Source: Lytechinus pictus (taxonomy: Eukaryota). From it: a stretch of 64,000 nucleotides of DNA. Where the stretch lies: positions 18,230,001 through 18,294,000 of the forward strand of contig NC_087250.1 in assembly GCF_037042905.1 (NCBI RefSeq), in the 5' to 3' direction. Shown here piece by piece: positions 1 through 64,000 of the stretch. Both the position numbers and the translations under genes were made by a program. The stretch's first letter is position 1; each line of letters begins with the position of its first letter. The notes beneath the pieces were generated by a model. The model was given only the letters and a program-made list of their open reading frames with translations. It did no database searches and had not been told where the DNA came from.

Positions 1-180
1 AGACCCTAACTCTCAATTGCTTTCTTTCATTTCCAAGGCTTCTCCCTTTTAGTCCCTTCATAACGATTGTCTTACTCATAAAAAACCAAGTCATCAGCAT
101 ACACCTTCCTCATAGAACCTTCTCTAGCTCTCTCTCAAACCACGTCAATCACAATTACAAATATAAACGGCGACAATCTA

Positions 181-1398
181 CAGTGCGTGTCAAAAAAAGT
201 TTACTCTTAGAAATAATGCTAGAAAATCATATATTTGTAATATCCTGAATTTTTTTCCTCATTTAAACATTGGTACAAATCTCTTCAAGCAAACTGATAT
301 GTCGAAAAATATTTCCGCTTGAGTGAGCAACACTTACTTTTGAAAAGTTCGTGATAAATGATTTGCCCTGAGCTTGGAATATTTATGTCAATTAAAATAG
401 ACGTTGATCATGAAGAACACATAATAATAATATGCAACATTTATATAGCGCTTAATACAAATGTTTCTAAGCGCTGCATACTATTACCCGTGCTTTAGCA
501 CGGCTACCCTGATCGGGCACATCGAGCATTCGAGGAATTCCTTCCTATCGGGTACCCATTTACTACACCTGGGTCGAGAGTGGCAAATAAAGATAAACGC
601 CTTGCCAAAGGACGCTAGTGCTGCGGTGGGTTTGAACCCCAGACCTTGTGGTTCACAGTCCGGAGACTTATCCACTGAGCCACAACACCTCTACATCACA
701 CAGCGTTTCCTCCGTTCCACCATGGACTTTGCGGCTATGGAGATTGATTTGAAGATACCTTTTATACCTTTTTGGTTTGTTTCCTTTCCCAAAACACTTC
801 ACAAAGCGCCATTGCGCCCCCCCCCCCCTCCTCTCCCCACACACAGAGGTAGTGGTGATGATTCACATTTTAGGTTGTTTATGCTTGAGAAAAGTGTGAA
901 GAAACAAATATTTAATGAAATATGACAATGTGTTCCTACTTTAAATGATAAAAACTTAGTGAAATAATGCTGGGATGTCTGAAATAAACATTTGTTTACA
1001 TTCAGTTGTGTTCCCAGATCCAGCTGGCGCCAAAAAGTAAAGGATCGTGTTTACCTAGGGTTAACATGTTAATTTGGGTGACAAAGTTGTTACAAAATAT
1101 TTAAATGTATCTGTTTTATTTCGATTCGCAAAAATGCTAAAGAAATGCATAAGAAATTTACCACACGATCAATTTGTTTTCTCCCTTTTCCTTGACACAG
1201 TGTGAAAATGAGCATTTCTGCGAGCTTTAGAAAATGTACAGTGCTCACTCAAGTGTAACATTCTGTCTAAATTTCTACTTTCATTTGATAGATGAGACCC
1301 AAACCCAAGAATATATGTGAAAAAAATATCCCCATTTATATACATTTTTCATTTCTCAGGACTTTTTAAAAGTGTATTTTTTTTATTTATACGCTCTG
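181..1398. mobile_element. Non-autonomous Tc1/mariner-like DNA transposon (MITE) with degenerate TIRs
   Basis: ta|cagtgcgtgtcaaaaaaa ... ttttatttatacgctctg|ta: TA on both sides and CAG...CTG ends. Removing it rejoins the RTE RT motifs. Confidence 0.7.
421..691 (-). mobile_element. tRNA-derived SINE with central conserved core and (TTA)n tail
   Basis: Minus strand shows an A-box (tggctcagtgg), a B-box-like ggttcaaaccc, a core ccaggtgtagtaaatgggtacc and the 3' end gcgctatataaatgttgcatattattattat. Confidence 0.85.
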
Positions 1399-1781
1399 TA
1401 AAACATTGACGCACACACACCTTCACCTCAAACTCCTCAGATAACTCAAAACCCACTATGATTCTTTGTTTTCGCTCCTTCACACAAACTCATAACCGAT
1501 AACCGTTACCTCTGGTATACCACTGCTCTTCATTGCCCCGCCCACTCCATCACCATCTTTCGAACTCTATCAAGATTAGTGTTTTAGCCAAAGCCATACT
1601 GTTTCTTCCATTCAGCTCCATATTCATCTTGCAACCTTCTCAAATGAATACTGTATCTAACGTACTTTTCCCTGGCATAACACCAAAGCATATCTCATCC
1701 ACTTCCACCAATATCCGATTTGTTTTGGACCATTTTCACAATTATTAATTGCATGTTCGAATAACTTCACATTCCTATACC

Positions 1782-1812
1782 ACTACACTACTACTACTAC
1801 TACTACTACTAC

Positions 1813-1860
<48 letters not shown>

Positions 1861-1924
1861 TAATAATAATAATAATAATAATTATAATAATAATAATAAT
1901 AATAATTATAATAATAATAATAAT

Positions 1925-1967
<43 letters not shown>
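1782..1967. repeat. (ACT)n/(AAT)n trinucleotide microsatellite, probably the expanded tail of the adjacent minus-strand SINE
   Basis: Directly visible. It accounts for the poly-Ile ORFs. Confidence 0.97.
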
Positions 1968-2090
1968 TAGTTATATTTATCCAGGTAAGCCACTTCAGTT
2001 CTGAAAACTGTTCTCCCAGCGGCCCCCGCTATTATTATTACCCTGGATTTAGCTGGGTTGGCTAGGCGCTCAAGCATTCCATGGAACTTG
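1968..2090 (-). mobile_element. 3' portion of a SINE related to the 421-691 family
   Basis: Minus strand gaatgcttgagcgcc...gggtaataataatagcg resembles gaatgctcgatgtgcc...gggtaatagtatgcagcg in the first SINE. It ends ctggataaata followed by the (ATT)n tract. Confidence 0.55.
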
Positions 2091-2879
2091 GTTTCTTTTT
2101 CTTTTTTTTTTGGCGTTTCAAATTTAGGACAACCATCATTCAGCACCCCGGAACAGTAAAAGAAACAATTGTTCCCTGCTGGGCCCTGCTAATAAACATA
2201 CTCCTGTCCTGTTTTTGGTACAGTTAATATTGGGAGATTCGAACCCTTACGGCCTTAACGTCGCAGTTGGTGAAAATTACAACTATATTCGCGTTGTAGG
2301 CCATTGTGATTTAGGGGGCTTCTGTCTCACTTTGGGAATTTTTGACACTGTATGCGCGTTCCGCTCCTACCCGCGAAAAACACCCCCTTTCCCGCGTTTT
2401 CTTTGTCGCGGATGCTGCCCAGTGGCATTCCCCCCCCCCCCCCCCTCATCCTCCCCCGTGTGGGAGTAGAAATTTTAAAAAGTCAAGAAGTAAACTCCTC
2501 CGAACATACAAACGGATTTGTTTTGTAGACGCCCATGGTCGCGCATGGTATCCACTCGTCAATGGAAGTGGCCCCCTGGACAGAGGCTTATACAAAACAG
2601 GCACAATAAATGTAAAGGTTTATCTCTATTATCAATGTCATATCGCTTTCCTTTCATCGCGAGGCATGACGTATTACACACATAACGACTGATGCTCAAT
2701 TGAACAATAAGATTTTGAACGAACTGATCACTCGACCATCAATGGAACATACCCACCCTCTCTCTCTCTCTTAACCGTTTCATGTTATAAAACTGCACGC
2801 CAATTTAATGCGTGTTTGGTGCAATGAAATCAATATTTTGCAAACTACTTTTTAAAATTTTCCCAACATAACCGAGGTA

Positions 2880-4481
2880 AAACAATGTAACGAAGTAATG
2901 AACAAAAAAGGCCTACAAATGATGATATGAGTATTGAACACAATGGTCAATTTTTTACAGAAAAACAAGATATTGTTAATATTTTTAAATGATTATTTTG
3001 TAAGTATTGGGAAAAAGATTCAAGACAGCATAGACGGTGGACGTTCAGATCCTAAACTAGACAAAAGTCACTGGTTAAAGGGAAATTACTTTCGTCTATT
3101 TTCTTTTGTCCAGTTAAAACTTGTGATGTTATTAAAATTATTAAAGGACATATTTTTATGACTTTCGGAGTATTGCAAATGACTTAATCAGTAATTATTT
3201 ATCAAACGGGAAACAGTTTGTTAGCATTGGAAATTTTACTTCTTCTGGCAATGCAATTTCCACAGGCTTGGGGAAAGGTTCAAACTTGGCCCTCTTCTCT
3301 TTCGGTTATATGTGAATGATTTACCGAATTCTAGCGATATATTATCTTTTATTTTATTCGCAGACGACACAAGCCTTTTTGTTTCTGATGATAATCTAGT
3401 AAGAGCATCCAATTGCATTAATATTGAGTTACAAAAAGTTCATTCTTGGTTTGTACTAAATTTTGATAAAACAAATTTAATAATTTTCAAAACAAAAAAT
3501 GAATGCCTGGATTTAGGTCAAATTAAAATATATATTGATGATAATGAAATACAAATGACAGGATCTGTAAAATTTCTTGGTGTGAAATTGGACAATAAAT
3601 TAATTTGGAAAGATCATGTAGATGAAATTTCTCGTAAGATATCCTGTGTTATAGGAATATTGAGTAGAATTAAACATATTTTACCAATGTCAGTTTTCCT
3701 GAAATTATATAATGCTATGATCTTGCCACAGTTGAGTTATTGTAACATCATATGGGGAAATTGTCCAAAATACTTATTACAGAGGTTACACTTGTTGCAG
3801 AAACGTGCTATTAGAATAATTACAAAGTCATCATACCTTGCCCATACAAACATAATTTTTTTAAATCTCAATATTTTAACAATATTTGACCTGAATGTTT
3901 ACTGCGTTGCCGTATTTATTTATCAGTATTTTAAAAGTGTTTTGCCTGAATGTTTTAGTGATTCATTTATTTTTCTAAGTGCTGTCAGGAAATATGCATT
4001 AACAAGACACTATAATGATCTATACTCGCCAAAGAACCGAACTGATTTTTCTCTTTCCATTATTAATTACAGAGGACTTATGATTTTGAATAATTTGAAA
4101 TCAGAACAGAAATCTTACCAGTCAATATCTCTTTTTAAAAGACAATACAAATCATCTCTTATTAATTCATAGTTCATTCAATAGACTTTCAGTTGCCTGT
4201 TTTTGCCTTTTTTTTTCTTTTTGTATTGGTGTATATTTTATTTATTTGTATGTTGTGTTCGGGGACTAGCCTTGATAGGCCTCTGGCCTTTGCTGGTCCC
4301 CTGCTTCCGGTACATGTATGTTGTGCTTTCAATTGTTGTAATTGTTATCTCTAAAATTGTATTTTGCTTTTTTTATCTCTTGCCTCTTTAGAATATTTTT
4401 TAATATTGTTTTATTATGTTAAATGTATGATTTTATCTTGGATGCAAATAAAAGGCCATATCGGCCAATCAATCAATCAAT
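2880..4481 (+). pseudogene. 5'-truncated, internally deleted CR1/L2-group LINE (Crack/Daphne-like): RT C-terminal half, 3' UTR and (CAAT)n tail
   Basis: ORF 3312-4172 has VNDLP...ILFADDT, VKFLGVKLDNKLIWKDHV and LSYCNIIWG...LQKRAIRII. GSNLGPLL lies just upstream in another frame. AATAAA is at ~4447 and caatcaatcaatcaat at 4466-4481. Confidence 0.9.
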
Positions 4482-4814
4482 GTTTTAAACATTATTTATA
4501 TCATTATGTGGAATAGAATGTTGAGATCCACACCTTTCATTCAGTATAATTATTGACCTATGAGTCAACAGTTATATCATTTTCAAATGAATAAATAAAT
4601 AATGTTTTTTGCTCAATGTGTAAAAGTTCATGAATTACCATGAATATAATAACAAGAACATTTTTTATGTGCACAATATCAAGGAAATGTTTTTACGCCT
4701 ATATAAAGCCTCGATTAGACTGGATTTGTAGTCCCCACATGGTCATCATCCAGCCAACCTAAAGAAAAGACAGAATATGGATCCGAAATGAACACTGATG
4801 AATGCAGAGGCTTA

Positions 4815-5251
4815 GAGTGGTAGTTCAACTGAGGAACAGTTTGTTGTTAAAATAGCAGAAAAGATTATAAAACATTGGTGAATGTTTGAGGAAAATACAT
4901 AAATTATCGAAATGTATTCAATGAGTAGAAAAGTTAATATAATTTTAAGTTTGGGATTTGTGACGTCTTAAACGGGCAGCTGCCCCATATGTTATGTAAT
5001 GTAAGATGCATAGATTTCATTTTAATGGTTTGTGATGACTTATTTTTTTTCTATTTTCTTTTAGAATGGGGTGCGAAATGTTTTGTTTATTGATAAACTC
5101 AAGGTAGATTAAAAAAGCATTTTCTATTTTCTGATAAAATGACATTGCATAGACTTTTTTATTCTTTGGACTTTTCTAAAACCAGCAATATTTTTATTAT
5201 TTTTTCTGCTATATTTAAAATAAAAGTTTTGTCAGGATAAACTTCCCCCTT
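4815..5251. mobile_element. Degenerate Kolobok-like MITE
   Basis: The left end tagagtggtagttcaactga...aaatagcagaaaa matches the reverse complement of the right end ttttctgctatattt...tcaggataaacttcccctta. The TTAA-like flanks are eroded. Confidence 0.5.
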
Positions 5252-5884
5252 ATGCCTGCGTTCAGAAGCAGCTTCAGTAAGTATCTGTAAGTCTGCTACA
5301 ATAAAATACAAATAGATCTATTAAAGTATGGCTTTACTAAAATAAAGTTATAGGCTACTGGTTCAGTCTCATTCACATTTACTGCATGGGCATGGCAAAA
5401 TATATACCTTTAAGAGTCGATACTTCTATTAAATCTAGTAGAAAGAGGGTATTAAAGGACAACGCAAAAATTCATATACAATTAATCAGTTAATGACATA
5501 CCTGTAATCTTGGCAATAGTAAGTCAACATCGATGCAGTCGATAAGTTAGGTTCACATAGTTACAGCTAACGACAGAGTTCTGGCTTCTGGGGGTAGGCT
5601 AACTGGTTGGAGTACTACCCCACCATCATGTAACATGGCATGGTAATTCATTAACAGTCATCATGAAAACAATACATTGAATCAAGATCGAGTAACGATG
5701 ATTAAGATGTAAGAAATCTCTAGCCTCTTATCGTGGTTTGAGGAAAATCCTTGACACAGGTTCTTTCTGCTCTGGAATTCGCGTTTCATGTGCTTCTGCG
5801 TATGATTATGGATGTGTACATACGGGTTATTTCTCCGTTGCTATGGCAAAAAGCGCATGCGTGAGTCGCAGACAGCACGGTAGT

Positions 5885-5997
5885 CGGATCGCAAGGTGTG
5901 CGGTGTCGAGGCTTATGACCACCTTGCGATTCATCTCTGCTCACTCAGTCGCAAGCCAGTCGTAGACCAGTCGGGTCGTAAGGTGTGAGGTGGCCTT
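5885..5997. mobile_element. Terminal fragment of a MITE related to 63010-63423
   Basis: agaccagtcgggtcgtaaggtgtgaggtggcc resembles the TIR agaccagtcgtaaggtgtgcggtcgcc. Confidence 0.5.
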
Positions 5998-6959
5998 CAA
6001 ATGCAGCTGCCGTGCTTGAATTCTACCGATCTCTAAGTTCTTGGCGTTCTAAAGTCGTCTCGCGTGACTACTTGCTCTTTATAAAATCATTAAAATGAAG
6101 TTGTTATTGATTGTGGTGGGTGGCGTCAGAATTGGCTGCTTTGGGGGCTCAACTACGCGGGTGTAATTCTACGAAAGTAAAAATATACTCTAAAGCTTGT
6201 ATAGATTAGAACTGCACCAAACTAGCCCTGAGTCTGACGCTATTCGGGCCGCGTGCAGTAAGTACCACCCGAAACAGCATGAAACTTTTTATTTGTCCCT
6301 AGTTTAAATAACACACATTAATAGAACGATATCATCAATGGCCGATCAGCGACGAATGTACCACCATAGACACTAACTGTGTATCCTCATACTCATGATT
6401 CATTAACATCCATGTACTAGGCTACATGTAAATTTGTGTATATTAGTGCATGACTCCACTTTGAGTGCAAAGAGCGGGCAAATGTTGAAAAATTACGTCC
6501 AACTTGAATGCTGATCGTCTGACTCTGGGAAATGAATGGCATTAGAAAAATGCCGGGAAAATGCATTTGTTGTTGATCAGCGTGCGTATTACAGATAATA
6601 CAAAGTTCTGTGACCTGAAGTTGTATTCACTCTGAGAATAACAATGCAAAGGGAATTTCCAAATTTTACACAAATCGTTGCAATTTTTGTACAAAAAAAC
6701 ATTAAAAACAACCATGCAATGTCACTTTTTTAAAGAATTTCTTTCGTTTCCTTCCATATAATACACATCTTTGAATGGTTTTATAACGATATGTAAAAAA
6801 AAAATGTGCGAATTTTTATAAAGATCGCATATAAGGGTGTCGGCTGGTTTGAGAATGGGGAGGTGCACATCTTAAGGAGGGGAATCTATATAGAAATGGT
6901 ATTTGGGTGCACATCTTAAGGAGGTGGAATTAAGATTTGGAATATCAGATGTTTCTGTT

Positions 6960-7190
6960 TCTGTTTATGGTAACTCCCGCAGGAACTCGGCAGGACAACG
7001 TATTTGCTGGTAAACGCCAAGCTGGTATATAACCAATTACCTAGGGAACATTTAACGTCTAGGTTAATCAGTGAAAGGGACTGGCCTTATCGACGACAGA
7101 TATTGCTCTCGGGCAGAGTGTGGGTTCGAACTCACAACCTTGCGATTGTGATTACCACTGGACCACACGACCCCTACCACCGGACCACAC
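6960..7190 (-). mobile_element. Degenerate tRNA-headed SINE fragment
   Basis: Minus strand gtggtccagtggtaa (A-box, locally duplicated) and gagttcgaaccc (B-box). Confidence 0.5.
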
Positions 7191-7383
7191 GAGTGAAATA
7201 CTCACTAAGAAATGATTTTTGACAAAATGTTTATTTTCTCGATATTCAAAATGGCCGCCATAATGAGTTTAGACAATAATTTGCACTTACTTTACTCTTA
7301 AACTTAGGTAATTTTAAGAGTCAAAGTGAATTAAAGCTTTGATGTATTTGCGATGTGTTGATATGACTGCAAAGAGATACATA

Positions 7384-7630
7384 CACTGCAAAACTCCGGT
7401 GTTGATTTAACACCCGCCTGGAATCTACATATGTCCACACAAGAGAAGTGTTAAACAACACCAGTTTGGTTTTGGTCTAACACCAAATATGTGTTTATAG
7501 TTATACACCACCAATTAGTATTAAAAAAGTCTCGGTTTGATTCCAAACTGGAGTTATTTCAATACTTCTCTGGTGTGGACAGATATAGATTCCAGGCAGG
7601 TGTTAAATCAACACCGGAGTTTTTGCAGTG
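7384..7630. mobile_element. Palindromic MITE with CACTG...CAGTG ends (EnSpm/CACTA-like) and 2-bp TA flanks
   Basis: ta|cactgcaaaactccggtgttgatttaacacccgcctggaatcta ... tagattccaggcaggtgttaaatcaacaccggagtttttgcagtg|ta. The arms pair over most of the length. Confidence 0.85.
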
Positions 7631-7929
7631 TACCTACGCACGAAATATGACACCAGAGATTGCGGATATCATATAATATTGCATGGTCATTTTATTGAAC
7701 ATCATTACTACACATAGCACATGGATATTTCTGCACTGAAGGACCTGGGCTCCGTAACACAAAGGTTTGCGATGGAGAACTGCAAGATGACCCAGCGATG
7801 TTGACCGGAAGGTCAGCACGCTTTGTTGGAAGACCCTCGGTCTATGGTACATGGTACATAGACCGAACATACAATAGAAGCATGGTTGGACCGTCAATGC
7901 TTGAAACTGTAGATGATCTTAAAGTTGAC

Positions 7930-8183
7930 TCATTGTCATATCTTATTGTATAATTCAGAAAATAAAAAACAAGAAATAGTGAGCGAGTGACATCATCAAC
8001 TCTCTCATTTGCATGTCACTGAGTTACGCATATAACTGTTTTTTTGAAAAATAAGCGAAACTGAAAATTGTCAAAACTTTCTTATTTCACATCCGATTTG
8101 GATGAAATTTTCAGAAGTGTTCTTGTTTGATTTTTCTCTATTAAATCAAATCAAAATTTTTCTGGGGTGGACATGACCTTTAA
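7930..8183. mobile_element. Partial Kolobok-like MITE (right portion)
   Basis: Ends ggggtggacatgacct|ttaa. The interior (gagtgacatcatcaactctctcatttgcat) resembles 59058-59387. Confidence 0.5.
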
Positions 8184-9308
8184 AAAATAGCAAGTCTCAA
8201 ACTTAATTTGGATTGGCACTGACTCGAAATATTTCAGAGTTCAGTAAAATTGTAAAAAGAATTACTTGAGCACAATTTTTTTATTTCCACCACATGCGCA
8301 GTCGGATAAAGCACATCCGCATTGCATTGTATGATTATATATCTTCTTCTCGATCTTATGTTTCGATTTACGGGTAACAGTATACTGTTAGCCCGTGTCA
8401 AAAATGTCTAGTTACGTTATTAATTCAAAGTTAGAGTATAACAATACGAAGCTCCCTATTTATATATAAGATTATTAAATATTTTTAAAAAAAGTTAAAA
8501 ACATTAACCCAAATTTGTAAAGATTTTTGACCAGATAAAACGGTATAATGCGTATACTAATGCATTAAATACTTTTTGGTGTAATATTTACTTTCCGTGT
8601 TATTATAATGAATGTTAACGCAACTTTTTTTAATTTTCAACAATTGAGTTGAAATGTAGATATATATAATATGTTTAATGCCTTTAATTGTACACGTGTA
8701 ATCGATACACCAGATTTTATAAGAAGCGCAAAACAACTTGCTTGTCGCATTGCCAATGGGGGATCTCCATAGAATTAGTGATTGCAATATTCAAATGCTC
8801 ATAACTTTCTCATTATTTTGTCCAATTTTTGTCAAACTTTCTTTGTTCTTATTCTTTGATTTTTCTGTTGCGACACAAGCATTCTTACTCCAAAAGTTTC
8901 ATTTCCCTTCAACGACGAATTTACATTACAAATATTAAATATGGCTCTCAAACGGAGACTACAGACCGGATATGCCCCCCTCCCTCGGATCCGCCACTGG
9001 TTTGTTGATTCAAAAAAAGAAAAAAAATCACATGAGGAGCTTGAAAAAAAAAAAATTTTCGGCGGGGGTGTTTCTTGTCTTCTCTCTCAGTATAAGAATT
9101 CGGTTTTTGTTTTCTTCGAAAATGCCCATTTGTACCTTTATACGATACATATGCTTTGCAAGAAAATCTTTACAATATAAACCGACCCCAAACTTTATTT
9201 TGATCTGCCACCGGTTCTATTGTAAAATCTATAAAATCATTTAAAGAAAACCGTTATGCTTTAACATTTTTTTTTCATTTCATTGGTTCGTAAATCATAC
9301 ACATTTGT

Positions 9309-10377
9309 CAGTCAGTCCGCAAGCCCCTGTGTTAATGAGCAAATGAGCAAGATTTATCCAAGTCCTCTCGTGGCTGAATTCATGTCCCTGCAAAATCTCG
9401 TGAATTGTGAGACTTTCTTTCTCAAAGAATTTAACTTTTTTCTCCTTGAGTAATATTGATTATTTTTGTACCATGGGCAAGAGTAAATGTTACTCTTTTA
9501 TATTGGTCATTTCTTTTGAATGAAATATTTTGATAAATAAGTGAATTTTTTACCTGAAAAGATGCATCAAATAGAATTTTCTTCCTCTGTTTTCACTTGC
9601 AAATTGTGCAACATTTTGTGTTTTAGGCACCAACATTATTTATATCATCAGAAAGCTCAAACTCTATACTTTCTTACAATGTCACTCTTGATATGTGGCA
9701 TCTTTTAGATGGGTCAGCAGCCAGCTTTTTCCATCAAGATGCAAGACGAGATTTCTGAAATTTCTGAGTAACATAAAATCCAGAGTTCTGATTGGCTGAA
9801 TACTGTTTTCAAAACAAACAGGCGCGGGTAATTTGAAGAGATTACCACATGGTGAGTGTGACCTTGCAGAGGCCCAGTGTGGGGAACGTTGGAATTTGCG
9901 TGGGTGTGTGGTCTCTATGACCAATCAGAGCGCAGTATTCTTGTTTTTGAGCTGCAAAATGTACTTGGCCTATGAAAAGCTGGCTGCTGACCCATCTAAA
10001 ATACATCTTCTTATAAAAATTATATCATATTAAAGCTTAAATCTTCAGCTTTATCATGAGCTAAAAATCATTTGTGCCCAAACAGAAATTAAGTGTGAAA
10101 ACAACAGCTTTTGTTGCATGGAAAAAAAATATTTCGTTTCATGTTTTAGATCAGAAGTTTTTCCTATATTAAAACAAACAGATGATCTGAAAGAATTATT
10201 CTTCTTCTTTACAAAGATACCAAAAACATGAAATTTTGTCAATATTTAGAGCAGCAATGGCCGAATAAAAAGAGGTGTTTTGGTTCGCACCAAGCTCATT
10301 AACTATGCAAAAACCCTCTAGTCATGAATATCACTTGGATAAAAGAAGCTACTTTTTGAGGGCTTGCGGACTGACTG
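9309..10377. mobile_element. Non-autonomous DNA transposon with a perfect 18-bp TIR and probable 2-bp GT target duplication
   Basis: gt|cagtcagtccgcaagccc ... gggcttgcggactgactg|gt. The joined flanks (taaatcatacacatttgtgtatacc) align with the uninterrupted paralog taaaccatcgccaatggtgtatacc at ~51934. Confidence 0.8.
9703..10001. repeat. Internal 27-bp perfect inverted repeat pair (nested MITE or subterminal structure)
   Basis: ttttagatgggtcagcagccagctttt (9703-9729) pairs with aaaagctggctgctgacccatctaaaa (9975-10001). An inner ctgattgg/ccaatcag pair is also present. Confidence 0.75.
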
Positions 10378-13220
10378 GTGTATACCATTTACCATAAGAA
10401 AGGATCACCAGTCATTCTTTAAGTCGCTCCTAACTTACGAACAGCTTTAGGAAGCACCCACCAGGTTACCCTTGAGGGTGGCCACTGATATATGGGTTTT
10501 CTAATTCTCAGGAAGAGAGTTCCACTTGCAACTCGAAAACCTTACTTATTTTACGGATCAGCGTATCTTCGCGATCCGTTTAAAAAACTTTAGTATTACT
10601 TAAATATTTGACATACATATTTGTAGCTATCGCCATTATATATAAATGTATTTAATACAATAAGAGATAGTTTGTATAAATATACCTAAATGTTAAAAGA
10701 TTTATTCCTCAAAGTGATGCGATCTAAAATTATTACTCATACATATTACATTAAAAAATCAAAACATTTTTAATTCGTCAAAATGAACATACACAAACTT
10801 TTAACAATTTTCAACTCTGAATTTTAAATGAAATGGAGAGCATTTTTGTTTTAATCGAATTTTTTTAGAGTTGTAATCGATAGATCATATTATATAATAG
10901 GTAGAATCTAAATTTTTTGGTGGGGTTGTTAATTCTACATAAAAACAATAAATTAACAAATATTCAAATTTCTGTTGTAGAATTTTGTAAAAAACTAACA
11001 TTAAAGTTACAATAAAAAATCCCAAAAATAGATAAATCAACAGATGATTAGCTGTCAACTGCTAACCATGCCATACGCTCCCTTTCTTTTCTGATATTGA
11101 TTTCTGTAACGCTTTCTGTATTACGTCACATTAATCGTCCCCAGCACCTTAACAGTTGTGCTACTCGTCTTTTATATTCCGCCGTGACACACCTCCTGAA
11201 CCCTGTTCTATAAATTGCACTGGCTCTCTATTAGACATTGGATTATTTTGAAATTGCTTCGTTTTGTATACAAATCACTATATAAACTGTCCCCCAAAAT
11301 ACATGTCTGATTGTTTAGAAATTTACATCCCAGGTAGAAGAAATAGATCCTCTGAAGACCCACTTAAATCAACACATCCAACTAAAACAAAACAGACCAG
11401 AAATAGAACATTATCTAATATGTCATTCTGTTCTATCTTTTTTTTTTATAAATAAGTTAAACTGAAATTGCGCGCCGTTTTCTGCCATGTGGGGAAAAGC
11501 TCGATATAAATATCTTATTATTATTGTTATTTTTATTATTGTTATCATTATTTTTTATTATTATTTTCATTATTATTTGTATTATTATTTTTTTTCTTTT
11601 TTTTAGCATTCCATTGGCGAATCATTTATAGTGGACGTTCCACCAAGCGTGATATCTTGTCCTTCATATCTTATATACGACTTTTTTCAAAAAATACTTT
11701 TGTGGATCTAGCCCTATTTGCCAACAAACTGAAATGGATCTAACCTATTTTGAAAATAACGATATTTTTTCTTTGCCTTTTTTGTTTTGTTTACTTTTTA
11801 ATGGGAATATCAACTTTGTTTTGATATTATCTTATCGGGGCTTCCAAGTATTTTTATAGTGTTAAATAAATCATATGTAACAATATATTGATCTAGGTTT
11901 TTTTTCTAAAACGGACCAGCATAATTCCTCAATCCGTGAAAAAAATTAATTGAATAAAATTTGACGTGTCTAATTCGTACATTTAAATTTTAAAAGGGTG
12001 TATATATAATATAATATAATTAAAAAAAAGTTTATTAAAATCTACCCACATTCCAAAATATCATACATTTGAATTCAGAGGATTTAAAAATATTACTCAT
12101 GTTTAATACATTTTTGGAATAATTCAATTCATTTATATGAACATAAACATTTTTTTCGATTTTTTTTTTACACTGAATTTAAAATGAAATATAATACCGA
12201 TTTTTCTTTTAATCGTAGTTCGGAATTATATTTTAGACTTGTAATCGATAGATCAAATTCAATAAGAGGAAGAACATTAATATTCTGCATCAAAATCATC
12301 AATTAACAAATGTTAAAATATCTGTTGTAGGTCAATGTTAAGACTGACATAAAATTTACAATAAAGAATCTTAAGAATAAATGAATTAATAGATGATTAT
12401 TCATTGCATTCTGTTGGCGAAACATTTACAGTGGACGTTCATCCAAGCGTCATGAAGCTTTGCTTTAATAAAGGTAGAAAAATACTGGCGAAGGTCTGGT
12501 GAAACTCCATAAAAAAGATGGTTAAGCTTTGTTTTAAGTTTTTTATTAAAGAAGTCATGTGCGAGCAGCATTCCCGAATATTAGTGAATTCTATTTGTTT
12601 TGATATTATTTATGACGAATACAAATATTGTTCTTATAGAAAGTTGCGGTATGAACTGTTGTGTCTGATGACGAATTCGTGTTTTTCCAGAGGGGGGCAC
12701 ATTTTTTCTAGGAAAATAAATTTACAAATATAATTGAATATCAATTGAAGTTCCATGGTAAGACTGACATGAAAGTGCAATAAAAAAATATACAAAGTAT
12801 ATAGACTAATAAATTATCTATTCCATCCTCTTGGCGACTTAATTATTGTGGACGTTCGAATAGGTGTCGTGAAGTTCGCTTTAATAAGAGGGGGAAAATA
12901 GAAAAATATTGGTGAAGGTTTTGTGAAGAAATCTTTCCAAGAAAGAGAGTTGAAATGAATTTATAAAGCTTTTAATTTGTGACGTCATGCACCATCCCCA
13001 TATAATATGAGCAAACTGTATTAATATGCTTAAAATTCATCGTTATATATCAGCAATTTTCACATTTTTCAACCTGGTGTCGAAACGAACGAAGAACTTC
13101 AATTTGCTTTGTGGTAATATTCAAGTACTACTGGGTAGATATGCAAAAAATTGATAACCAAGAAAATTACATTTGTTTTAACATTGACAAAAATAATATT
13201 TCAGTGCTAAAGCAGTCGGC
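10378..13220 (+). repeat. Host tandem repeat copy 1, 5' part (continues at 50468-51947)
   Basis: Collinear with 51948-54855 and, up to 12717, with 60343-62600. The same spurious ORFs recur (12518 vs 54107). Confidence 0.92.
11130..11400 (+). pseudogene. L2-like LINE ORF2 C-terminal relic within the host repeat (paralogs at ~52730-52980 and ~61040-61260)
   Basis: With one frameshift it reads YKLHWLSIRHWIILKLLRFVYKSL...PKYMSDCLEIYIPGRRNRSS. This matches the LHWLP..RI.FK...YK.L...P.YL......Y.P.R.LRSS tail typical of L2/CR1-group LINEs. Confidence 0.7.
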
Positions 13221-13805
13221 TATGAGGCGCCGAATGTACCAATATTATATAGAACAATTATTTGTTATATAATCATTATTTATTAAATAATAACTATTAT
13301 TTATATATAATTTACATTTTATTTGTAAATAACTACTATTATATAAAACATAATTTCTAATTATTTATATATAATTCCAAGTAATACTTCATTACTTGTA
13401 AATAATAATAGTTCGACATTCCATTATTTATAAATAATGACTATTTGTTTTTCAATATTTATAAATAATGATTATTTGTTTTTCATTATTTACAAATAAT
13501 GATTATTTGTTTTTCATTATTTATAAATAATGATCATTTGTTTTTCATTATTTATAAATAATGATTATTTGTTTTTCATTATTTATAAATAGTGATTATT
13601 TGTTTTTCATTATTTATAAATAATGATTATTTGTTTTTCATTATTTATAAATAATGATTATTTGTTTTTATATTATTTATAAATAATGACACTACATACT
13701 TCATTATTTATAAATAATGACACTACATACTTCATTATTTATAAATAATTGCAATTCGTTTTTCCGTTATTTATAAATAAGTTTTCTATTATTTATAAAT
13801 AATAA
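13221..13805 (+). repeat. Left TIR, outer segment, with a 31-bp AT-rich minisatellite (~8 copies)
   Basis: Reverse complement of ~49783-50461. The unit ttatttataaataatgattatttgtttttca contains the palindrome ttatttataaataa. Confidence 0.95.
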
Positions 13806-14164
13806 GATTATTCGAATAAGCGAAGAAGATAGTTTGCGAGAGAAGACAGGTCTTCTCAAAAAACCAATTATTGGCAAGCCATACACGGCCCGCGAAAACA
13901 AAGCGCGCCCCTGCGATTCCGCGGGAATTCTCCAAGGACACGCCCCCAGCAACATGTCTGTGATTGGCTGGGCATGTCATGGATGGCGCCGTTACACAGC
14001 GCCCTTGGTGACAGCCAGGCAACGGCAACGGGGGCACAGCCTCTACGCTAAAAAGAACCAATGAAATGCATTGAAAGAATTCAGGGACGTGCGCAATACG
14101 CGACAGATTTGGAAGCACATGTTCATTCTCAACTAAGCTCTGGGGGATGCAAGACGTTAATTTG
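13806..14164 (+). repeat. Repeat A1 (GC-rich, several CCAAT/ATTGG motifs; candidate promoter)
   Basis: Direct repeat of 18233-18591. It contains ccaatt, gattgg and ccaatg. Confidence 0.95.
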
Positions 14165-17100
14165 TAGTTCGCTATGAAACCGTTCTTGGATCATCATAGT
14201 TTAGGCCTCACTTTAGCAGGCTAATACAAACAATTCAAGTACTAGTATTGCTCATCCCAGGTCACAGGGATGTCAGGATAAAATGGATCCCGAGAAAATT
14301 AATTCTCAGCGTTTTTATCAACATTATGAATGGCTAGCCGTCCAGATCTCGCTGACGACACGCTGGTGGAGCTGCAGAGTGCAGTGAAGGGATGGACGGA
14401 TACAACGCTGAATTACCGAACCCCTACAGGGACTATCTCAGTTAGGCCGGGATCACCGTTCTCGTTAGAGGTCTAACGTTAGATCGACCGCTATTTTGCC
14501 ACGGTCTATCGGTGAGACTGCAGAGTTGGAATATACATCAGCTTCCACAGGAATAATAAGTACTTTCAGTCAAACGGAAGCTCTGACCAATGCCGTGAAT
14601 GAGGATATTTGCCGGAGTTGTTCTCCTATGAGTACAACTAGGCCGATTGTCTTTTGAGGCTGTGCCTGTGATAAAACTGCCGGCGATGCTTCGAGTTCGA
14701 TGGAGCTGGATCTAGGTGATTGTTGATGCGAATGGAGTGGAGTTAGGGCCCGGACCACAGTGTATATATCTTGACCCGGTGAGTGTTTGGATCCATGTTT
14801 GTACTTGTAGTTGCACATCTTGACCTAGACCTTAAATGAATTTGGCCTGAACCGGCCGCTATAGTATAGCTATTACTTAACTTGGGGCCCGGAACTCTAA
14901 CGTTATAACTTGTGATACTAGATCCAGGCCTATATCTATTGACCAAATTCAAAGTTCCAACTCAGACTAAATGTCCTCTGGGCCTGGATCTATCCCTATA
15001 ACCCCTTTGGCTTTGGTTCTAGGGCCAACTATGATATACGATATCGATCTAATAGGACCGAACATTTTTCAATATATTTCTAATGTGGTTGCGGGAATGC
15101 AGGATAAATGGAAACTGAAGGACCTAGGCTAGCTTCGACTCGGCTTGGTTTGCGACTGGAGTTGAGTTGCTCCATGAGTTAAGTTGATTCAATATGACTT
15201 TATGAGAGCGTTGGTAAGGGTCGAATCAGAGGGCTTGGCGTCGCGCCCCACTCGGAAAGGCAGCGTTGAACAGTGGACTGAGTTGAATTATCAAATATTA
15301 GGTCAAAACCTATCACAATATGAGTTTTTTGTATTGGATCTAATTAAAGGATCAACATTCTGTTTCGCCAGCTGAGTCCCGGCTCATGCTACAAAATAAA
15401 CAAAAAAGAAATAATCGATGCTCCATACACCAAGCTGGATCCCACGATAATTTGAGCCCATTGATCAGCTGGCATTTTGTAACCAAATTCCCCAAAATGA
15501 ACAGGATAGGGGCTATAAATGAAACTGGGGTGGCTGCCTTCGGTGTGAACAGGGATACGATAAATATGATGAAATAAACTGCATTCGCCTACCGGTACTA
15601 AAACGATATTATTTATTGAGATAGATGGTAGAGGTATAGGTCGATGTACCGTAATCCGTATTTTGCTGTCCATTGGGCGTGTGTAATAATAGTTATTTGC
15701 TTGGTCAACTTCATCCTGTTCTGGACCTACATGAATTAACTGGCAGCTTAGTTGCTTGATGAGGTTGGGGAATGCTAAGATACGTCATTTTTTATAGACC
15801 TCTATTACCAAATTTCAGTTCGGAAATGTAGTCAATGTATGCCCAGCGTCCGTACCACTTATCCCTTCTCGCCGGCCTCGAGTTTATAAGATGGCGTAAA
15901 GATAAAACATAACCACAATAAAATATACGTTGATTGTATCATTCCGGGTGAGGAGGGGAAGTTGAGGGCGTTTGTGCCCCCCCCCCCCGAAATGCTCAAA
16001 AGAGCCCTGGAAAACCCCATTTATTGCCATGTTAAAGCTTATCCAACGCTGTAGGTTCGGCCCCTAGTTGTGAAAAGTGAAGGGAACGAGTGCGGGATTC
16101 ACAAATTCATTGGCATACTTTTTAAAAGGGCGCCTTGGAAAATCCCCTTTTATTGCAATTCTGGAGCGTTGCAAGTTAAGGCGATTAGTTGTGGAAAGTA
16201 TAAGGGAACAGGTATGGAATTCCTTGCACACATTCTTGTCACGTTGTGTTGAACAATACTCTGCCGGAAGATTTGTTTGTTTTTTACCTCTCCAGGGACG
16301 TGGAGTCTGAAGTTAATTGGCCAGGGCACAAATGATCAAGCCTAGACCCAGACTGATGTACGAGGAGACTTAGCTAAGCTTGACCTGGACTGGTGTCCGA
16401 AGGGACAGGGCTTAGACTTGGCTTACTATGGTTCACATTGGATGACAGTGGTTGCAAAGGTTTTCACACTGCAAGATGAGAAATCCGGATTTATTTGAAG
16501 ATGCCGGATTTATGGTTTAACGTAATGCTCTAAATAGACGAGAGGTTGAGAAATGCAGTGATCAAGATCCTTAAGTCCAGACTTGAAGAGGAAACATGAA
16601 TAATCTCGAAGTTGTTGAGAAGTATAACCCTTTCGGAGAAAACTAAAAAACCTTGGAAAAAAGGGGCATTATGGGAACACCTTCAGTTCGTATCTATTTG
16701 TAATTCTGGGCAGCCAGCAAAGTCGGTTGAAGCATCGATAACCAAGAATATAAACAAAAACTGTGAGGCATGTCCCTCTGGTGCATTTATGTGCTTATAT
16801 ATGTCTCTTCCTTTAAGACATAACCTCACCTGTTGTAAGAGGCGATCTCATATATGAAGCCAACTTGAATGTGGGAATGCACGCCTTGATTTTTATGCCC
16901 CCATTTAACTTCATTAATCGATGTGGAATGGATATTATTTGTTTCGATTCACACTGGTGACCAAAAACGGAAAAAAAAAAAGAAAAAAAAAAAAGAGAGA
17001 AAAAAAAAAAAAAAAACTTGCGAACAACATTCACTCGCAGGGGGAATGAAATAAGCAAGGATGCGATGTTGTCAAGCTTGTTAATGGTTTAGAGTGAGAA

Positions 17101-17761
17101 TGGTTGGCCAATGTCCAATTGATGTAGAAATATTTATAACAACTTGGAGGTGTAGACGAAGAGTATGGTATATGATGCGTCCATTCGTTGATCGCATGAG
17201 ATTGCTTTGTATGGAATAATTTTTTGATTGTTGACTATCCATTCCGATGGCTGGCATGGTTTATTGATCATTAACTTAGTTGTTGTCCTTGATTATTGAA
17301 TTGGCTGGGTTGTCGAGCGTGAAAACTCACTTTTGAACTTATGGCTTGGTTGGGCTTGGTTACAGAATTACCGACTGATTATTATCGGTAGCTTTGACAT
17401 CAGCTTTCCAGGGGAGGCAATGGTTTGATAATTTAAAGTCGACGGCACCGATGCACGGCCCTCTATTCTACCATTTAGGGTCGCCGCCGAGGAGGCAGAA
17501 TATGGGACAAAAGAAGATGACGCTCATATTATATATTTTGGTCCTAGTGCAGAGGACAAGGGAGAGAGAGCATAATTTATGGGTTTCCGAAACCATGAGT
17601 TGCAACCAGGAAACCAGACGCGATGGTTTGGGAGGGATGGCCTTGACATGAAGGGACTCCCAAAATCCAATAGTGTTTGCCAAGTGTCACGGCCAAAAAA
17701 AAAAAAAAAAAAAAAAAATGATTATTTGGGGCTTTCGCTTTTTTGTGGGTATTTTTTTTAT

Positions 17762-18591
17762 ATCGGTCAAATTTCAACACCAGGGGGAGGCACTGTATAC
17801 TAATTATGTCAAGAAAATCGGGACAGGGGAACCCAACTTTCCAAAGTCTCCTGGTTTGGAAGTCCGGCTGGATGTCTTCCGGCAGGTTCCCCTTCCAAGA
17901 ATTCACGTTCTGGTCTTGAAGCCTCTCCCCCAATTTTATTTCACACATGAGATAATCTTGTATTGAATAGATGATAAATGTAAAGAGGGGAATCCGCACC
18001 CCAGGAAATACCTGTCCTGGGATCCCGTTGGATCTCTTCCTTCTGGGAGGTCACGTGACCCGGTTTCCCCCTTAAAATCTGGTTGATTGTGGCTTGATGA
18101 ATATTGTTTAGAAACTGTGTACTTGTTAAAATATTGTAAATGTCGTTTTAATGATTCTGGTAAAATCCCCCAGAGGCAATAAAGTTGAGAAACGGCAATT
18201 TCATGTTCGATCTGTATTTATTCTCGCAATAAGATTATTCGAATAAGCGAAGAAGATAGCTTGCGAGAGAAGACAGGTCTTCTCAAAAAACCAATTATTG
18301 GCAAGCCATACACGGCCCGCGAAAACAAAGCGCGCCCCTGCGATTCCGCGGGAATTCTCCAAGGACACGCCCCCAGCAACATGTCTGTGATTGGCTGGGC
18401 ATGTCATGGATGGCGCCGTTACACAGCGCCCTTGGTGACAGCCAGGCAACGGCAACGGGGGCACAGCCTCTACGCTAAAAAGAACCAATGAAATGCATTG
18501 AAAGAATTCAGGGACGTGCGCAATACGCGACAGATTTGGAAGCACATGTTCATTCTCAACTAAGCTCTGGGGGATGCAAGACGTTAATTTG
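17762..18591 (+). repeat. Abutting B1-A2 junction
   Basis: ...tttattctcgc AATAA gattattcgaataagcg... joins the element's right end to its left end. An AATAAA signal lies ~45 bp before the end of B. Confidence 0.95.
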
Positions 18592-18859
18592 CCCTCCCTC
18601 CCGCCCATTTAATAATGGTTGTGAGTGGTTGGTTATAATATTGTCAGGGTCGGAGGGTATTGTTTCTGCCTCCAAAAATGTGGTACACATGTTATGAAAA
18701 AAGATGGATGATATAATACATGGTTGTTAATAATTCTGTCGTGATTTTTGTTTATACTCAAATCTGTCAAAGGCGATTGTGCTAATTAATCTAAATGTGG
18801 TAATAGCGAATTTTAAAGACGGGGCTCGAGATTGCTCAATGAGCCTGTTTAAGTGCAAA

Positions 18860-20225
18860 TTGTGCCGGTTACAGTTGATTGAAATAACCTTATATTTTGG
18901 TTGGTTATACTGTTGATAGATAACATGGATTTATTTTGGTTGGTTGGCTGGGCATGTGTTTGGATAGAATTGCATTGGTTGCATAGGCTTGTATTAGTTG
19001 ACTGGATGGGCTTGATTGGCTTGTTGGTCGGATAGACTTGCATTGGTTGGTTGGGCGATATGTTTGGTTGTTTATTATCATAAGGATCCACGCTCTACAA
19101 GCAAGGCTTTTAGTGGATCCCCTCATTTCCAAACAAGTTCTTGTTAATACAATTGCCCAAATTTTCATAATTTGTCTATAGTTGATTTGTAATTACAATT
19201 GTTGTGTATTTGTGTTTATGCATTTAGTGCATATTTGATTTGTACCGTGATTTTTTTATGATGTACATGACGGAAGTTCAAAATGAACTCGTTTTTATTC
19301 GGTTGGATGTGCTTGCGCTGGTTGGGTGGATGGGCTTGCTATGATTGGTTGGTTGGTTATAATGATCATAGATTCACGCTCTCCAAGTAGTTATTTTAGT
19401 GGATCCCCTCATTTCCAACCAAGCTATTAATACTTTTGTACAAATTTTAAAATTTTGTCTGTAGTGGACCGGCAATTACAATTTATATGTATTTGCAAAT
19501 TGTTTATGCGCACTATGATGCATATTTAATTCGTGTTTGTATTTGGTAATGATGTACAAGATGAACTGAAATTTGTTTGGTGGCTTTATATGGTTGGTTG
19601 GCTGGGCTTGTTCTGGTTGACTACAATTGCACAAATTTTCATAATTTGCAGTTGATTTGGAATTATAATTGATGTGTATTTGTGTTAATGCATTTGATGC
19701 ATATTGATTGGTACCGTAATTTTTTTTGTGATGTACATGACGGAAGTTCAAAAGGAACTTGTTTTGTTTGGTTGGATGGGCTAACATTGGTTGGATCATG
19801 GACCTACTGGTTGGATGTTTGGGCTTGTTATGATTAGTTGATTGGTTATGATCATATCGATCCACGCTCTATCAGCAGATCCTTTAAAAAGATCCCCTCA
19901 GTTTCAACCAAGCTGATAATACTATTGTACAAATATTGAAATTGTGTCCGTAGTTGACTTGTAATTACAATTGATATGTATTGTCATTGTTTATGCATCA
20001 TATCATTTATAATTGATTTATGTTTGTATGTGGTAATGATGTACAAGGTGAACTTAAACTCGTTTGGCTAGTTAGGTTGGCTTTACATGGTTGGATGGTT
20101 GGATGGGCTTGTTATGGTTGGTTGGTCGGGCTTGTTATGGTTGGTTGGTCGGGCTTGATATGGTTGGTTGGATGGGCTTGTTTTGGCTGGTAGGATGGGC
20201 TTGTTTTGGTGTTTGGCCTGATTAC
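18860..20225 (+). repeat. TTGG-rich, strand-skewed degenerate tandem repeats in the A2-B2 spacer
   Basis: gatccacgctct...gatcccctca...aag recurs at ~19086, ~19371 and ~19858. ~23-bp tggttggtyggrtgggcttgtta-like units occur at 20088-20205. Confidence 0.8.
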
Positions 20226-20242
20226 TGAGTATTTTTTCTTAG

Positions 20243-20708
20243 ATCGGTCAAATTTCAACACCAGGGGGAGGCACTGTATACTAATTATGTCAAGAAAATC
20301 GGGACAGGGGAACCCAACTTTCCAAAGTCTCCTGGTTTGGAAGTCCGGCTGGATGTCTTCCGGCAGGTTCCCCTTCCAAGAATTCACGTTCTGGTCTTGA
20401 AGCCTCTCCCCCAATTTTATTTCACACATGAGATAATCTTGTATTGAATAGATGATAAATGTAAAGAGGGGAATCCGCACCCCAGGAAATACCTGTCCTG
20501 GGATCCCGTTGGATCTCTTCCTTCTGGGAGGTCACGTGACCCGGTTTCCCCCTTAAAATCTGGTTGATTGTGGCTTGATGAATATTGTTTAGAAACTGTG
20601 TACTTGTTAAAATATTGTAAATGTCGTTTTAATGATTCTGGTAAAATCCCCCAGAGGCAATAAAGTTGAGAAACGGCAATTTCATGTTCGATCTGTATTT
20701 ATTCTCGC
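20243..20708 (+). repeat. Repeat B2 (3' terminal)
   Basis: Direct repeat of 17762-18227. Confidence 0.95.
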
Positions 20709-20713
20709 AATAA

Positions 20714-21875
20714 TTATTTATTATCAATGCCAGTGCACATTTCTTTATTTATAAATAATTTGTTGAGTTTTCCATTATTTATAAATAAAGATTATTTGTT
20801 AAATTATGAAATATCTACTTCATTATTTATAAATAATAATTTAGTTTCAATATCCCATTATTTATAAATAATCATTATTTATAAACAATTTTTACAGTTT
20901 GCCATTATATACAAATAATCATTATTTATATACAAATAACCATTATTTATTAAATAATGCCATTATTTATTAAATAATGCCATTATTTATTAAATAATGG
21001 AAAACTCGCTATAACATGCAAATGTGGGACCGCCCATGATATGAATATTCATGATGCGATTTCCTTTTTCGTGATTTTTCTTCACAAATTTTTGTCCATT
21101 TCCTCTTCATAATGACATTTCTTGAAGCAATTTTCTAGGGATATGGTCTGATTGTAATATTCTTCATTTTCTATATAACTTCGTCTTCGTAGAAATATCA
21201 AAAAGTGTAATTTTATACGGTTTTTCCTACAGTTCACAATCCCCATAGGCGCGCGTGTATCGTGGGGACAACCGGTGAATCGACGGAGTGCTCTTCATCG
21301 AAATACTACGTTGGTTGGTCCCCGGAAGTGGCTGGCGGAATTTAGCCCGAATCCTCGATGGAAGTCGATCAAGTGCATATGAGCTGAGAGAGTGAAATAT
21401 CAGTGTACTTGTACAGGCCCTTCTACTTTTTATAAATATTTCTTGTTGCTTTTTTTGTTAAGTTAATTTTTCCTGGTGTAGAGATAAGTTTCAGTTCTAA
21501 TAATGCACTTCAAATACATTTTGGAGTGTCTGTTTGGGGCGATTTCACCCTGGCCCCAAAATGCTCGCAACGACAATACGGGGGCATGATGACCCCTAAT
21601 TTTTTTCTATTGAAAATTATCACAAAATTCACCAAAAGTGTGCACGAAAGCCTTCGTATTTCACTTTTAAAACTCCAAAAAGTGCCAAAATGACAAGCTT
21701 GGTCGCTTCGGTGTGTCGCTTTCAACTTGAGAAAGTTTACGCGTCTGCTTCCCCCCCCCCCTCCTCCGAAAGAAATTCTGTATACGGCCATGCTCTAAAG
21801 AGCCTGGCACATTGATTTATGTATACTTCATTTTCATTATTTTTATCTCATTATCATCATGGCCTTACGCAGAAT
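20714..21875 (+). repeat. Left TIR, inner segment (resumes after the SDR insertion)
   Basis: Reverse complement of ~48479-49782 with few substitutions and some indels. Confidence 0.95.
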
Positions 21876-22413
21876 CGGATCAAAAATCAGATCGAAAATC
21901 GGATCGGCAGTTAAGCTTCTAAAATCGAAATCGAATCGAAAATCGAATCGGCGATGTTTAAAAACAAAGGAATACATCAAAATGTTGTTCGCGGTCGCGC
22001 GCATCTTCCTGACAAAGTCACAAAGACGAATGCATTGGAATGGAAGTCGCCAACATGCGCGATCGTTTGGAACATGTTTTAAAGCCAGGGGTTTTGAGGT
22101 GTTATTGCTTTAAAATAAACCGAGTGATTTTTATTAGAAAGATAAACGAAAGACGCATCTTCCGAGCAAAGGCGCAAAGGAAAATAAAATGAAAATATTT
22201 CTCATAGATCACAGGTTAATGAACGATCGGCGGGACATCTTTTAGAAGTATTTCTAGGTGCTAGCGATTTAGAATTATTGGAATGATCTCTTACGACGCA
22301 TCATCTTAAAGTCGCAAGTGCAATTAAAATGAAGTAGACGACGCAAGCACACACGATGATTTGAAATATGTTATTAAAATGTTTTGGGTAGCTAGCGTTT
22401 TCAAATCAATTTG

Positions 22414-25400
22414 AAGTTCACGGCGGGGTCCGCTATCACCACGAGGTTGAAGAGAAGATGTCTATCATCATAAAGGGGGTAAGAGAGTAGCGCAGTGAGC
22501 TCCGTCAGTAGCACGATCTTTAAAAGTTCACGGCGGGGTCCGCTATCACCACGAGGTTGAAAATAAAATGTAAATCATCACAAACGATGTAAGAGAGTAA
22601 CGCAATGAGCTCCGTCAATAGTACGACCTTTCAAAGTTCACGGCGGCATCCGCTATCACCACGAGGTTGAAAATAAAATGTATATCATCATAAACGATGT
22701 AAGAGAGTAACGCAATAAGCTCCGTCAATAGTACAGTCTTTAAAAGTTTCTGGCGGGGTCCGCTATCACCACGAGGTTGAAGAGAAGATTTATATCATTA
22801 TAAACGATGTAAGAGATTAGCGCAGTGAGCTCCGTCGGTAATACGACCTTTCAAAGTTCACGGCGGCTTCCGCTATCACCACGAGGTTGAAAATAAAATG
22901 AATATCATCATAAACGATGTAAGAGAGTAACGCAATAAGCTCCGTCAGTAGCACGATCTTTAAAAGTTCACGGCGGGGTCCGCTATCACCACGAGGTTGA
23001 AAATAAAATGTAAATCATCATAAACGATGTAAGAGAGTAACGCAATGAGCTCCGTCAATAGTACGACCTTTCAAAGTTCACGGCGGCATCCGCTATCACC
23101 ACGAGGTTGAAAATAAAATGTATATCATCATAAACGATGTAAGAGAGTAACGCAATAAGCTCCGTCAGTAGCACGATCTTTAAAAGTTCACGGCGGCATC
23201 CGCTATCACCACGAGGTTGAAAATAAAATGTATATCATCATAAACGATGTAAGAGAGTAACGCAATAAGCTCCGTCAATAGTACAGTCTTTAAAAGTTTC
23301 TGGCGGGGTCCGCTATCACCACGAGGTTGAAGAGAAGATTTATATCATTATAAACGATGTAAGAGAGTAGCGCAGTGAGCTCCGTCGGTAATACGACCTT
23401 TCAAAGTTCACGGCGGCTTCCGCTATCACCACGAGGTTGAAAATAAAATGAATATCATCATAAACGATGTAAGAGAGTAACGCAATAAGCTCCGTCAGTA
23501 GCACGATCTTTAAAAGTTCACGGCGGGGTCCGCTATCACCACGAGGTTGAAAATAAAATGTAAATCATCATAAACGATGTAAGAGAGTAACGCAATGAGC
23601 TCCGTCAATAGTACGACCTTTCAAACTTCATGGCGGCATCCGCTATCACCACGAGGTTGAAAATAAAATGTATATCATCATAAACGATGTAAGAGAGTAA
23701 CGCAATAAGCTCCGTCAGTAGCACGATCTTTAAAAGTTCACGGCGGGGTCCGCTATCACCACGAGGTTGAAAATAAAATGTAAATCATCATAAACGATGA
23801 AAGAGAGTAACGCAATGAGCTCCGTCAATAGTACAGTCTTTAAAAGTTTCTGGCGGGGTCCGCTATCACCACGAGGTTGAAGAGAAGATTTATATCATTA
23901 TAAACGATGTAAGAGAGTAGCGCAGTGAGCTCCGTCGGTAATACGACCTTTCAAAGTTCACGGCGGCTTCCGCTATCACCACGAGGTTGAAAATAAAATG
24001 AATATCATCATAAACGATGTAAGAGAGTAACGCAATAAGCTCCGTCAGTAGCACGATCTTTAAAAGTTCACGGCGGGGTCCGCTATCACCACGAGGTTGA
24101 AAGAAAAATGTAAATCATCATAAACGATGTAAGAGAGTAACGCAATGAGCTCCGTCAAAAGTACGACCTTTCAAAGTTCACGGCGGCATCCGCTATCACC
24201 ACGAGGTTGAAAATAAAATGTATATCATTATAAACGATGTAAGAGAGTAACGCAATAAGCTCCGTCAGTAGCACGATCTTTAAAAGTTCACGGCGGGGTC
24301 CGCTATCACCACGAGGTTGAAAGTAAAATGAAAAATCATCATAAACGATGTAAGAGAGTAACGCAATAAGCTCCGTCAATAGTACGATCTTTAAAAGTTC
24401 ACGGCGGGGTCCGCTATCACCACGAGGTTGAAAATAAAATGTAAATCATCATAAACGATGTAAGAGAGTAACGCAATGAGCTCCGTCAATAGTACGACCT
24501 TTCAAAGTTCACGGCGGCATCCGCTATCACCACGAGGTTGAAAATGAAATGTATATCATTATAAACGATGTAAGAGAGTAACGCAATAAGCTCCGTCAGT
24601 AGCACGATCTTTAAAAGTTCACGGCGGGGTCCGCTATCACCACGAGGTTGAAAATAAAATGAAAAATCATCATAAACGATGTAAGAGAGTAACGCAATGA
24701 GCTCCGTCAATAGTACGACCTTTCAAAGTTCACGGCGGCATCCGCTATCACCACGAGGTTGAAAATAAAATGTATATCATCATAAACGATGTAAGAGAGT
24801 AACGCAATAAGCTCCGTCAATAGTACAGTCTTTAAAAGTTCACGGCGGGGTCCGCTATCACCACGAGGTTGAAGAGAAGATTTATATCATTATAAACGAT
24901 GTAAGAGAGTAGCGCAGTGGGCTCCGTCGGTAATACGACCTTTCAAAGTTCACGGCGGCTTCCGCTATCACCACGAGGTTGAAAATAAAATGTAAATCAT
25001 CATAAACGATGTAAGAGAGTAACGCAATGAGCTCCGTCAATAGTACGACCTTTCAAAGTTCACGGCGGCATCCGCTATCACCACGAGGTTGAAAATAAAA
25101 TGTATATCATCATAAACGATGTAAGAGAGTAACGCAATAAGCTCCGTCAGTAGCACGATCTTTAAAAGTTCACGGCGGCATCCGCTATCACCACGAGGTT
25201 GAAAATAAAATGTATATCATCATAAACGATGTAAGAGAGTAACGCAATAAGCTCCGTCAATAGTACAGTCTTTAAAAGTTTCTGGCGGGGTCCGCTATCA
25301 CCACGAGGTTGAAGAGAAGATTTATATCATTATAAACGATGTAAGAGAGTAGCGCAGTGAGCTCCGTCGGTAATACGACCTTTCAAAGTTCACGGCGGCT

Positions 25401-28400
25401 TCCGCTATCACCACGAGGTTGAAAATAAAATGAATATCATCATAAACGATGTAAGAGAGTAACGCAATAAGCTCCGTCAGTAGCACGATCTTTAAAAGTT
25501 CACGGCGGGGTCCGCTATCACCACGAGGTTGAAAATAAAATGTAAATCATCATAAACGATGTAAGAGAGTAACGCAATGAGCTCCGTCAATAGTACGACC
25601 TTTCAAAGTTCACGGCGGCATCCGCTATCACCACGAGGTTGAAAATAAAATGTATATCATCATAAACGATGTAAGAGAGTAACGCAATAAGCTCCGTCAG
25701 TAGCACGATCTTTAAAAGTTCACGGCGGGGTCCGCTATCACCACGAGGTTGAAAATAAAATGTAAATCATCATAAACGATGAAAGAGAGTAACGCAATGA
25801 GCTCCGTCAATAGTACAGTCTTTAAAAGTTTCTGGCGGGGTCCGCTATCACCACGAGGTTGAAGAGAAGATTTATATCATTATAAACGATGTAAGAGAGT
25901 AGCGCAGTGAGCTCCGTCGGTAATACGACCTTTCAAAGTTCACGGCGGCTTCCGCTATCACCACGAGGTTGAAAATAAAATGAATATCATCATAAACGAT
26001 GTAAGAGAGTAACGCAATAAGCTCCGTCAGTAGCACGATCTTTAAAAGTTCACGGCGGGGTCCGCTATCACCACGAGGTTGAAAATAAAATGTAAATCAT
26101 CATAAACGATGTAAGAGAGTAACGCAATGAGCTCCGTCAATAGTACGACCTTTCAAAGTTCACGGCGGCATCCGCTATCACCACGAGGTTGAAAATAAAA
26201 TGTATATAATTATAAACGATGTAAGAGAGTAACGCAATAAGCTCCGTCAGTAGCACGATCTTTAAAAGTTCACGGCGGGGTCCGCTATCACCACGAGGTT
26301 GAAAATAAAATGAAAAATCATCATAAACGATGTAAGAGAGTAACGCAATAAGCTCCGTCAATAGTACGATCTTTAAAAGTTCACGGCGGGGTCCGCTATC
26401 ACCACGAGGTTGAAAATAAAATGAAAAATCATCATAAACGATGTAAGAGAGTAACGCAATGAGCTCCGTCAATAGTACGACCTTTCAAAGTTCACGGCGG
26501 CATCCGCTATCACCACGAGGTTGAAAATAAAATGTATATCATTATAAACGATGTAAGAGAGTAACGCAATAAGCTCCGTCAGTAGCACGATCTTTAAAAG
26601 TTCACGGCGGGGTCCGCTATCACCACGAGGTTGAAAATAAAATGAAAAATCATCATAAACGATGTAAGAGAGTAACGCAATGAGCTCCGTCAATAGTACG
26701 ACCTTTCAAAGTTCACGGCGGCATCCGCTATCACCACGAGGTTGAAAATAAAATGTATATCATCATAAACGATGTAAGAGAGTAACGCAATAAGCTCCGT
26801 CAATAGTACAGTCTTTAAAAGTTCACGGCGGGGTCCGCTATCACCACGAGGTTGAAGAGAAGATTTATATCATTATAAACGATGTAAGAGAGTAGCGCAG
26901 TGAGCTCCGTCGGTAATACGACCTTTCAAAGTTCACGGCGGCTTCCGCTATCACCACGAGGTTGAAAATAAAATGAATGTCATCATAAATGATGTAAGAG
27001 AGTAACGCAATAAGCTCCGTCAATAGTACAGTTTTTAAAATTTTCTGGCGGGGTCCGCTATCACCACGAGGTTGAAGAAAAGATTTATATCATTATAAAC
27101 GATGTAAGAGAGTAGCGCAGTGAGCTCCGTCGGTAATACGACCTTTCAAAGTTCACGGCGGCTTCCGCTATCACCACGATGTTGAAAATAAAATGAATAT
27201 CATCATAAACGATGTAAGAGAGTAACGCAATAAGCTCCGTCAATAGTACAGTCTTTAAAAGTTTCTGGCGGGGTCCACTATCACCACGAGGTTGAAAATA
27301 AAATGTATATCATCATAAACGATGTAAGAGAGTAACGCAATAAGCTCCGTCAGTAGCACGATCTTTAAAAGTTCACGGCGGGGTCCGCTATCACCACGAG
27401 GTTGAAAATAAAATGTAAATCATCATAAACGATGAAAGAGAGTAACGCAATGAGCTCCGTCAATAGTACAGTCTTTAAAAGTTTCTGGCGGGGTCCGCTA
27501 TCACCACGAGGTTGAAGAGAAGATTTATATCATTATAAACGATGTAAGAGAGTAGCGCAGTGAGCTCCGTCGGTAATACGACCTTTCAAAGTTCACGGCG
27601 GCTTCCGCTATCACCACGAGGTTGAAAATAAAATGAATATCATCATAAACGATGTAAGAGAGTAACGCAATAAGCTCCGTCAGTAGCACGATCTTTAAAA
27701 GTTCACGGCGGGGTCCGCTATCACCACGAGGTTGAAAATAAAATGTAAATCATCATAAACGATGTAAGAGAGTAACGCAATGAGCTCCGTCAATAGTACG
27801 ACCTTTCAAAGTTCACGGCGGCATCCGCTATCACCACGAGGTTGAAAATAAAATGTATATCATTATAAACGATGTAAGAGAGTAACGCAATAAGCTCCGT
27901 CAGTAGCACGATCTTTAAAAGTTCACGGCGGGGTCCGCTATCACCACGAGGTTGAAAATAAAATGAAAAATCATCATAAACAATGTAAGAGAGTAACGCA
28001 ATAAGCTCCGTCAATAGTACGATCTTTAAAAGTTCACGGCGGGGTCCGCTATCACCACGAGGTTGAAAATAAAATGTAAATCATCATAAACGATGTAAGA
28101 GAGTAACGCAATGAGCTCCGTCAATAGTACGACCTTTCAAAGTTCACGGCGGCATCCGCTATCACCACGAGGTTGAAAATAAAATGTATATCATTATAAA
28201 CGATGTAAGAGAGTAACGCAATAAGCTCCGTCAGTAGCACGATCTTTAAAAGTTCACGGCGGGGTCCGCTATCACCACGAGGTTGAAAATAAAATGAAAA
28301 ATCATCATAAACGATGTAAGAGAGTAACGCAATGAGCTCCGTCAATAGTACGACCTTTCAAAGTTCACGGCGGCATCCGCTATCACCACGAGGTTGAAAA

Positions 28401-31400
28401 TAAAATGTATATCATCATAAACGATGTAAGAGAGTAACGCAATAAGCTCCGTCAATAGTACAGTCTTTAAAAGTTCACGGCGGGGTCCGCTATCACCACG
28501 AGGTTGAAGAGAAGATTTATATCATTATAAACGATGTAAGAGAGTAGCGCAGTGAGCTCCGTCGGTAATACGACCTTTCAAAGTTCACGGCGGCTTCCGC
28601 TATCACCACGAGGTTGAAAATAAAATGAATGTCATCATAAATGATGTAAGAGAGTAACGCAATAAGCTCCGTCAATAGTACAGTTTTTAAAATTTTCTGG
28701 CGGGGTCCGCTATCACCACGAGGTTAAAGAGAAGATTTATATCATTATAAACGATGTAAGAGAGTAGCGCAGTGAGCTCCGTCGGTAATACGACCTTTCA
28801 AAGTTCACGGCGGCTTCCGCTATCACCACGAGGTTGAAAATAAAATGAATATCATCATAAACGATGTAAGAGAGTAACGCAATAAGCTCCGTCAGTAGCA
28901 CGATCTTTAAAAGTTCACGGCGGGGTCCGCTATCACCACGAGGTTGAAAATAAAATGAAAAATCATCATAAACGATGTAAGAGAGTAACGCAATGAGCTC
29001 CGTCAATAGTACGACCTTTCAAAGTTCACGGCGGCATCCGCTATCACCACGAGGTTGAAAATAAAATGTATATCATCATAAACGATGTAAGAGAGTAACG
29101 CAATAAGCTCCGTCAATAGTACAGTCTTTAAAAGTTCACGGCGGGGTCCGCTATCACCACGAGGTTGAAGAGAAGATTTATATCATTATAAACGATGTAA
29201 GAGAGTAGCGCAGTGAGCTCCGTCGGTAATACGACCTTTCAAAGTTCACGGCGGCTTCCGCTATCACCACGAGGTTGAAAATAAAATGAATGTCATCATA
29301 AATGATGTAAGAGAGTAACGCAATAAGCTCCGTCAATAGTACAGTTTTTAAAATTTTCTGGCGGGGTCCGCTATCACCACGAGGTTAAAGAGAAGATTTA
29401 TATCATTATAAACGATGTAAGAGAGTAGCGCAGTGAGCTCCGTCGGTAATACGACCTTTCAAAGTTCACGGCGGCTTCCGCTATCACCACGAGGTTGAAA
29501 ATAAAATGAATATCATCATAAACGATGTAAGAGAGTAACGCAATAAGCTCCGTCAATAGTACAGTCTTTAAAAGTTTCTGGCGGGGTCCGCTATCACCAC
29601 GAGGTTGAAAATAAAATGTATATCATCATAAACGATGTAAGAGAGTAACGCAATAAGCTCCGTCAGTAGCACGATCTTTAAAAGTTCACGGCGGGGTCCG
29701 CTATCACCACGAGGTTGAAAATAAAATGAAAAATCATCATAAACGATGTAAGAGAGTAACGCAATGAGCTCCGTCAATAGTACGACCTTTCAAAGTTCAC
29801 GGCGGCATCCGCTATCACCACGAGGTTGAAAATAAAATGTATATCATCATAAACGATGTAAGAGAGTAACGCAATAAGCTCCGTCAATAGTACAGTCTTT
29901 AAAAGTTCACGGCGGGGTCCGCTATCACCACGAGGTTGAAGAGAAGATTTATATCATTATAAACGATGTAAGAGAGTAGCGCAGTGAGCTCCGTCGGTAA
30001 TACGACCTTTCAAAGTTCACGGCGGCTTCCGCTATCACCACGAGGTTGAAAATAAAATGAATGTCATCATAAATGATGTAAGAGAGTAACGCAATAAGCT
30101 CCGTCAATAGTACAGTTTTTAAAATTTTCTGGCGGGGTCCGCTATCACCACGAGGTTAAAGAGAAGATTTATATCATTATAAACGATGTAAGAGAGTAGC
30201 GCAGTGAGCTCCGTCGGTAATACGACCTTTCAAAGTTCACGGCGGCTTCCGCTATCACCACGAGGTTGAAAATAAAATGAATATCATCATAAACGATGTA
30301 AGAGAGTAACGCAATAAGCTCCGTCAGTAGCACGATCTTTAAAAGTTCACGGCGGGGTCCGCTATCACCACGAGGTTGAAAATAAAATGAAAAATCATCA
30401 TAAACGATGTAAGAGAGTAACGCAATGAGCTCCGTCAATAGTACGACCTTTCAAAGTTCACGGCGGCATCCGCTATCACCACGAGGTTGAAAATAAAATG
30501 TAAATCATCATAAACGATGAAAGAGAGTAACGCAATGAGCTCCGTCAATAGTACAGTCTTTAAAAGTTTCTGGCGGGGTCCGCTATCACCACGAGGTTGA
30601 AGAGAAGATTTATATCATTATAAACGATGTAAGAGAGTAGCGCAGTGAGCTCCGTCGGTAATACGACCTTTCAAAGTTCACGGCGGCTTCCGCTATCACC
30701 ACGAGGTTGAAAATAAAATGAATATCATCATAAACGATGTAAGAGAGTAACGCAATAAGCTCCGTCAGTAGCACGATCTTTAAAAGTTCACGGCGGGGTC
30801 CGCTATCACCACGAGGTTGAAAATAAAATGTAAATCATCATAAACGATGTAAGAGAGTAACGCAATGAGCTCCGTCAATAGTACGACCTTTCAAAGTTCA
30901 CGGCGGCATCCGCTATCACCACGAGGTTGAAAATAAAATGTATATAATTATAAACGATGTAAGAGAGTAACGCAATAAGCTCCGTCAGTAGCACGATCTT
31001 TAAAAGTTCACGGCGGGGTCCGCTATCACCACGAGGTTGAAAATAAAATGAAAAATCATCATAAACGATGTAAGAGAGTAACGCAATAAGCTCCGTCAAT
31101 AGTACGATCTTTAAAAGTTCACGGCGGGGTCCGCTATCACCACGAGGTTGAAAATAAAATGAAAAATCATCATAAACGATGTAAGAGAGTAACGCAATGA
31201 GCTCCGTCAATAGTACGACCTTTCAAAGTTCACGGCGGCATCCGCTATCACCACGAGGTTGAAAATAAAATGTATATCATTATAAACGATGTAAGAGAGT
31301 AACGCAATAAGCTCCGTCAGTAGCACGATCTTTAAAAGTTCACGGCGGGGTCCGCTATCACCACGAGGTTGAAAATAAAATGAAAAATCATCATAAACGA

Positions 31401-34400
31401 TGTAAGAGAGTAACGCAATGAGCTCCGTCAATAGTACGACCTTTCAAAGTTCACGGCGGCATCCGCTATCACCACGAGGTTGAAAATAAAATGTATATCA
31501 TCATAAACGATGTAAGAGAGTAACGCAATAAGCTCCGTCAATAGTACAGTCTTTAAAAGTTCACGGCGGGGTCCGCTATCACCACGAGGTTGAAGAGAAG
31601 ATTTATATCATTATAAACGATGTAAGAGAGTAGCGCAGTGAGCTCCGTCGGTAATACGACCTTTCAAAGTTCACGGCGGCTTCCGCTATCACCACGAGGT
31701 TGAAAATAAAATGAATGTCATCATAAATGATGTAAGAGAGTAACGCAATAAGCTCCGTCAATAGTACAGTTTTTAAAATTTTCTGGCGGGGTCCGCTATC
31801 ACCACGAGGTTGAAGAAAAGATTTATATCATTATAAACGATGTAAGAGAGTAGCGCAGTGAGCTCCGTCGGTAATACGACCTTTCAAAGTTCACGGCGGC
31901 TTCCGCTATCACCACGATGTTGAAAATAAAATGAATATCATCATAAACGATGTAAGAGAGTAACGCAATAAGCTCCGTCAATAGTACAGTCTTTAAAAGT
32001 TTCTGGCGGGGTCCACTATCACCACGAGGTTGAAAATAAAATGTATATCATCATAAACGATGTAAGAGAGTAACGCAATAAGCTCCGTCAGTAGCACGAT
32101 CTTTAAAAGTTCACGGCGGGGTCCGCTATCACCACGAGGTTGAAAATAAAATGTAAATCATCATAAACGATGAAAGAGAGTAACGCAATGAGCTCCGTCA
32201 ATAGTACAGTCTTTAAAAGTTTCTGGCGGGGTCCGCTATCACCACGAGGTTGAAGAGAAGATTTATATCATTATAAACGATGTAAGAGAGTAGCGCAGTG
32301 AGCTCCGTCGGTAATACGACCTTTCAAAGTTCACGGCGGCTTCCGCTATCACCACGAGGTTGAAAATAAAATGAATATCATCATAAACGATGTAAGAGAG
32401 TAACGCAATAAGCTCCGTCAGTAGCACGATCTTTAAAAGTTCACGGCGGGGTCCGCTATCACCACGAGGTTGAAAATAAAATGTAAATCATCATAAACGA
32501 TGTAAGAGAGTAACGCAATGAGCTCCGTCAATAGTACGACCTTTCAAAGTTCACGGCGGCATCCGCTATCACCACGAGGTTGAAAATAAAATGTATATCA
32601 TTATAAACGATGTAAGAGAGTAACGCAATAAGCTCCGTCAGTAGCACGATCTTTAAAAGTTCACGGCGGGGTCCGCTATCACCACGAGGTTGAAAATAAA
32701 ATGAAAAATCATCATAAACAATGTAAGAGAGTAACGCAATAAGCTCCGTCAATAGTACGATCTTTAAAAGTTCACGGCGGGGTCCGCTATCACCACGAGG
32801 TTGAAAATAAAATGTAAATCATCATAAACGATGTAAGAGAGTAACGCAATGAGCTCCGTCAATAGTACGACCTTTCAAAGTTCACGGCGGCATCCGCTAT
32901 CACCACGAGGTTGAAAATAAAATGTATATCATTATAAACGATGTAAGAGAGTAACGCAATAAGCTCCGTCAGTAGCACGATCTTTAAAAGTTCACGGCGG
33001 GGTCCGCTATCACCACGAGGTTGAAAATAAAATGAAAAATCATCATAAACGATGTAAGAGAGTAACGCAATGAGCTCCGTCAATAGTACGACCTTTCAAA
33101 GTTCACGGCGGCATCCGCTATCACCACGAGGTTGAAAATAAAATGTATATCATCATAAACGATGTAAGAGAGTAACGCAATAAGCTCCGTCAATAGTACA
33201 GTCTTTAAAAGTTCACGGCGGGGTCCGCTATCACCACGAGGTTGAAGAGAAGATTTATATCATTATAAACGATGTAAGAGAGTAGCGCAGTGAGCTCCGT
33301 CGGTAATACGACCTTTCAAAGTTCACGGCGGCTTCCGCTATCACCACGAGGTTGAAAATAAAATGAATGTCATCATAAATGATGTAAGAGAGTAACGCAA
33401 TAAGCTCCGTCAATAGTACAGTTTTTAAAATTTTCTGGCGGGGTCCGCTATCACCACGAGGTTAAAGAGAAGATTTATATCATTATAAACGATGTAAGAG
33501 AGTAGCGCAGTGAGCTCCGTCGGTAATACGACCTTTCAAAGTTCACGGCGGCTTCCGCTATCACCACGAGGTTGAAAATAAAATGAATATCATCATAAAC
33601 GATGTAAGAGAGTAACGCAATAAGCTCCGTCAGTAGCACGATCTTTAAAAGTTCACGGCGGGGTCCGCTATCACCACGAGGTTGAAAATAAAATGAAAAA
33701 TCATCATAAACGATGTAAGAGAGTAACGCAATGAGCTCCGTCAATAGTACGACCTTTCAAAGTTCACGGCGGCATCCGCTATCACCACGAGGTTGAAAAT
33801 AAAATGTATATCATCATAAACGATGTAAGAGAGTAACGCAATAAGCTCCGTCAATAGTACAGTCTTTAAAAGTTCACGGCGGGGTCCGCTATCACCACGA
33901 GGTTGAAGAGAAGATTTATATCATTATAAACGATGTAAGAGAGTAGCGCAGTGAGCTCCGTCGGTAATACGACCTTTCAAAGTTCACGGCGGCTTCCGCT
34001 ATCACCACGAGGTTGAAAATAAAATGAATGTCATCATAAATGATGTAAGAGAGTAACGCAATAAGCTCCGTCAATAGTACAGTTTTTAAAATTTTCTGGC
34101 GGGGTCCGCTATCACCACGAGGTTAAAGAGAAGATTTATATCATTATAAACGATGTAAGAGAGTAGCGCAGTGAGCTCCGTCGGTAATACGACCTTTCAA
34201 AGTTCACGGCGGCTTCCGCTATCACCACGAGGTTGAAAATAAAATGAATATCATCATAAACGATGTAAGAGAGTAACGCAATAAGCTCCGTCAATAGTAC
34301 AGTCTTTAAAAGTTTCTGGCGGGGTCCGCTATCACCACGAGGTTGAAAATAAAATGTATATCATCATAAACGATGTAAGAGAGTAACGCAATAAGCTCCG

Positions 34401-37400
34401 TCAGTAGCACGATCTTTAAAAGTTCACGGCGGGGTCCGCTATCACCACGAGGTTGAAAATAAAATGAAAAATCATCATAAACGATGTAAGAGAGTAACGC
34501 AATGAGCTCCGTCAATAGTACGACCTTTCAAAGTTCACGGCGGCATCCGCTATCACCACGAGGTTGAAAATAAAATGTATATCATCATAAACGATGTAAG
34601 AGAGTAACGCAATAAGCTCCGTCAATAGTACAGTCTTTAAAAGTTCACGGCGGGGTCCGCTATCACCACGAGGTTGAAGAGAAGATTTATATCATTATAA
34701 ACGATGTAAGAGAGTAGCGCAGTGAGCTCCGTCGGTAATACGACCTTTCAAAGTTCACGGCGGCTTCCGCTATCACCACGAGGTTGAAAATAAAATGAAT
34801 GTCATCATAAATGATGTAAGAGAGTAACGCAATAAGCTCCGTCAATAGTACAGTTTTTAAAATTTTCTGGCGGGGTCCGCTATCACCACGAGGTTAAAGA
34901 GAAGATTTATATCATTATAAACGATGTAAGAGAGTAGCGCAGTGAGCTCCGTCGGTAATACGACCTTTCAAAGTTCACGGCGGCTTCCGCTATCACCACG
35001 AGGTTGAAAATAAAATGAATATCATCATAAACGATGTAAGAGAGTAACGCAATAAGCTCCGTCAGTAGCACGATCTTTAAAAGTTCACGGCGGGGTCCGC
35101 TATCACCACGAGGTTGAAAATAAAATGAAAAATCATCATAAACGATGTAAGAGAGTAACGCAATGAGCTCCGTCAATAGTACGACCTTTCAAAGTTCACG
35201 GCGGCATCCGCTATCACCACGAGGTTGAAAATAAAATGTATATCATCATAAACGATGTAAGAGAGTAACGCAATAAGCTCCGTCAATAGTACAGTCTTTA
35301 AAAGTTCACGGCGGGGTCCGCTATCACCACGAGGTTGAAGAGAAGATTTATATCATTATAAACGATGTAAGAGAGTAGCGCAGTGAGCTCCGTCGGTAAT
35401 ACGACCTTTCAAAGTTCACGGCGGCTTCCGCTATCACCACGAGGTTGAAAATAAAATGAATGTCATCATAAATGATGTAAGAGAGTAACGCAATAAGCTC
35501 CGTCAATAGTACAGTTTTTAAAATTTTCTGGCGGGGTCCGCTATCACCACGAGGTTAAAGAGAAGATTTATATCATTATAAACGATGTAAGAGAGTAGCG
35601 CAGTGAGCTCCGTCGGTAATACGACCTTTCAAAGTTCACGGCGGCTTCCGCTATCACCACGAGGTTGAAAATAAAATGAATATCATCATAAACGATGTAA
35701 GAGAGTAACGCAATAAGCTCCGTCAATAGTACAGTCTTTAAAAGTTTCTGGCGGGGTCCGCTATCACCACGAGGTTGAAAATAAAATGTATATCATCATA
35801 AACGATGTAAGAGAGTAACGCAATAAGCTCCGTCAGTAGCACGATCTTTAAAAGTTCACGGCGGCATCCGCTATCACCACGAGGTTGAAAATAAAATGTA
35901 TATCATCATAAACGATGTAAGAGAGTAACGCAATAAGCTCCGTCAATAGTACAGTCTTTAAAAGTTTCTGGCGGGGTCCGCTATCACCACGAGGTTGAAG
36001 AGAAGATTTATATCATTATAAACGATGTAAGAGAGTAGCGCAGTGAGCTCCGTCGGTAATACGACCTTTCAAAGTTCACGGCGGCTTCCGCTATCACCAC
36101 GAGGTTGAAAATAAAATGAATATCATCATAAACGATGTAAGAGAGTAACGCAATAAGCTCCGTCAGTAGCACGATCTTTAAAAGTTCACGGCGGGGTCCG
36201 CTATCACCACGAGGTTGAAAATAAAATGAAAAATCATCATAAACAATGTAAGAGAGTAACGCAATAAGCTCCGTCAATAGTACGATCTTTAAAAGTTCAC
36301 GGCGGGGTCCGCTATCACCACGAGGTTGAAAATAAAATGTAAATCATCATAAACGATGTAAGAGAGTAACGCAATGAGCTCCGTCAATAGTACGACCTTT
36401 CAAAGTTCACGGCGGCATCCGCTATCACCACGAGGTTGAAAATAAAATGTATATCATTATAAACGATGTAAGAGAGTAACGCAATAAGCTCCGTCAGTAG
36501 CACGATCTTTAAAAGTTCACGGCGGGGTCCGCTATCACCACGAGGTTGAAAATAAAATGAAAAATCATCATAAACGATGTAAGAGAGTAACGCAATGAGC
36601 TCCGTCAATAGTACGACCTTTCAAAGTTCACGGCGGCATCCGCTATCACCACGAGGTTGAAAATAAAATGTATATCATCATAAACGATGTAAGAGAGTAA
36701 CGCAATAAGCTCCGTCAATAGTACAGTCTTTAAAAGTTCACGGCGGGGTCCGCTATCACCACGAGGTTGAAGAGAAGATTTATATCATTATAAACGATGT
36801 AAGAGAGTAGCGCAGTGAGCTCCGTCGGTAATACGACCTTTCAAAGTTCACGGCGGCTTCCGCTATCACCACGAGGTTGAAAATAAAATGAATATCATCA
36901 TAAACGATGTAAGAGAGTAACGCAATAAGCTCCGTCAGTAGCACGATCTTTAAAAGTTCACGGCGGGGTCCGCTATCACCACGAGGTTGAAAATAAAATG
37001 AAAAATCATCATAAACAATGTAAGAGAGTAACGCAATAAGCTCCGTCAATAGTACAGTCTTTAAAAGTTTCTGGCGGGGTCCGCTATCACCACGAGGTTG
37101 AAGAGAAGATTTATATCATTATAAACGATGTAAGAGAGTAGCGCAGTGAGCTCCGTCGGTAATACGACCTTTCAAAGTTCACGGCGGCTTCCGCTATCAC
37201 CACGAGGTTGAAAATAAAATGAATATCATCATAAACGATGTAAGAGAGTAACGCAATAAGCTCCGTCAGTAGCACGATCTTTAAAAGTTCACGGCGGGGT
37301 CCGCTATCACCACGAGGTTGAAAATAAAATGAAAAATCATCATAAACAATGTAAGAGAGTAACGCAATAAGCTCCGTCAATAGTACGATCTTTAAAAGTT

Positions 37401-40400
37401 CACGGCGGGGTCCGCTATCACCACGAGGTTGAAAATAAAATGTAAATCATCATAAACGATGTAAGAGAGTAACGCAATGAGCTCCGTCAATAGTACGACC
37501 TTTCAAAGTTCACGGCGGCATCCGCTATCACCACGAGGTTGAAAATAAAATGTATATCATTATAAACGATGTAAGAGAGTAACGCAATAAGCTCCGTCAG
37601 TAGCACGATCTTTAAAAGTTCACGGCGGGGTCCGCTATCACCACGAGGTTGAAAATAAAATGAAAAATCATCATAAACGATGTAAGAGAGTAACGCAATG
37701 AGCTCCGTCAATAGTACGACCTTTCAAAGTTCACGGCGGCATCCGCTATCACCACGAGGTTGAAAATAAAATGTATATCATCATAAACGATGTAAGAGAG
37801 TAACGCAATAAGCTCCGTCAATAGTACAGTCTTTAAAAGTTCACGGCGGGGTCCGCTATCACCACGAGGTTGAAGAGAAGATTTATATCATTATAAACGA
37901 TGTAAGAGAGTAGCGCAGTGAGCTCCGTCGGTAATACGACCTTTCAAAGTTCACGGCGGCTTCCGCTATCACCACGAGGTTGAAAATAAAATGAATGTCA
38001 TCATAAATGATGTAAGAGAGTAACGCAATAAGCTCCGTCAATAGTACAGTTTTTAAAATTTTCTGGCGGGGTCCGCTATCACCACGAGGTTAAAGAGAAG
38101 ATTTATATCATTATAAACGATGTAAGAGAGTAGCGCAGTGAGCTCCGTCGGTAATACGACCTTTCAAAGTTCACGGCGGCTTCCGCTATCACCACGAGGT
38201 TGAAAATAAAATGAATATCATCATAAACGATGTAAGAGAGTAACGCAATAAGCTCCGTCAGTAGCACGATCTTTAAAAGTTCACGGCGGGGTCCGCTATC
38301 ACCACGAGGTTGAAAATAAAATGAAAAATCATCATAAACGATGTAAGAGAGTAACGCAATGAGCTCCGTCAATAGTACGACCTTTCAAAGTTCACGGCGG
38401 CATCCGCTATCACCACGAGGTTGAAAATAAAATGTATATCATCATAAACGATGTAAGAGAGTAACGCAATAAGCTCCGTCAATAGTACAGTCTTTAAAAG
38501 TTCACGGCGGGGTCCGCTATCACCACGAGGTTGAAGAGAAGATTTATATCATTATAAACGATGTAAGAGAGTAGCGCAGTGAGCTCCGTCGGTAATACGA
38601 CCTTTCAAAGTTCACGGCGGCTTCCGCTATCACCACGAGGTTGAAAATAAAATGAATGTCATCATAAATGATGTAAGAGAGTAACGCAATAAGCTCCGTC
38701 AATAGTACAGTTTTTAAAATTTTCTGGCGGGGTCCGCTATCACCACGAGGTTAAAGAGAAGATTTATATCATTATAAACGATGTAAGAGAGTAGCGCAGT
38801 GAGCTCCGTCGGTAATACGACCTTTCAAAGTTCACGGCGGCTTCCGCTATCACCACGAGGTTGAAAATAAAATGAATATCATCATAAACGATGTAAGAGA
38901 GTAACGCAATAAGCTCCGTCAATAGTACAGTCTTTAAAAGTTTCTGGCGGGGTCCGCTATCACCACGAGGTTGAAAATAAAATGTATATCATCATAAACG
39001 ATGTAAGAGAGTAACGCAATAAGCTCCGTCAGTAGCACGATCTTTAAAAGTTCACGGCGGCATCCGCTATCACCACGAGGTTGAAAATAAAATGTATATC
39101 ATCATAAACGATGTAAGAGAGTAACGCAATAAGCTCCGTCAATAGTACAGTCTTTAAAAGTTTCTGGCGGGGTCCGCTATCACCACGAGGTTGAAGAGAA
39201 GATTTATATCATTATAAACGATGTAAGAGAGTAGCGCAGTGAGCTCCGTCGGTAATACGACCTTTCAAAGTTCACGGCGGCTTCCGCTATCACCACGAGG
39301 TTGAAAATAAAATGAATATCATCATAAACGATGTAAGAGAGTAACGCAATAAGCTCCGTCAGTAGCACGATCTTTAAAAGTTCACGGCGGGGTCCGCTAT
39401 CACCACGAGGTTGAAAATAAAATGTAAATCATCATAAACGATGTAAGAGAGTAACGCAATGAGCTCCGTCAATAGTACGACCTTTCAAAGTTCACGGCGG
39501 CATCCGCTATCACCACGAGGTTGAAAATAAAATGTATATCATTATAAACGATGTAAGAGAGTAACGCAATAAGCTCCGTCAGTAGCACGATCTTTAAAAG
39601 TTCACGGCGGGGTCCGCTATCACCACGAGGTTGAAAATAAAATGAAAAATCATCATAAACAATGTAAGAGAGTAACGCAATAAGCTCCGTCAATAGTACG
39701 ATCTTTAAAAGTTCACGGCGGGGTCCGCTATCACCACGAGGTTGAAAATAAAATGTAAATCATCATAAACGATGTAAGAGAGTAACGCAATGAGCTCCGT
39801 CAATAGTACGACCTTTCAAAGTTCACGGCGGCATCCGCTATCACCACGAGGTTGAAAATAAAATGTATATCATTATAAACGATGTAAGAGAGTAACGCAA
39901 TAAGCTCCGTCAGTAGCACGATCTTTAAAAGTTCACGGCGGGGTCCGCTATCACCACGAGGTTGAAAATAAAATGAAAAATCATCATAAACGATGTAAGA
40001 GAGTAACGCAATGAGCTCCGTCAATAGTACGACCTTTCAAAGTTCACGGCGGCATCCGCTATCACCACGAGGTTGAAAATAAAATGTATATCATCATAAA
40101 CGATGTAAGAGAGTAACGCAATAAGCTCCGTCAATAGTACAGTCTTTAAAAGTTCACGGCGGGGTCCGCTATCACCACGAGGTTGAAGAGAAGATTTATA
40201 TCATTATAAACGATGTAAGAGAGTAGCGCAGTGAGCTCCGTCGGTAATACGACCTTTCAAAGTTCACGGCGGCTTCCGCTATCACCACGAGGTTGAAAAT
40301 AAAATGAATGTCATCATAAATGATGTAAGAGAGTAACGCAATAAGCTCCGTCAATAGTACAGTTTTTAAAATTTTCTGGCGGGGTCCGCTATCACCACGA

Positions 40401-43400
40401 GGTTAAAGAGAAGATTTATATCATTATAAACGATGTAAGAGAGTAGCGCAGTGAGCTCCGTCGGTAATACGACCTTTCAAAGTTCACGGCGGCTTCCGCT
40501 ATCACCACGAGGTTGAAAATAAAATGAATATCATCATAAACGATGTAAGAGAGTAACGCAATAAGCTCCGTCAGTAGCACGATCTTTAAAAGTTCACGGC
40601 GGGGTCCGCTATCACCACGAGGTTGAAAATAAAATGAAAAATCATCATAAACGATGTAAGAGAGTAACGCAATGAGCTCCGTCAATAGTACGACCTTTCA
40701 AAGTTCACGGCGGCATCCGCTATCACCACGAGGTTGAAAATAAAATGTATATCATCATAAACGATGTAAGAGAGTAACGCAATAAGCTCCGTCAATAGTA
40801 CAGTCTTTAAAAGTTTCTGGCGGGGTCCGCTATCACCACGAGGTTGAAGAGAAGATTTATATCATTATAAACGATGTAAGAGAGTAGCGCAGTAAGCTCC
40901 GTCGGTAATACGACCTTTCAAAGTTCACGGCGGCTTCCGCTATCACCACGAGGTTGAAAATAAAATGAATGTCATCATAAATGATGTAAGAGAGTAACGC
41001 AATAAGCTCCGTCAATAGTACAGTTTTTAAAATTTTCTGGCGGGGTCCGCTATCACCACGAGGTTAAAGAGAAGATTTATATCATTATAAACGATGTAAG
41101 AGAGTAGCGCAGTGAGCTCCGTCGGTAATACGACCTTTCAAAGTTCACGGCGGCTTCCGCTATCACCACGAGGTTGAAAATAAAATGAATATCATCATAA
41201 ACGATGTAAGAGAGTAACGCAATAAGCTCCGTCAATAGTACAGTCTTTAAAAGTTTCTGGCGGGGTCCGCTATCACCACGAGGTTGAAAATAAAATGTAT
41301 ATCATCATAAACGATGTAAGAGAGTAACGCAATAAGCTCCGTCAGTAGCACGATCTTTAAAAGTTCACGGCGGCATCCGCTATCACCACGAGGTTGAAAA
41401 TAAAATGTATATCATCATAAACGATGTAAGAGAGTAACGCAATAAGCTCCGTCAATAGTACAGTCTTTAAAAGTTTCTGGCGGGGTCCGCTATCACCACG
41501 AGGTTGAAGAGAAGATTTATATCATTATAAACGATGTAAGAGAGTAGCGCAGTGAGCTCCGTCGGTAATACGACCTTTCAAAGTTCACGGCGGCTTCCGC
41601 TATCACCACGAGGTTGAAAATAAAATGAATATCATCATAAACGATGTAAGAGAGTAACGCAATAAGCTCCGTCAGTAGCACGATCTTTAAAAGTTCACGG
41701 CGGGGTCCGCTATCACCACGAGGTTGAAAATAAAATGTAAATCATCATAAACGATGTAAGAGAGTAACGCAATGAGCTCCGTCAATAGTACGACCTTTCA
41801 AAGTTCATGGCGGCATCCGCTATCACCACGAGGTTGAAAATAAAATGTATATCATCATAAACGATGTAAGAGAGTAACGCAATAAGCTCCGTCAGTAGCA
41901 CGATCTTTAAAAGTTCACGGCGGGGTCCGCTATCACCACGAGGTTGAAAATAAAATGTAAATCATCATAAACGATGAAAGAGAGTAACGCAATGAGCTCC
42001 GTCAATAGTACAGTCTTTAAAAGTTTCTGGCGGGGTCCGCTATCACCACGAGGTTGAAGAGAAGATTTATATCATTATAAACGATGTAAGAGAGTAGCGC
42101 AGTGAGCTCCGTCGGTAATACGACCTTTCAAAGTTCACGGCGGCTTCCGCTATCACCACGAGGTTGAAAATAAAATGAATATCATCATAAACGATGTAAG
42201 AGAGTAACGCAATAAGCTCCGTCAGTAGCACGATCTTTAAAAGTTCACGGCGGGGTCCGCTATCACCACGAGGTTGAAAATAAAATGTAAATCATCATAA
42301 ACGATGTAAGAGAGTAACGCAATGAGCTCCGTCAATAGTACGACCTTTCAAAGTTCACGGCGGCATCCGCTATCACCACGAGGTTGAAAATAAAATGTAT
42401 ATCATTATAAACGATGTAAGAGAGTAACGCAATAAGCTCCGTCAGTAGCACGATCTTTAAAAGTTCACGGCGGGGTCCGCTATCACCACGAGGTTGAAAA
42501 TAAAATGAAAAATCATCATAAACGATGTAAGAGAGTAACGCAATGAGCTCCGTCAATAGTACGACCTTTCAAAGTTCACGGCGGCATCCGCTATCACCAC
42601 GAGGTTGAAAATAAAATGTATATCATCATAAACGATGTAAGAGAGTAACGCAATAAGCTCCGTCAATAGTACAGTCTTTAAAAGTTCACGGCGGGGTCCG
42701 CTATCACCACGAGGTTGAAGAGAAGATTTATATCATTATAAACGATGTAAGAGAGTAGCGCAGTGAGCTCCGTCGGTAATACGACCTTTCAAAGTTCACG
42801 GCGGCTTCCGCTATCACCACGAGGTTGAAAATAAAATGAATGTCATCATAAATGATGTAAGAGAGTAACGCAATAAGCTCCGTCAATAGTACAGTTTTTA
42901 AAATTTTCTGGCGGGGTCCGCTATCACCACGAGGTTGAAGAGAAGATTTATATCATTATAAACGATGTAAGAGAGTAGCGCAGTGAGCTCCGTCGGTAAT
43001 ACGACCTTTCAAAGTTCACGGCGGCTTCCGCTATCACCACGAGGTTGAAAATAAAATGAATATCATCATAAACGATGTAAGAGAGTAACGCAATAAGCTC
43101 CGTCAATAGTACAGTCTTTAAAAGTTTCTGGCGGGGTCCGCTATCACCACGAGGTTGAAAATAAAATGTATATCATCATAAACGATGTAAGAGAGTAACG
43201 CAATAAGCTCCGTCAGTAGCACGATCTTTAAAAGTTCACGGCGGCATCCGCTATCACCACGAGGTTGAAAATAAAATGTATATCATCATAAACGATGTAA
43301 GAGAGTAACGCAATAAGCTCCGTCAATAGTACAGTCTTTAAAAGTTTCTGGCGGGGTCCGCTATCACCACGAGGTTGAAGAGAAGATTTATATCATTATA

Positions 43401-46400
43401 AACGATGTAAGAGAGTAGCGCAGTGAGCTCCGTCGGTAATACGACCTTTCAAAGTTCACGGCGGCTTCCGCTATCACCACGAGGTTGAAAATAAAATGAA
43501 TATCATCATAAACGATGTAAGAGAGTAACGCAATAAGCTCCGTCAGTAGCACGATCTTTAAAAGTTCACGGCGGGGTCCGCTATCACCACGAGGTTGAAA
43601 ATAAAATGTAAATCATCATAAACGATGTAAGAGAGTAACGCAATGAGCTCCGTCAATAGTACGACCTTTCAAAGTTCATGGCGGCATCCGCTATCACCAC
43701 GAGGTTGAAAATAAAATGTATATCATCATAAACGATGTAAGAGAGTAACGCAATAAGCTCCGTCAGTAGCACGATCTTTAAAAGTTCACGGCGGGGTCCG
43801 CTATCACCACGAGGTTGAAAATAAAATGTAAATCATCATAAACGATGAAAGAGAGTAACGCAATGAGCTCCGTCAATAGTACAGTCTTTAAAAGTTTCTG
43901 GCGGGGTCCGCTATCACCACGAGGTTGAAGAGAAGATTTATATCATTATAAACGATGTAAGAGAGTAGCGCAGTGAGCTCCGTCGGTAATACGACCTTTC
44001 AAAGTTCACGGCGGCTTCCGCTATCACCACGAGGTTGAAAATAAAATGAATATCATCATAAACGATGTAAGAGAGTAACGCAATAAGCTCCGTCAGTAGC
44101 ACGATCTTTAAAAGTTCACGGCGGGGTCCGCTATCACCACGAGGTTGAAAATAAAATGTAAATCATCATAAACGATGTAAGAGAGTAACGCAATGAGCTC
44201 CGTCAATAGTACGACCTTTCAAAGTTCACGGCGGCATCCGCTATCACCACGAGGTTGAAAATAAAATGTATATCATTATAAACGATGTAAGAGAGTAACG
44301 CAATAAGCTCCGTCAGTAGCACGATCTTTAAAAGTTCACGGCGGGGTCCGCTATCACCACGAGGTTGAAAATAAAATGAAAAATCATCATAAACGATGTA
44401 AGAGAGTAACGCAATAAGCTCCGTCAATAGTACGATCTTTAAAAGTTCACGGCGGGGTCCGCTATCACCACGAGGTTGAAAATAAAATGTAAATCATCAT
44501 AAACGATGTAAGAGAGTAACGCAATGAGCTCCGTCAATAGTACGACCTTTCAAAGTTCACGGCGGCATCCGCTATCACCACGAGGTTGAAAATAAAATGT
44601 ATATCATTATAAACGATGTAAGAGAGTAACGCAATAAGCTCCGTCAGTAGCACGATCTTTAAAAGTTCACGGCGGGGTCCGCTATCACCACGAGGTTGAA
44701 AATAAAATGTAAATCATCATAAACGATGTAAGAGAGTAACGCAATGAGCTCCGTCAATAGTACGACCTTTCAAAGTTCACGGCGGCATCCGCTATCACCA
44801 CGAGGTTGAAAATAAAATGTATATCATTATAAACGATGTAAGAGAGTAACGCAATAAGCTCCGTCAGTAGCACGATCTTTAAAAGTTCACGGCGGGGTCC
44901 GCTATCACCACGAGGTTGAAAATAAAATGAAAAATCATCATAAACGATGTAAGAGAGTAACGCAATGAGCTCCGTCAATAGTACGACCTTTCAAAGTTCA
45001 CGGCGGCATCCGCTATCACCACGAGGTTGAAAATAAAATGTATATCATCATAAACGATGTAAGAGAGTAACGCAATAAGCTCCGTCAATAGTACAGTCTT
45101 TAAAAGTTCACGGCGGGGTCCGCTATCACCACGAGGTTGAAGAGAAGATTTATATCATTATAAACGATGTAAGAGAGTAGCGCAGTGAGCTCCGTCGGTA
45201 ATACGACCTTTCAAAGTTCACGGCGGCTTCCGCTATCACCACGAGGTTGAAAATAAAATGAATGTCATCATAAATGATGTAAGAGAGTAACGCAATAAGC
45301 TCCGTCAATAGTACAGTTTTTAAAATTTTCTGGCGGGGTCCGCTATCACCACGAGGTTGAAGAGAAGATTTATATCATTATAAACGATGTAAGAGAGTAG
45401 CGCAGTGAGCTCCGTCGGTAATACGACCTTTCAAAGTTCACGGCGGCTTCCGCTATCACCACGAGGTTGAAAATAAAATGAATATCATCATAAACGATGT
45501 AAGAGAGTAACGCAATAAGCTCCGTCAATAGTACAGTCTTTAAAAGTTTCCGGCGGGGTCCGCTATCACCACGAGGTTGAAAATAAAATGTATATCATCA
45601 TAAACGATGTAAGAGAGTAACGCAATAAGCTCCGTCAGTAGCACGATCTTTAAAAGTTCACGGCGGCATCCGCTATCACCACGAGGTTGAAAATAAAATG
45701 TATATCATCATAAACGATGTAAGAGAGTAACGCAATAAGCTCCGTCAATAGTACAGTCTTTAAAAGTTTCTGGCGGGGTCCGCTATCACCACGAGGTTGA
45801 AGAGAAGATTTATATCATTATAAACGATGTAAGAGAGTAGCGCAGTGAGCCCCGTCGGTAATACGACCTTTCAAAGTTCACGGCGACTTCCGCTATCACC
45901 ACGAGGTTGAAAATAAAATGAATATCATCATAAACGATGTAAGAGAGTAACGCAATAAGCTCCGTCAGTAGCACGATCTTTAAAAGTTCACGGCGGGGTC
46001 CGCTATCACCACGAGGTTGAAAATAAAATGTAAATCATCATAAACGATGTAAGAGAGTAACGCAATGAGCTCCGTCAATTGTACGACCTTTCAAAGTTTA
46101 TGGCGGCATCCGCTATCACCACGAGGTTGAAAATAAAATGTATATCATCATAATCGATGTAAGAGAGTAACGCAATAAGCTCCGTCAGTAGCACGATCTT
46201 TAAAAGTTCACGGCGGGGTCCGCTATCACCACGAGGTTGAAAATAAAATGTAAATCATCATAAACGATGAAAGAGAGTAACGCAATGAGCTCCGTCAATA
46301 GTACAGTCTTTAAAAGTTTCTGGCGGGGTCCGCTATCACCACGAGGTTGAAGAGAAGATTTATATCATTATAAACGATGTAAGAGAGTAGCGCAGTGAGC

Positions 46401-47798
46401 TCCGTCGGTAATACGACCTTTCAAAGTTCACGGCGGCTTCCGCTATCACCACGAGGTTGAAAATAAAATGAATATCATCATAAACGATGTAAGAGAGTAA
46501 CGCAATAAGCTCCGTCAGTAGCACGATCTTTAAAAGTTCACGGCGGGTTCCGCTATCACCACGAGGTTGAAAATAAAATGTAAATCATCATAAACGATGT
46601 AAGAGAGTAACGCAATGAGCTCCGTCAATAGTACGACCTTTCAAAGTTCACGGCGGGGTCCGCTATCACCACGAGGTTGAAAATAAAATGAAAAATCATC
46701 ATAAACGATGTAAGAGAGTAACGCAATGAGCTCCGTCAATAGTACGACCTTTCAAAGTTCACGGCGGCATCCGCTATCACCACGAGGTTGAAAATAAAAT
46801 GTATATCATTATAAACGATGTAAGAGAGTAACGCAATAAGCTCCGTCAGTAGCACGATCTTTAAAAGTTCACGGCGGGGTCCGCTATCACCACGAGGTTG
46901 AAAATAAAATGAAAAATCATCATAAACGATGTAAGAGAGTAACGCAATGAGCTCCGTCAATAGTACGACCTTTCAAAGTTCACGGCGGCATCCGCTATCA
47001 CCACGAGGTTGAAAATAAAATGTATATCATCATAAACGATGTAAGAGAGTAACGCAATAAGCTCCGTCAATAGTACAGTCTTTAAAAGTTCACGGCGGGG
47101 TCCGCTATCACCACGAGGTTGAAGAGAAGATTTATATCATTATAAACGATGTAAGAGAGTAGCGCAGTGAGCTCCGTCGGTAATACGACCTTTCAAAGTT
47201 CACGGCGGCTTCCGCTATCACCACGAGGTTGAAAATAAAATGAATGTCATCATAAATGATGTAAGAGAGTAACGCAATAAGCTCCGTCAATAGTACAGTT
47301 TTTAAAAGTTTCTGGCGGGGTCCGCTATCACCACGAGGTTGAAGAGAAGATTTATATCATTATAAACGATGTAAGAGAGTAGCGCAGTGAGCTCCGTCGG
47401 TAATACGACCTTTCAAAGTTCACGGCGGCTTCCGCTATCACCACGAGGTTGAAAATAAAATGAATATCATCATAAACGATGTAAGAGAGCAACGCAATAA
47501 GCTCCGTCAATAGTACAGTCTTTAAAAGTTAATGGCGGGGTCCGCTATCACCACGAGGTTGAAGAGAAGATTTATATCATTATAAAGGGGGTAAGAGAGT
47601 AGCGCAGTGAGCTCCGTCGGTAATACGACCTTTCAAAGTTCACGACGGCATCCGCTATCACCACGAGGTTGAAAATAAAATGTATATAATCATAAACGAT
47701 GTAAGAGAGTAACGCAGTGTGCTCCGTCGGTAATACGACCTTTCAAAGTTCACGGCGGCATCCGCTATCACCATGAGTTGGAAGAGAAGATATCTATC
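22414..47798 (+). repeat. Satellite array, 110-bp monomer (some 111 bp), ~230 copies, head-to-tail with higher-order organisation
   Basis: Near-invariant blocks ccgctatcaccacgaggtt, taagagagta and gctccgtc recur every 110 bp. A few discrete variant types are arranged in a basic 4-mer (440 bp, e.g. 22501 vs 22941). Confidence 0.99.
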
Positions 47799-48044
47799 CC
47801 CTTAAACATTGCCATAGATAATACCGCGACTTTCTCCCTGAATAATGCGACCTCTAAATAGCTAGCACCTCAAAAACAATCTTGAAATATGTTCTGAGCG
47901 ATCACGCACTGTAACCAGATCTACGCCGATTTTTTATTTTCGATTTTTTCCTTCAAGGGGCATGATCGAAGATCGGCAAGTGATTGCCGATTGTGGTGAA
48001 ATCGAATGGAATCGGTTGCCGATTGCAAAATCGGTTACAAGCTG

Positions 48045-48720
48045 GGGGGAGCAGGACGCGCGTAAACTTTCTCATAAAAATCTTGAAAAAGCGGAGCGAC
48101 CAAGCTTGTCATTTGAGCTTGGTCGCGTCGCTGTCTCGCTTTCAAGATTTTTTTGAGAAACTTTACGCGCGTCCTAGCTGCTCCCCCCCCCCCCCCTGGT
48201 AAAAATTCTGTGTAAGGCCATGATGATAATGTGATAAAAATAATGAAAATGAAAAGTACATATAAATCAATGTGCCATATGCTCTTTTGAGCATGGCCGT
48301 TCACGGAATTTCTTTCGCAAGGTGGGGGCAGACACGCGTAAACGTTCTCAAGTTGAAAGCGAGACAGCGAAGCGACCAAGCTTGTCATTTGGGCTTGGTC
48401 CCGTGGCTGTCTCGCTTTCAAGATTTTTTTGAGAAAGTTTACGCGCGCCATGCTCCGGCCCCGGCCCCCCTGGAAAAAATTCTGCGTAAGGCCATGTTGA
48501 TAATGAGATAAAAATAATGAAAATGAAAGTATACATAAATCAATGTGCCAGGCTCTTTAGAGCATGGCCGTATGCAGAATTTCTTTCGGAGGAGGGGGGG
48601 GGGAAGCAGACGCGTAAATGTTCTAAAGTTGAAAGCGACACAGCGAAGCGACACAGCGAAGCGACCAAGCTTGTCATTTGGGTACTTTTTGGAGTTTTAA
48701 AAGTGAAATACGAAGGCTTT
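48045..48720. repeat. Three ~275-290 bp units built around hairpins with core gcgaccaagcttgtcatttg
   Basis: The core is at ~48097, ~48372 and ~48661. ggacgcgcgtaaactttctca...tgagaaactttacgcgcgtcc forms a stem at 48054-48174. Confidence 0.8.
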
Positions 48721-50461
48721 CGTGCACACTTTTGGTGAATTTTGTGATAATTTTCAATAGAAAAATAAGTTTTTAAAAATTTAGGGGTCATCATGCCCCC
48801 GTATTGTCGTTGCGAGCATTTTGGGGCCAGGGTGAAATCGCCCCAAACGCCTCAAACAGACACTCCAAAATATATTTGAAGTGCATTATTAGAACTGAAA
48901 CTTATCTCTACACCAGGAAAAATTAACTTAACAAAAAAAGCAACAAGAAATATTTATAAAAAGTAGAAGGCCTGTACAAGTACACTGATATTTCACTCTC
49001 TCAGCTCATATGCACTTGATCGACTTCCATCGAGGATTCGGGCTAAATTCCGCCAGCCACTTCCGGGGACCAACCAACGTAGTATTTCGATGAAGAGCAC
49101 TCCGTCGATTCACCGGTTGTCCCTACGATACACGCGCGCCTATGGGGATTGTGAACTGAAGGAGAAATCGTATAAAATTACACTTTTTGATATTTCTACG
49201 AAGACGAATGTATATAGAAAATGAAGAATATTACAATCAGACCATATCCCTAGAAAATTGCTTCAAGAAATGTCATTATGAAGAGGAAATGGACAAAAAT
49301 TTGTGAAGAAAAATCACGAAAAAGGAAATCGCATCATGATTATTCATATCATGGGTGGTCCCACATTTGCATGTTATAGCGAGTTTTCCATTATTTAATA
49401 AATAATGGCATTATTTAATAAATAATGGTTATTTGTATATAAATAATGATTATTTGTATATAATGGCAAACTGTAAAAATTGTTTATAAATAATGATTAT
49501 TTATAAATAATGGGATATAGAAACTAAATTATTATTTATAAATAATGAAGTAGATATTTCATTATTTAACAAATAATCTTTATTTATAAATAATGGAAAA
49601 CTCGAACATTAAATAATGATTATTTATAAATAATGAGAATAATGGTGCACTCGAAAAAATTATTTATAAATAATGAAGTAGACGTTTTCATTATTTAACA
49701 AATAATCATTATTTATAAATAATGGAAAACTCAACAAATTATTTATAAGTAAAGAAATGTGCACTGGCATTGATAATAAATAATTATTATTTATAAATAA
49801 TAGAAAACTTATTTATAAATAACGGAAAAACGAATTGCAATTATTTATAAATAATGAAGTATGTAGTGTCATTATTTATAAATAATATAAAAACAAATAA
49901 TCATTATTTATAAATAATGAAAAACAAATAATCATTATTTATAAATAATGAAAAACAAATAATCATTATTTATAAATAATGAAAAACAAATAATCATTAT
50001 TTATAAATAATGAAAAACAAATAATCATTATCTATAAATAATGAAAAACAAATAATCATTATTTGTAAATAATGAAAAACAAATAATCATTATTTATAAA
50101 TAATGAAAAACAAATAATCATTATTTATAAATAATAAAAAACAAATAATCATTATTTGTAAATAATGAAAAACAAATAATCATTATTAATAAATAATGAA
50201 AAACAAATAATCATTATTTATAAATAATGAAAAACAAATAATCATTATTTATAAATAATGGAAGGTCGAACTATTATTATTTACAAATAATGAAGTATTA
50301 CTTGGAATTATATATAAATAATTAGAAATTATATTTTATATACTAGTAGTTATTTACAAATAAAATGTAATTTATATATAAATAATAGTTATTATTGAAT
50401 AAATAATGATTATATAACAAATAATTGTTCTATATAATATTGGTACATTCGGCGCCTCATA
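48479..50461 (-). repeat. Right TIR (1,983 bp, uninterrupted), with ~12 copies of the 31-bp minisatellite
   Basis: Reverse complement of 13221-13805 joined to 20714-21875. Confidence 0.95.
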
Positions 50462-50467
50462 CTCGGC

Positions 50468-51947
50468 TATGAAACTAGAAATGAGAGCAACCTTGATATT
50501 TCTACAGGCCTCGTTCATAACTGGCCCGCGACAAAATTATTACTAAAAATTAGTATCTTAAAACTGATTATTTGGCACTATAACATGTATATATAATTTA
50601 TTTAATATATTAAAAAAATAGTTAAAATAAATTAACCTATACCTTAAAAGATTATTCCTTTAAAGTCATAAAATCTGATATATTACTCATACATATAAAT
50701 TTATTTACAAAAGTTACGTTTTTTAATCTTCATGTTTGTCAATGTGAGTCTCCATCGACATTTTAAACTTTTCAAAACTGAATTTGAGACGAACTTTTGA
50801 AACACGTTTTGAAGTTAATCGCAGTTCTGTGTTTTGTAGACCCGTAATCGATTAATAAGATTTTAGAAGCAAGCATTTTTCCCCCCATTTTATTCCACAT
50901 CAGAATCATAAATTTACAAATATTATTGATCAATTGAAGTTCCATGGTAAGACTGATATGAAAGTACAATAAAAAATAATATTGAGAGTAAATATACTAA
51001 TAAATATTATCTATTCCATCCTATTGGCGACTTAATTATTGTGGACGTTCGAACAGGTGTCGTGAAGTTCGCTTTAAAGATAAATTCCAGGTCTGGTAAC
51101 GATCTCAAAATGACTTTTTACATTATCTAATATAATGACCACCCAAGTGTCTGCTTGTATGAATAAAAAAATATGTGCCAAAGGATTCTGGAAGAAATTG
51201 TGTAATTGCTGAGAAATAAGCAAAATAAGCGCGGATTCGGTCACTTCCGTCGGGTCTTTATTCCAGCAATAATAATACACTGTCCCACGTGTGCCTATCT
51301 GTGTTGGTGATCTTCAGTGTGAACATTTTTCAGCGTAGATTTCAAGATTTCACAAAGTTCAGTTCATGTAACTGTACCAGATCTAGATCCTCGATGATAT
51401 ACTGACAATTACGCCTGGTTTTACAGACTTTCTCATGAAATCAGTGTTTACTGCAACTACTGGCATTTCTCTTTAATAAGAGGGGGAAAATAGAAAAAAT
51501 ATTGGTGAATTTTTTGTGAAGAAATCTTTCCAAGAAAGAGAGTTATAATGAATTTCTGAAGCTTTTGATTTGTGACGTCATGCACCATCCCCATATAATA
51601 TGAGTAATCTCCCCATACAAATTTGCAGTGCTAACTGTCTTAATACATTTAAAGTTATGTTTAAAGGTCAAGTCCACCTCAGTTAAGTGTAGATAAGAAT
51701 CAATGGAAAAACCAGACAAAGCAAAATGCTGAAATTTGTGGAGGACACTCCAACCCGGTTTTGAATCGATTACTTTATGATGGGAGAATATAAAAAGAAG
51801 AATAAAAGAGCTTTCAATTTGCCATGGGGTAAGAAGGGCCAAGGAAAGACGAAGTCGATTGCAAAGATTGCAACACTTCTCAATTCAGCATTAACACGAT
51901 TTGTCTAACGACTGGTGAACCTTTCATACGCGCTAAACCATCGCCAA
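50468..51947 (+). repeat. Host tandem repeat copy 1, 3' part
   Basis: Collinear with 54856-56440. Confidence 0.92.
51078..51472. mobile_element. Kolobok-like MITE with TTAA TSD
   Basis: ttaa|agataaattccag ... ctggcatttctct|ttaa. The empty site gaagttcgctttaataagaggggg is at ~12871 and ~54507. Confidence 0.85.
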
Positions 51948-54900
51948 TGGTGTATACCATTTACCAAAAGAAAGAATCACCAGTCATTCTTAAAGTCGCT
52001 CTTAACTTACGAACAGCTTTAGGAAACACCCACCAGGTTACCATTGAAGGTGGCCACTGATATATGGGTTTTCTAATTCTGAGGAAGAGAGTTCCGCTTG
52101 CAGGAAATAAAACCTTACTTCTTTAACGGATCAGCGTATCTTCGCGATCCGTTTAAAAAACTATAGTATTACTTAAATATTTGACATACTTAATTACAGC
52201 TATCGCCATTATATATATATATGTATTTAATACAATAAGAGATAGTTTGTATAAATATACCTAAATGTTAAAAGATTTATTCCTCAAAATCATGCAATCT
52301 AAAATTATTACTCATACATATTACATTTAAAAAATCGTAACCTTTTTAATTTGTCAAAATGAACATACACAAACTTTAAACAATTTTCAACTCTGAATTT
52401 TAAATGAAATGGAGAGCCATTTTGTTTTAATCGTATTTCAGTATTTATTTTTTAGAGTTGTAATCGATAGATCATATTATATAATAGGTAGAATCTATAT
52501 TTTTTGGTGGGGTTGTTAATTCTACATAAAAACAATAAATTAACAAATATTAAAATTTCTGTTGTAGAATTTTTGTAAAAAACTAACATTAAAGTTACAA
52601 TAAAAAATCCCAAAAATAGATAAATCAACAGCTGATTAGCTGTCAACTGCTAACCATGCCATACGCTCCCTTTCTTTTCTAATATTGATTTCTGTAACGC
52701 TTTCTATACTACCTCTCATTGATCGTCCCCAGCACCTACACAATTGGGCTTCTCGTCATTTATAATCCGCCGTGACACACTTCCTGAACCACTGTTCTAT
52801 AAATTGCACTGGCTCTCTATTAGACATTGGATTATTTTGAAATTGCTTCGTTTTGAATACAAATCACTACATAAACTATCCCCCAAATTACTTGTCTGAT
52901 TGTTTAGAAATTTACATCCCAGGTAGAAGAACTAGATCCTCTGAAGACCCACTTAAATCAACATATCCAACTGAAAGAAAACAGACCAGAAACATAACAT
53001 TATTTAATATGTCATTCTGTTCTATGGTTTTTTTTATAAATAAGTTAAACTGAAATTGCGCGCAATTTTCTGCCATGTGGGAAAAGCTCGATATAAATAT
53101 CTTATTATTATTGTTATTATTATTATTGTTATTATCATTATTTTTTATTATTATTTTCATTATTATTATTATTTGTATTATTATTTTTTTTCTATTTTTA
53201 GCATTCCATTGGCGAATCATTTATAGTGGATGTTCCACCAAGCGTGATATCTTGTCCTTCATATCTTATATACAACTTTTTTCAAAAAATACTTTTGTGG
53301 ATCTAGCCCTATTGGCCAACAAACTGAAATGAATCTAACCTCTTTTGAAAATAACGATATTTTTTCTTTGTCTTTTTTGTTTTGTTTACTTTTTAATGGG
53401 AATTTCAACTTTGTTTTGATATTATCTTATCGGGGCTTCCTTGTATTTTTATATTGTAAGTAAATCATATGTAACAGTATATTGATCTAGGTTTTTTTCT
53501 AAAACGGACCAGCATAATTCCTCAGTCCGCGACAAAGTTGGTTGAATAAATTTTGACGTATTTCGTTTTTAAGATATCTGAAAAGGATATATATATAATA
53601 TATTATAATAAAAAAACGTTTATTAAAATGTACCCACATTCCAAAATATCATACATTTAAATTCAGAGAATTTAAAAATATTAATCATGTTTAATACATT
53701 TTTAAAAAAAAATCAAATTATTTATATGAACATGAACAATTTTTTCGATTTTTTTTTTACACTGAATTTAAAATGAACTATAATACCGATTTTTCTTTTT
53801 ATCGTAGTTCGCTATTATATTTTAGACTTGTAATCGATAGATCAAATTCAATAAGAGGAAGAACATTAATATTCTGCATCAAAATCATCAATTAACAAAT
53901 GTTAAAATATCTGTTGTAGGTCAATGTTAAGACTGACATAAAATTTACAATAAAGAATCTTAAGAATAAATGAATTAATAGATGATTATTCATTGCATTC
54001 TGTTGGCGAAACATTTACAGTGGACGTTCATCCAAGCGTCATGAAGCTTTGCTTTAATAAAGGTAGAAAAATACTGGCGAAGGTCTGGTGAAACTCCATA
54101 AAAAAGATGGTTAAGCTTTGTTTTAAGTTTTTTATTAAAGAAGTCATGTGCGAGCAGCATTCCCGAATATTAGTGAATTCTATTTGTTTTGATATTATTT
54201 ATGACGAATACAAATATTGTTCTTATAGAAAGTTCCGTCATGAACTGTTGTGTCTGATGACGAATTCGTGTTTTTCCAGAGGGGGGCACATTTTTTCTAG
54301 GAAAATAAATTTACAAATATTATTGAATATCAATTGAAGTTCCATGGTAAGACTGACATGAAAGTGCAATAAAAAAATATACAAAGTATGTAGACTAATA
54401 AATTATCTATTTGGTTGGTTGGTGTTGGAGTTAAGTTGGCGCTCTTCAATCTGGTAGATTATCTGCTTGGCGACTTAATTATTGTGGACGTTTGAACAGG
54501 TGTCGTGAAGTTCGCTTTAATAAGAGGGGGAAAATAGAAAAATATTGGTGAAGGTTTTGTGAAGAAATCTTTCCAAGAAAGAGAGTTGTAATGAATTTCT
54601 AAAGCTTTTAATTTGTGACGTCATGCACCATCCCATATAATATGAGCAAACTGTATTAATATGCTTAAAATTCATCGTTATATATCAGCAATTTTCACAT
54701 TTTTCAACCTGGTGTCGAAACGAACGAAGAACTTCAATTTGCTTTGTGGTAATATTCAAGTACTACTGGGTAGAAATGCAAAAAATTGAATACCAAGAAA
54801 ATTACATTTGTTTTATCATAGACAAAATTAATATTTCATTGCAAAAGCAGTCGGCTAGGAAACTAGAAATAAGAGCAACCTTGCTATTTCTACAGGCCTG

Positions 54901-56440
54901 GTTCATAACTGGCCCGTTACAAAATTGTTACTAAAATTAGTATCTTAAAACTAATTTATTGGCACAATAACATGTATATATAACTTATTTAATATATTTA
55001 AAAAATAGTTAAAATAAATTAAGCTATTCCTTAAAAGATTATTCCTTTAAAGTCATAAAATCTGATATATTACTCATACATATAAATTTATTAACAAAAA
55101 TTACGTTTTTTAATCTTCATGTTTGTCAATGGTGAGTCTCCATCGACATTTTAAACCTTTCAACACTGAATTTGAGACGAACTCTTGAAACATGTTTTGA
55201 AGTTAATCGTAGTTCTGTGTTTTGTAGACCCGTAATCGATTAATAAGATTTTAGAAGCAAGCATTTCCCCCCCCCCCCCCATTTTATTCCACATCAGAAT
55301 CATACATTTACAAATATTATTAAATATCAATTGAAGTTCCATGGTAAGACTGATATGAAAGTACAATAAAAAATAATATTGAAAGTAAATATACTAATAG
55401 ATATTATCTATTCCATCCTCTTGGCGACTTAATTATTGTGGACGTTCGAACAGGTGTCGTGAAGTTCGCTTTAAAGATAAATTCCAGTTCTGGTAACGAT
55501 CTCAAAATGACTTTTTACAGAATCTAATATAATGACCACCCAAGTGTCTGTTTGTATGAATAAAAAATATGTGCCAAAGGATTCTGAAAGAAATTGTGTA
55601 ATTGCTGAGAAATAAGCAAAATAAACGCGGATTCAGTCACTTCCGTCGGGTCTTTATTCCAGCAATAATAATTCACTGTCCCATGTGTGCCTATCTGTGT
55701 TGGTGATCTTCAGTGTGAACATTTTTCAGCGTAGATTTCAAGATTTCACAAAGTTCAGTTTATGTAACTGTACCAGATCTAGATCCTCGATGATATACTG
55801 ACAATTACGCCTGGTTTTACAGACTTTCTCATGAAATCAGTGTTTACTGCAACTACTGGCATTTCTCTTTAATAAGAGGGGGAAAAATAGAAAAAATATT
55901 GGTGAATTTTTTGTGAAGAAATCTTTCCAAGAAAGAGAGTTATAATGAATTTCTGAAGCTTTTGATTTGTGACGTCATGCACCATTCCCATATAATATGA
56001 GTAATCTCCCCATACAAATTTGCAGTGCCAACTGTCTTAATACATTTAAAGTTATGTTTAGAGGTCAAGTCCACCTCAGTTAAGTGTAGATAAGAATCAA
56101 TGGTAAAACCAGACAAGCAAAATGCTGAAATTTGTGGAGGACACTCCAACCCGGTTTTGAATCGATTACTTTATGATGGGAGAATATAAAAATAAGAATA
56201 AAAGAGCTTTCAATTTGCCATGGGGTAAGAAGGGCCAAGGAAAGACGAAGTCGATTGCAGAAATTGCAACACTTCTCAATTCAGCATTAACACGATTTGC
56301 CTAAGGCAGTCTACTTTTCTCAAATCTGGACCTGACTACCAGGAATGTTTTCAGAGGGCCGTTTCATAAAGCTGTTCGTAAGGTAAGAGCGACCTTAAGA
56401 ACGACTGGTGAACCTTTCTTACGCGCTAAACCATCGCCAA
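51948..56440 (+). repeat. Host tandem repeat copy 2 (~4.49 kb, lacks the giant insertion)
   Basis: tggtgtataccatttaccaaaagaaag at 51948 recurs at 56441. Confidence 0.92.
55475..55868. mobile_element. Kolobok-like MITE, duplicated together with the host repeat
   Basis: Same position and ends as 51078-51472. Confidence 0.85.
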
Positions 56441-57188
56441 TGGTGTATACCATTTACCAAAAGAAAGGATCACCTTAATTTCGCACTTAAAGTATACACA
56501 CAAAGAAAATTCACGAAAGTGATGATTATAGACAAATTATATATGAATGGAAAGGTCTTGTCTTTTTATACACAAATATGTCACTAAAAAGTCTTATCGA
56601 TGTCGTGGAAATGCAAGAAATGAAATTATTAGAGACCATTCTAAGCCCCCCAGCCGCCCCCCAGACCGACAGTTCACGCAGTGAAAACAGTCGAGAATAA
56701 TGACGTCACACAATAATCGAGCTCATCATCCCTCTGTGCATAATACACTGAATCACCTTACTGACCTCTTCAATATCTTCCGAATTTACCGTTTTCTTCA
56801 TGTAATGTGACATCCGAATTCTGTTTTCGACAACTTCAGACTATAAGGGAACCAGAACTGTGTTATTTTGCCCGTTTTTTATTGAATTGTGAACTGGAAA
56901 GATCGATTTTGTCCACTCGACAGTCTTCGTTGTGTTGCTCTACTAACTATTGAAAAACTCCAAGCTGCACGGTCCCATTCACTTGCTCCCGATGCATGTT
57001 GCAGGCTACGCTGTTTGATCCAGTCAAAAGTCAAGGTAAGCATGTTTGGAAACTGTACTTGTTCTGACGATGCATTCAGGTCAGATGACAGATACAGATC
57101 TGATGTAAGTTTAGAATCATGCATTTTGGCATAACTACTATTAAAATTAAAAAGTTTTTATTTTAGAAATAATGTTTTTGTACAATTC

Positions 57189-57807
57189 CACCCAAGGCAA
57201 GGGTTCATTACATGCCGCCACGCACAGAAAAATCAAGCCATAGAAGTCGTGTGTTGTGGACCCAAGAAGTGAGATCCCAGACGCCTCCAGGCTAAGCACG
57301 CGCGACCCACTAGTTAGAAATCCACTGCCAAACGCGGTTCGTGGTGCGGGGTTAGTATACTTAATACGTGTGAGTGGCACAATTCCAGCAGATTTTTTCT
57401 TCAGATTTCTAAAACTGGTCAGGACTCAGGCAGGCAATTAAATTATTTAGGAGCACTGAGCTGAGTGGTATGGACCATGGCTGAAAATCTGCTGTTTCAG
57501 AGGAATGTTTAAGTTTTTATTATACACAGAATTATATCACCATGATGCCGATGTCATGAAGCCAGACAAATTTTCAGCAGTGATTACCCTGATTCCTGGC
57601 CAAAATCACTCACACGTATTGCGAGGTTAGTATTAGTATACTACTAGTACGTATTGCGAGGTTAGTATTAGTATACTAACCACGAACCGCGTTTGGCAGT
57701 GGATTTCTAACTAGTGGGTCGCGCGTGCTGGGATCTCACTTCTTGGGTCCACGACTTCTATTGCTTGAATTTTCTGTGCGCGGCGGCATGTAATGAACCC
57801 TTGGGTG
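57189..57807. mobile_element. Nested foldback MITE with ~140-180 bp arms and CAC...GTG ends
   Basis: 57189-57367 is the reverse complement of 57666-57807 apart from short indels. There is a ~35-bp tandem duplication near 57615-57680. Confidence 0.8.
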
Positions 57808-57917
57808 GGCCAAAATTAGAGTCTGGTGTTTCTTTCTGATTAGAGTGTTGCTGCATATATGTATGCGTAATGCCTTCAACAATGAAGATAAATGCAATCT
57901 TTGTAATGACACAGAGA

Positions 57918-58106
57918 CTCAGAGAGCACCGTACCTCAAGTGATGTTCGTGTAGTCTCCACTTCACTACTGGAGTACTGCTACAGCCTACACTACGCTAC
58001 ACACTTACCCGGGTAGGTGTGGCGTACATGTACGGTAGTGTAGCGGTAGTGAAGTGGAGTGGGGCCTACACAAACATCACTTGAGGTAGAGCACCAGTGT
58101 TCTGAG
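57918..58106. repeat. Imperfect palindrome (MITE-like)
   Basis: tacctcaagtgatgtt / aacatcacttgaggta and ctccacttcactac / gtagtgaagtggag form nested stems. Confidence 0.75.
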
Positions 58107-59057
58107 TGGAACTTTTCAGGTGTCTAAACCTACTATCATTTGTTGTTGACCGGGAATTACATGCCACCGCACGTCATCAATCATCACGATAATTAAATTC
58201 ATACTTTGATTTGATTATTTAAACTATTTCTTTTTTTCTCTCTTCTACACACAGATCTGCACAATTGCTAACTCTGGTGACTTCTGGTCTCTGCTTGCTA
58301 CCTCAATCTGGGAGATTCCATCATGTCCTTTTACTATGATTTGGATATAGCCATTTTTTTCTTCACTCTTTCCAGGACCTACGGTTTGCAAGTTGTGGAA
58401 TGATAATGATACAAAAGAAAAAATTTCTTTATCAATCTTGGAAACAATTTTTGAGCACAGTTTTGGAGAGAACTAAGAAATTTTACTCGGACAGGAATAC
58501 AGCTTGTCAAAAATAATAACACACAATTTAAAACGAAAGAACAATTTTAATGTTACTAGGGCATTTTGCGAGAAATGTTATACTCAATCACACGTCCCAA
58601 ATCAAGGGAAAGTCCTTTGATTAAACATGTAGTTGAATTGCGATTGCAACTCGACCTTATTACGCTTGAATTTGAATTTAAGACTTACGCTTGATTTGCA
58701 ATTGAACATAAGTTTCTTGCAGTGCCCCATAATTATGTTTTGTTATCAGATATTTAACGTGCTGATTTTTCTCGAAAGGTATAATATATTTGTCCTTTTA
58801 AACGGTATTTGAATATGGGTACGCCTTTTATTTGTTTTCCACAATATTTATCGCATGTATGAACAGAAGTGAAATATTTATTGTGAAGCACTGTGAATGT
58901 TGTGTGATGGTTCATCATCAGACTGAAAGCCTGGTGGATGTGAGGAAGTGGCCTGGATGAAAGAAAAGTGAACATGTGTCCAATTACTGATTTGCATATT
59001 CTAAGACAATTTTGTTTCTGGATAAATTTTGCTATGCATTCCCTACATTAAGAGTAA

Positions 59058-59387
59058 AGGAGAAGTCCACGCAATCAAAAATTCATTTGAATTTAAAGAA
59101 AAATAACAAGATATTGCAGGAAATTTCATAAAAACTTTGATTCAAATTTATATAATTACTATTTTAACAGTTCCGTAAATATAACCTATTGTGATCAGAT
59201 GAAGAGTTTCCTATCGTCAAATCTGCAAAGAATAAAAAACAAAATGCCACAAAAAATAGAAACGAATGTGATGTGAGTGACAACTCTGATTTGCATATCA
59301 TTGTTTTGTGTATATGACTGTTTTGAGTAAAAACAACAAGAGAAATCACTCTATTCAAATAATTTTTAGTTGATGTGGACTTGACTT
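59058..59387. mobile_element. Degenerate Kolobok-like MITE nested in the 3.85-kb element
   Basis: taa|aggagaagtccac ... gtggacttgactt|ttaa. The interior resembles 7930-8183. Confidence 0.55.
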
Positions 59388-60342
59388 TTAACTCTACCCC
59401 TCCCATCCCAAATAAGAGTAGAAATAATCTAATCAAGAACTTGAAAATCAAAAGCAGCAATTAAGAAGCAAGATTTGATAAATACAGGTCTGAATAGAAT
59501 TTCACAAGAAAATAAAAAGAGAAAAAAAAGATGGGTAGGGACGGGGAAGGAATAAAAAAAAAATACCCAGAAAAAAAAAATCAGAGTTTCGAACCAGGGT
59601 CCTCGCACATGACAAAACAATGGCCAACGCATTTGGCCACAGACCATCGCCCTAACAGGAAGGCATTTTTAAGATATATGAAAGAAAGTCCGCTCGCCGC
59701 TGTTTCCTAATAATGCTTCGGCAATTCAACTGCAATTTCAGTCATTTCGCGATGGATATTGCCGTGTTTTTTTTTGTGATTCCTGACTTTGCTACTTAAT
59801 GAAATTTCATAATTTTTGTTCAGTCATAAAGAAGAATGTCTATGCTTTATATTGACTATAACATTAATGTGACGCAAGTGTGATTTCTACGTGAAAATAT
59901 GCTTTGTTTATTCACCTATATTTCTTGAAAAAAAAAAAAATTCTAAGCTAAATATCGGTCACCAAAATACGTTAAATGTGCACTTTTTTTCACTGTTCAG
60001 TAAATTCAAACTTTTATCTATATAACAAGACCAATCTTAAGAGGAATAAACAATTCTAAGAGCAAAAAACGCTGATTGGAAAGATCGTCTCCAATGGGCT
60101 GCTGTCAGCTCAGCTGCTCACTGCTCATTGTGTGACGTCACTCAGCTGGAGCTCGCAAGAGGACCGGTGGAAGGCAGAAATATGGCATGAAAATAAATCA
60201 TTTTTGAGAGCTGATTTCTGCAATCTCTGATCACTATTTTGAAAAGTGAAGTTATATATCTGATTAGTAATACTTCCCCTTTACAATGATGACCACATAA
60301 AGTCATTATAAAATACTTTTGATTCTTTGGATGTATACTTTA

Positions 60343-62600
60343 ACTTACGAACAGCTTTAGGAAACACCCACCAGGTTACACTTGAAGGTGGCCACTGATA
60401 TATGGGTTTTCTAATTCTGAGGAAGAGAGTTCCACTTGCAAATTGAAACCCTTACTTAATTTACGAATCAGCGTATCTTCGCGATCCGTTTCAAAAATCC
60501 TAGTATTATTTAAATATTTGACATACTTAAATACAGTTATCGCCATTATATATATATATATTTAATACAATAAGAGATAGTTTGTATAAATATACCTAAA
60601 TGTTAAAAGATTTATTCCTCAAAGTTATGCAATCTAAAATGATTACTCATACATATTACATTTAAGAAATCGTAACCTTTTTAATTCGTCAAAATGAACA
60701 TACACAAACTTTAAACAATTTTCAACTCTGAATTTTAAATGAAATGGAGAGCAATTTTGTTTTAATCGTAGTTCAGTATTTATTGTTTAGAGTTGTAATC
60801 GATAGATTATATTATATAAAAGGTAGAATTTATATTTTTTGGTGGGGTTGTAAAAAAAAGTTAATTCTACATAAAAACAATAAATTAACAAATACATGTA
60901 TTAAAATTTCTGTTGTAGAATTTTGTATGAAACTAACATTAAAGTTACAATAAAAAATCCCAAAAATAGATAAATCAACAGATGATTAGCTCTCATCTGC
61001 TGACCGTGCCATACGCTCCCTTTCTTTTCTGATATAGATACTCGTCTTTTATATCCCGCCGTGACACATCAGTCCTGCTAAACCCTTGTTCTATAAATTA
61101 CACTGGCTCCCTATTAGACATTGCATTATTTTGAAATTGGTTCGTTTTGTATACAAATCACTATATAAACTACCCCCCAAAATACTTGTCTGATTGTTTA
61201 GAAATTTACATCCCAGGTAGAAGAACTAGATCCTCTGAAGACCCACTTAAATCAACATATCCAACTAAAAGAAAACAGACCAGAAATAGAACATTATTTA
61301 ATATGTCATTCTGTTCTATGTTTTTTTGTATAAATAAGTTAAACTGAAATTGCGCGCAATTTTCTGCCATGTGGGAAAAGCTCGTTATAAATATCTTATT
61401 ATTATTGTTATTATTATTATTGTTATTATAATTATTTTTTATTATTATTTTCATTATTATTATTATTTGTATTATTTTTTTTTCTTTTTTAGCATTCCAT
61501 TGGCGAATCATTTATAGCGGACGTTCCACCAAGCGTGATATCTTGTCCTTCATATCTTATATACGACTTTTTTCAAAAAATACTTTTGTGGATCTAGCCC
61601 TATTTGCCAACAAACTGAAATGGATCTAACCTCTTTTGAAAATAACGATATTTTTTCTTTGCCTTGTTTTTGTTTTGTTTACTTTTTAATGGGAACTTCA
61701 GCTCTGCTTCGGTAGCATCTTATCGGGCTTCCAACTATTTATATATTGAAATAAGAAACAAATCATTTGCAGTGACATCTTGAAATAATTTTTTTCCTCA
61801 TACGGACGAGGATAATTCCTCGGCCCGTGGCAAAATTTATTGATTATTTTCGTAAGATTTCAATTCTCCAATAAATATTCATGTATAAATATTTAATATA
61901 AAATAATTAAAAAACAGTTTACATAAATTCACCTACATTTTGAAAAAGAATTCCTCCAAAGTCATAAAATCTAAAAATACTACTCATACATAATACATTT
62001 TTAAAGTAATTTGTCACTTTTTAGTTCATTTACATGAACATAAACAAACAATTGAAAATTTTTAACACTGAATTAAAAATGAAATATAGATATATGTTTT
62101 TGTTTTAATCGTAGTTCGGTAATTATATTTTAGACTTGTAATCGATAAATCAAATTTTATCACAGGAAGAACATTAATTCTGCATCAAAATCATCAATTA
62201 TCAAATGTTAAAATATTCTGTTGCAGGTCAATGTTAAGAATGACATAGAATTTACAATAAAGAATCTTCAAAATAAATTAATTAATAGATGATTATTCAT
62301 TGCATTCTGTTGGCGAAACATTTACAGTGGACGTTCACCCAAGCGTTAGTATGTTTTACTTTGATAAAGGTAGAAAATACTGGCAAAGGTTTGGTGAAAC
62401 TCCATAAAAAAAGGGTTAAGCTTTGTTTCAAGTGTTTTATTAAAGAAGTCATGTGCGAGCAGTATTCCCAAATATTAGTGAATTCTATTTGTTTTGATAT
62501 TTTATATGACGAATACAAATATTGTTCTCATAGAAAGCTGTGGTATGAACTGTTGTGTCTGCTGGCGGATTCATGGGGGGCACATTTTTTCTAGGAAAAT
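60343..62600 (+). repeat. Host tandem repeat copy 3 (partial, more diverged)
   Basis: Collinear with 10432-12717. Homology stops after gggggcacattttttctaggaaaat. Confidence 0.9.
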
Positions 62601-62983
62601 TTGACAAGCAAAAAAATAAAAATCAGTCCAGGATCACAAATATTTCATATGACTCTAAGAGGGGGGGATTACACTTGTGTATACCGGCAAAGTTGCATTG
62701 AAAATATTGAATATGGCTCTCAAAAGGGGGGGGGGGGTACGAACTGGATGTACCCCCTCCCCCCACCGGATCCGCCACAGGCATGTCAGATGATATTTCC
62801 AACGCAAATATAAAATCACTGGAGAAGCTTTGATAATTTTTTCCCCGCGGGAGGGGGGGGGGCGGTGCCCGTTGTCTTCTCTCTCAGTATTTTTTTTTCG
62901 AAAATGACCATTTTGATCCCTTATATGATACACGTCATTGTAAGAAAATTCCTAAAGTATTAACCGATCACAAACTTTATTTT

Positions 62984-63560
62984 GAGGTGCCGTGGCCGAG
63001 TGGTCTTAAGGCGACCGCACACCTTACGACTGGTCTGCGACCCGATTTAGGAACAAATCGCATTTTGCTCATTTTCTAAAGATGTGAATGGAACATATCA
63101 TTTTATTTGAGGTTGAAATTAATTGAAATAACAATATTATAACAATTTTGAAAGATTGCAAGCCCTTATTTTGGAGTAAAGTCCAAATTAGGTTCAAATC
63201 GTAGCCAATCGTAAGACTGCTATGACGTCATTACGACTAGATATTAAATTCGCTTTTATTCTAAGAAGGATGATAGCATAGTCACAAATTTGATCGTAGG
63301 TATTCGTACGATGATTTCGAACATTACACAGTAAGATATTCCAAGTCTCAATATTAGCATCAAATTCTATTACATTTTATTCTGAAATCGGGTCGCAGAC
63401 CAGTCGTAAGGTGTGCGGTCGCCTTAAGGCGCCTGGCTATACATGGAAAGTCCGGGATTCGATCCCCGGCCGCGGCACCTATGCCCGTGAGCAAGGCATG
63501 TAATCCACAATGCTCTTTTATCTTGCTTTTAAATAAATGGAAATGCTATATGCATTATTG
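62984..63560 (+). mobile_element. tRNA-derived SINE interrupted in its A-box region by a MITE
   Basis: gaggtgccgtggccgagtggtc[ttaa]ggcgcctggc...gggattcgatcccc...cggcacct, then cccgtgagcaaggca, as in the SINE body at 421-691. Confidence 0.75.
63010..63423. mobile_element. MITE with a perfect 39-bp TIR flanked by TTAA (Harbinger- or Kolobok-type)
   Basis: ttaa|ggcgaccgcacaccttacgactggtctgcgacccgattt ... aaatcgggtcgcagaccagtcgtaaggtgtgcggtcgcc|ttaa. Confidence 0.9.
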
Positions 63561-63825
63561 GTAATTAGGTGTGCACTTGTTTTTTTGTTTTGTTTTATCG
63601 ATCCGTCATCGATTCAAAATATTGTCGATTCCTCTAAAAAAAAACCATAAGATTGAACACATTTTTTTTTATTATTGACACAGTCAGGGACAAAAATGAT
63701 TTTTCTATTATTTGTAATATTACAAAGAAATCGAAATTTCAATGCAATTTATTTTTTTTTTTAATAAAAAGTTTAAATTTATGAAGAAAGACAAATTGAC
63801 GCTTTTCAATTCAATCAAATGTATA

Positions 63826-64000
63826 GGCCCGAATTCACAAAGGTCGACTAAAGTTATACCCGGGGTATAAAACGCGTCATTTGACGTCATTTTAATCCAT
63901 GGACTAAAGTTAGCACCTAGGGGCTAACTTTTGCGATTCACAAAGGTCGACTAAAGTTATACCGGGGTATAAAACGCGTCATTTGACGTCACGATTTAGT
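63826..64000 (+). repeat. Start of an element with an ~104-bp internal tandem repeat, cut by the window edge
   Basis: attcacaaaggtcgactaaagttatacc(c)ggggtataaaacgcgtcatttgacgtca occurs at ~63832 and ~63936. Confidence 0.65.

What the first reader, a model, noticed from the sequence alone, without database searches (positions are those of the whole stretch)
13221..50461. A 37-kb transposon whose cargo is a 25-kb satellite: candidate satellite-dispersal vehicle
Seen: exact inverted ends TATGAGGCGCCGAATGTACC at 13221 and 50461, arms that pair for ~1.75-2.0 kb once the SDR insertion is removed, and a 6-bp flank duplication with one mismatch (gtcggc/ctcggc). The uninterrupted target is in host copy 2 (~54846-54866), so everything in between, satellite included, is foreign to the locus. 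Known: TAY..RTA ends with 6-bp TSDs characterise IS3EU transposons, and TE-internal repeats can seed satellites. Inference: a non-autonomous IS3EU-like foldback family carries the 110-bp repeat and either moved with a very large array or seeded one that grew in place. A satellite with both carrier arms, the TSD and an empty-site paralog all intact is an unusually complete record.
Basis: partly seen in the sequence, partly recalled or inferred. Interest (0 to 1): 0.85.

Follow-up and report, generated by a model that had tools for sequence, protein, structure and literature searches.

The report
Nested transposons, satellite grown in place
A 4-kb foldback transposon was later inflated to 37 kb by two unrelated mobile elements, and one of these, not the foldback, is the genome-wide carrier of the 110-bp repeat, whose array then expanded on the spot.

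Summary
Exact inverted 20-mers lie at 13221 and 50461. Paired arms span about 1.6-1.8 kb. The flanks are GTCGGC and CTCGGC, and two paralogs carry the empty site.

The outer element (family A) is a non-autonomous foldback transposon with about 450 copies. All 16 other copies fetched have perfect 6-bp duplications and TA..TA ends, which fits IS3EU/GingerRoot. Canonical copies are about 4 kb, and none of the 16 contains the 110-bp repeat.

The 26.2-kb core (21876-48042) belongs to a second family, B. B has TAATGTTGTAA.. inverted ends and 8-bp duplications, is hAT-like, and has roughly 200 copies. B carries the 110-bp array everywhere else, with 1-43 monomers in 20 copies.

The window's B copy lacks both tips, has no duplication, and replaces about 20 bp of A. 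Both A-B junctions were found only here. Private substitutions suggest A (0.81%) is older than B (0.12%). Kilobase blocks of the array are 100% identical, so most growth happened in place.

A third element, with Ngaro/DIRS-like split direct repeats, interrupts the left arm.

The "satellite cargo of the foldback" reading fails its own refutation test. The kind is known: nested transposons and transposon-borne satellite seeds.

The parts
13215..13220 (.). Left copy of the 6-bp target-site duplication (GTCGGC)
   Evidence: it matches the single GTCGGC in two empty paralogs.
13221..13805 (.). Family A foldback transposon, outer part of the left arm. It holds a 200-bp unique tip and then 31-bp tandem subrepeats.
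   Evidence: The first 200 bp are 99% identical to the listed genomic copies.
13806..20708 (.). Nested 6.9-kb element (family C) with split direct repeats. The repeat pieces are A1 13801-14164, B1 17746-18232, A2 18228-18591 and B2 20226-20713. There is no open frame of 160 aa or more.
   Evidence: A relative nested in another A copy (L067) encodes reverse transcriptase/RNase H, a tyrosine recombinase and a GDSL hydrolase.
20709..21875 (.). Family A, inner left arm (to 21721) and the start of the central 276-bp-repeat region
   Evidence: Homology to canonical copies stops at 21875.
21876..22413 (+). Family B, 5' unique region. It lacks the first 10-13 nt of the B inverted end.
   Evidence: One search lists 40 other copies at 99-100% over all 538 bp. 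The truncation is seen against 20 full copies.
22414..47777 (+). 110-bp tandem array of about 230 monomers. The first and last monomer types are the same as in mobile B copies. The interior is built from recently duplicated blocks.
47778..48042 (+). Family B, 3' unique region. It lacks the last 2-3 nt of the B inverted end.
   Evidence: One search lists many copies at 100% over all 265 bp. The truncation is shown.
48043..50461 (.). Family A, central 276-bp repeats (to 48645) and the right arm (48646-50461)
50462..50467 (.). Right copy of the target-site duplication (CTCGGC), with one substitution
54850..54855 (.). Empty target site (a single GTCGGC) in the paralogous host segment

Best explanation
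Three unrelated mobile elements are nested here.

(1) Family A landed first. It is a non-autonomous foldback DNA transposon with TA..TA tips, a 6-bp duplication and a canonical length of about 4 kb. Its arms are built from a unique tip, 31-bp subrepeats and an inner unique part, and its centre from 276-bp repeats. It inserted into one unit of a local tandem host duplication.

(2) A 6.9-kb element with Ngaro/DIRS-type split direct repeats later entered the left arm, inside the AT-rich palindromic motif of the A subrepeats.

(3) A copy of family B came to lie in the central region of A. B has short TAATGTTGTAA.. inverted ends, an 8-bp duplication and subterminal ATCGG/ATCGA motifs, and is hAT-like. 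Genome-wide, B is the real carrier of the 110-bp repeat.

This B copy lacks both of its tips, has no 8-bp duplication and replaces about 17-22 bp of A. There are 1-3 bp of microhomology at the junctions. I infer that it arrived by break repair or end-joining of an excised or copied B element, or that its ends were destroyed by abortive excision. Either way it can no longer be cut out by its own transposase.

Its array then grew from a typical few dozen monomers to about 230. Growth was by repeated duplication of multi-monomer blocks, through unequal exchange or slippage.

Shown: the three families, their ends and duplications, the truncation, the uniqueness of the junctions and the block structure. 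Inferred: the order of events, the repair mechanism and the cause of the expansion.
For: Family A:
- 454 forward and 453 reverse exact ends in the genome, against 0 controls.
- 16 of 16 other fetched copies have perfect 6-bp duplications.
- Of the 47 end pairs listed, 40 are 3.4-4.8 kb, 2 are shorter and 5 are longer.
- Those 5 longer copies carry other nested DNA at varied positions. None holds B or an obvious transposase frame.
- Canonical homology stops at 21875 and resumes at 48043. The block replaces TTTTTCCGGGGGGGGGG(CCGGT).

Family B:
- The first look found 403 candidates for the 5' part and 373 for the 3' part. The 40 scored for each are 99-100% identical.
- The degenerate-end pattern gives 250+242 hits against 34+42 controls.
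- 20 of 20 fetched copies have both B ends, and 15 of 20 have perfect 8-bp duplications.
- These copies hold 1-43 monomers.
- Of the 39 listed end pairs, 36 are 6.1 kb or less. The three larger ones showed no 110-bp repeat where examined.

Window copy of B:
- It starts at CGGATC instead of TAATGTTGTAAATCGGATC, and ends at CAAGCT instead of CAAGCTTA.
- Both 120-bp junction probes gave a full-length match only at the window's own place. All other scored hits stop at the junction.

Order of events:
- Private substitutions are 22 of 2701 in the window's A, against 8 of 6564 in three control A copies (p=7e-7).
- They are 1 of 803 in the window's B ends (A versus B p=0.042).
- The array begins EBDAC.. 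and ends ..DADAB, like the mobile copies.
- 20 of 45 1.1-kb chunks have a 100% identical twin elsewhere in the array, and 25 of 45 have one at 99.8% or more. The lags are 17, 43, 85 and 106 monomers. Neighbouring monomers match at only about 78-86%.
Against: - The A-versus-B age contrast rests on one B substitution (p=0.042).
- The comparison copies were picked as the best matches to the window, so 'private' A changes could mark an unsampled older subfamily rather than time since insertion.
- B ends could also be kept uniform by gene conversion.
- Only the best 40 of more than 1000 candidates were scored in the junction searches.
- Perfectly identical kilobase blocks inside an array are also what an assembler can produce, and no reads spanning the array could be examined. 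In one search no contig crossed 50461/50462.
- The B superfamily and the A superfamily are assigned from ends and duplications only. No cognate transposase was linked to either.
- The break-repair mechanism is inferred from a single locus.
Confidence: 0.8

Rival explanations
1. The foldback element acquired the satellite-bearing block elsewhere and transposed to this site as a large composite, so it acted as a satellite vehicle.
For: Both A tips are intact and 99% identical to active-looking copies over 200 bp. One clean 6-bp duplication brackets everything. Longer A copies of 5.6-18.8 kb with perfect duplications exist, so size alone is not excluded.
Against: The junctions were found only at this locus. 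None of the 16 other A copies holds B or the repeat. The A part carries about 7 times more private changes than the B ends. At least 20 of 45 array chunks are duplicated at 100% identity, which makes them younger than the A insertion. The longer A copies are explained by later nested insertions at varied positions.
Confidence: 0.08
2. B inserted into A by ordinary transposition with an 8-bp duplication. Both of its ends, together with the duplicated target bases, were later deleted, for example by abortive excision attempts repaired by end-joining.
For: About 20 bp are missing on each side, counting target plus tip, and the losses are centred on the element ends. Five of 20 other B copies already show small irregularities between tip and duplication.
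Against: It needs two separate deletions, where a single aberrant integration would do. No remnant of an 8-bp duplication is left.
Confidence: 0.25
3. Assembly artefact. The 25-kb array length, or the joins between A and B, are products of mis-assembly of repeats.
For: Kilobase blocks at 100% identity lie inside a tandem array. All three families are high-copy and 99-100% identical between copies. No read-level support was obtained.
Against: Two independent chimeric joins would have to fall within about 20 bp of the same position of one A copy, in matching orientation, and leave complementary arms and a matching duplication. The array starts and ends with the monomer types proper to B, next to the proper B flanks.
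Confidence: 0.07

Closest known systems
IS3EU / GingerRoot DNA transposons (non-autonomous derivatives)
   Same: TA..TA termini, a 6-bp target-site duplication and terminal inverted repeats. [quoted passage not shown] PMC6839031 reports 72 of 77 elements with TA..TA ends and mostly 6-bp duplications, and finds the superfamily in animals too (passages read).
   Different: The arms here are 1.6-1.8 kb and full of tandem subrepeats. GingerRoot inverted repeats are given as 100-150 bp. No integrase-related transposase was tied to these ends.
Foldback elements, e.g. Tetris of Drosophila virilis
   Same: Long inverted arms made of tandem subrepeats, non-autonomous, and associated with satellite DNA. 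The table of review PMC9659126 lists Tetris as a foldback whose inverted repeat gave satellite arrays.
   Different: In Tetris the satellite derives from the element's own arm repeats. Here the satellite belongs to a different, nested element. The 9-bp duplication of Drosophila FB is recalled, not checked, and A makes 6 bp.
CgHINE, Helentron non-autonomous elements of Crassostrea gigas that carry central tandem repeats
   Same: A mobile element with a central satellite-like array of variable copy number, dispersed genome-wide, as family B does here (review passage; search listing and abstract of PMC7492417).
   Different: B has inverted ends and 8-bp duplications, so it is a cut-and-paste type. 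It has no rolling-circle features.
hAT superfamily non-autonomous elements
   Same: An 8-bp duplication and short inverted ends beginning TAATG. The target shows T at position 2 in 13 of 19 sites and A at position 7 in 11 of 19. The nTnnnnAn preference of hAT is recalled.
   Different: No hAT transposase with these ends was found or sought. Other superfamilies also make 8-bp duplications.
Ngaro / DIRS-order tyrosine-recombinase retroelements
   Same: The split direct repeat layout A1..B1A2..B2. A relative encodes reverse transcriptase/RNase H, a tyrosine recombinase and a GDSL hydrolase. The insertion needs no duplication, because AATAA also sits at the internal junction.
   Different: The window copy has no long open frame, so it is non-autonomous or decayed.

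Membership tests
IS3EU/GingerRoot (family A) | 5'-TA..TA-3' termini | tested here: met
   TATGAGG..CCTCATA in the window and in 16 of 16 other copies.
IS3EU/GingerRoot (family A) | 6-bp target-site duplication | tested here: met
   16 of 16 other copies are perfect. The window has 5 of 6, with the original GTCGGC kept in two empty paralogs.
IS3EU/GingerRoot (family A) | An autonomous partner with the same ends that encodes an integrase-related DDE transposase | tested here: inconclusive
   No transposase frame lies in the 5 long copies. The NCBIfam IS481 model finds 51 DDE matches, none over the cut-off. Most lie in 1100-1580 aa frames of retrotransposon size, and a few lie in 580-840 aa frames.
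Drosophila-type foldback (FB) elements | Long inverted arms composed of tandem subrepeats | tested here: met
   31-bp subrepeats, 11.5 copies on the left and 15.6 on the right, plus 17-22-bp motif arrays inside 1.6-1.8 kb arms.
Drosophila-type foldback (FB) elements | 9-bp duplication (recalled) | tested here: not met
   6 bp in 16 of 16 copies.
hAT (family B) | 8-bp target-site duplication | tested here: met
   15 of 20 are perfect. The other 5 are offset by a few extra or missing bases.
hAT (family B) | hAT transposase (with dimerisation domain) in an autonomous copy with the same ends | not tested
   The one large B-ended element read in full (10.9 kb) has no frame of 120 aa or more. Another holds a nested retrotransposon integrase motif.
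Helitron/Helentron carriers (CgHINE-like), considered for B | No inverted ends of the cut-and-paste kind and no target duplication | tested here: not met
   B has TAA..TTA inverted tips and 8-bp duplications.
Ngaro/DIRS (family C) | Split direct repeats and tyrosine recombinase plus reverse transcriptase | tested here: inconclusive
   The repeats are met in the window. The enzymes are found only in a relative that shares 391 bp. The tyrosine-recombinase matches are near or below the Pfam cut-offs.
Satellite DNA | A long head-to-tail array of a monomer over 100 bp | tested here: met
   230 copies of 110 bp, 25.4 kb. Chromosomal role or location was not tested.

The most novel reading that the evidence does not exclude
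The long-palindrome context of a foldback transposon acts as an incubator. A break in its central region captured a satellite-carrying element by repair, which destroyed that element's tips and immobilised it. The same hairpin-prone context then drove a five-fold or greater array expansion. This would make the locus a dated snapshot of the step from a transposon-borne seed to a true satellite. Because the outer tips are intact, the 37-kb composite could still be mobilised as a unit.
Probability: 0.15. Interest if true: 0.6.

Novelty: new member of a known kind. Interest (0 to 1): 0.33.

Why it matters
The finding corrects the vehicle. In this genome the 110-bp repeat is spread by a hAT-like element with roughly 200 copies and variable arrays of 1-43 monomers. 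It is not spread by the foldback family.

The locus also gives an unusually legible example of a transposon-borne array turning into a 25-kb satellite-like block. Both carrier flanks are present, the terminal monomer order is conserved, and the block duplications are datable.

For annotation, the case shows that a clean duplication plus an empty site around a large interval does not make everything inside it cargo.

Tried and rejected
- Read-level test of the right host junction. The best run holds only 0.26 of the sampled words. No contig bridges 50461/50462. One contig ends at 50461 and runs on into another locus. This gave no verdict on presence/absence or on the assembly.
- Runs labelled as another organism hold A-like ends at about 90% likeness. 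This was not followed up.
- Alternate haplotig search with the right flank. Only local paralogs at 94% or less were found, and no second allele.
- Autonomous family A. The five long copies have no transposase frame. L003 diverges from A at 672 bp, but that is another nested retroelement whose start resembles family C's.
- IS481-model search. It gave candidate DDE frames that could not be inspected.
- Large B-ended pairs of 10.9, 11.2 and 18.7 kb as possible long arrays or autonomous B. The fully read 10.9-kb element has no 110-bp anchors, and 0 of 6 sampled points in the other two show the repeat. There is no long frame in the 10.9-kb one, and a retrotransposon integrase motif in the 11.2-kb one.
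- Rfam and tRNA scans of the window: 0 matches.
- Earlier findings of this scan: none.
- A shifted 9-bp duplication (GTCGGCTAT) was considered and rejected, because other copies show no TAT after the 6-bp duplication.
- A first self-BLAST of the whole array returned nothing. It was replaced by the chunked search.
Full report
**1. Observation**

The 20-mer TATGAGGCGCCGAATGTACC starts at 13221, and its reverse complement ends at 50461. The flanks are GTCGGC (13215-13220) and CTCGGC (50462-50467).

Inverted-repeat search pairs 13221-13805 and 20709-21721 with 48646-50461 at 95-100%. That gives arms of 1598 and 1816 bp once 13806-20708 is taken out.

TRF finds a 110-bp array at 22414-47777 with 230.3 copies. 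It also finds 31-bp subrepeats in both arms and a 276-bp repeat at 48090-48652.

The empty site lies at 54850-54855. The left flank aligns to the paralog up to 54855 (94.8%) and the right flank from 54851 (95.8%). A third paralog outside the window, L079, has the identical empty GTCGGC site. The C in the right-hand copy is therefore a later substitution.

**2. The outer element, family A**

The window lies in an 812-Mb assembly. The 20-mer end occurs 454 times forward and 453 times reverse, against 0 for the reversed control.

- Ten complete copies (L031-L040) measure 1.6-4.2 kb, and 10 of 10 have perfect 6-bp duplications.
- Six more copies of 0.45-18.8 kb also have perfect duplications.
- Among the 47 end pairs in the first 100 listed places, 40 are 3.4-4.8 kb, 2 are shorter and 5 are longer.
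- Those five longer copies contain other DNA at varied positions. None has family B sequence or a plausible transposase frame.
- Canonical copies are pure foldbacks: a unique tip, 31-bp subrepeats, an inner unique part and central 276-bp units.
- None of the ten canonical copies matches the 110-bp monomer or its immediate flanks.
- The first 1.7 kb of 29 further end stretches are canonical in 28. Several of those stretches overlap the ten full copies. The exception, L003, holds another nested retroelement.

TA..TA tips and 6-bp duplications are the two structural hallmarks given for IS3EU and GingerRoot (PMC10045372 and PMC6839031, passages read). The transposase criterion could not be met:

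- The NCBIfam IS481 model finds 51 DDE matches, none over the cut-off.
- Most lie in frames of retrotransposon size, and a few lie in 580-840 aa frames.
- Their ends could not be read.

**3. The core is a different element, family B**

Homology between the window and canonical A stops at 21875 and resumes at 48043. The 26,167-bp block replaces TTTTTCCGGGGGGGGGG(CCGGT) of A.

The block's 538-bp left part had 403 first-look candidates and its 265-bp right part had 373. The 40 scored for each are 99-100% identical. Elsewhere the two parts lie 0.95-5.8 kb apart with 110-bp monomers between them.

Twenty fetched copies define the true ends as TAATGTTGTAAATCGG...ATCGGTTACAAGCTTA.

- 15 of 20 have perfect 8-bp duplications (L045 and L046 share identical flanks). 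The other five are offset by a few bases.
- The target shows T at position 2 in 13 of 19 distinct sites and A at position 7 in 11 of 19. This resembles the hAT preference as I recall it.
- A degenerate pattern for both tips gives 250+242 hits against 34+42 controls, which suggests roughly 200 intact copies.
- Of 39 listed pairs, 36 are 6.1 kb or less.
- The three larger pairs are not long arrays. The 10.9-kb one has no monomer anchor and no frame of 120 aa or more. The other two show no repeat at 0 of 6 sampled points, and one holds a retrotransposon integrase motif.

Family B, not family A, is therefore the dispersal vehicle of the 110-bp repeat.

**4. How B sits in A**

The window's B copy begins at CGGATC and lacks TAATGTTGTA, with AAT shared between B and A. 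It ends at CAAGCT and lacks TA, with T ambiguous. There is no 8-bp duplication, and about 17-22 bp of A are missing.

Probes of 120 bp across each junction gave a full-length match only at the window's own place. Every other scored hit stops at the junction (40 of more than 1000 candidates were scored).

I infer an aberrant arrival. One route is end-joining or templated repair of a break in the central region of A. The other is ordinary insertion followed by loss of both ends. In both cases the copy is immobilised. The data do not separate these two routes.

**5. Order and growth**

Private substitutions are bases seen in no other sampled copy.

| Sequence compared | Private substitutions | Rate |
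|---|---|---|
| Window's A | 22 of 2701 | 0.81% |
| Three control A copies not overlapped by other loci | 8 of 6564 | 0.12% |
| Window's B ends | 1 of 803 | 0.12% |

The window's A differs from the control A copies with Fisher p=7e-7. The window's A differs from its B ends with p=0.042.

Monomer typing shows the window array starting EBDAC.. and ending ..DADAB, as in mobile copies. It holds 230 monomers against 1-43 in 20 other copies.

Of 45 overlapping 1.1-kb chunks, 20 have a 100% identical twin elsewhere in the array, and 25 have one at 99.8% or more. The lags are 17, 43, 85 and 106 monomers. Adjacent monomers match at only about 78-86%.

Most of the array is therefore younger than the A insertion and grew in place by block duplication.

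Caveats:
- The sample of B differences is small.
- The 'private' A changes could reflect subfamily structure in A.
- Gene conversion may keep B ends uniform.
- The identical blocks could be assembly artefacts.

**6. The arm insertion, family C**

The stretch 13806-20708 has the layout A1 (13801-14164), B1 (17746-18232), A2 (18228-18591) and B2 (20226-20713) at 99.4-99.7%. This layout is split direct repeats.

AATAA lies at both outer junctions and at the internal B1/A2 junction, so no duplication need be assumed.

The 5' repeat had 90 first-look candidates in the genome, often in pairs about 5.1 kb apart. The window copy has no long frame.

A related element nested in another A copy encodes reverse transcriptase/RNase H, a tyrosine recombinase and a GDSL hydrolase. 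The recombinase matches are weak, near the Pfam cut-offs. This composition is Ngaro/DIRS-like by recall.

**7. Read evidence**

The one run search and one laying allowed gave no bridging contig at the right host junction. The assembly and any presence/absence polymorphism remain untested.

**8. Comparison and verdict**

Transposon-borne tandem arrays as satellite seeds are established. Examples are CgHINE Helentrons in the Pacific oyster and Tetris in Drosophila virilis (review PMC9659126, passages and table read). Nested insertions are commonplace.

What this locus adds:
- A cut-and-paste carrier family with 8-bp duplications and arrays of 1-43 units.
- One tip-damaged copy whose array expanded more than five-fold inside a foldback transposon.

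The 'satellite cargo of an IS3EU-like foldback' reading is not supported. The transposon call itself, and 'grew in place', are supported.

Noticed in passing
window 13806-20708; L003 (its insert starts 672 bp in from the family A end); L067 about 221-7738: Retroelements that start with a similar motif (GATTATTCGAAT...) have inserted at least twice into the AT-rich palindromic TTATTTATAA(A)TAA motif of family A arms. Family C here shows the split-direct-repeat layout. The core AATAA is shared between the element's internal junction and the target. This hints at site-preferring tyrosine-recombinase integration without a duplication.
   Followed up: partly
window 50462-64000 and C6:18311121-18325793 (outside the window): The 'host' DNA is itself a local tandem cluster of 4.4-kb and 8.3-kb units at 79-96% identity. 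It has no long open frames. A LINE-type reverse transcriptase fragment lies at 3225-4172.
   Followed up: partly
window 51074-51300: This stretch is covered at extreme depth, hundreds of thousands of summed contig depth, in runs labelled as another organism. It is a very abundant repeat shared across species.
   Followed up: no
L071+L072 (G000:C2:38716733-38727620): A 10.9-kb element has perfect family B tips and an 8-bp duplication (ATCATATC). It has no 110-bp monomer and no frame of 120 aa or more. It looks like a B relative with other non-coding content.
   Followed up: partly
L045 and L046 (G000:C26:1112470-1114220 and C19:31943-33693): Two 967-bp B copies with about one monomer have identical flanks on two different contigs. 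They are either a segmental duplication or the same locus assembled twice.
   Followed up: no
G000:C2:7328762-7334859: The order of the tips suggests one B copy nested inside another: two 5' tips followed by two 3' tips.
   Followed up: no

What the first reader, a model, noticed from the sequence alone, without database searches (positions are those of the whole stretch)
13801..20713. Young, apparently non-coding A1...B1-A2...B2 element: non-autonomous Ngaro/PAT-like retrotransposon
Seen: a 359-bp A repeat and a 466-bp B repeat in the order A1-3.6 kb-B1A2-1.65 kb-B2. They are almost identical (one A mismatch, none seen in B). There are CCAAT motifs in A and an AATAAA near the end of B. I recognised no gag, RT/RNase H or recombinase motif and no long ORF. 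Known: split direct repeats in this order define Ngaro and PAT tyrosine-recombinase retrotransposons. Inference: this is a recently inserted 6.9-kb parasite mobilised in trans. Near-identical repeats around an interior with no protein homology suggest a purpose-built non-autonomous family rather than a decayed autonomous copy. The long A2-B2 spacer is atypical.
Basis: partly seen in the sequence, partly recalled or inferred. Interest (0 to 1): 0.85.

Follow-up and report, generated by a model that had tools for sequence, protein, structure and literature searches.

The report
Gene-less split-repeat retrotransposon, folded junction
A 6.9-kb insertion with no recognisable genes carries two interleaved, almost identical end repeats and the same three letters at both ends and at its inner joint, so it is likely a passenger retrotransposon moved by borrowed enzymes (a design already known from algae), and its inner joint is predicted to fold into an RNA domain that could guide copying.

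Summary
The layout is real: A1 (361 bp) - 3.6 kb - B1A2 - 1.65 kb - B2 (466 bp), one mismatch between repeat copies. New: the element sits in one arm of a foldback element whose other arm holds the empty site; AAT(AA) stands at both ends, at the inner B/A joint and once in the empty site. Contigs of other samples show the inner joint, A-y and y-B links, other flanks leaving after AAT, and a diverged relative under another species label. It is a multi-copy family, not a local rearrangement. No gene was found, but one read-through scan missed its positive control. No partner, circle or transcript was seen; 2 raw RNA runs gave no read wholly on it. Best reading: non-autonomous split-direct-repeat tyrosine-recombinase retrotransposon, like TOC1 and Ngaro-N1_Ec32; Ngaro versus PAT is undecidable. 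The long A2-B2 spacer is not atypical. The end of A is predicted to pair with B's poly(A) region, enclosing the junction cassette (moderate statistics, no covariation test). The scan already noted such gene-less families, and such pairing, elsewhere in this genome.

The parts
13801..13803 (+). Left AAT core (match to the target extends to AATAA, 13801-13805)
   Evidence: same letters at left end, inner joint, right end and once in the empty site
13804..14164 (+). A1 repeat; CCAAT/ATTGG words at 13864, 13870, 13963, 14058; likely promoter (inferred)
14126..14148 (+). A-end pairing arm (9 + 11 bases complementary to B around AATAAA); near the inferred RNA start
   Evidence: RNA start not mapped
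14165..17761 (+). Interior x, no gene found; holds A-rich tracts (16971-17016 and about 17695-17718) and a piece of a dispersed host repeat
15977..16222 (.). Piece of a dispersed genomic repeat (reads and contigs match 15977-16046 only, then run on unlike); diverged internal duplication 15998-16100 / 16124-16222
17762..18227 (+). B1 repeat with AATAAA at 18178-18183
18165..18191 (+). B1 pairing arm (11 + 9 bases) with the AATAAA in or at the edge of the 7-base internal loop; predicted to pair with 18553-18575
   Evidence: pair probabilities 0.65-1.0 in the model
18228..18230 (+). Inner AAT core: built-in copy of the end-to-start (circle) junction
   Evidence: contigs with other flanks leave right after it
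18209..18280 (+). Predicted junction hairpin (B tail with A +31 to +50) around the core
   Evidence: RNA plus strand z -2.37, 6 of 200 shuffles; minus strand z -1.0; not seen in shorter windows
18231..18591 (+). A2 repeat; pairing arm at 18553-18575
18592..20242 (+). Spacer y: G+T-rich on the plus strand, diverged 270-520 bp modules (67-77% alike), 23-bp tandem at 20092-20210
20243..20708 (+). B2 repeat with AATAAA at 20659-20664; likely RNA end (inferred)
20709..20711 (+). Right AAT core (AATAA 20709-20713)
49784..49788 (-). Empty target site in the other arm of the host foldback element, with one AATAA

Best explanation
This is a young copy of a multi-copy family of 6.9-kb elements with split direct repeats and no recognisable gene, inserted precisely at an AAT, and likely a non-autonomous DIRS-order retrotransposon copied and integrated by another element's reverse transcriptase and tyrosine recombinase. 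Shown: layout, near-identity of the repeats, the empty site, the same core at both ends and at the inner joint, other flanks after the same core in other samples, and a relative under another species label. Inferred from the published model for such elements: an RNA starts late in A1 and ends near the AATAAA of B2; the missing front of A and tail of B are copied from the inner B1-AAT-A2 block; the product closes at a B-AAT-A junction; the recombinase crosses this AAT with a chromosomal AAT, leaving one AAT at each end and no true target duplication. Predicted here: the last 40 bases of A pair with the poly(A) region of B, and in the inner block this helix closes a loop of about 360 bases holding just the part that the RNA ends would lack; it may bring the two template-switch points together.
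For: Empty site and four-way core; chance that the inner joint carries AAT is about 0.023, AATAA about 0.002. Repeats 1 mismatch in 835 bases, host arms 1.8-3.1% apart; all five runs with contigs over 18260 read T, so the one mismatch is private to A2. Family links: X1 one 2367-base contig B-A-y and cover in 30 of 30 bins; X3 joint y-end to B start; X2 contig across the inner joint at depth 33, like x end (36) and A-y (34); X9 contig y-B-A and an A end joined to x near 17029; X10 x-end-to-B and A-to-y contigs about 90-96% alike. Other flanks: 3 contigs in X3 and 1 in X2 leave right after B+AAT; 9 contigs in X10 leave or enter at 18229-18231. Fold: 18140-18600 z -3.75 plus strand, -2.76 minus (window chosen afterwards); on a fixed grid the two windows over the joint have the lowest z of 29 (-2.69, -2.19). 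Precedent: trinucleotide circular junction recombining with the same genomic trinucleotide (PMC3266345, PMC7192593, passages; described for DIRS1-like elements); repeats expected near-identical at insertion (PMC6681497).
Against: No autonomous partner, circle or cDNA seen. Raw RNA runs X19 and X20 (8.7 and 8.3 million records, about 6 in 100 of each run; tissue unknown) gave 54 and 34 laid reads, all only partly on the element, nearly all on the dispersed repeat near 16000. No contig spans a whole copy, and the full-length A1-to-x link was not seen outside the window. Depth of A is not twice that of the interiors in X2 (33-49 against 34-42) or X3 (43-51 against 31-73), though B is, and both are in X9 (11 against 5-7); the tool warns that contig depth is no copy number. 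The A-end/B-end match alone is modest: 73 of 2000 shuffles reach its alignment score and 1 of 10 other pieces of the element ties it; 2 of 30 shuffles reach its duplex energy; A1 and B2 alone also score z -2.06 and -2.14. No covariation could be tested. The core is less clean in X10.
Confidence: 0.8

Rival explanations
1. Two small gene-less tyrosine-recombinase DNA elements (Crypton-like), A-x-B and A-y-B, share ends and sit in tandem because the second inserted at the AAT left by the first; no reverse transcription is involved.
For: The sequence reads equally well as AAT-[A x B]-AAT-[A y B]-AAT. x and y share no similarity. Cryptons have short direct repeats matching the target (PMC13465315, passage). 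No transcript was seen.
Against: The inner joint is about as deep as x and y in X2 and lies in a deep contig in X1 and in the X9 contig, so tandems would have to be the rule. Both halves have near-identical ends despite unrelated interiors. A holds CCAAT words and B a poly(A) signal in the order an RNA needs.
Confidence: 0.08
2. It is the decayed or gutted remains of a once autonomous element of the nematode-Pat1/kangaroo layout (gag and RT in x, recombinase in y), still copied in trans; the interior is eroded coding DNA rather than filler.
For: Sizes fit: 3.6 kb before and 1.65 kb after the inner repeats, where those elements place MT and YR (PMC4157794). The start of x is 46% GC with short ATG frames. 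PAT-N1_Ec32 keeps a pol fragment. The read-through Pfam scan missed its positive control.
Against: No RT, RNase H, MT or YR hit in 82 frames of 40 or more residues, where the control RT was found; 0 hits among 1.84 billion proteins for one plus frame of x; none in 2 further searches. Stops are equally dense in all plus frames (64, 69, 68). y is made of G+T-rich repeat modules; x holds A tracts and a host repeat piece.
Confidence: 0.08
3. It is an LTR-type element or local rearrangement with a 5-bp target duplication (AATAA), the inner repeats arising from recombination between copies.
For: AATAA flanks both ends and occurs once in the empty site; AATAA is common in the target arm (35 in 1082 bases).
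Against: Ends are not TG...CA and the two ends are different sequences; a target duplication cannot explain the same letters at the inner joint; other insertions share only AAT; the links recur in several samples and under other species labels.
Confidence: 0.03

Closest known systems
Ngaro-N1_Ec32 (7,756 bp) and PAT-N1_Ec32 (9,475 bp), non-autonomous DIRS-order families of Ectocarpus (PMC12477816, supplement file 1 rows seen)
   Same: Large, non-autonomous, A-interior-BAB split repeats, listed TSD 0, internal tandem repeats.
   Different: There a likely partner is known (B about 90% like Ngaro-3) or a pol fragment remains; here neither was found. Here a 1.65-kb spacer separates A2 and B2 and the host is an animal (sea urchin by the scan's notes, not tested here).
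TOC1 of Chlamydomonas reinhardtii (passages in PMC5613634, bioRxiv 2022.06.16.496473 and bioRxiv 2022.08.29.505686)
   Same: Active non-autonomous DIRS-order element of about 6 kb that borrows enzymes. Its split-repeat layout and internal tandem array are recalled, not read here.
   Different: TOC1's partner TOC3 and its fresh insertions are documented; none is here. No sequence comparison was made.
Ngaro and PAT-like superfamilies, and VIPER/SIRE (passages in PMC4157794, PMC6681497, PMC8547959, bioRxiv 2021.08.05.455354)
   Same: A1...B1A2...B2 order and near-identical repeats. Nematode Pat1 and kangaroo also have a long stretch between the inner repeats and B2. SIRE equals the A2-B2 part of VIPER.
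   Different: No gag, RT/RNase H, YR or MT, the features that separate these groups.

Membership tests
Split-direct-repeat DIRS-order elements (Ngaro, PAT, VIPER) | Repeats in the order A1 ... B1A2 ... B2 | tested here: met
Split-direct-repeat DIRS-order elements (Ngaro, PAT, VIPER) | A1/A2 and B1/B2 near-identical in young copies | tested here: met
   1 mismatch in 835 bases
Split-direct-repeat DIRS-order elements (Ngaro, PAT, VIPER) | Short core shared by both ends, the inner junction and the target; no true target duplication | tested here: met
   AAT(AA) at four places; other flanks leave after AAT in X2 and X3, less cleanly in X10
Split-direct-repeat DIRS-order elements (Ngaro, PAT, VIPER) | RNA from A1 to B2 | tested here: inconclusive
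   no read wholly on the element in 2 of 2 raw RNA runs, about 6 in 100 of each read, tissue unknown
Split-direct-repeat DIRS-order elements (Ngaro, PAT, VIPER) | Free cDNA or circular intermediate | not testable with these tools
   the inner joint has the same sequence as the circle joint, so reads cannot tell them apart
Autonomous Ngaro | gag, RT/RNase H and YR genes, no MT | tested here: not met
   no intact frame; no hit
Autonomous PAT-like | gag, RT/RNase H/MT and YR genes | tested here: not met
   same calls
Non-autonomous DIRS-order element (TOC1, Ngaro-N1 type) | Dispersed multi-copy family without intact genes | tested here: met
   links and other flanks in X1, X2, X3, X9, X10; copy number not measured
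Non-autonomous DIRS-order element (TOC1, Ngaro-N1 type) | Autonomous partner with related ends | tested here: inconclusive
   no genome held; collection scans blank or chance; A and B far deeper than the interiors in X10 hints at other families with these ends
LTR retrotransposon | Same repeat at both ends, TG...CA termini, variable 4-6 bp target duplication (recalled) | tested here: not met
   ends are A and B, starting AAGATT and ending TCTCGC
Crypton (non-autonomous) | Independent units with short direct repeats and no inner copy of the junction | tested here: inconclusive
   short core fits; a family-wide inner joint does not; whole copies could not be phased

The most novel reading that the evidence does not exclude
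The inner B1-AAT-A2 block is a folded RNA device. An outer helix (end of A with the poly(A) region of B) clamps the two template-switch points side by side and loops out exactly the missing promoter half and tail, with a second hairpin around the AAT core. It sets how split-repeat retrotransposons rebuild their ends and may also let the RNA read through B1's poly(A) signal. A gene-less family that keeps little else would then display the minimal copying signals of a class whose priming and strand transfer are unproven. I found no description in the paper library (subscription papers are mostly missing); similar pairing was noted by this scan for other families.
Probability: 0.25. Interest if true: 0.65.

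Novelty: new member of a known kind. Interest (0 to 1): 0.38.

Why it matters
As an element it is a clean new example of a known design: a passenger tyrosine-recombinase retrotransposon with both junctions, the inner junction and the empty target readable in one window. Such gene-less families are invisible to protein-based annotation, and my search for 'non-autonomous DIRS' listed only the Chlamydomonas genome paper, so animal cases may be under-described. The part with more reach is the predicted pairing that frames the junction block: how split-repeat elements prime and switch template is a model, not a result, and this gives defined bases to test.

Tried and rejected
No genome is held for this window, so copies could not be listed or phased. 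Pfam on 82 of the 96 frames of 40 or more residues in the element (the 14 left out lie in A1 or B2 or run into the flank): only 4 weak unrelated hits, E 0.003-0.07; the control RT at 3225-4169 was found. Pfam on 12 whole frames read through stops as X: 0 hits, but the control RT was missed too, so this scan is uninformative. phmmer over 1.84 billion proteins with one plus frame of x (14283-16700): 0; word-indexed searches with 14330-14773 and 16100-16960: 0; the other frames were not searched this way. A cysteine-rich stretch near 14600-14700 looked to me like a gag zinc knuckle (recalled motif) but got no support. Rfam and tRNA scans: 0. Metagenome and viral scans: 0, 2 and 0 loci; both loci share only the 21-base word with B and are chance. 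Sequence look-ups in the scan's notes: 0. No RNA holder was listed. X1-X8 are unlabelled or guessed RNA; longest contigs of 15.8-16.6 kb in X1-X3 suggest low-depth DNA (inference), so they are not counted as expression. Junction hairpin: not significant in 66- and 86-base windows (z -0.9 to +1.2), which cut off its outer stem. Direct masking of B1's AATAAA as in the HIV-1 polyA hairpin (PMC2645353, search listing only): not supported, since 5 of 6 bases are unpaired in the model; only the bases after it are paired. X9's word share of 0.58 matching the size of its deletion: dropped as possibly coincidental. Lay tables are cut (40 and 58 loose-end rows not shown), so flank counts are lower bounds.
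Full report
Observation. The layout is as described. A copies lie at 13801-14164 and 18228-18591 with one mismatch, and B copies at 17762-18232 and 20243-20713 are exact over 471 bases. x is 3597 bp and y 1651 bp; they share no similarity with each other, and the element has none with the rest of the window. A is 50% GC with 4 CCAAT/ATTGG words; each B has AATAAA about 45 bp before its end. The longest stop-free frame of x is at chance level (44 of 300 shuffles), and stops are equally dense in the three plus frames.

Insertion site. The element interrupts one arm of a long inverted repeat (about 13221-21875 and 48479-50461) that brackets a 110-bp satellite of 230 copies. The other arm is uninterrupted and gives the empty site at 49788-49784: one AATAA, where the filled site has AATAA at each end. 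The same AATAA stands at the inner B1/A2 joint. A target duplication cannot put it there; the chance is about 0.023 for AAT and 0.002 for AATAA. The arms differ at 18 of 582 and 21 of 1142 aligned bases, the element's repeats at 1 of 835, so the insertion is young.

Family. No genome is held, so I used public runs. Nine of 21 listed runs hold 58-79% of the element's words, and seven more hold about a tenth. I laid 8 runs. X1 covers 30 of 30 bins of x-B-A-y, with one 2367-base contig through B, A and y; X3 joins the end of y to the start of B. X2 has a contig across the inner joint at depth 33, close to the end of x (36) and to A-y (34); X9 (another species label, but only 2 differences in 682 bases) has a y-B-A contig and an A end joined to x near 17029, an internally deleted form; X10 (a third label) keeps the x-to-B and A-to-y links at about 90-96% identity. 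Three contigs in X3 and one in X2 leave the reference right after B+AAT into other flanks, and nine in X10 leave or enter at 18229-18231. The core is therefore AAT, and the extra AA here is shared with the target by chance or preference. Limits: contigs collapse the repeats, so no whole copy is spanned, and the full-length A-to-x link was not seen outside the window. B is about twice as deep as the interiors in X2, X3 and X9, but A only in X9; the tool warns that such depth is no copy number. In X10 A (500-1000) and B (400-2400) are far deeper than the ends of x and y (90-300), a hint of other families with these ends.

Coding and expression. Pfam on 82 of 96 frames of 40 or more residues gave four weak unrelated hits while the control RT elsewhere in the window was found. 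A six-frame scan read through stops gave nothing but missed that control too. One plus frame of x against 1.84 billion proteins and two word-indexed searches were blank. Intact genes are absent; heavily eroded ones are not excluded. x holds A tracts and a piece of a dispersed host repeat, and y consists of G+T-rich diverged modules and a 23-bp tandem, which looks more like filler than lost genes. Raw RNA runs X19 and X20 gave 54 and 34 laid reads, all only partly on the element and nearly all on that dispersed repeat; tissue is unknown and about 6 in 100 of each run was read.

Predicted fold. The end of A (14126-14134, 14138-14148) is complementary, 9 + 11 bases in line, to B around its AATAAA (20646-20672). 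In the inner block this pairs 18165-18191 with 18553-18575 at probabilities 0.65-1.0 and closes about 360 bases: the tail of B, the AAT and the CCAAT half of A. If the RNA starts some 60-90 bases after the last CCAAT (recalled spacing) and ends shortly after AATAAA, this loop is what the RNA ends lack. Inside it, a hairpin surrounds the core (z -2.37, 6 of 200 shuffles on the plus strand; -1.0 on the minus strand). The block scores z -3.75 in a window chosen afterwards; on a fixed grid the two windows over the joint rank first and second of 29, just ahead of B2 and A1 alone. Against: the match alone is reached by 73 of 2000 shuffles and tied by 1 of 10 other pieces, and by 2 of 30 shuffles in duplex energy; shorter windows showed no hairpin; the AATAAA itself is mostly unpaired, so simple masking is not supported; covariation could not be tested. 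Two listed insertions in X10 fall in the 7-base loop and none of the listed substitutions falls in the helices, but only 40 of 234 rows were shown.

Mechanism. Most likely (0.8) a non-autonomous split-direct-repeat retrotransposon of the DIRS order. Shown: layout, identity, empty site, core, family. Inferred: RNA from late A1 to B2, rebuilding of both ends from the inner block by a borrowed reverse transcriptase, closure at B-AAT-A and crossover with a chromosomal AAT by a borrowed tyrosine recombinase. Rivals: tandem Crypton-like units (0.08), decayed autonomous copy (0.08, origin only), LTR element or local rearrangement (0.03).

Comparison with print. I read passages only, found by term search, not whole texts. 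PMC6681497: the A1-B1A2B2 order, near-identical repeats at insertion, SIRE as the A2-B2 part of VIPER. PMC4157794: Ngaro lacks MT; nematode Pat1 and kangaroo place the inner repeats between MT and YR, so a long A2-B2 stretch is known. PMC3266345 and PMC7192593: the trinucleotide junction model for DIRS1-like elements, ends most often ATT with an AAT junction; the second paper could not amplify the circular junction. PMC12477816 (passages and supplement file 1 rows): Ngaro-N1_Ec32 and PAT-N1_Ec32. PMC5613634 and two bioRxiv preprints: TOC1 as the non-autonomous partner of TOC3. PMC8547959, PMC13465315 and bioRxiv 2021.08.05.455354: definitions. PMC2645353: search listing only. Searches for a described stem or template switch in these elements listed none that fits; subscription papers, among them the original Ngaro and PAT descriptions, are mostly outside the library, and supplements of the bioRxiv preprints could not be seen. 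The element works like a Ngaro/PAT element but cannot be filed in either group without a partner.

Earlier notes of the scan. They report several gene-less split-repeat families in this genome (6.3, 7.5 and 8.7-8.9 kb), some with an AAT core, junction hairpins or start-to-end pairing, and coding Ngaro copies. They call the host a sea urchin, which I did not test. Look-ups by sequence found no look-alike, so this may be a further family. These notes led me to the Ectocarpus table, which I checked, and to look for pairing; they are not independent evidence.

Verdict. Real, young, multi-copy; a new member of a known kind. Interest 0.38; 0.65 if the folded junction block proves to be the copying scaffold (probability about 0.25).

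Noticed in passing
window 13216-50471: Host of the insertion: a foldback-type element of about 30 kb (without the insert) with arms of about 1.9 kb (31-bp and about 20-bp A+T-rich subrepeats, 2-3% apart), a 9-bp flanking duplication (13216-13224 and 50463-50471) and an empty paralogous site at 54851-54859. No transposase seen; a 9-bp duplication suggests the Mutator/foldback type (recalled).
   Followed up: partly
window 22414-47777: 110-bp satellite of 230 copies carried between the arms, with recurring variants at about 550-bp steps (copies five units apart are 98-100% alike); a transposon that may move a satellite array.
   Followed up: no
window 48090-48652 and 21684-21875: 276-bp unit, twice at the inner end of the right arm and once in part in the left, with internal inverted pieces.
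   Followed up: no
window 12001-13225, 50463-51600, 53590-55997, 61889-62600: The DNA around the foldback is itself a repeated segment, 84-95% alike among copies in the window.
   Followed up: partly
window 3225-4172: 3' part of a LINE-type reverse transcriptase frame, 315 residues, RVT_1 E 7e-5; used as control.
   Followed up: no
runs X9 and X10 laid on window 17560-18900: Deletion derivatives: X9 joins the A end (18582) to x near 17029 and keeps the A pairing arm; X10 joins A at 18307 to the B start and loses it. X2 has a diverged B end followed by AAT repeats.
   Followed up: partly
window 17506-17512 and 19788: X1's contig holds about 140 extra bases in x at 17506-17512, and X1 and X3 lack 20 bases at 19788: the window copy differs from the common type in its interiors.
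   Followed up: no
window 19084-19116: Small hairpin at the edge of a y module (z -2.92, 0 of 200 shuffles), weaker in the two sister modules (z -0.65, -1.63).
   Followed up: partly

What the first reader, a model, noticed from the sequence alone, without database searches (positions are those of the whole stretch)
18205..18275. Internal B/A junction looks like an att-type recombination site with an AATAA core
Seen: the left border is host-AATAA-A, the right border is B-AATAA-host, the internal junction is B-AATAA-A, and the empty site in the right TIR has a single host-AATAA-host. Dyads surround the junction: ttatt-ctcgc-aataa, ttattcgaataa, and tctcgcaa paired with ttgcgaga. Inference: this is what a circular intermediate recombining with the target through a shared 5-bp core would leave. 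A random staggered-cut TSD would not also appear inside the element. The target is rich in ttatttataaataa palindromes that resemble the element's own ttattcgaataa, which hints at target preference.
Basis: partly seen in the sequence, partly recalled or inferred. Interest (0 to 1): 0.7.

Follow-up and report, generated by a model that had tools for sequence, protein, structure and literature searches.

The report
Gene-less split-repeat retrotransposon junction
A 6.9-kb insertion with no recognisable genes carries the same short AATAA stretch at both ends and at an internal joint, the known layout of tyrosine-recombinase jumping genes, so it was likely inserted by a borrowed recombinase crossing over at a likely three-letter AAT match; it is an ordinary new example of a known design.

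Summary
A 6,908-nt element (13806-20713) has the order A1-interior-B1-A2-spacer-B2. A1/A2 differ at 1 of 364 nt; B1/B2 are identical over 471 nt. AATAA stands at both borders, at the B1/A2 joint, and once in the empty site in the host's other inverted repeat. This is the split-direct-repeat layout of DIRS-order (Ngaro/PAT/TOC1) retroelements, and a short crossover core shared with the target is in print for DIRS1-like elements, mostly AAT/ATT (PMC3266345). No coding domain was found, so it is a likely non-autonomous passenger. Two corrections. The core is probably AAT: three contigs of another sample leave the element right after AAT into what look like unrelated flanks, and 90 of 191 AAT sites in this host run on as AATAA. 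Target preference for palindromes is not supported: the site is no more junction-like than other AAT sites. The joint is predicted to fold into a 71-nt hairpin with integron-attC-like geometry, but only modestly (rank 15 of 342 windows). No circle, transcript or helper element was seen. New member of a known kind; low interest.

The parts
13806..20713 (+). Whole split-direct-repeat element, counted with one copy of the core (6,908 nt)
13801..13805 (+). Left core AATAA (host|A1); AAT 13801-13803 is the likely crossover triplet
13801..14164 (+). Repeat A1 (364 nt with core); holds CCAAT/ATTGG boxes at 13864, 13870, 13963, 14058 (promoter role inferred)
14165..17761 (+). Unique interior 1 (3,597 nt), no Pfam domain, longest stop-free frame 131 aa; about 16034-17512 appears shared with another repeat family
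17762..18232 (+). Repeat B1 (471 nt, identical to B2); AATAAA at 18178 (polyadenylation role inferred)
18228..18232 (+). Internal B1/A2 core AATAA: built-in copy of the end-to-end joint
18209..18279 (+). Predicted 71-nt imperfect hairpin across the joint: outer stems, 8-bp stem 18222-18229/18261-18268, 5+6-nt internal loop, short inner stem
18228..18591 (+). Repeat A2 (one difference from A1, at 18260)
18592..20242 (+). Unique spacer between A2 and B2 (1,651 nt) with decayed internal duplications of about 470 nt and 23-nt tandem units
20243..20713 (+). Repeat B2, ending in the right core AATAA (20709-20713); AATAAA at 20659
49784..49788 (-). Empty paralogous target site (single AATAA) in the right terminal inverted repeat of the host foldback element

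Best explanation
The junction is the built-in end-to-end joint of a 6.9-kb split-direct-repeat element with no recognisable genes, which likely moves as a passenger of a DIRS-order tyrosine-recombinase retrotransposon and was likely inserted by crossover at a shared AAT. Shown: the A1-interior-B1-A2-spacer-B2 layout, near-identity of the paired repeats, one core at each border and one inside, a single core in the empty site, no coding domains. Inferred steps: (1) transcription from A1 to B2 (CCAAT boxes in A, AATAAA 50 nt before the end of B); (2) reverse transcription by a helper element's enzyme, with the internal B1-A2 joint serving as template to restore both ends, which keeps A1=A2 and B1=B2 (model published for the DIRS-1 internal region; its extension to split repeats is recalled from Goodwin and Poulter 2004, which I could not read); (3) an end-joined B2-core-A1 DNA circle; (4) recombination by the helper's tyrosine recombinase between the circle's AAT and a genomic AAT, leaving one core at each end and no true duplication. 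The extra AA is likely a chance match in an AT-rich target.
For: Layout and identities match the split-direct-repeat definition (PMC9210276, PMC6681497, PMC8547959). A 3-bp joint shared with the target, mostly AAT/ATT, without target duplication is described for DIRS1-like elements: 23 of 28 begin and end with NTT (PMC3266345; PMC7192593). A non-autonomous precedent exists: TOC1 (PMC5613634, PMC9940879). The element is real and present in other samples: one X9 contig runs spacer-B-A across the joint with 3 differing letters in two pieces of 211 and 682 nt, and the spacer-to-B joint is in both contig runs laid. Interior 1 (31-37 in its unshared part) and spacer (40-71 by bin) have similar depth in X3 and the B contig has 71, as one composite unit predicts (rough measure). 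Three X3 contigs leave B after AAT, with agreement typical of unrelated sequences. No terminal inverted repeat between A start and B end.
Against: No gag, RT/RNase H or recombinase was found in six frames, so the class rests on layout alone; no helper element was identified. The A2-B2 spacer of 1.65 kb is not part of the textbook B1A2B2 drawing. Only one insertion was seen with both borders; its 5-nt overlap has a 4-5% chance level in this host. The three loose-end contigs are given as one mixed consensus, may belong to sister families, show only the B side, and 35 of 56 loose-end rows were not displayed. In about 6% of each of two RNA runs no read covered A, B or the joint (54 and 34 partial reads, nearly all on another repeat near 16000-16046). 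Circular DIRS-1 junctions were not recovered by PCR even in the one experimental system (PMC7192593).
Confidence: 0.7

Rival explanations
1. Same element class, but the recombinase acts on a folded single strand: the + strand of the joint forms an integron-attC-like hairpin (8-bp box ending in AA, 5+6-nt unpaired spacer, short inner stem) and crossover at AAT occurs on one strand only.
For: Predicted + strand DNA fold has this geometry with AAT at the inner end of the 8-bp box, where attC has its AAC (PMC5027507). B-end x A-start duplex is in the best 4 of 571 and 2 of 609 control pairings as DNA. DIRS-1 cDNA is mostly single-stranded (PMC7192593). DIRS recombinases are grouped with integron integrases in the XerC/D-like clade (PMC3537659).
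Against: Fold strength is modest: z -1.9 to -2.8, rank 15 of 342 windows as DNA, 41 of 342 as RNA; at least 12 of 679 adjacent-window controls in the element pair more strongly. The third core base is unpaired, there is no extrahelical base in the inner stem, and the strand expected as first cDNA (minus) folds weakly (z about -1.1). No covariation data. The same complementarity could instead pair the two ends of the RNA.
Confidence: 0.12
2. Two non-autonomous DNA elements with the same ends (A...B) but different interiors sit in tandem; AATAA is a target-site repeat or a Crypton-type microhomology reused twice.
For: The long A2-B2 spacer makes A2-spacer-B2 look like a unit of its own; Crypton elements are flanked by 4-6 bp direct repeats reflecting microhomology (PMC13465315).
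Against: No terminal inverted repeats; the two interiors share no similarity while the ends are over 99.7% identical; similar depth of both interiors in another sample, and a contig of a different study crossing spacer-B-A.
Confidence: 0.1
3. The element inserts without any homology requirement (or by a non-recombinase strand transfer) and the 5-nt match to the target is chance.
For: Chance level of an overlap of 5 nt or more is 4.4-5.2% in this host array; left borders of other copies were not seen.
Against: The shared triplet is the one most often reported for DIRS1-like joints; no duplication or deletion at the site.
Confidence: 0.05
4. Assembly artefact or recent segmental duplication.
For: The site lies in a repeat-rich region next to a 25-kb satellite.
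Against: Clean empty paralogous site; interiors and joints found in contigs of two other studies.
Confidence: 0.03

Closest known systems
TOC1 of Chlamydomonas reinhardtii (non-autonomous version of TOC3; PMC5613634, PMC9940879, passages read)
   Same: Non-coding passenger of a tyrosine-recombinase retroelement; TOC elements are PAT-group elements with split direct repeats (PMC4157794, passages).
   Different: Different host (earlier notes of this scan call the genome sea-urchin-like; not checked here); no helper identified; 1.65-kb spacer. TOC1's exact repeat sizes were not read (Day 1988 not held).
Ngaro and PAT retrotransposons (order DIRS), e.g. Xenopus DIRS-53_XT, Cafeteria Ngaro1-4, VIPER
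   Same: A1 at the 5' end, B1-A2-B2 at the 3' end, paired repeats nearly identical.
   Different: No gag, RT/RH or YR here; A2 and B2 separated by a long spacer; cannot be placed in Ngaro versus PAT without proteins.
DIRS1-like circular junction (PMC3266345, PMC7192593)
   Same: Internal copy of the end-to-end joint, AAT triplet shared with the target, no target duplication.
   Different: [quoted passage not shown]
Integron attC site (PMC5027507, passages)
   Same: Predicted imperfect hairpin of 71 nt with a box, a 5-6 nt unpaired spacer and the crossover triplet at the inner end of the box.
   Different: Triplet AAT not AAC, RYYYAAC consensus not met, no extrahelical base in the inner stem, fold only modestly above background.

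Membership tests
Split-direct-repeat DIRS-order retroelements (Ngaro/PAT) | Order A1 ... B1 A2 B2 | tested here: met
   with a 1,651-nt spacer between A2 and B2
Split-direct-repeat DIRS-order retroelements (Ngaro/PAT) | A1=A2 and B1=B2 nearly identical | tested here: met
   363 of 364 and 471 of 471
Split-direct-repeat DIRS-order retroelements (Ngaro/PAT) | Gag, RT/RNase H and tyrosine recombinase ORFs | tested here: not met
   Six frames with stops read as X: 0 families in five frames, two non-significant hits (E 0.16, 0.23) in one. So not filed as an autonomous Ngaro or PAT member.
Split-direct-repeat DIRS-order retroelements (Ngaro/PAT) | Methyltransferase domain or RT/YR phylogeny that separates PAT from Ngaro | not testable with these tools
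   No protein; no genome held
DIRS order, integration signature | Short triplet shared by both borders, joint and target, no true duplication | tested here: met
   One full locus; B-side support from three contigs; definition from DIRS1-like elements
Non-autonomous TOC1-type passengers | Split repeats intact, no coding capacity | tested here: met
Non-autonomous TOC1-type passengers | Autonomous partner with related termini in the same genome; multiple dispersed copies | tested here: inconclusive
   No genome held; no look-alike in indexed windows; run contigs hint at several copies and sister families
DIRS1-like elements | Inverted terminal repeats plus internal complementary region | tested here: not met
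   Repeats are direct
Integron attC-type single-strand site | Imperfect hairpin of 57-141 nt with 5-6 nt unpaired central spacer | tested here: inconclusive
   Predicted 71-nt fold with 5+6-nt loop, but rank 15 of 342
Integron attC-type single-strand site | RYYYAAC/GTTRRRY box and extrahelical bases near the L box | tested here: not met
   Box ends in AAT with the third base unpaired; inner stem has a 1x1 mismatch, no bulge
Crypton or TIR/DDE DNA transposons | Single unit bounded by 4-6 bp repeats (Crypton) or by terminal inverted repeats (DDE) | tested here: not met
   Both ends recur inside the element; no terminal inverted repeat

The most novel reading that the evidence does not exclude
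Split-repeat retroelements integrate as folded single-stranded DNA: the B/A joint is an integron-attC-like hairpin that the borrowed tyrosine recombinase reads by shape, exchanging one strand at an AAT microhomology, which would explain why three letters suffice as a target.
Probability: 0.12. Interest if true: 0.7.

Novelty: new member of a known kind. Interest (0 to 1): 0.2.

Why it matters
As it stands it is a clean, young example of a known design, with filled and empty sites in one window; useful as a cis-signal model because it has only ends and no genes. It would matter more if the joint proved to be a folded single-strand recombination site, since how DIRS-order recombinases recognise their substrate is untested and the circular intermediate was not recovered even for DIRS-1.

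Tried and rejected
No whole genome is held, so copies could not be counted or aligned. Pfam on six frames of the element: nothing significant. Rfam on 13700-20800 at E 0.1: 0 matches. Scan of metagenome contigs for the first 20 nt of A: 0 matches. Look-ups of earlier findings by sequence for B+A and for interior 1, and by place: 0 windows each. Target preference for palindromes: rejected. Invariant 5-nt core: disfavoured. Terminal inverted repeats for A...B: none. Minus-strand hairpin: weak. Pfam on 8 ORFs elsewhere in the window: none reaches its cut-off. PMC3783388 held no passage on junctions. Day 1988 and Goodwin and Poulter 2004 are not held. Two searches for an attC/integron comparison with DIRS elements listed 1 and 2 papers; I read passages of one (PMC3537659), which makes no such proposal, and saw only listings of the other two; most subscription papers are outside the library.

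Full report
Observation. A self-comparison of the window shows two pairs of direct repeats: A at 13801-14164 and 18228-18591, B at about 17746-18232 and 20226-20713. A1 and A2 differ only at 13833/18260; B1 and B2 are identical for 471 nt back from the core (17762-18232, 20243-20713). The order is A1, 3,597 nt unique, B1, A2, 1,651 nt spacer, B2. AATAA lies at the left border, the B1/A2 joint and the right border, and once in the matching position of the host's other terminal inverted repeat (49784-49788, minus strand). The two host flanks placed end to end align with that empty copy without a gap at the site.

What the element is. No Pfam family reaches significance in six frames with stops read through; the longest stop-free frame in the unique interior is 131 aa; Rfam gives nothing. 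A1 at the 5' end and B1-A2-B2 at the 3' end is the definition of split direct repeats in Ngaro, PAT and VIPER retrotransposons (passages of PMC9210276, PMC6681497, PMC4157794; section 11 of PMC8547959). For DIRS1-like elements the literature describes an internal 3-bp circular junction, recombination with an identical genomic triplet, no target duplication, and NTT termini in 23 of 28 elements, most often ATT/AAT (passages of PMC3266345; PMC7192593). TOC1 is a non-autonomous member of the order (passages of PMC5613634 and PMC9940879). That the split-repeat joint works in the same way is my recall of Goodwin and Poulter 2004, which is not held; no paper I read tabulates cores for Ngaro or PAT. 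The element works like these; since the coding test fails it is filed as a non-autonomous split-repeat passenger, not as a Ngaro or PAT member.

Other samples. Sixteen of 21 listed runs hold part of the element, 9 of them half or more of its words. I laid 4 (two contig sets, two raw RNA runs) on 14165-20225. The spacer-to-B joint appears in both contig sets, and one X9 contig runs spacer-B-A through the joint. X9 and X3, from different studies, agree with each other against the window at 12 of 40 displayed substitution rows (28 not shown) and 5 of 12 displayed indel rows (4 not shown), including T at 18260, so A2's C is likely private to this copy; this looks like a family consensus, but copy number was not measured. 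Diverged B-like contigs and a doubled depth over about 16034-17512 point to sister families. The RNA runs (about 6% of each read) gave 54 and 34 partial reads, nearly all on another repeat near 16000-16046, none on A, B or the joint.

Core length. In X3, three contigs leave the reference directly behind 18230, that is after AAT, with a consensus agreement of 0.6. Three unrelated 30-mers from this window agree at 0.58 (95% range 0.51-0.67), two identical plus one at 0.76. So these look like three different flanks after B-AAT. Limits: one mixed consensus, possibly sister families, B side only, 21 of 56 loose-end rows displayed. In the host array 90 of 191 AAT sites continue as AATAA, so the two extra letters are easily chance. 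A homology-blind insertion would give an overlap of 5 nt or more at 4.4-5.2% of 2,084 host positions: this locus alone is suggestive, not decisive. The flanks of individual other copies remain unread.

Target preference. The 14-nt palindrome is simply the host's repeat unit (32 copies in the window). Scored over 6, 10 or 15 nt each side of AAT, 137 of 191, 104 of 191 and 125 of 188 AAT sites in the array resemble the junction as well as or better than the used one; 24 dyads with arms of 9 bp or more lie in 1,082 nt. The used site does sit on one such dyad (9-bp arms), which is unremarkable here. Not supported.

The dyads. The + strand across the joint is predicted to fold from 18209 to 18279: outer stems with G-T wobbles, an 8-bp stem ending in the core's AA, a 5+6-nt loop, a short inner stem. 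z is -1.9 (91 nt) and -2.8 (141 nt) as DNA, -2.8 and -2.4 as RNA; in an 80-nt scan of the element it ranks 15 of 342 as DNA and 41 of 342 as RNA, the minus strand 77 and 40. As a duplex, B end with A start is matched by 4 of 571 and 2 of 609 controls as DNA, 20 of 571 and 19 of 609 as RNA, and at least 12 of 679 adjacent-window controls are stronger. The geometry recalls integron attC sites (passages of PMC5027507), but the consensus box and extrahelical bases are not met. I took the attC comparison from earlier AI notes of this scan, which are leads and not independent support. The complementarity could equally pair the RNA's two ends during reverse transcription, or be incidental.

Verdict. 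Real, young, non-coding split-direct-repeat element; the joint is the known circle-junction copy, with a core likely AAT. Earlier notes report several other such families in this genome (unchecked). Shown: anatomy, empty site, absence of recognisable genes. Inferred: transcription, reverse transcription, circle, recombinase, helper. New member of a known kind; interest 0.2. No supplements were consulted.

Noticed in passing
window about 13221-50461: Host is a 37-kb foldback-type element: terminal inverted repeats of about 1.7 kb (13221-13805 plus 20714-21875; 48479-50461) with 31-nt palindromic tandem units, enclosing a 25-kb array of 230 copies of a 110-nt unit (22414-47777). A 9-nt stretch is duplicated at its two ends, partly overlapping the repeat tips; an empty site lies near 54850.
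   Followed up: partly
window 10376-13225, 50463-56304, 60341-62600: The foldback element interrupts one unit of a diverged tandem repeat of about 4.4 kb (85-96% identity between units).
   Followed up: no
window 16034-17512: Part of interior 1 has twice the depth in run X3 and contigs that continue into other sequence: likely a module shared with a sister element.
   Followed up: partly
window 15998-16046: A short fragment of another abundant repeat; the only part of the element with RNA reads.
   Followed up: no
window 18988-20210: Spacer holds decayed duplications of about 470 nt (70-77% identity) and 23-nt GT-rich tandem units with strong strand skew.
   Followed up: no
window 7382-7632, 57198-58088, 63005-63428: Short inverted-repeat or palindromic elements, MITE-like.
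   Followed up: no
window 3312-4172 (+): 286-aa open frame without a significant Pfam match.
   Followed up: partly
window 13920-14010 and 18350-18440: Inside A, a GC-rich stretch folds more strongly than the joint (top of the adjacent-window controls).
   Followed up: no
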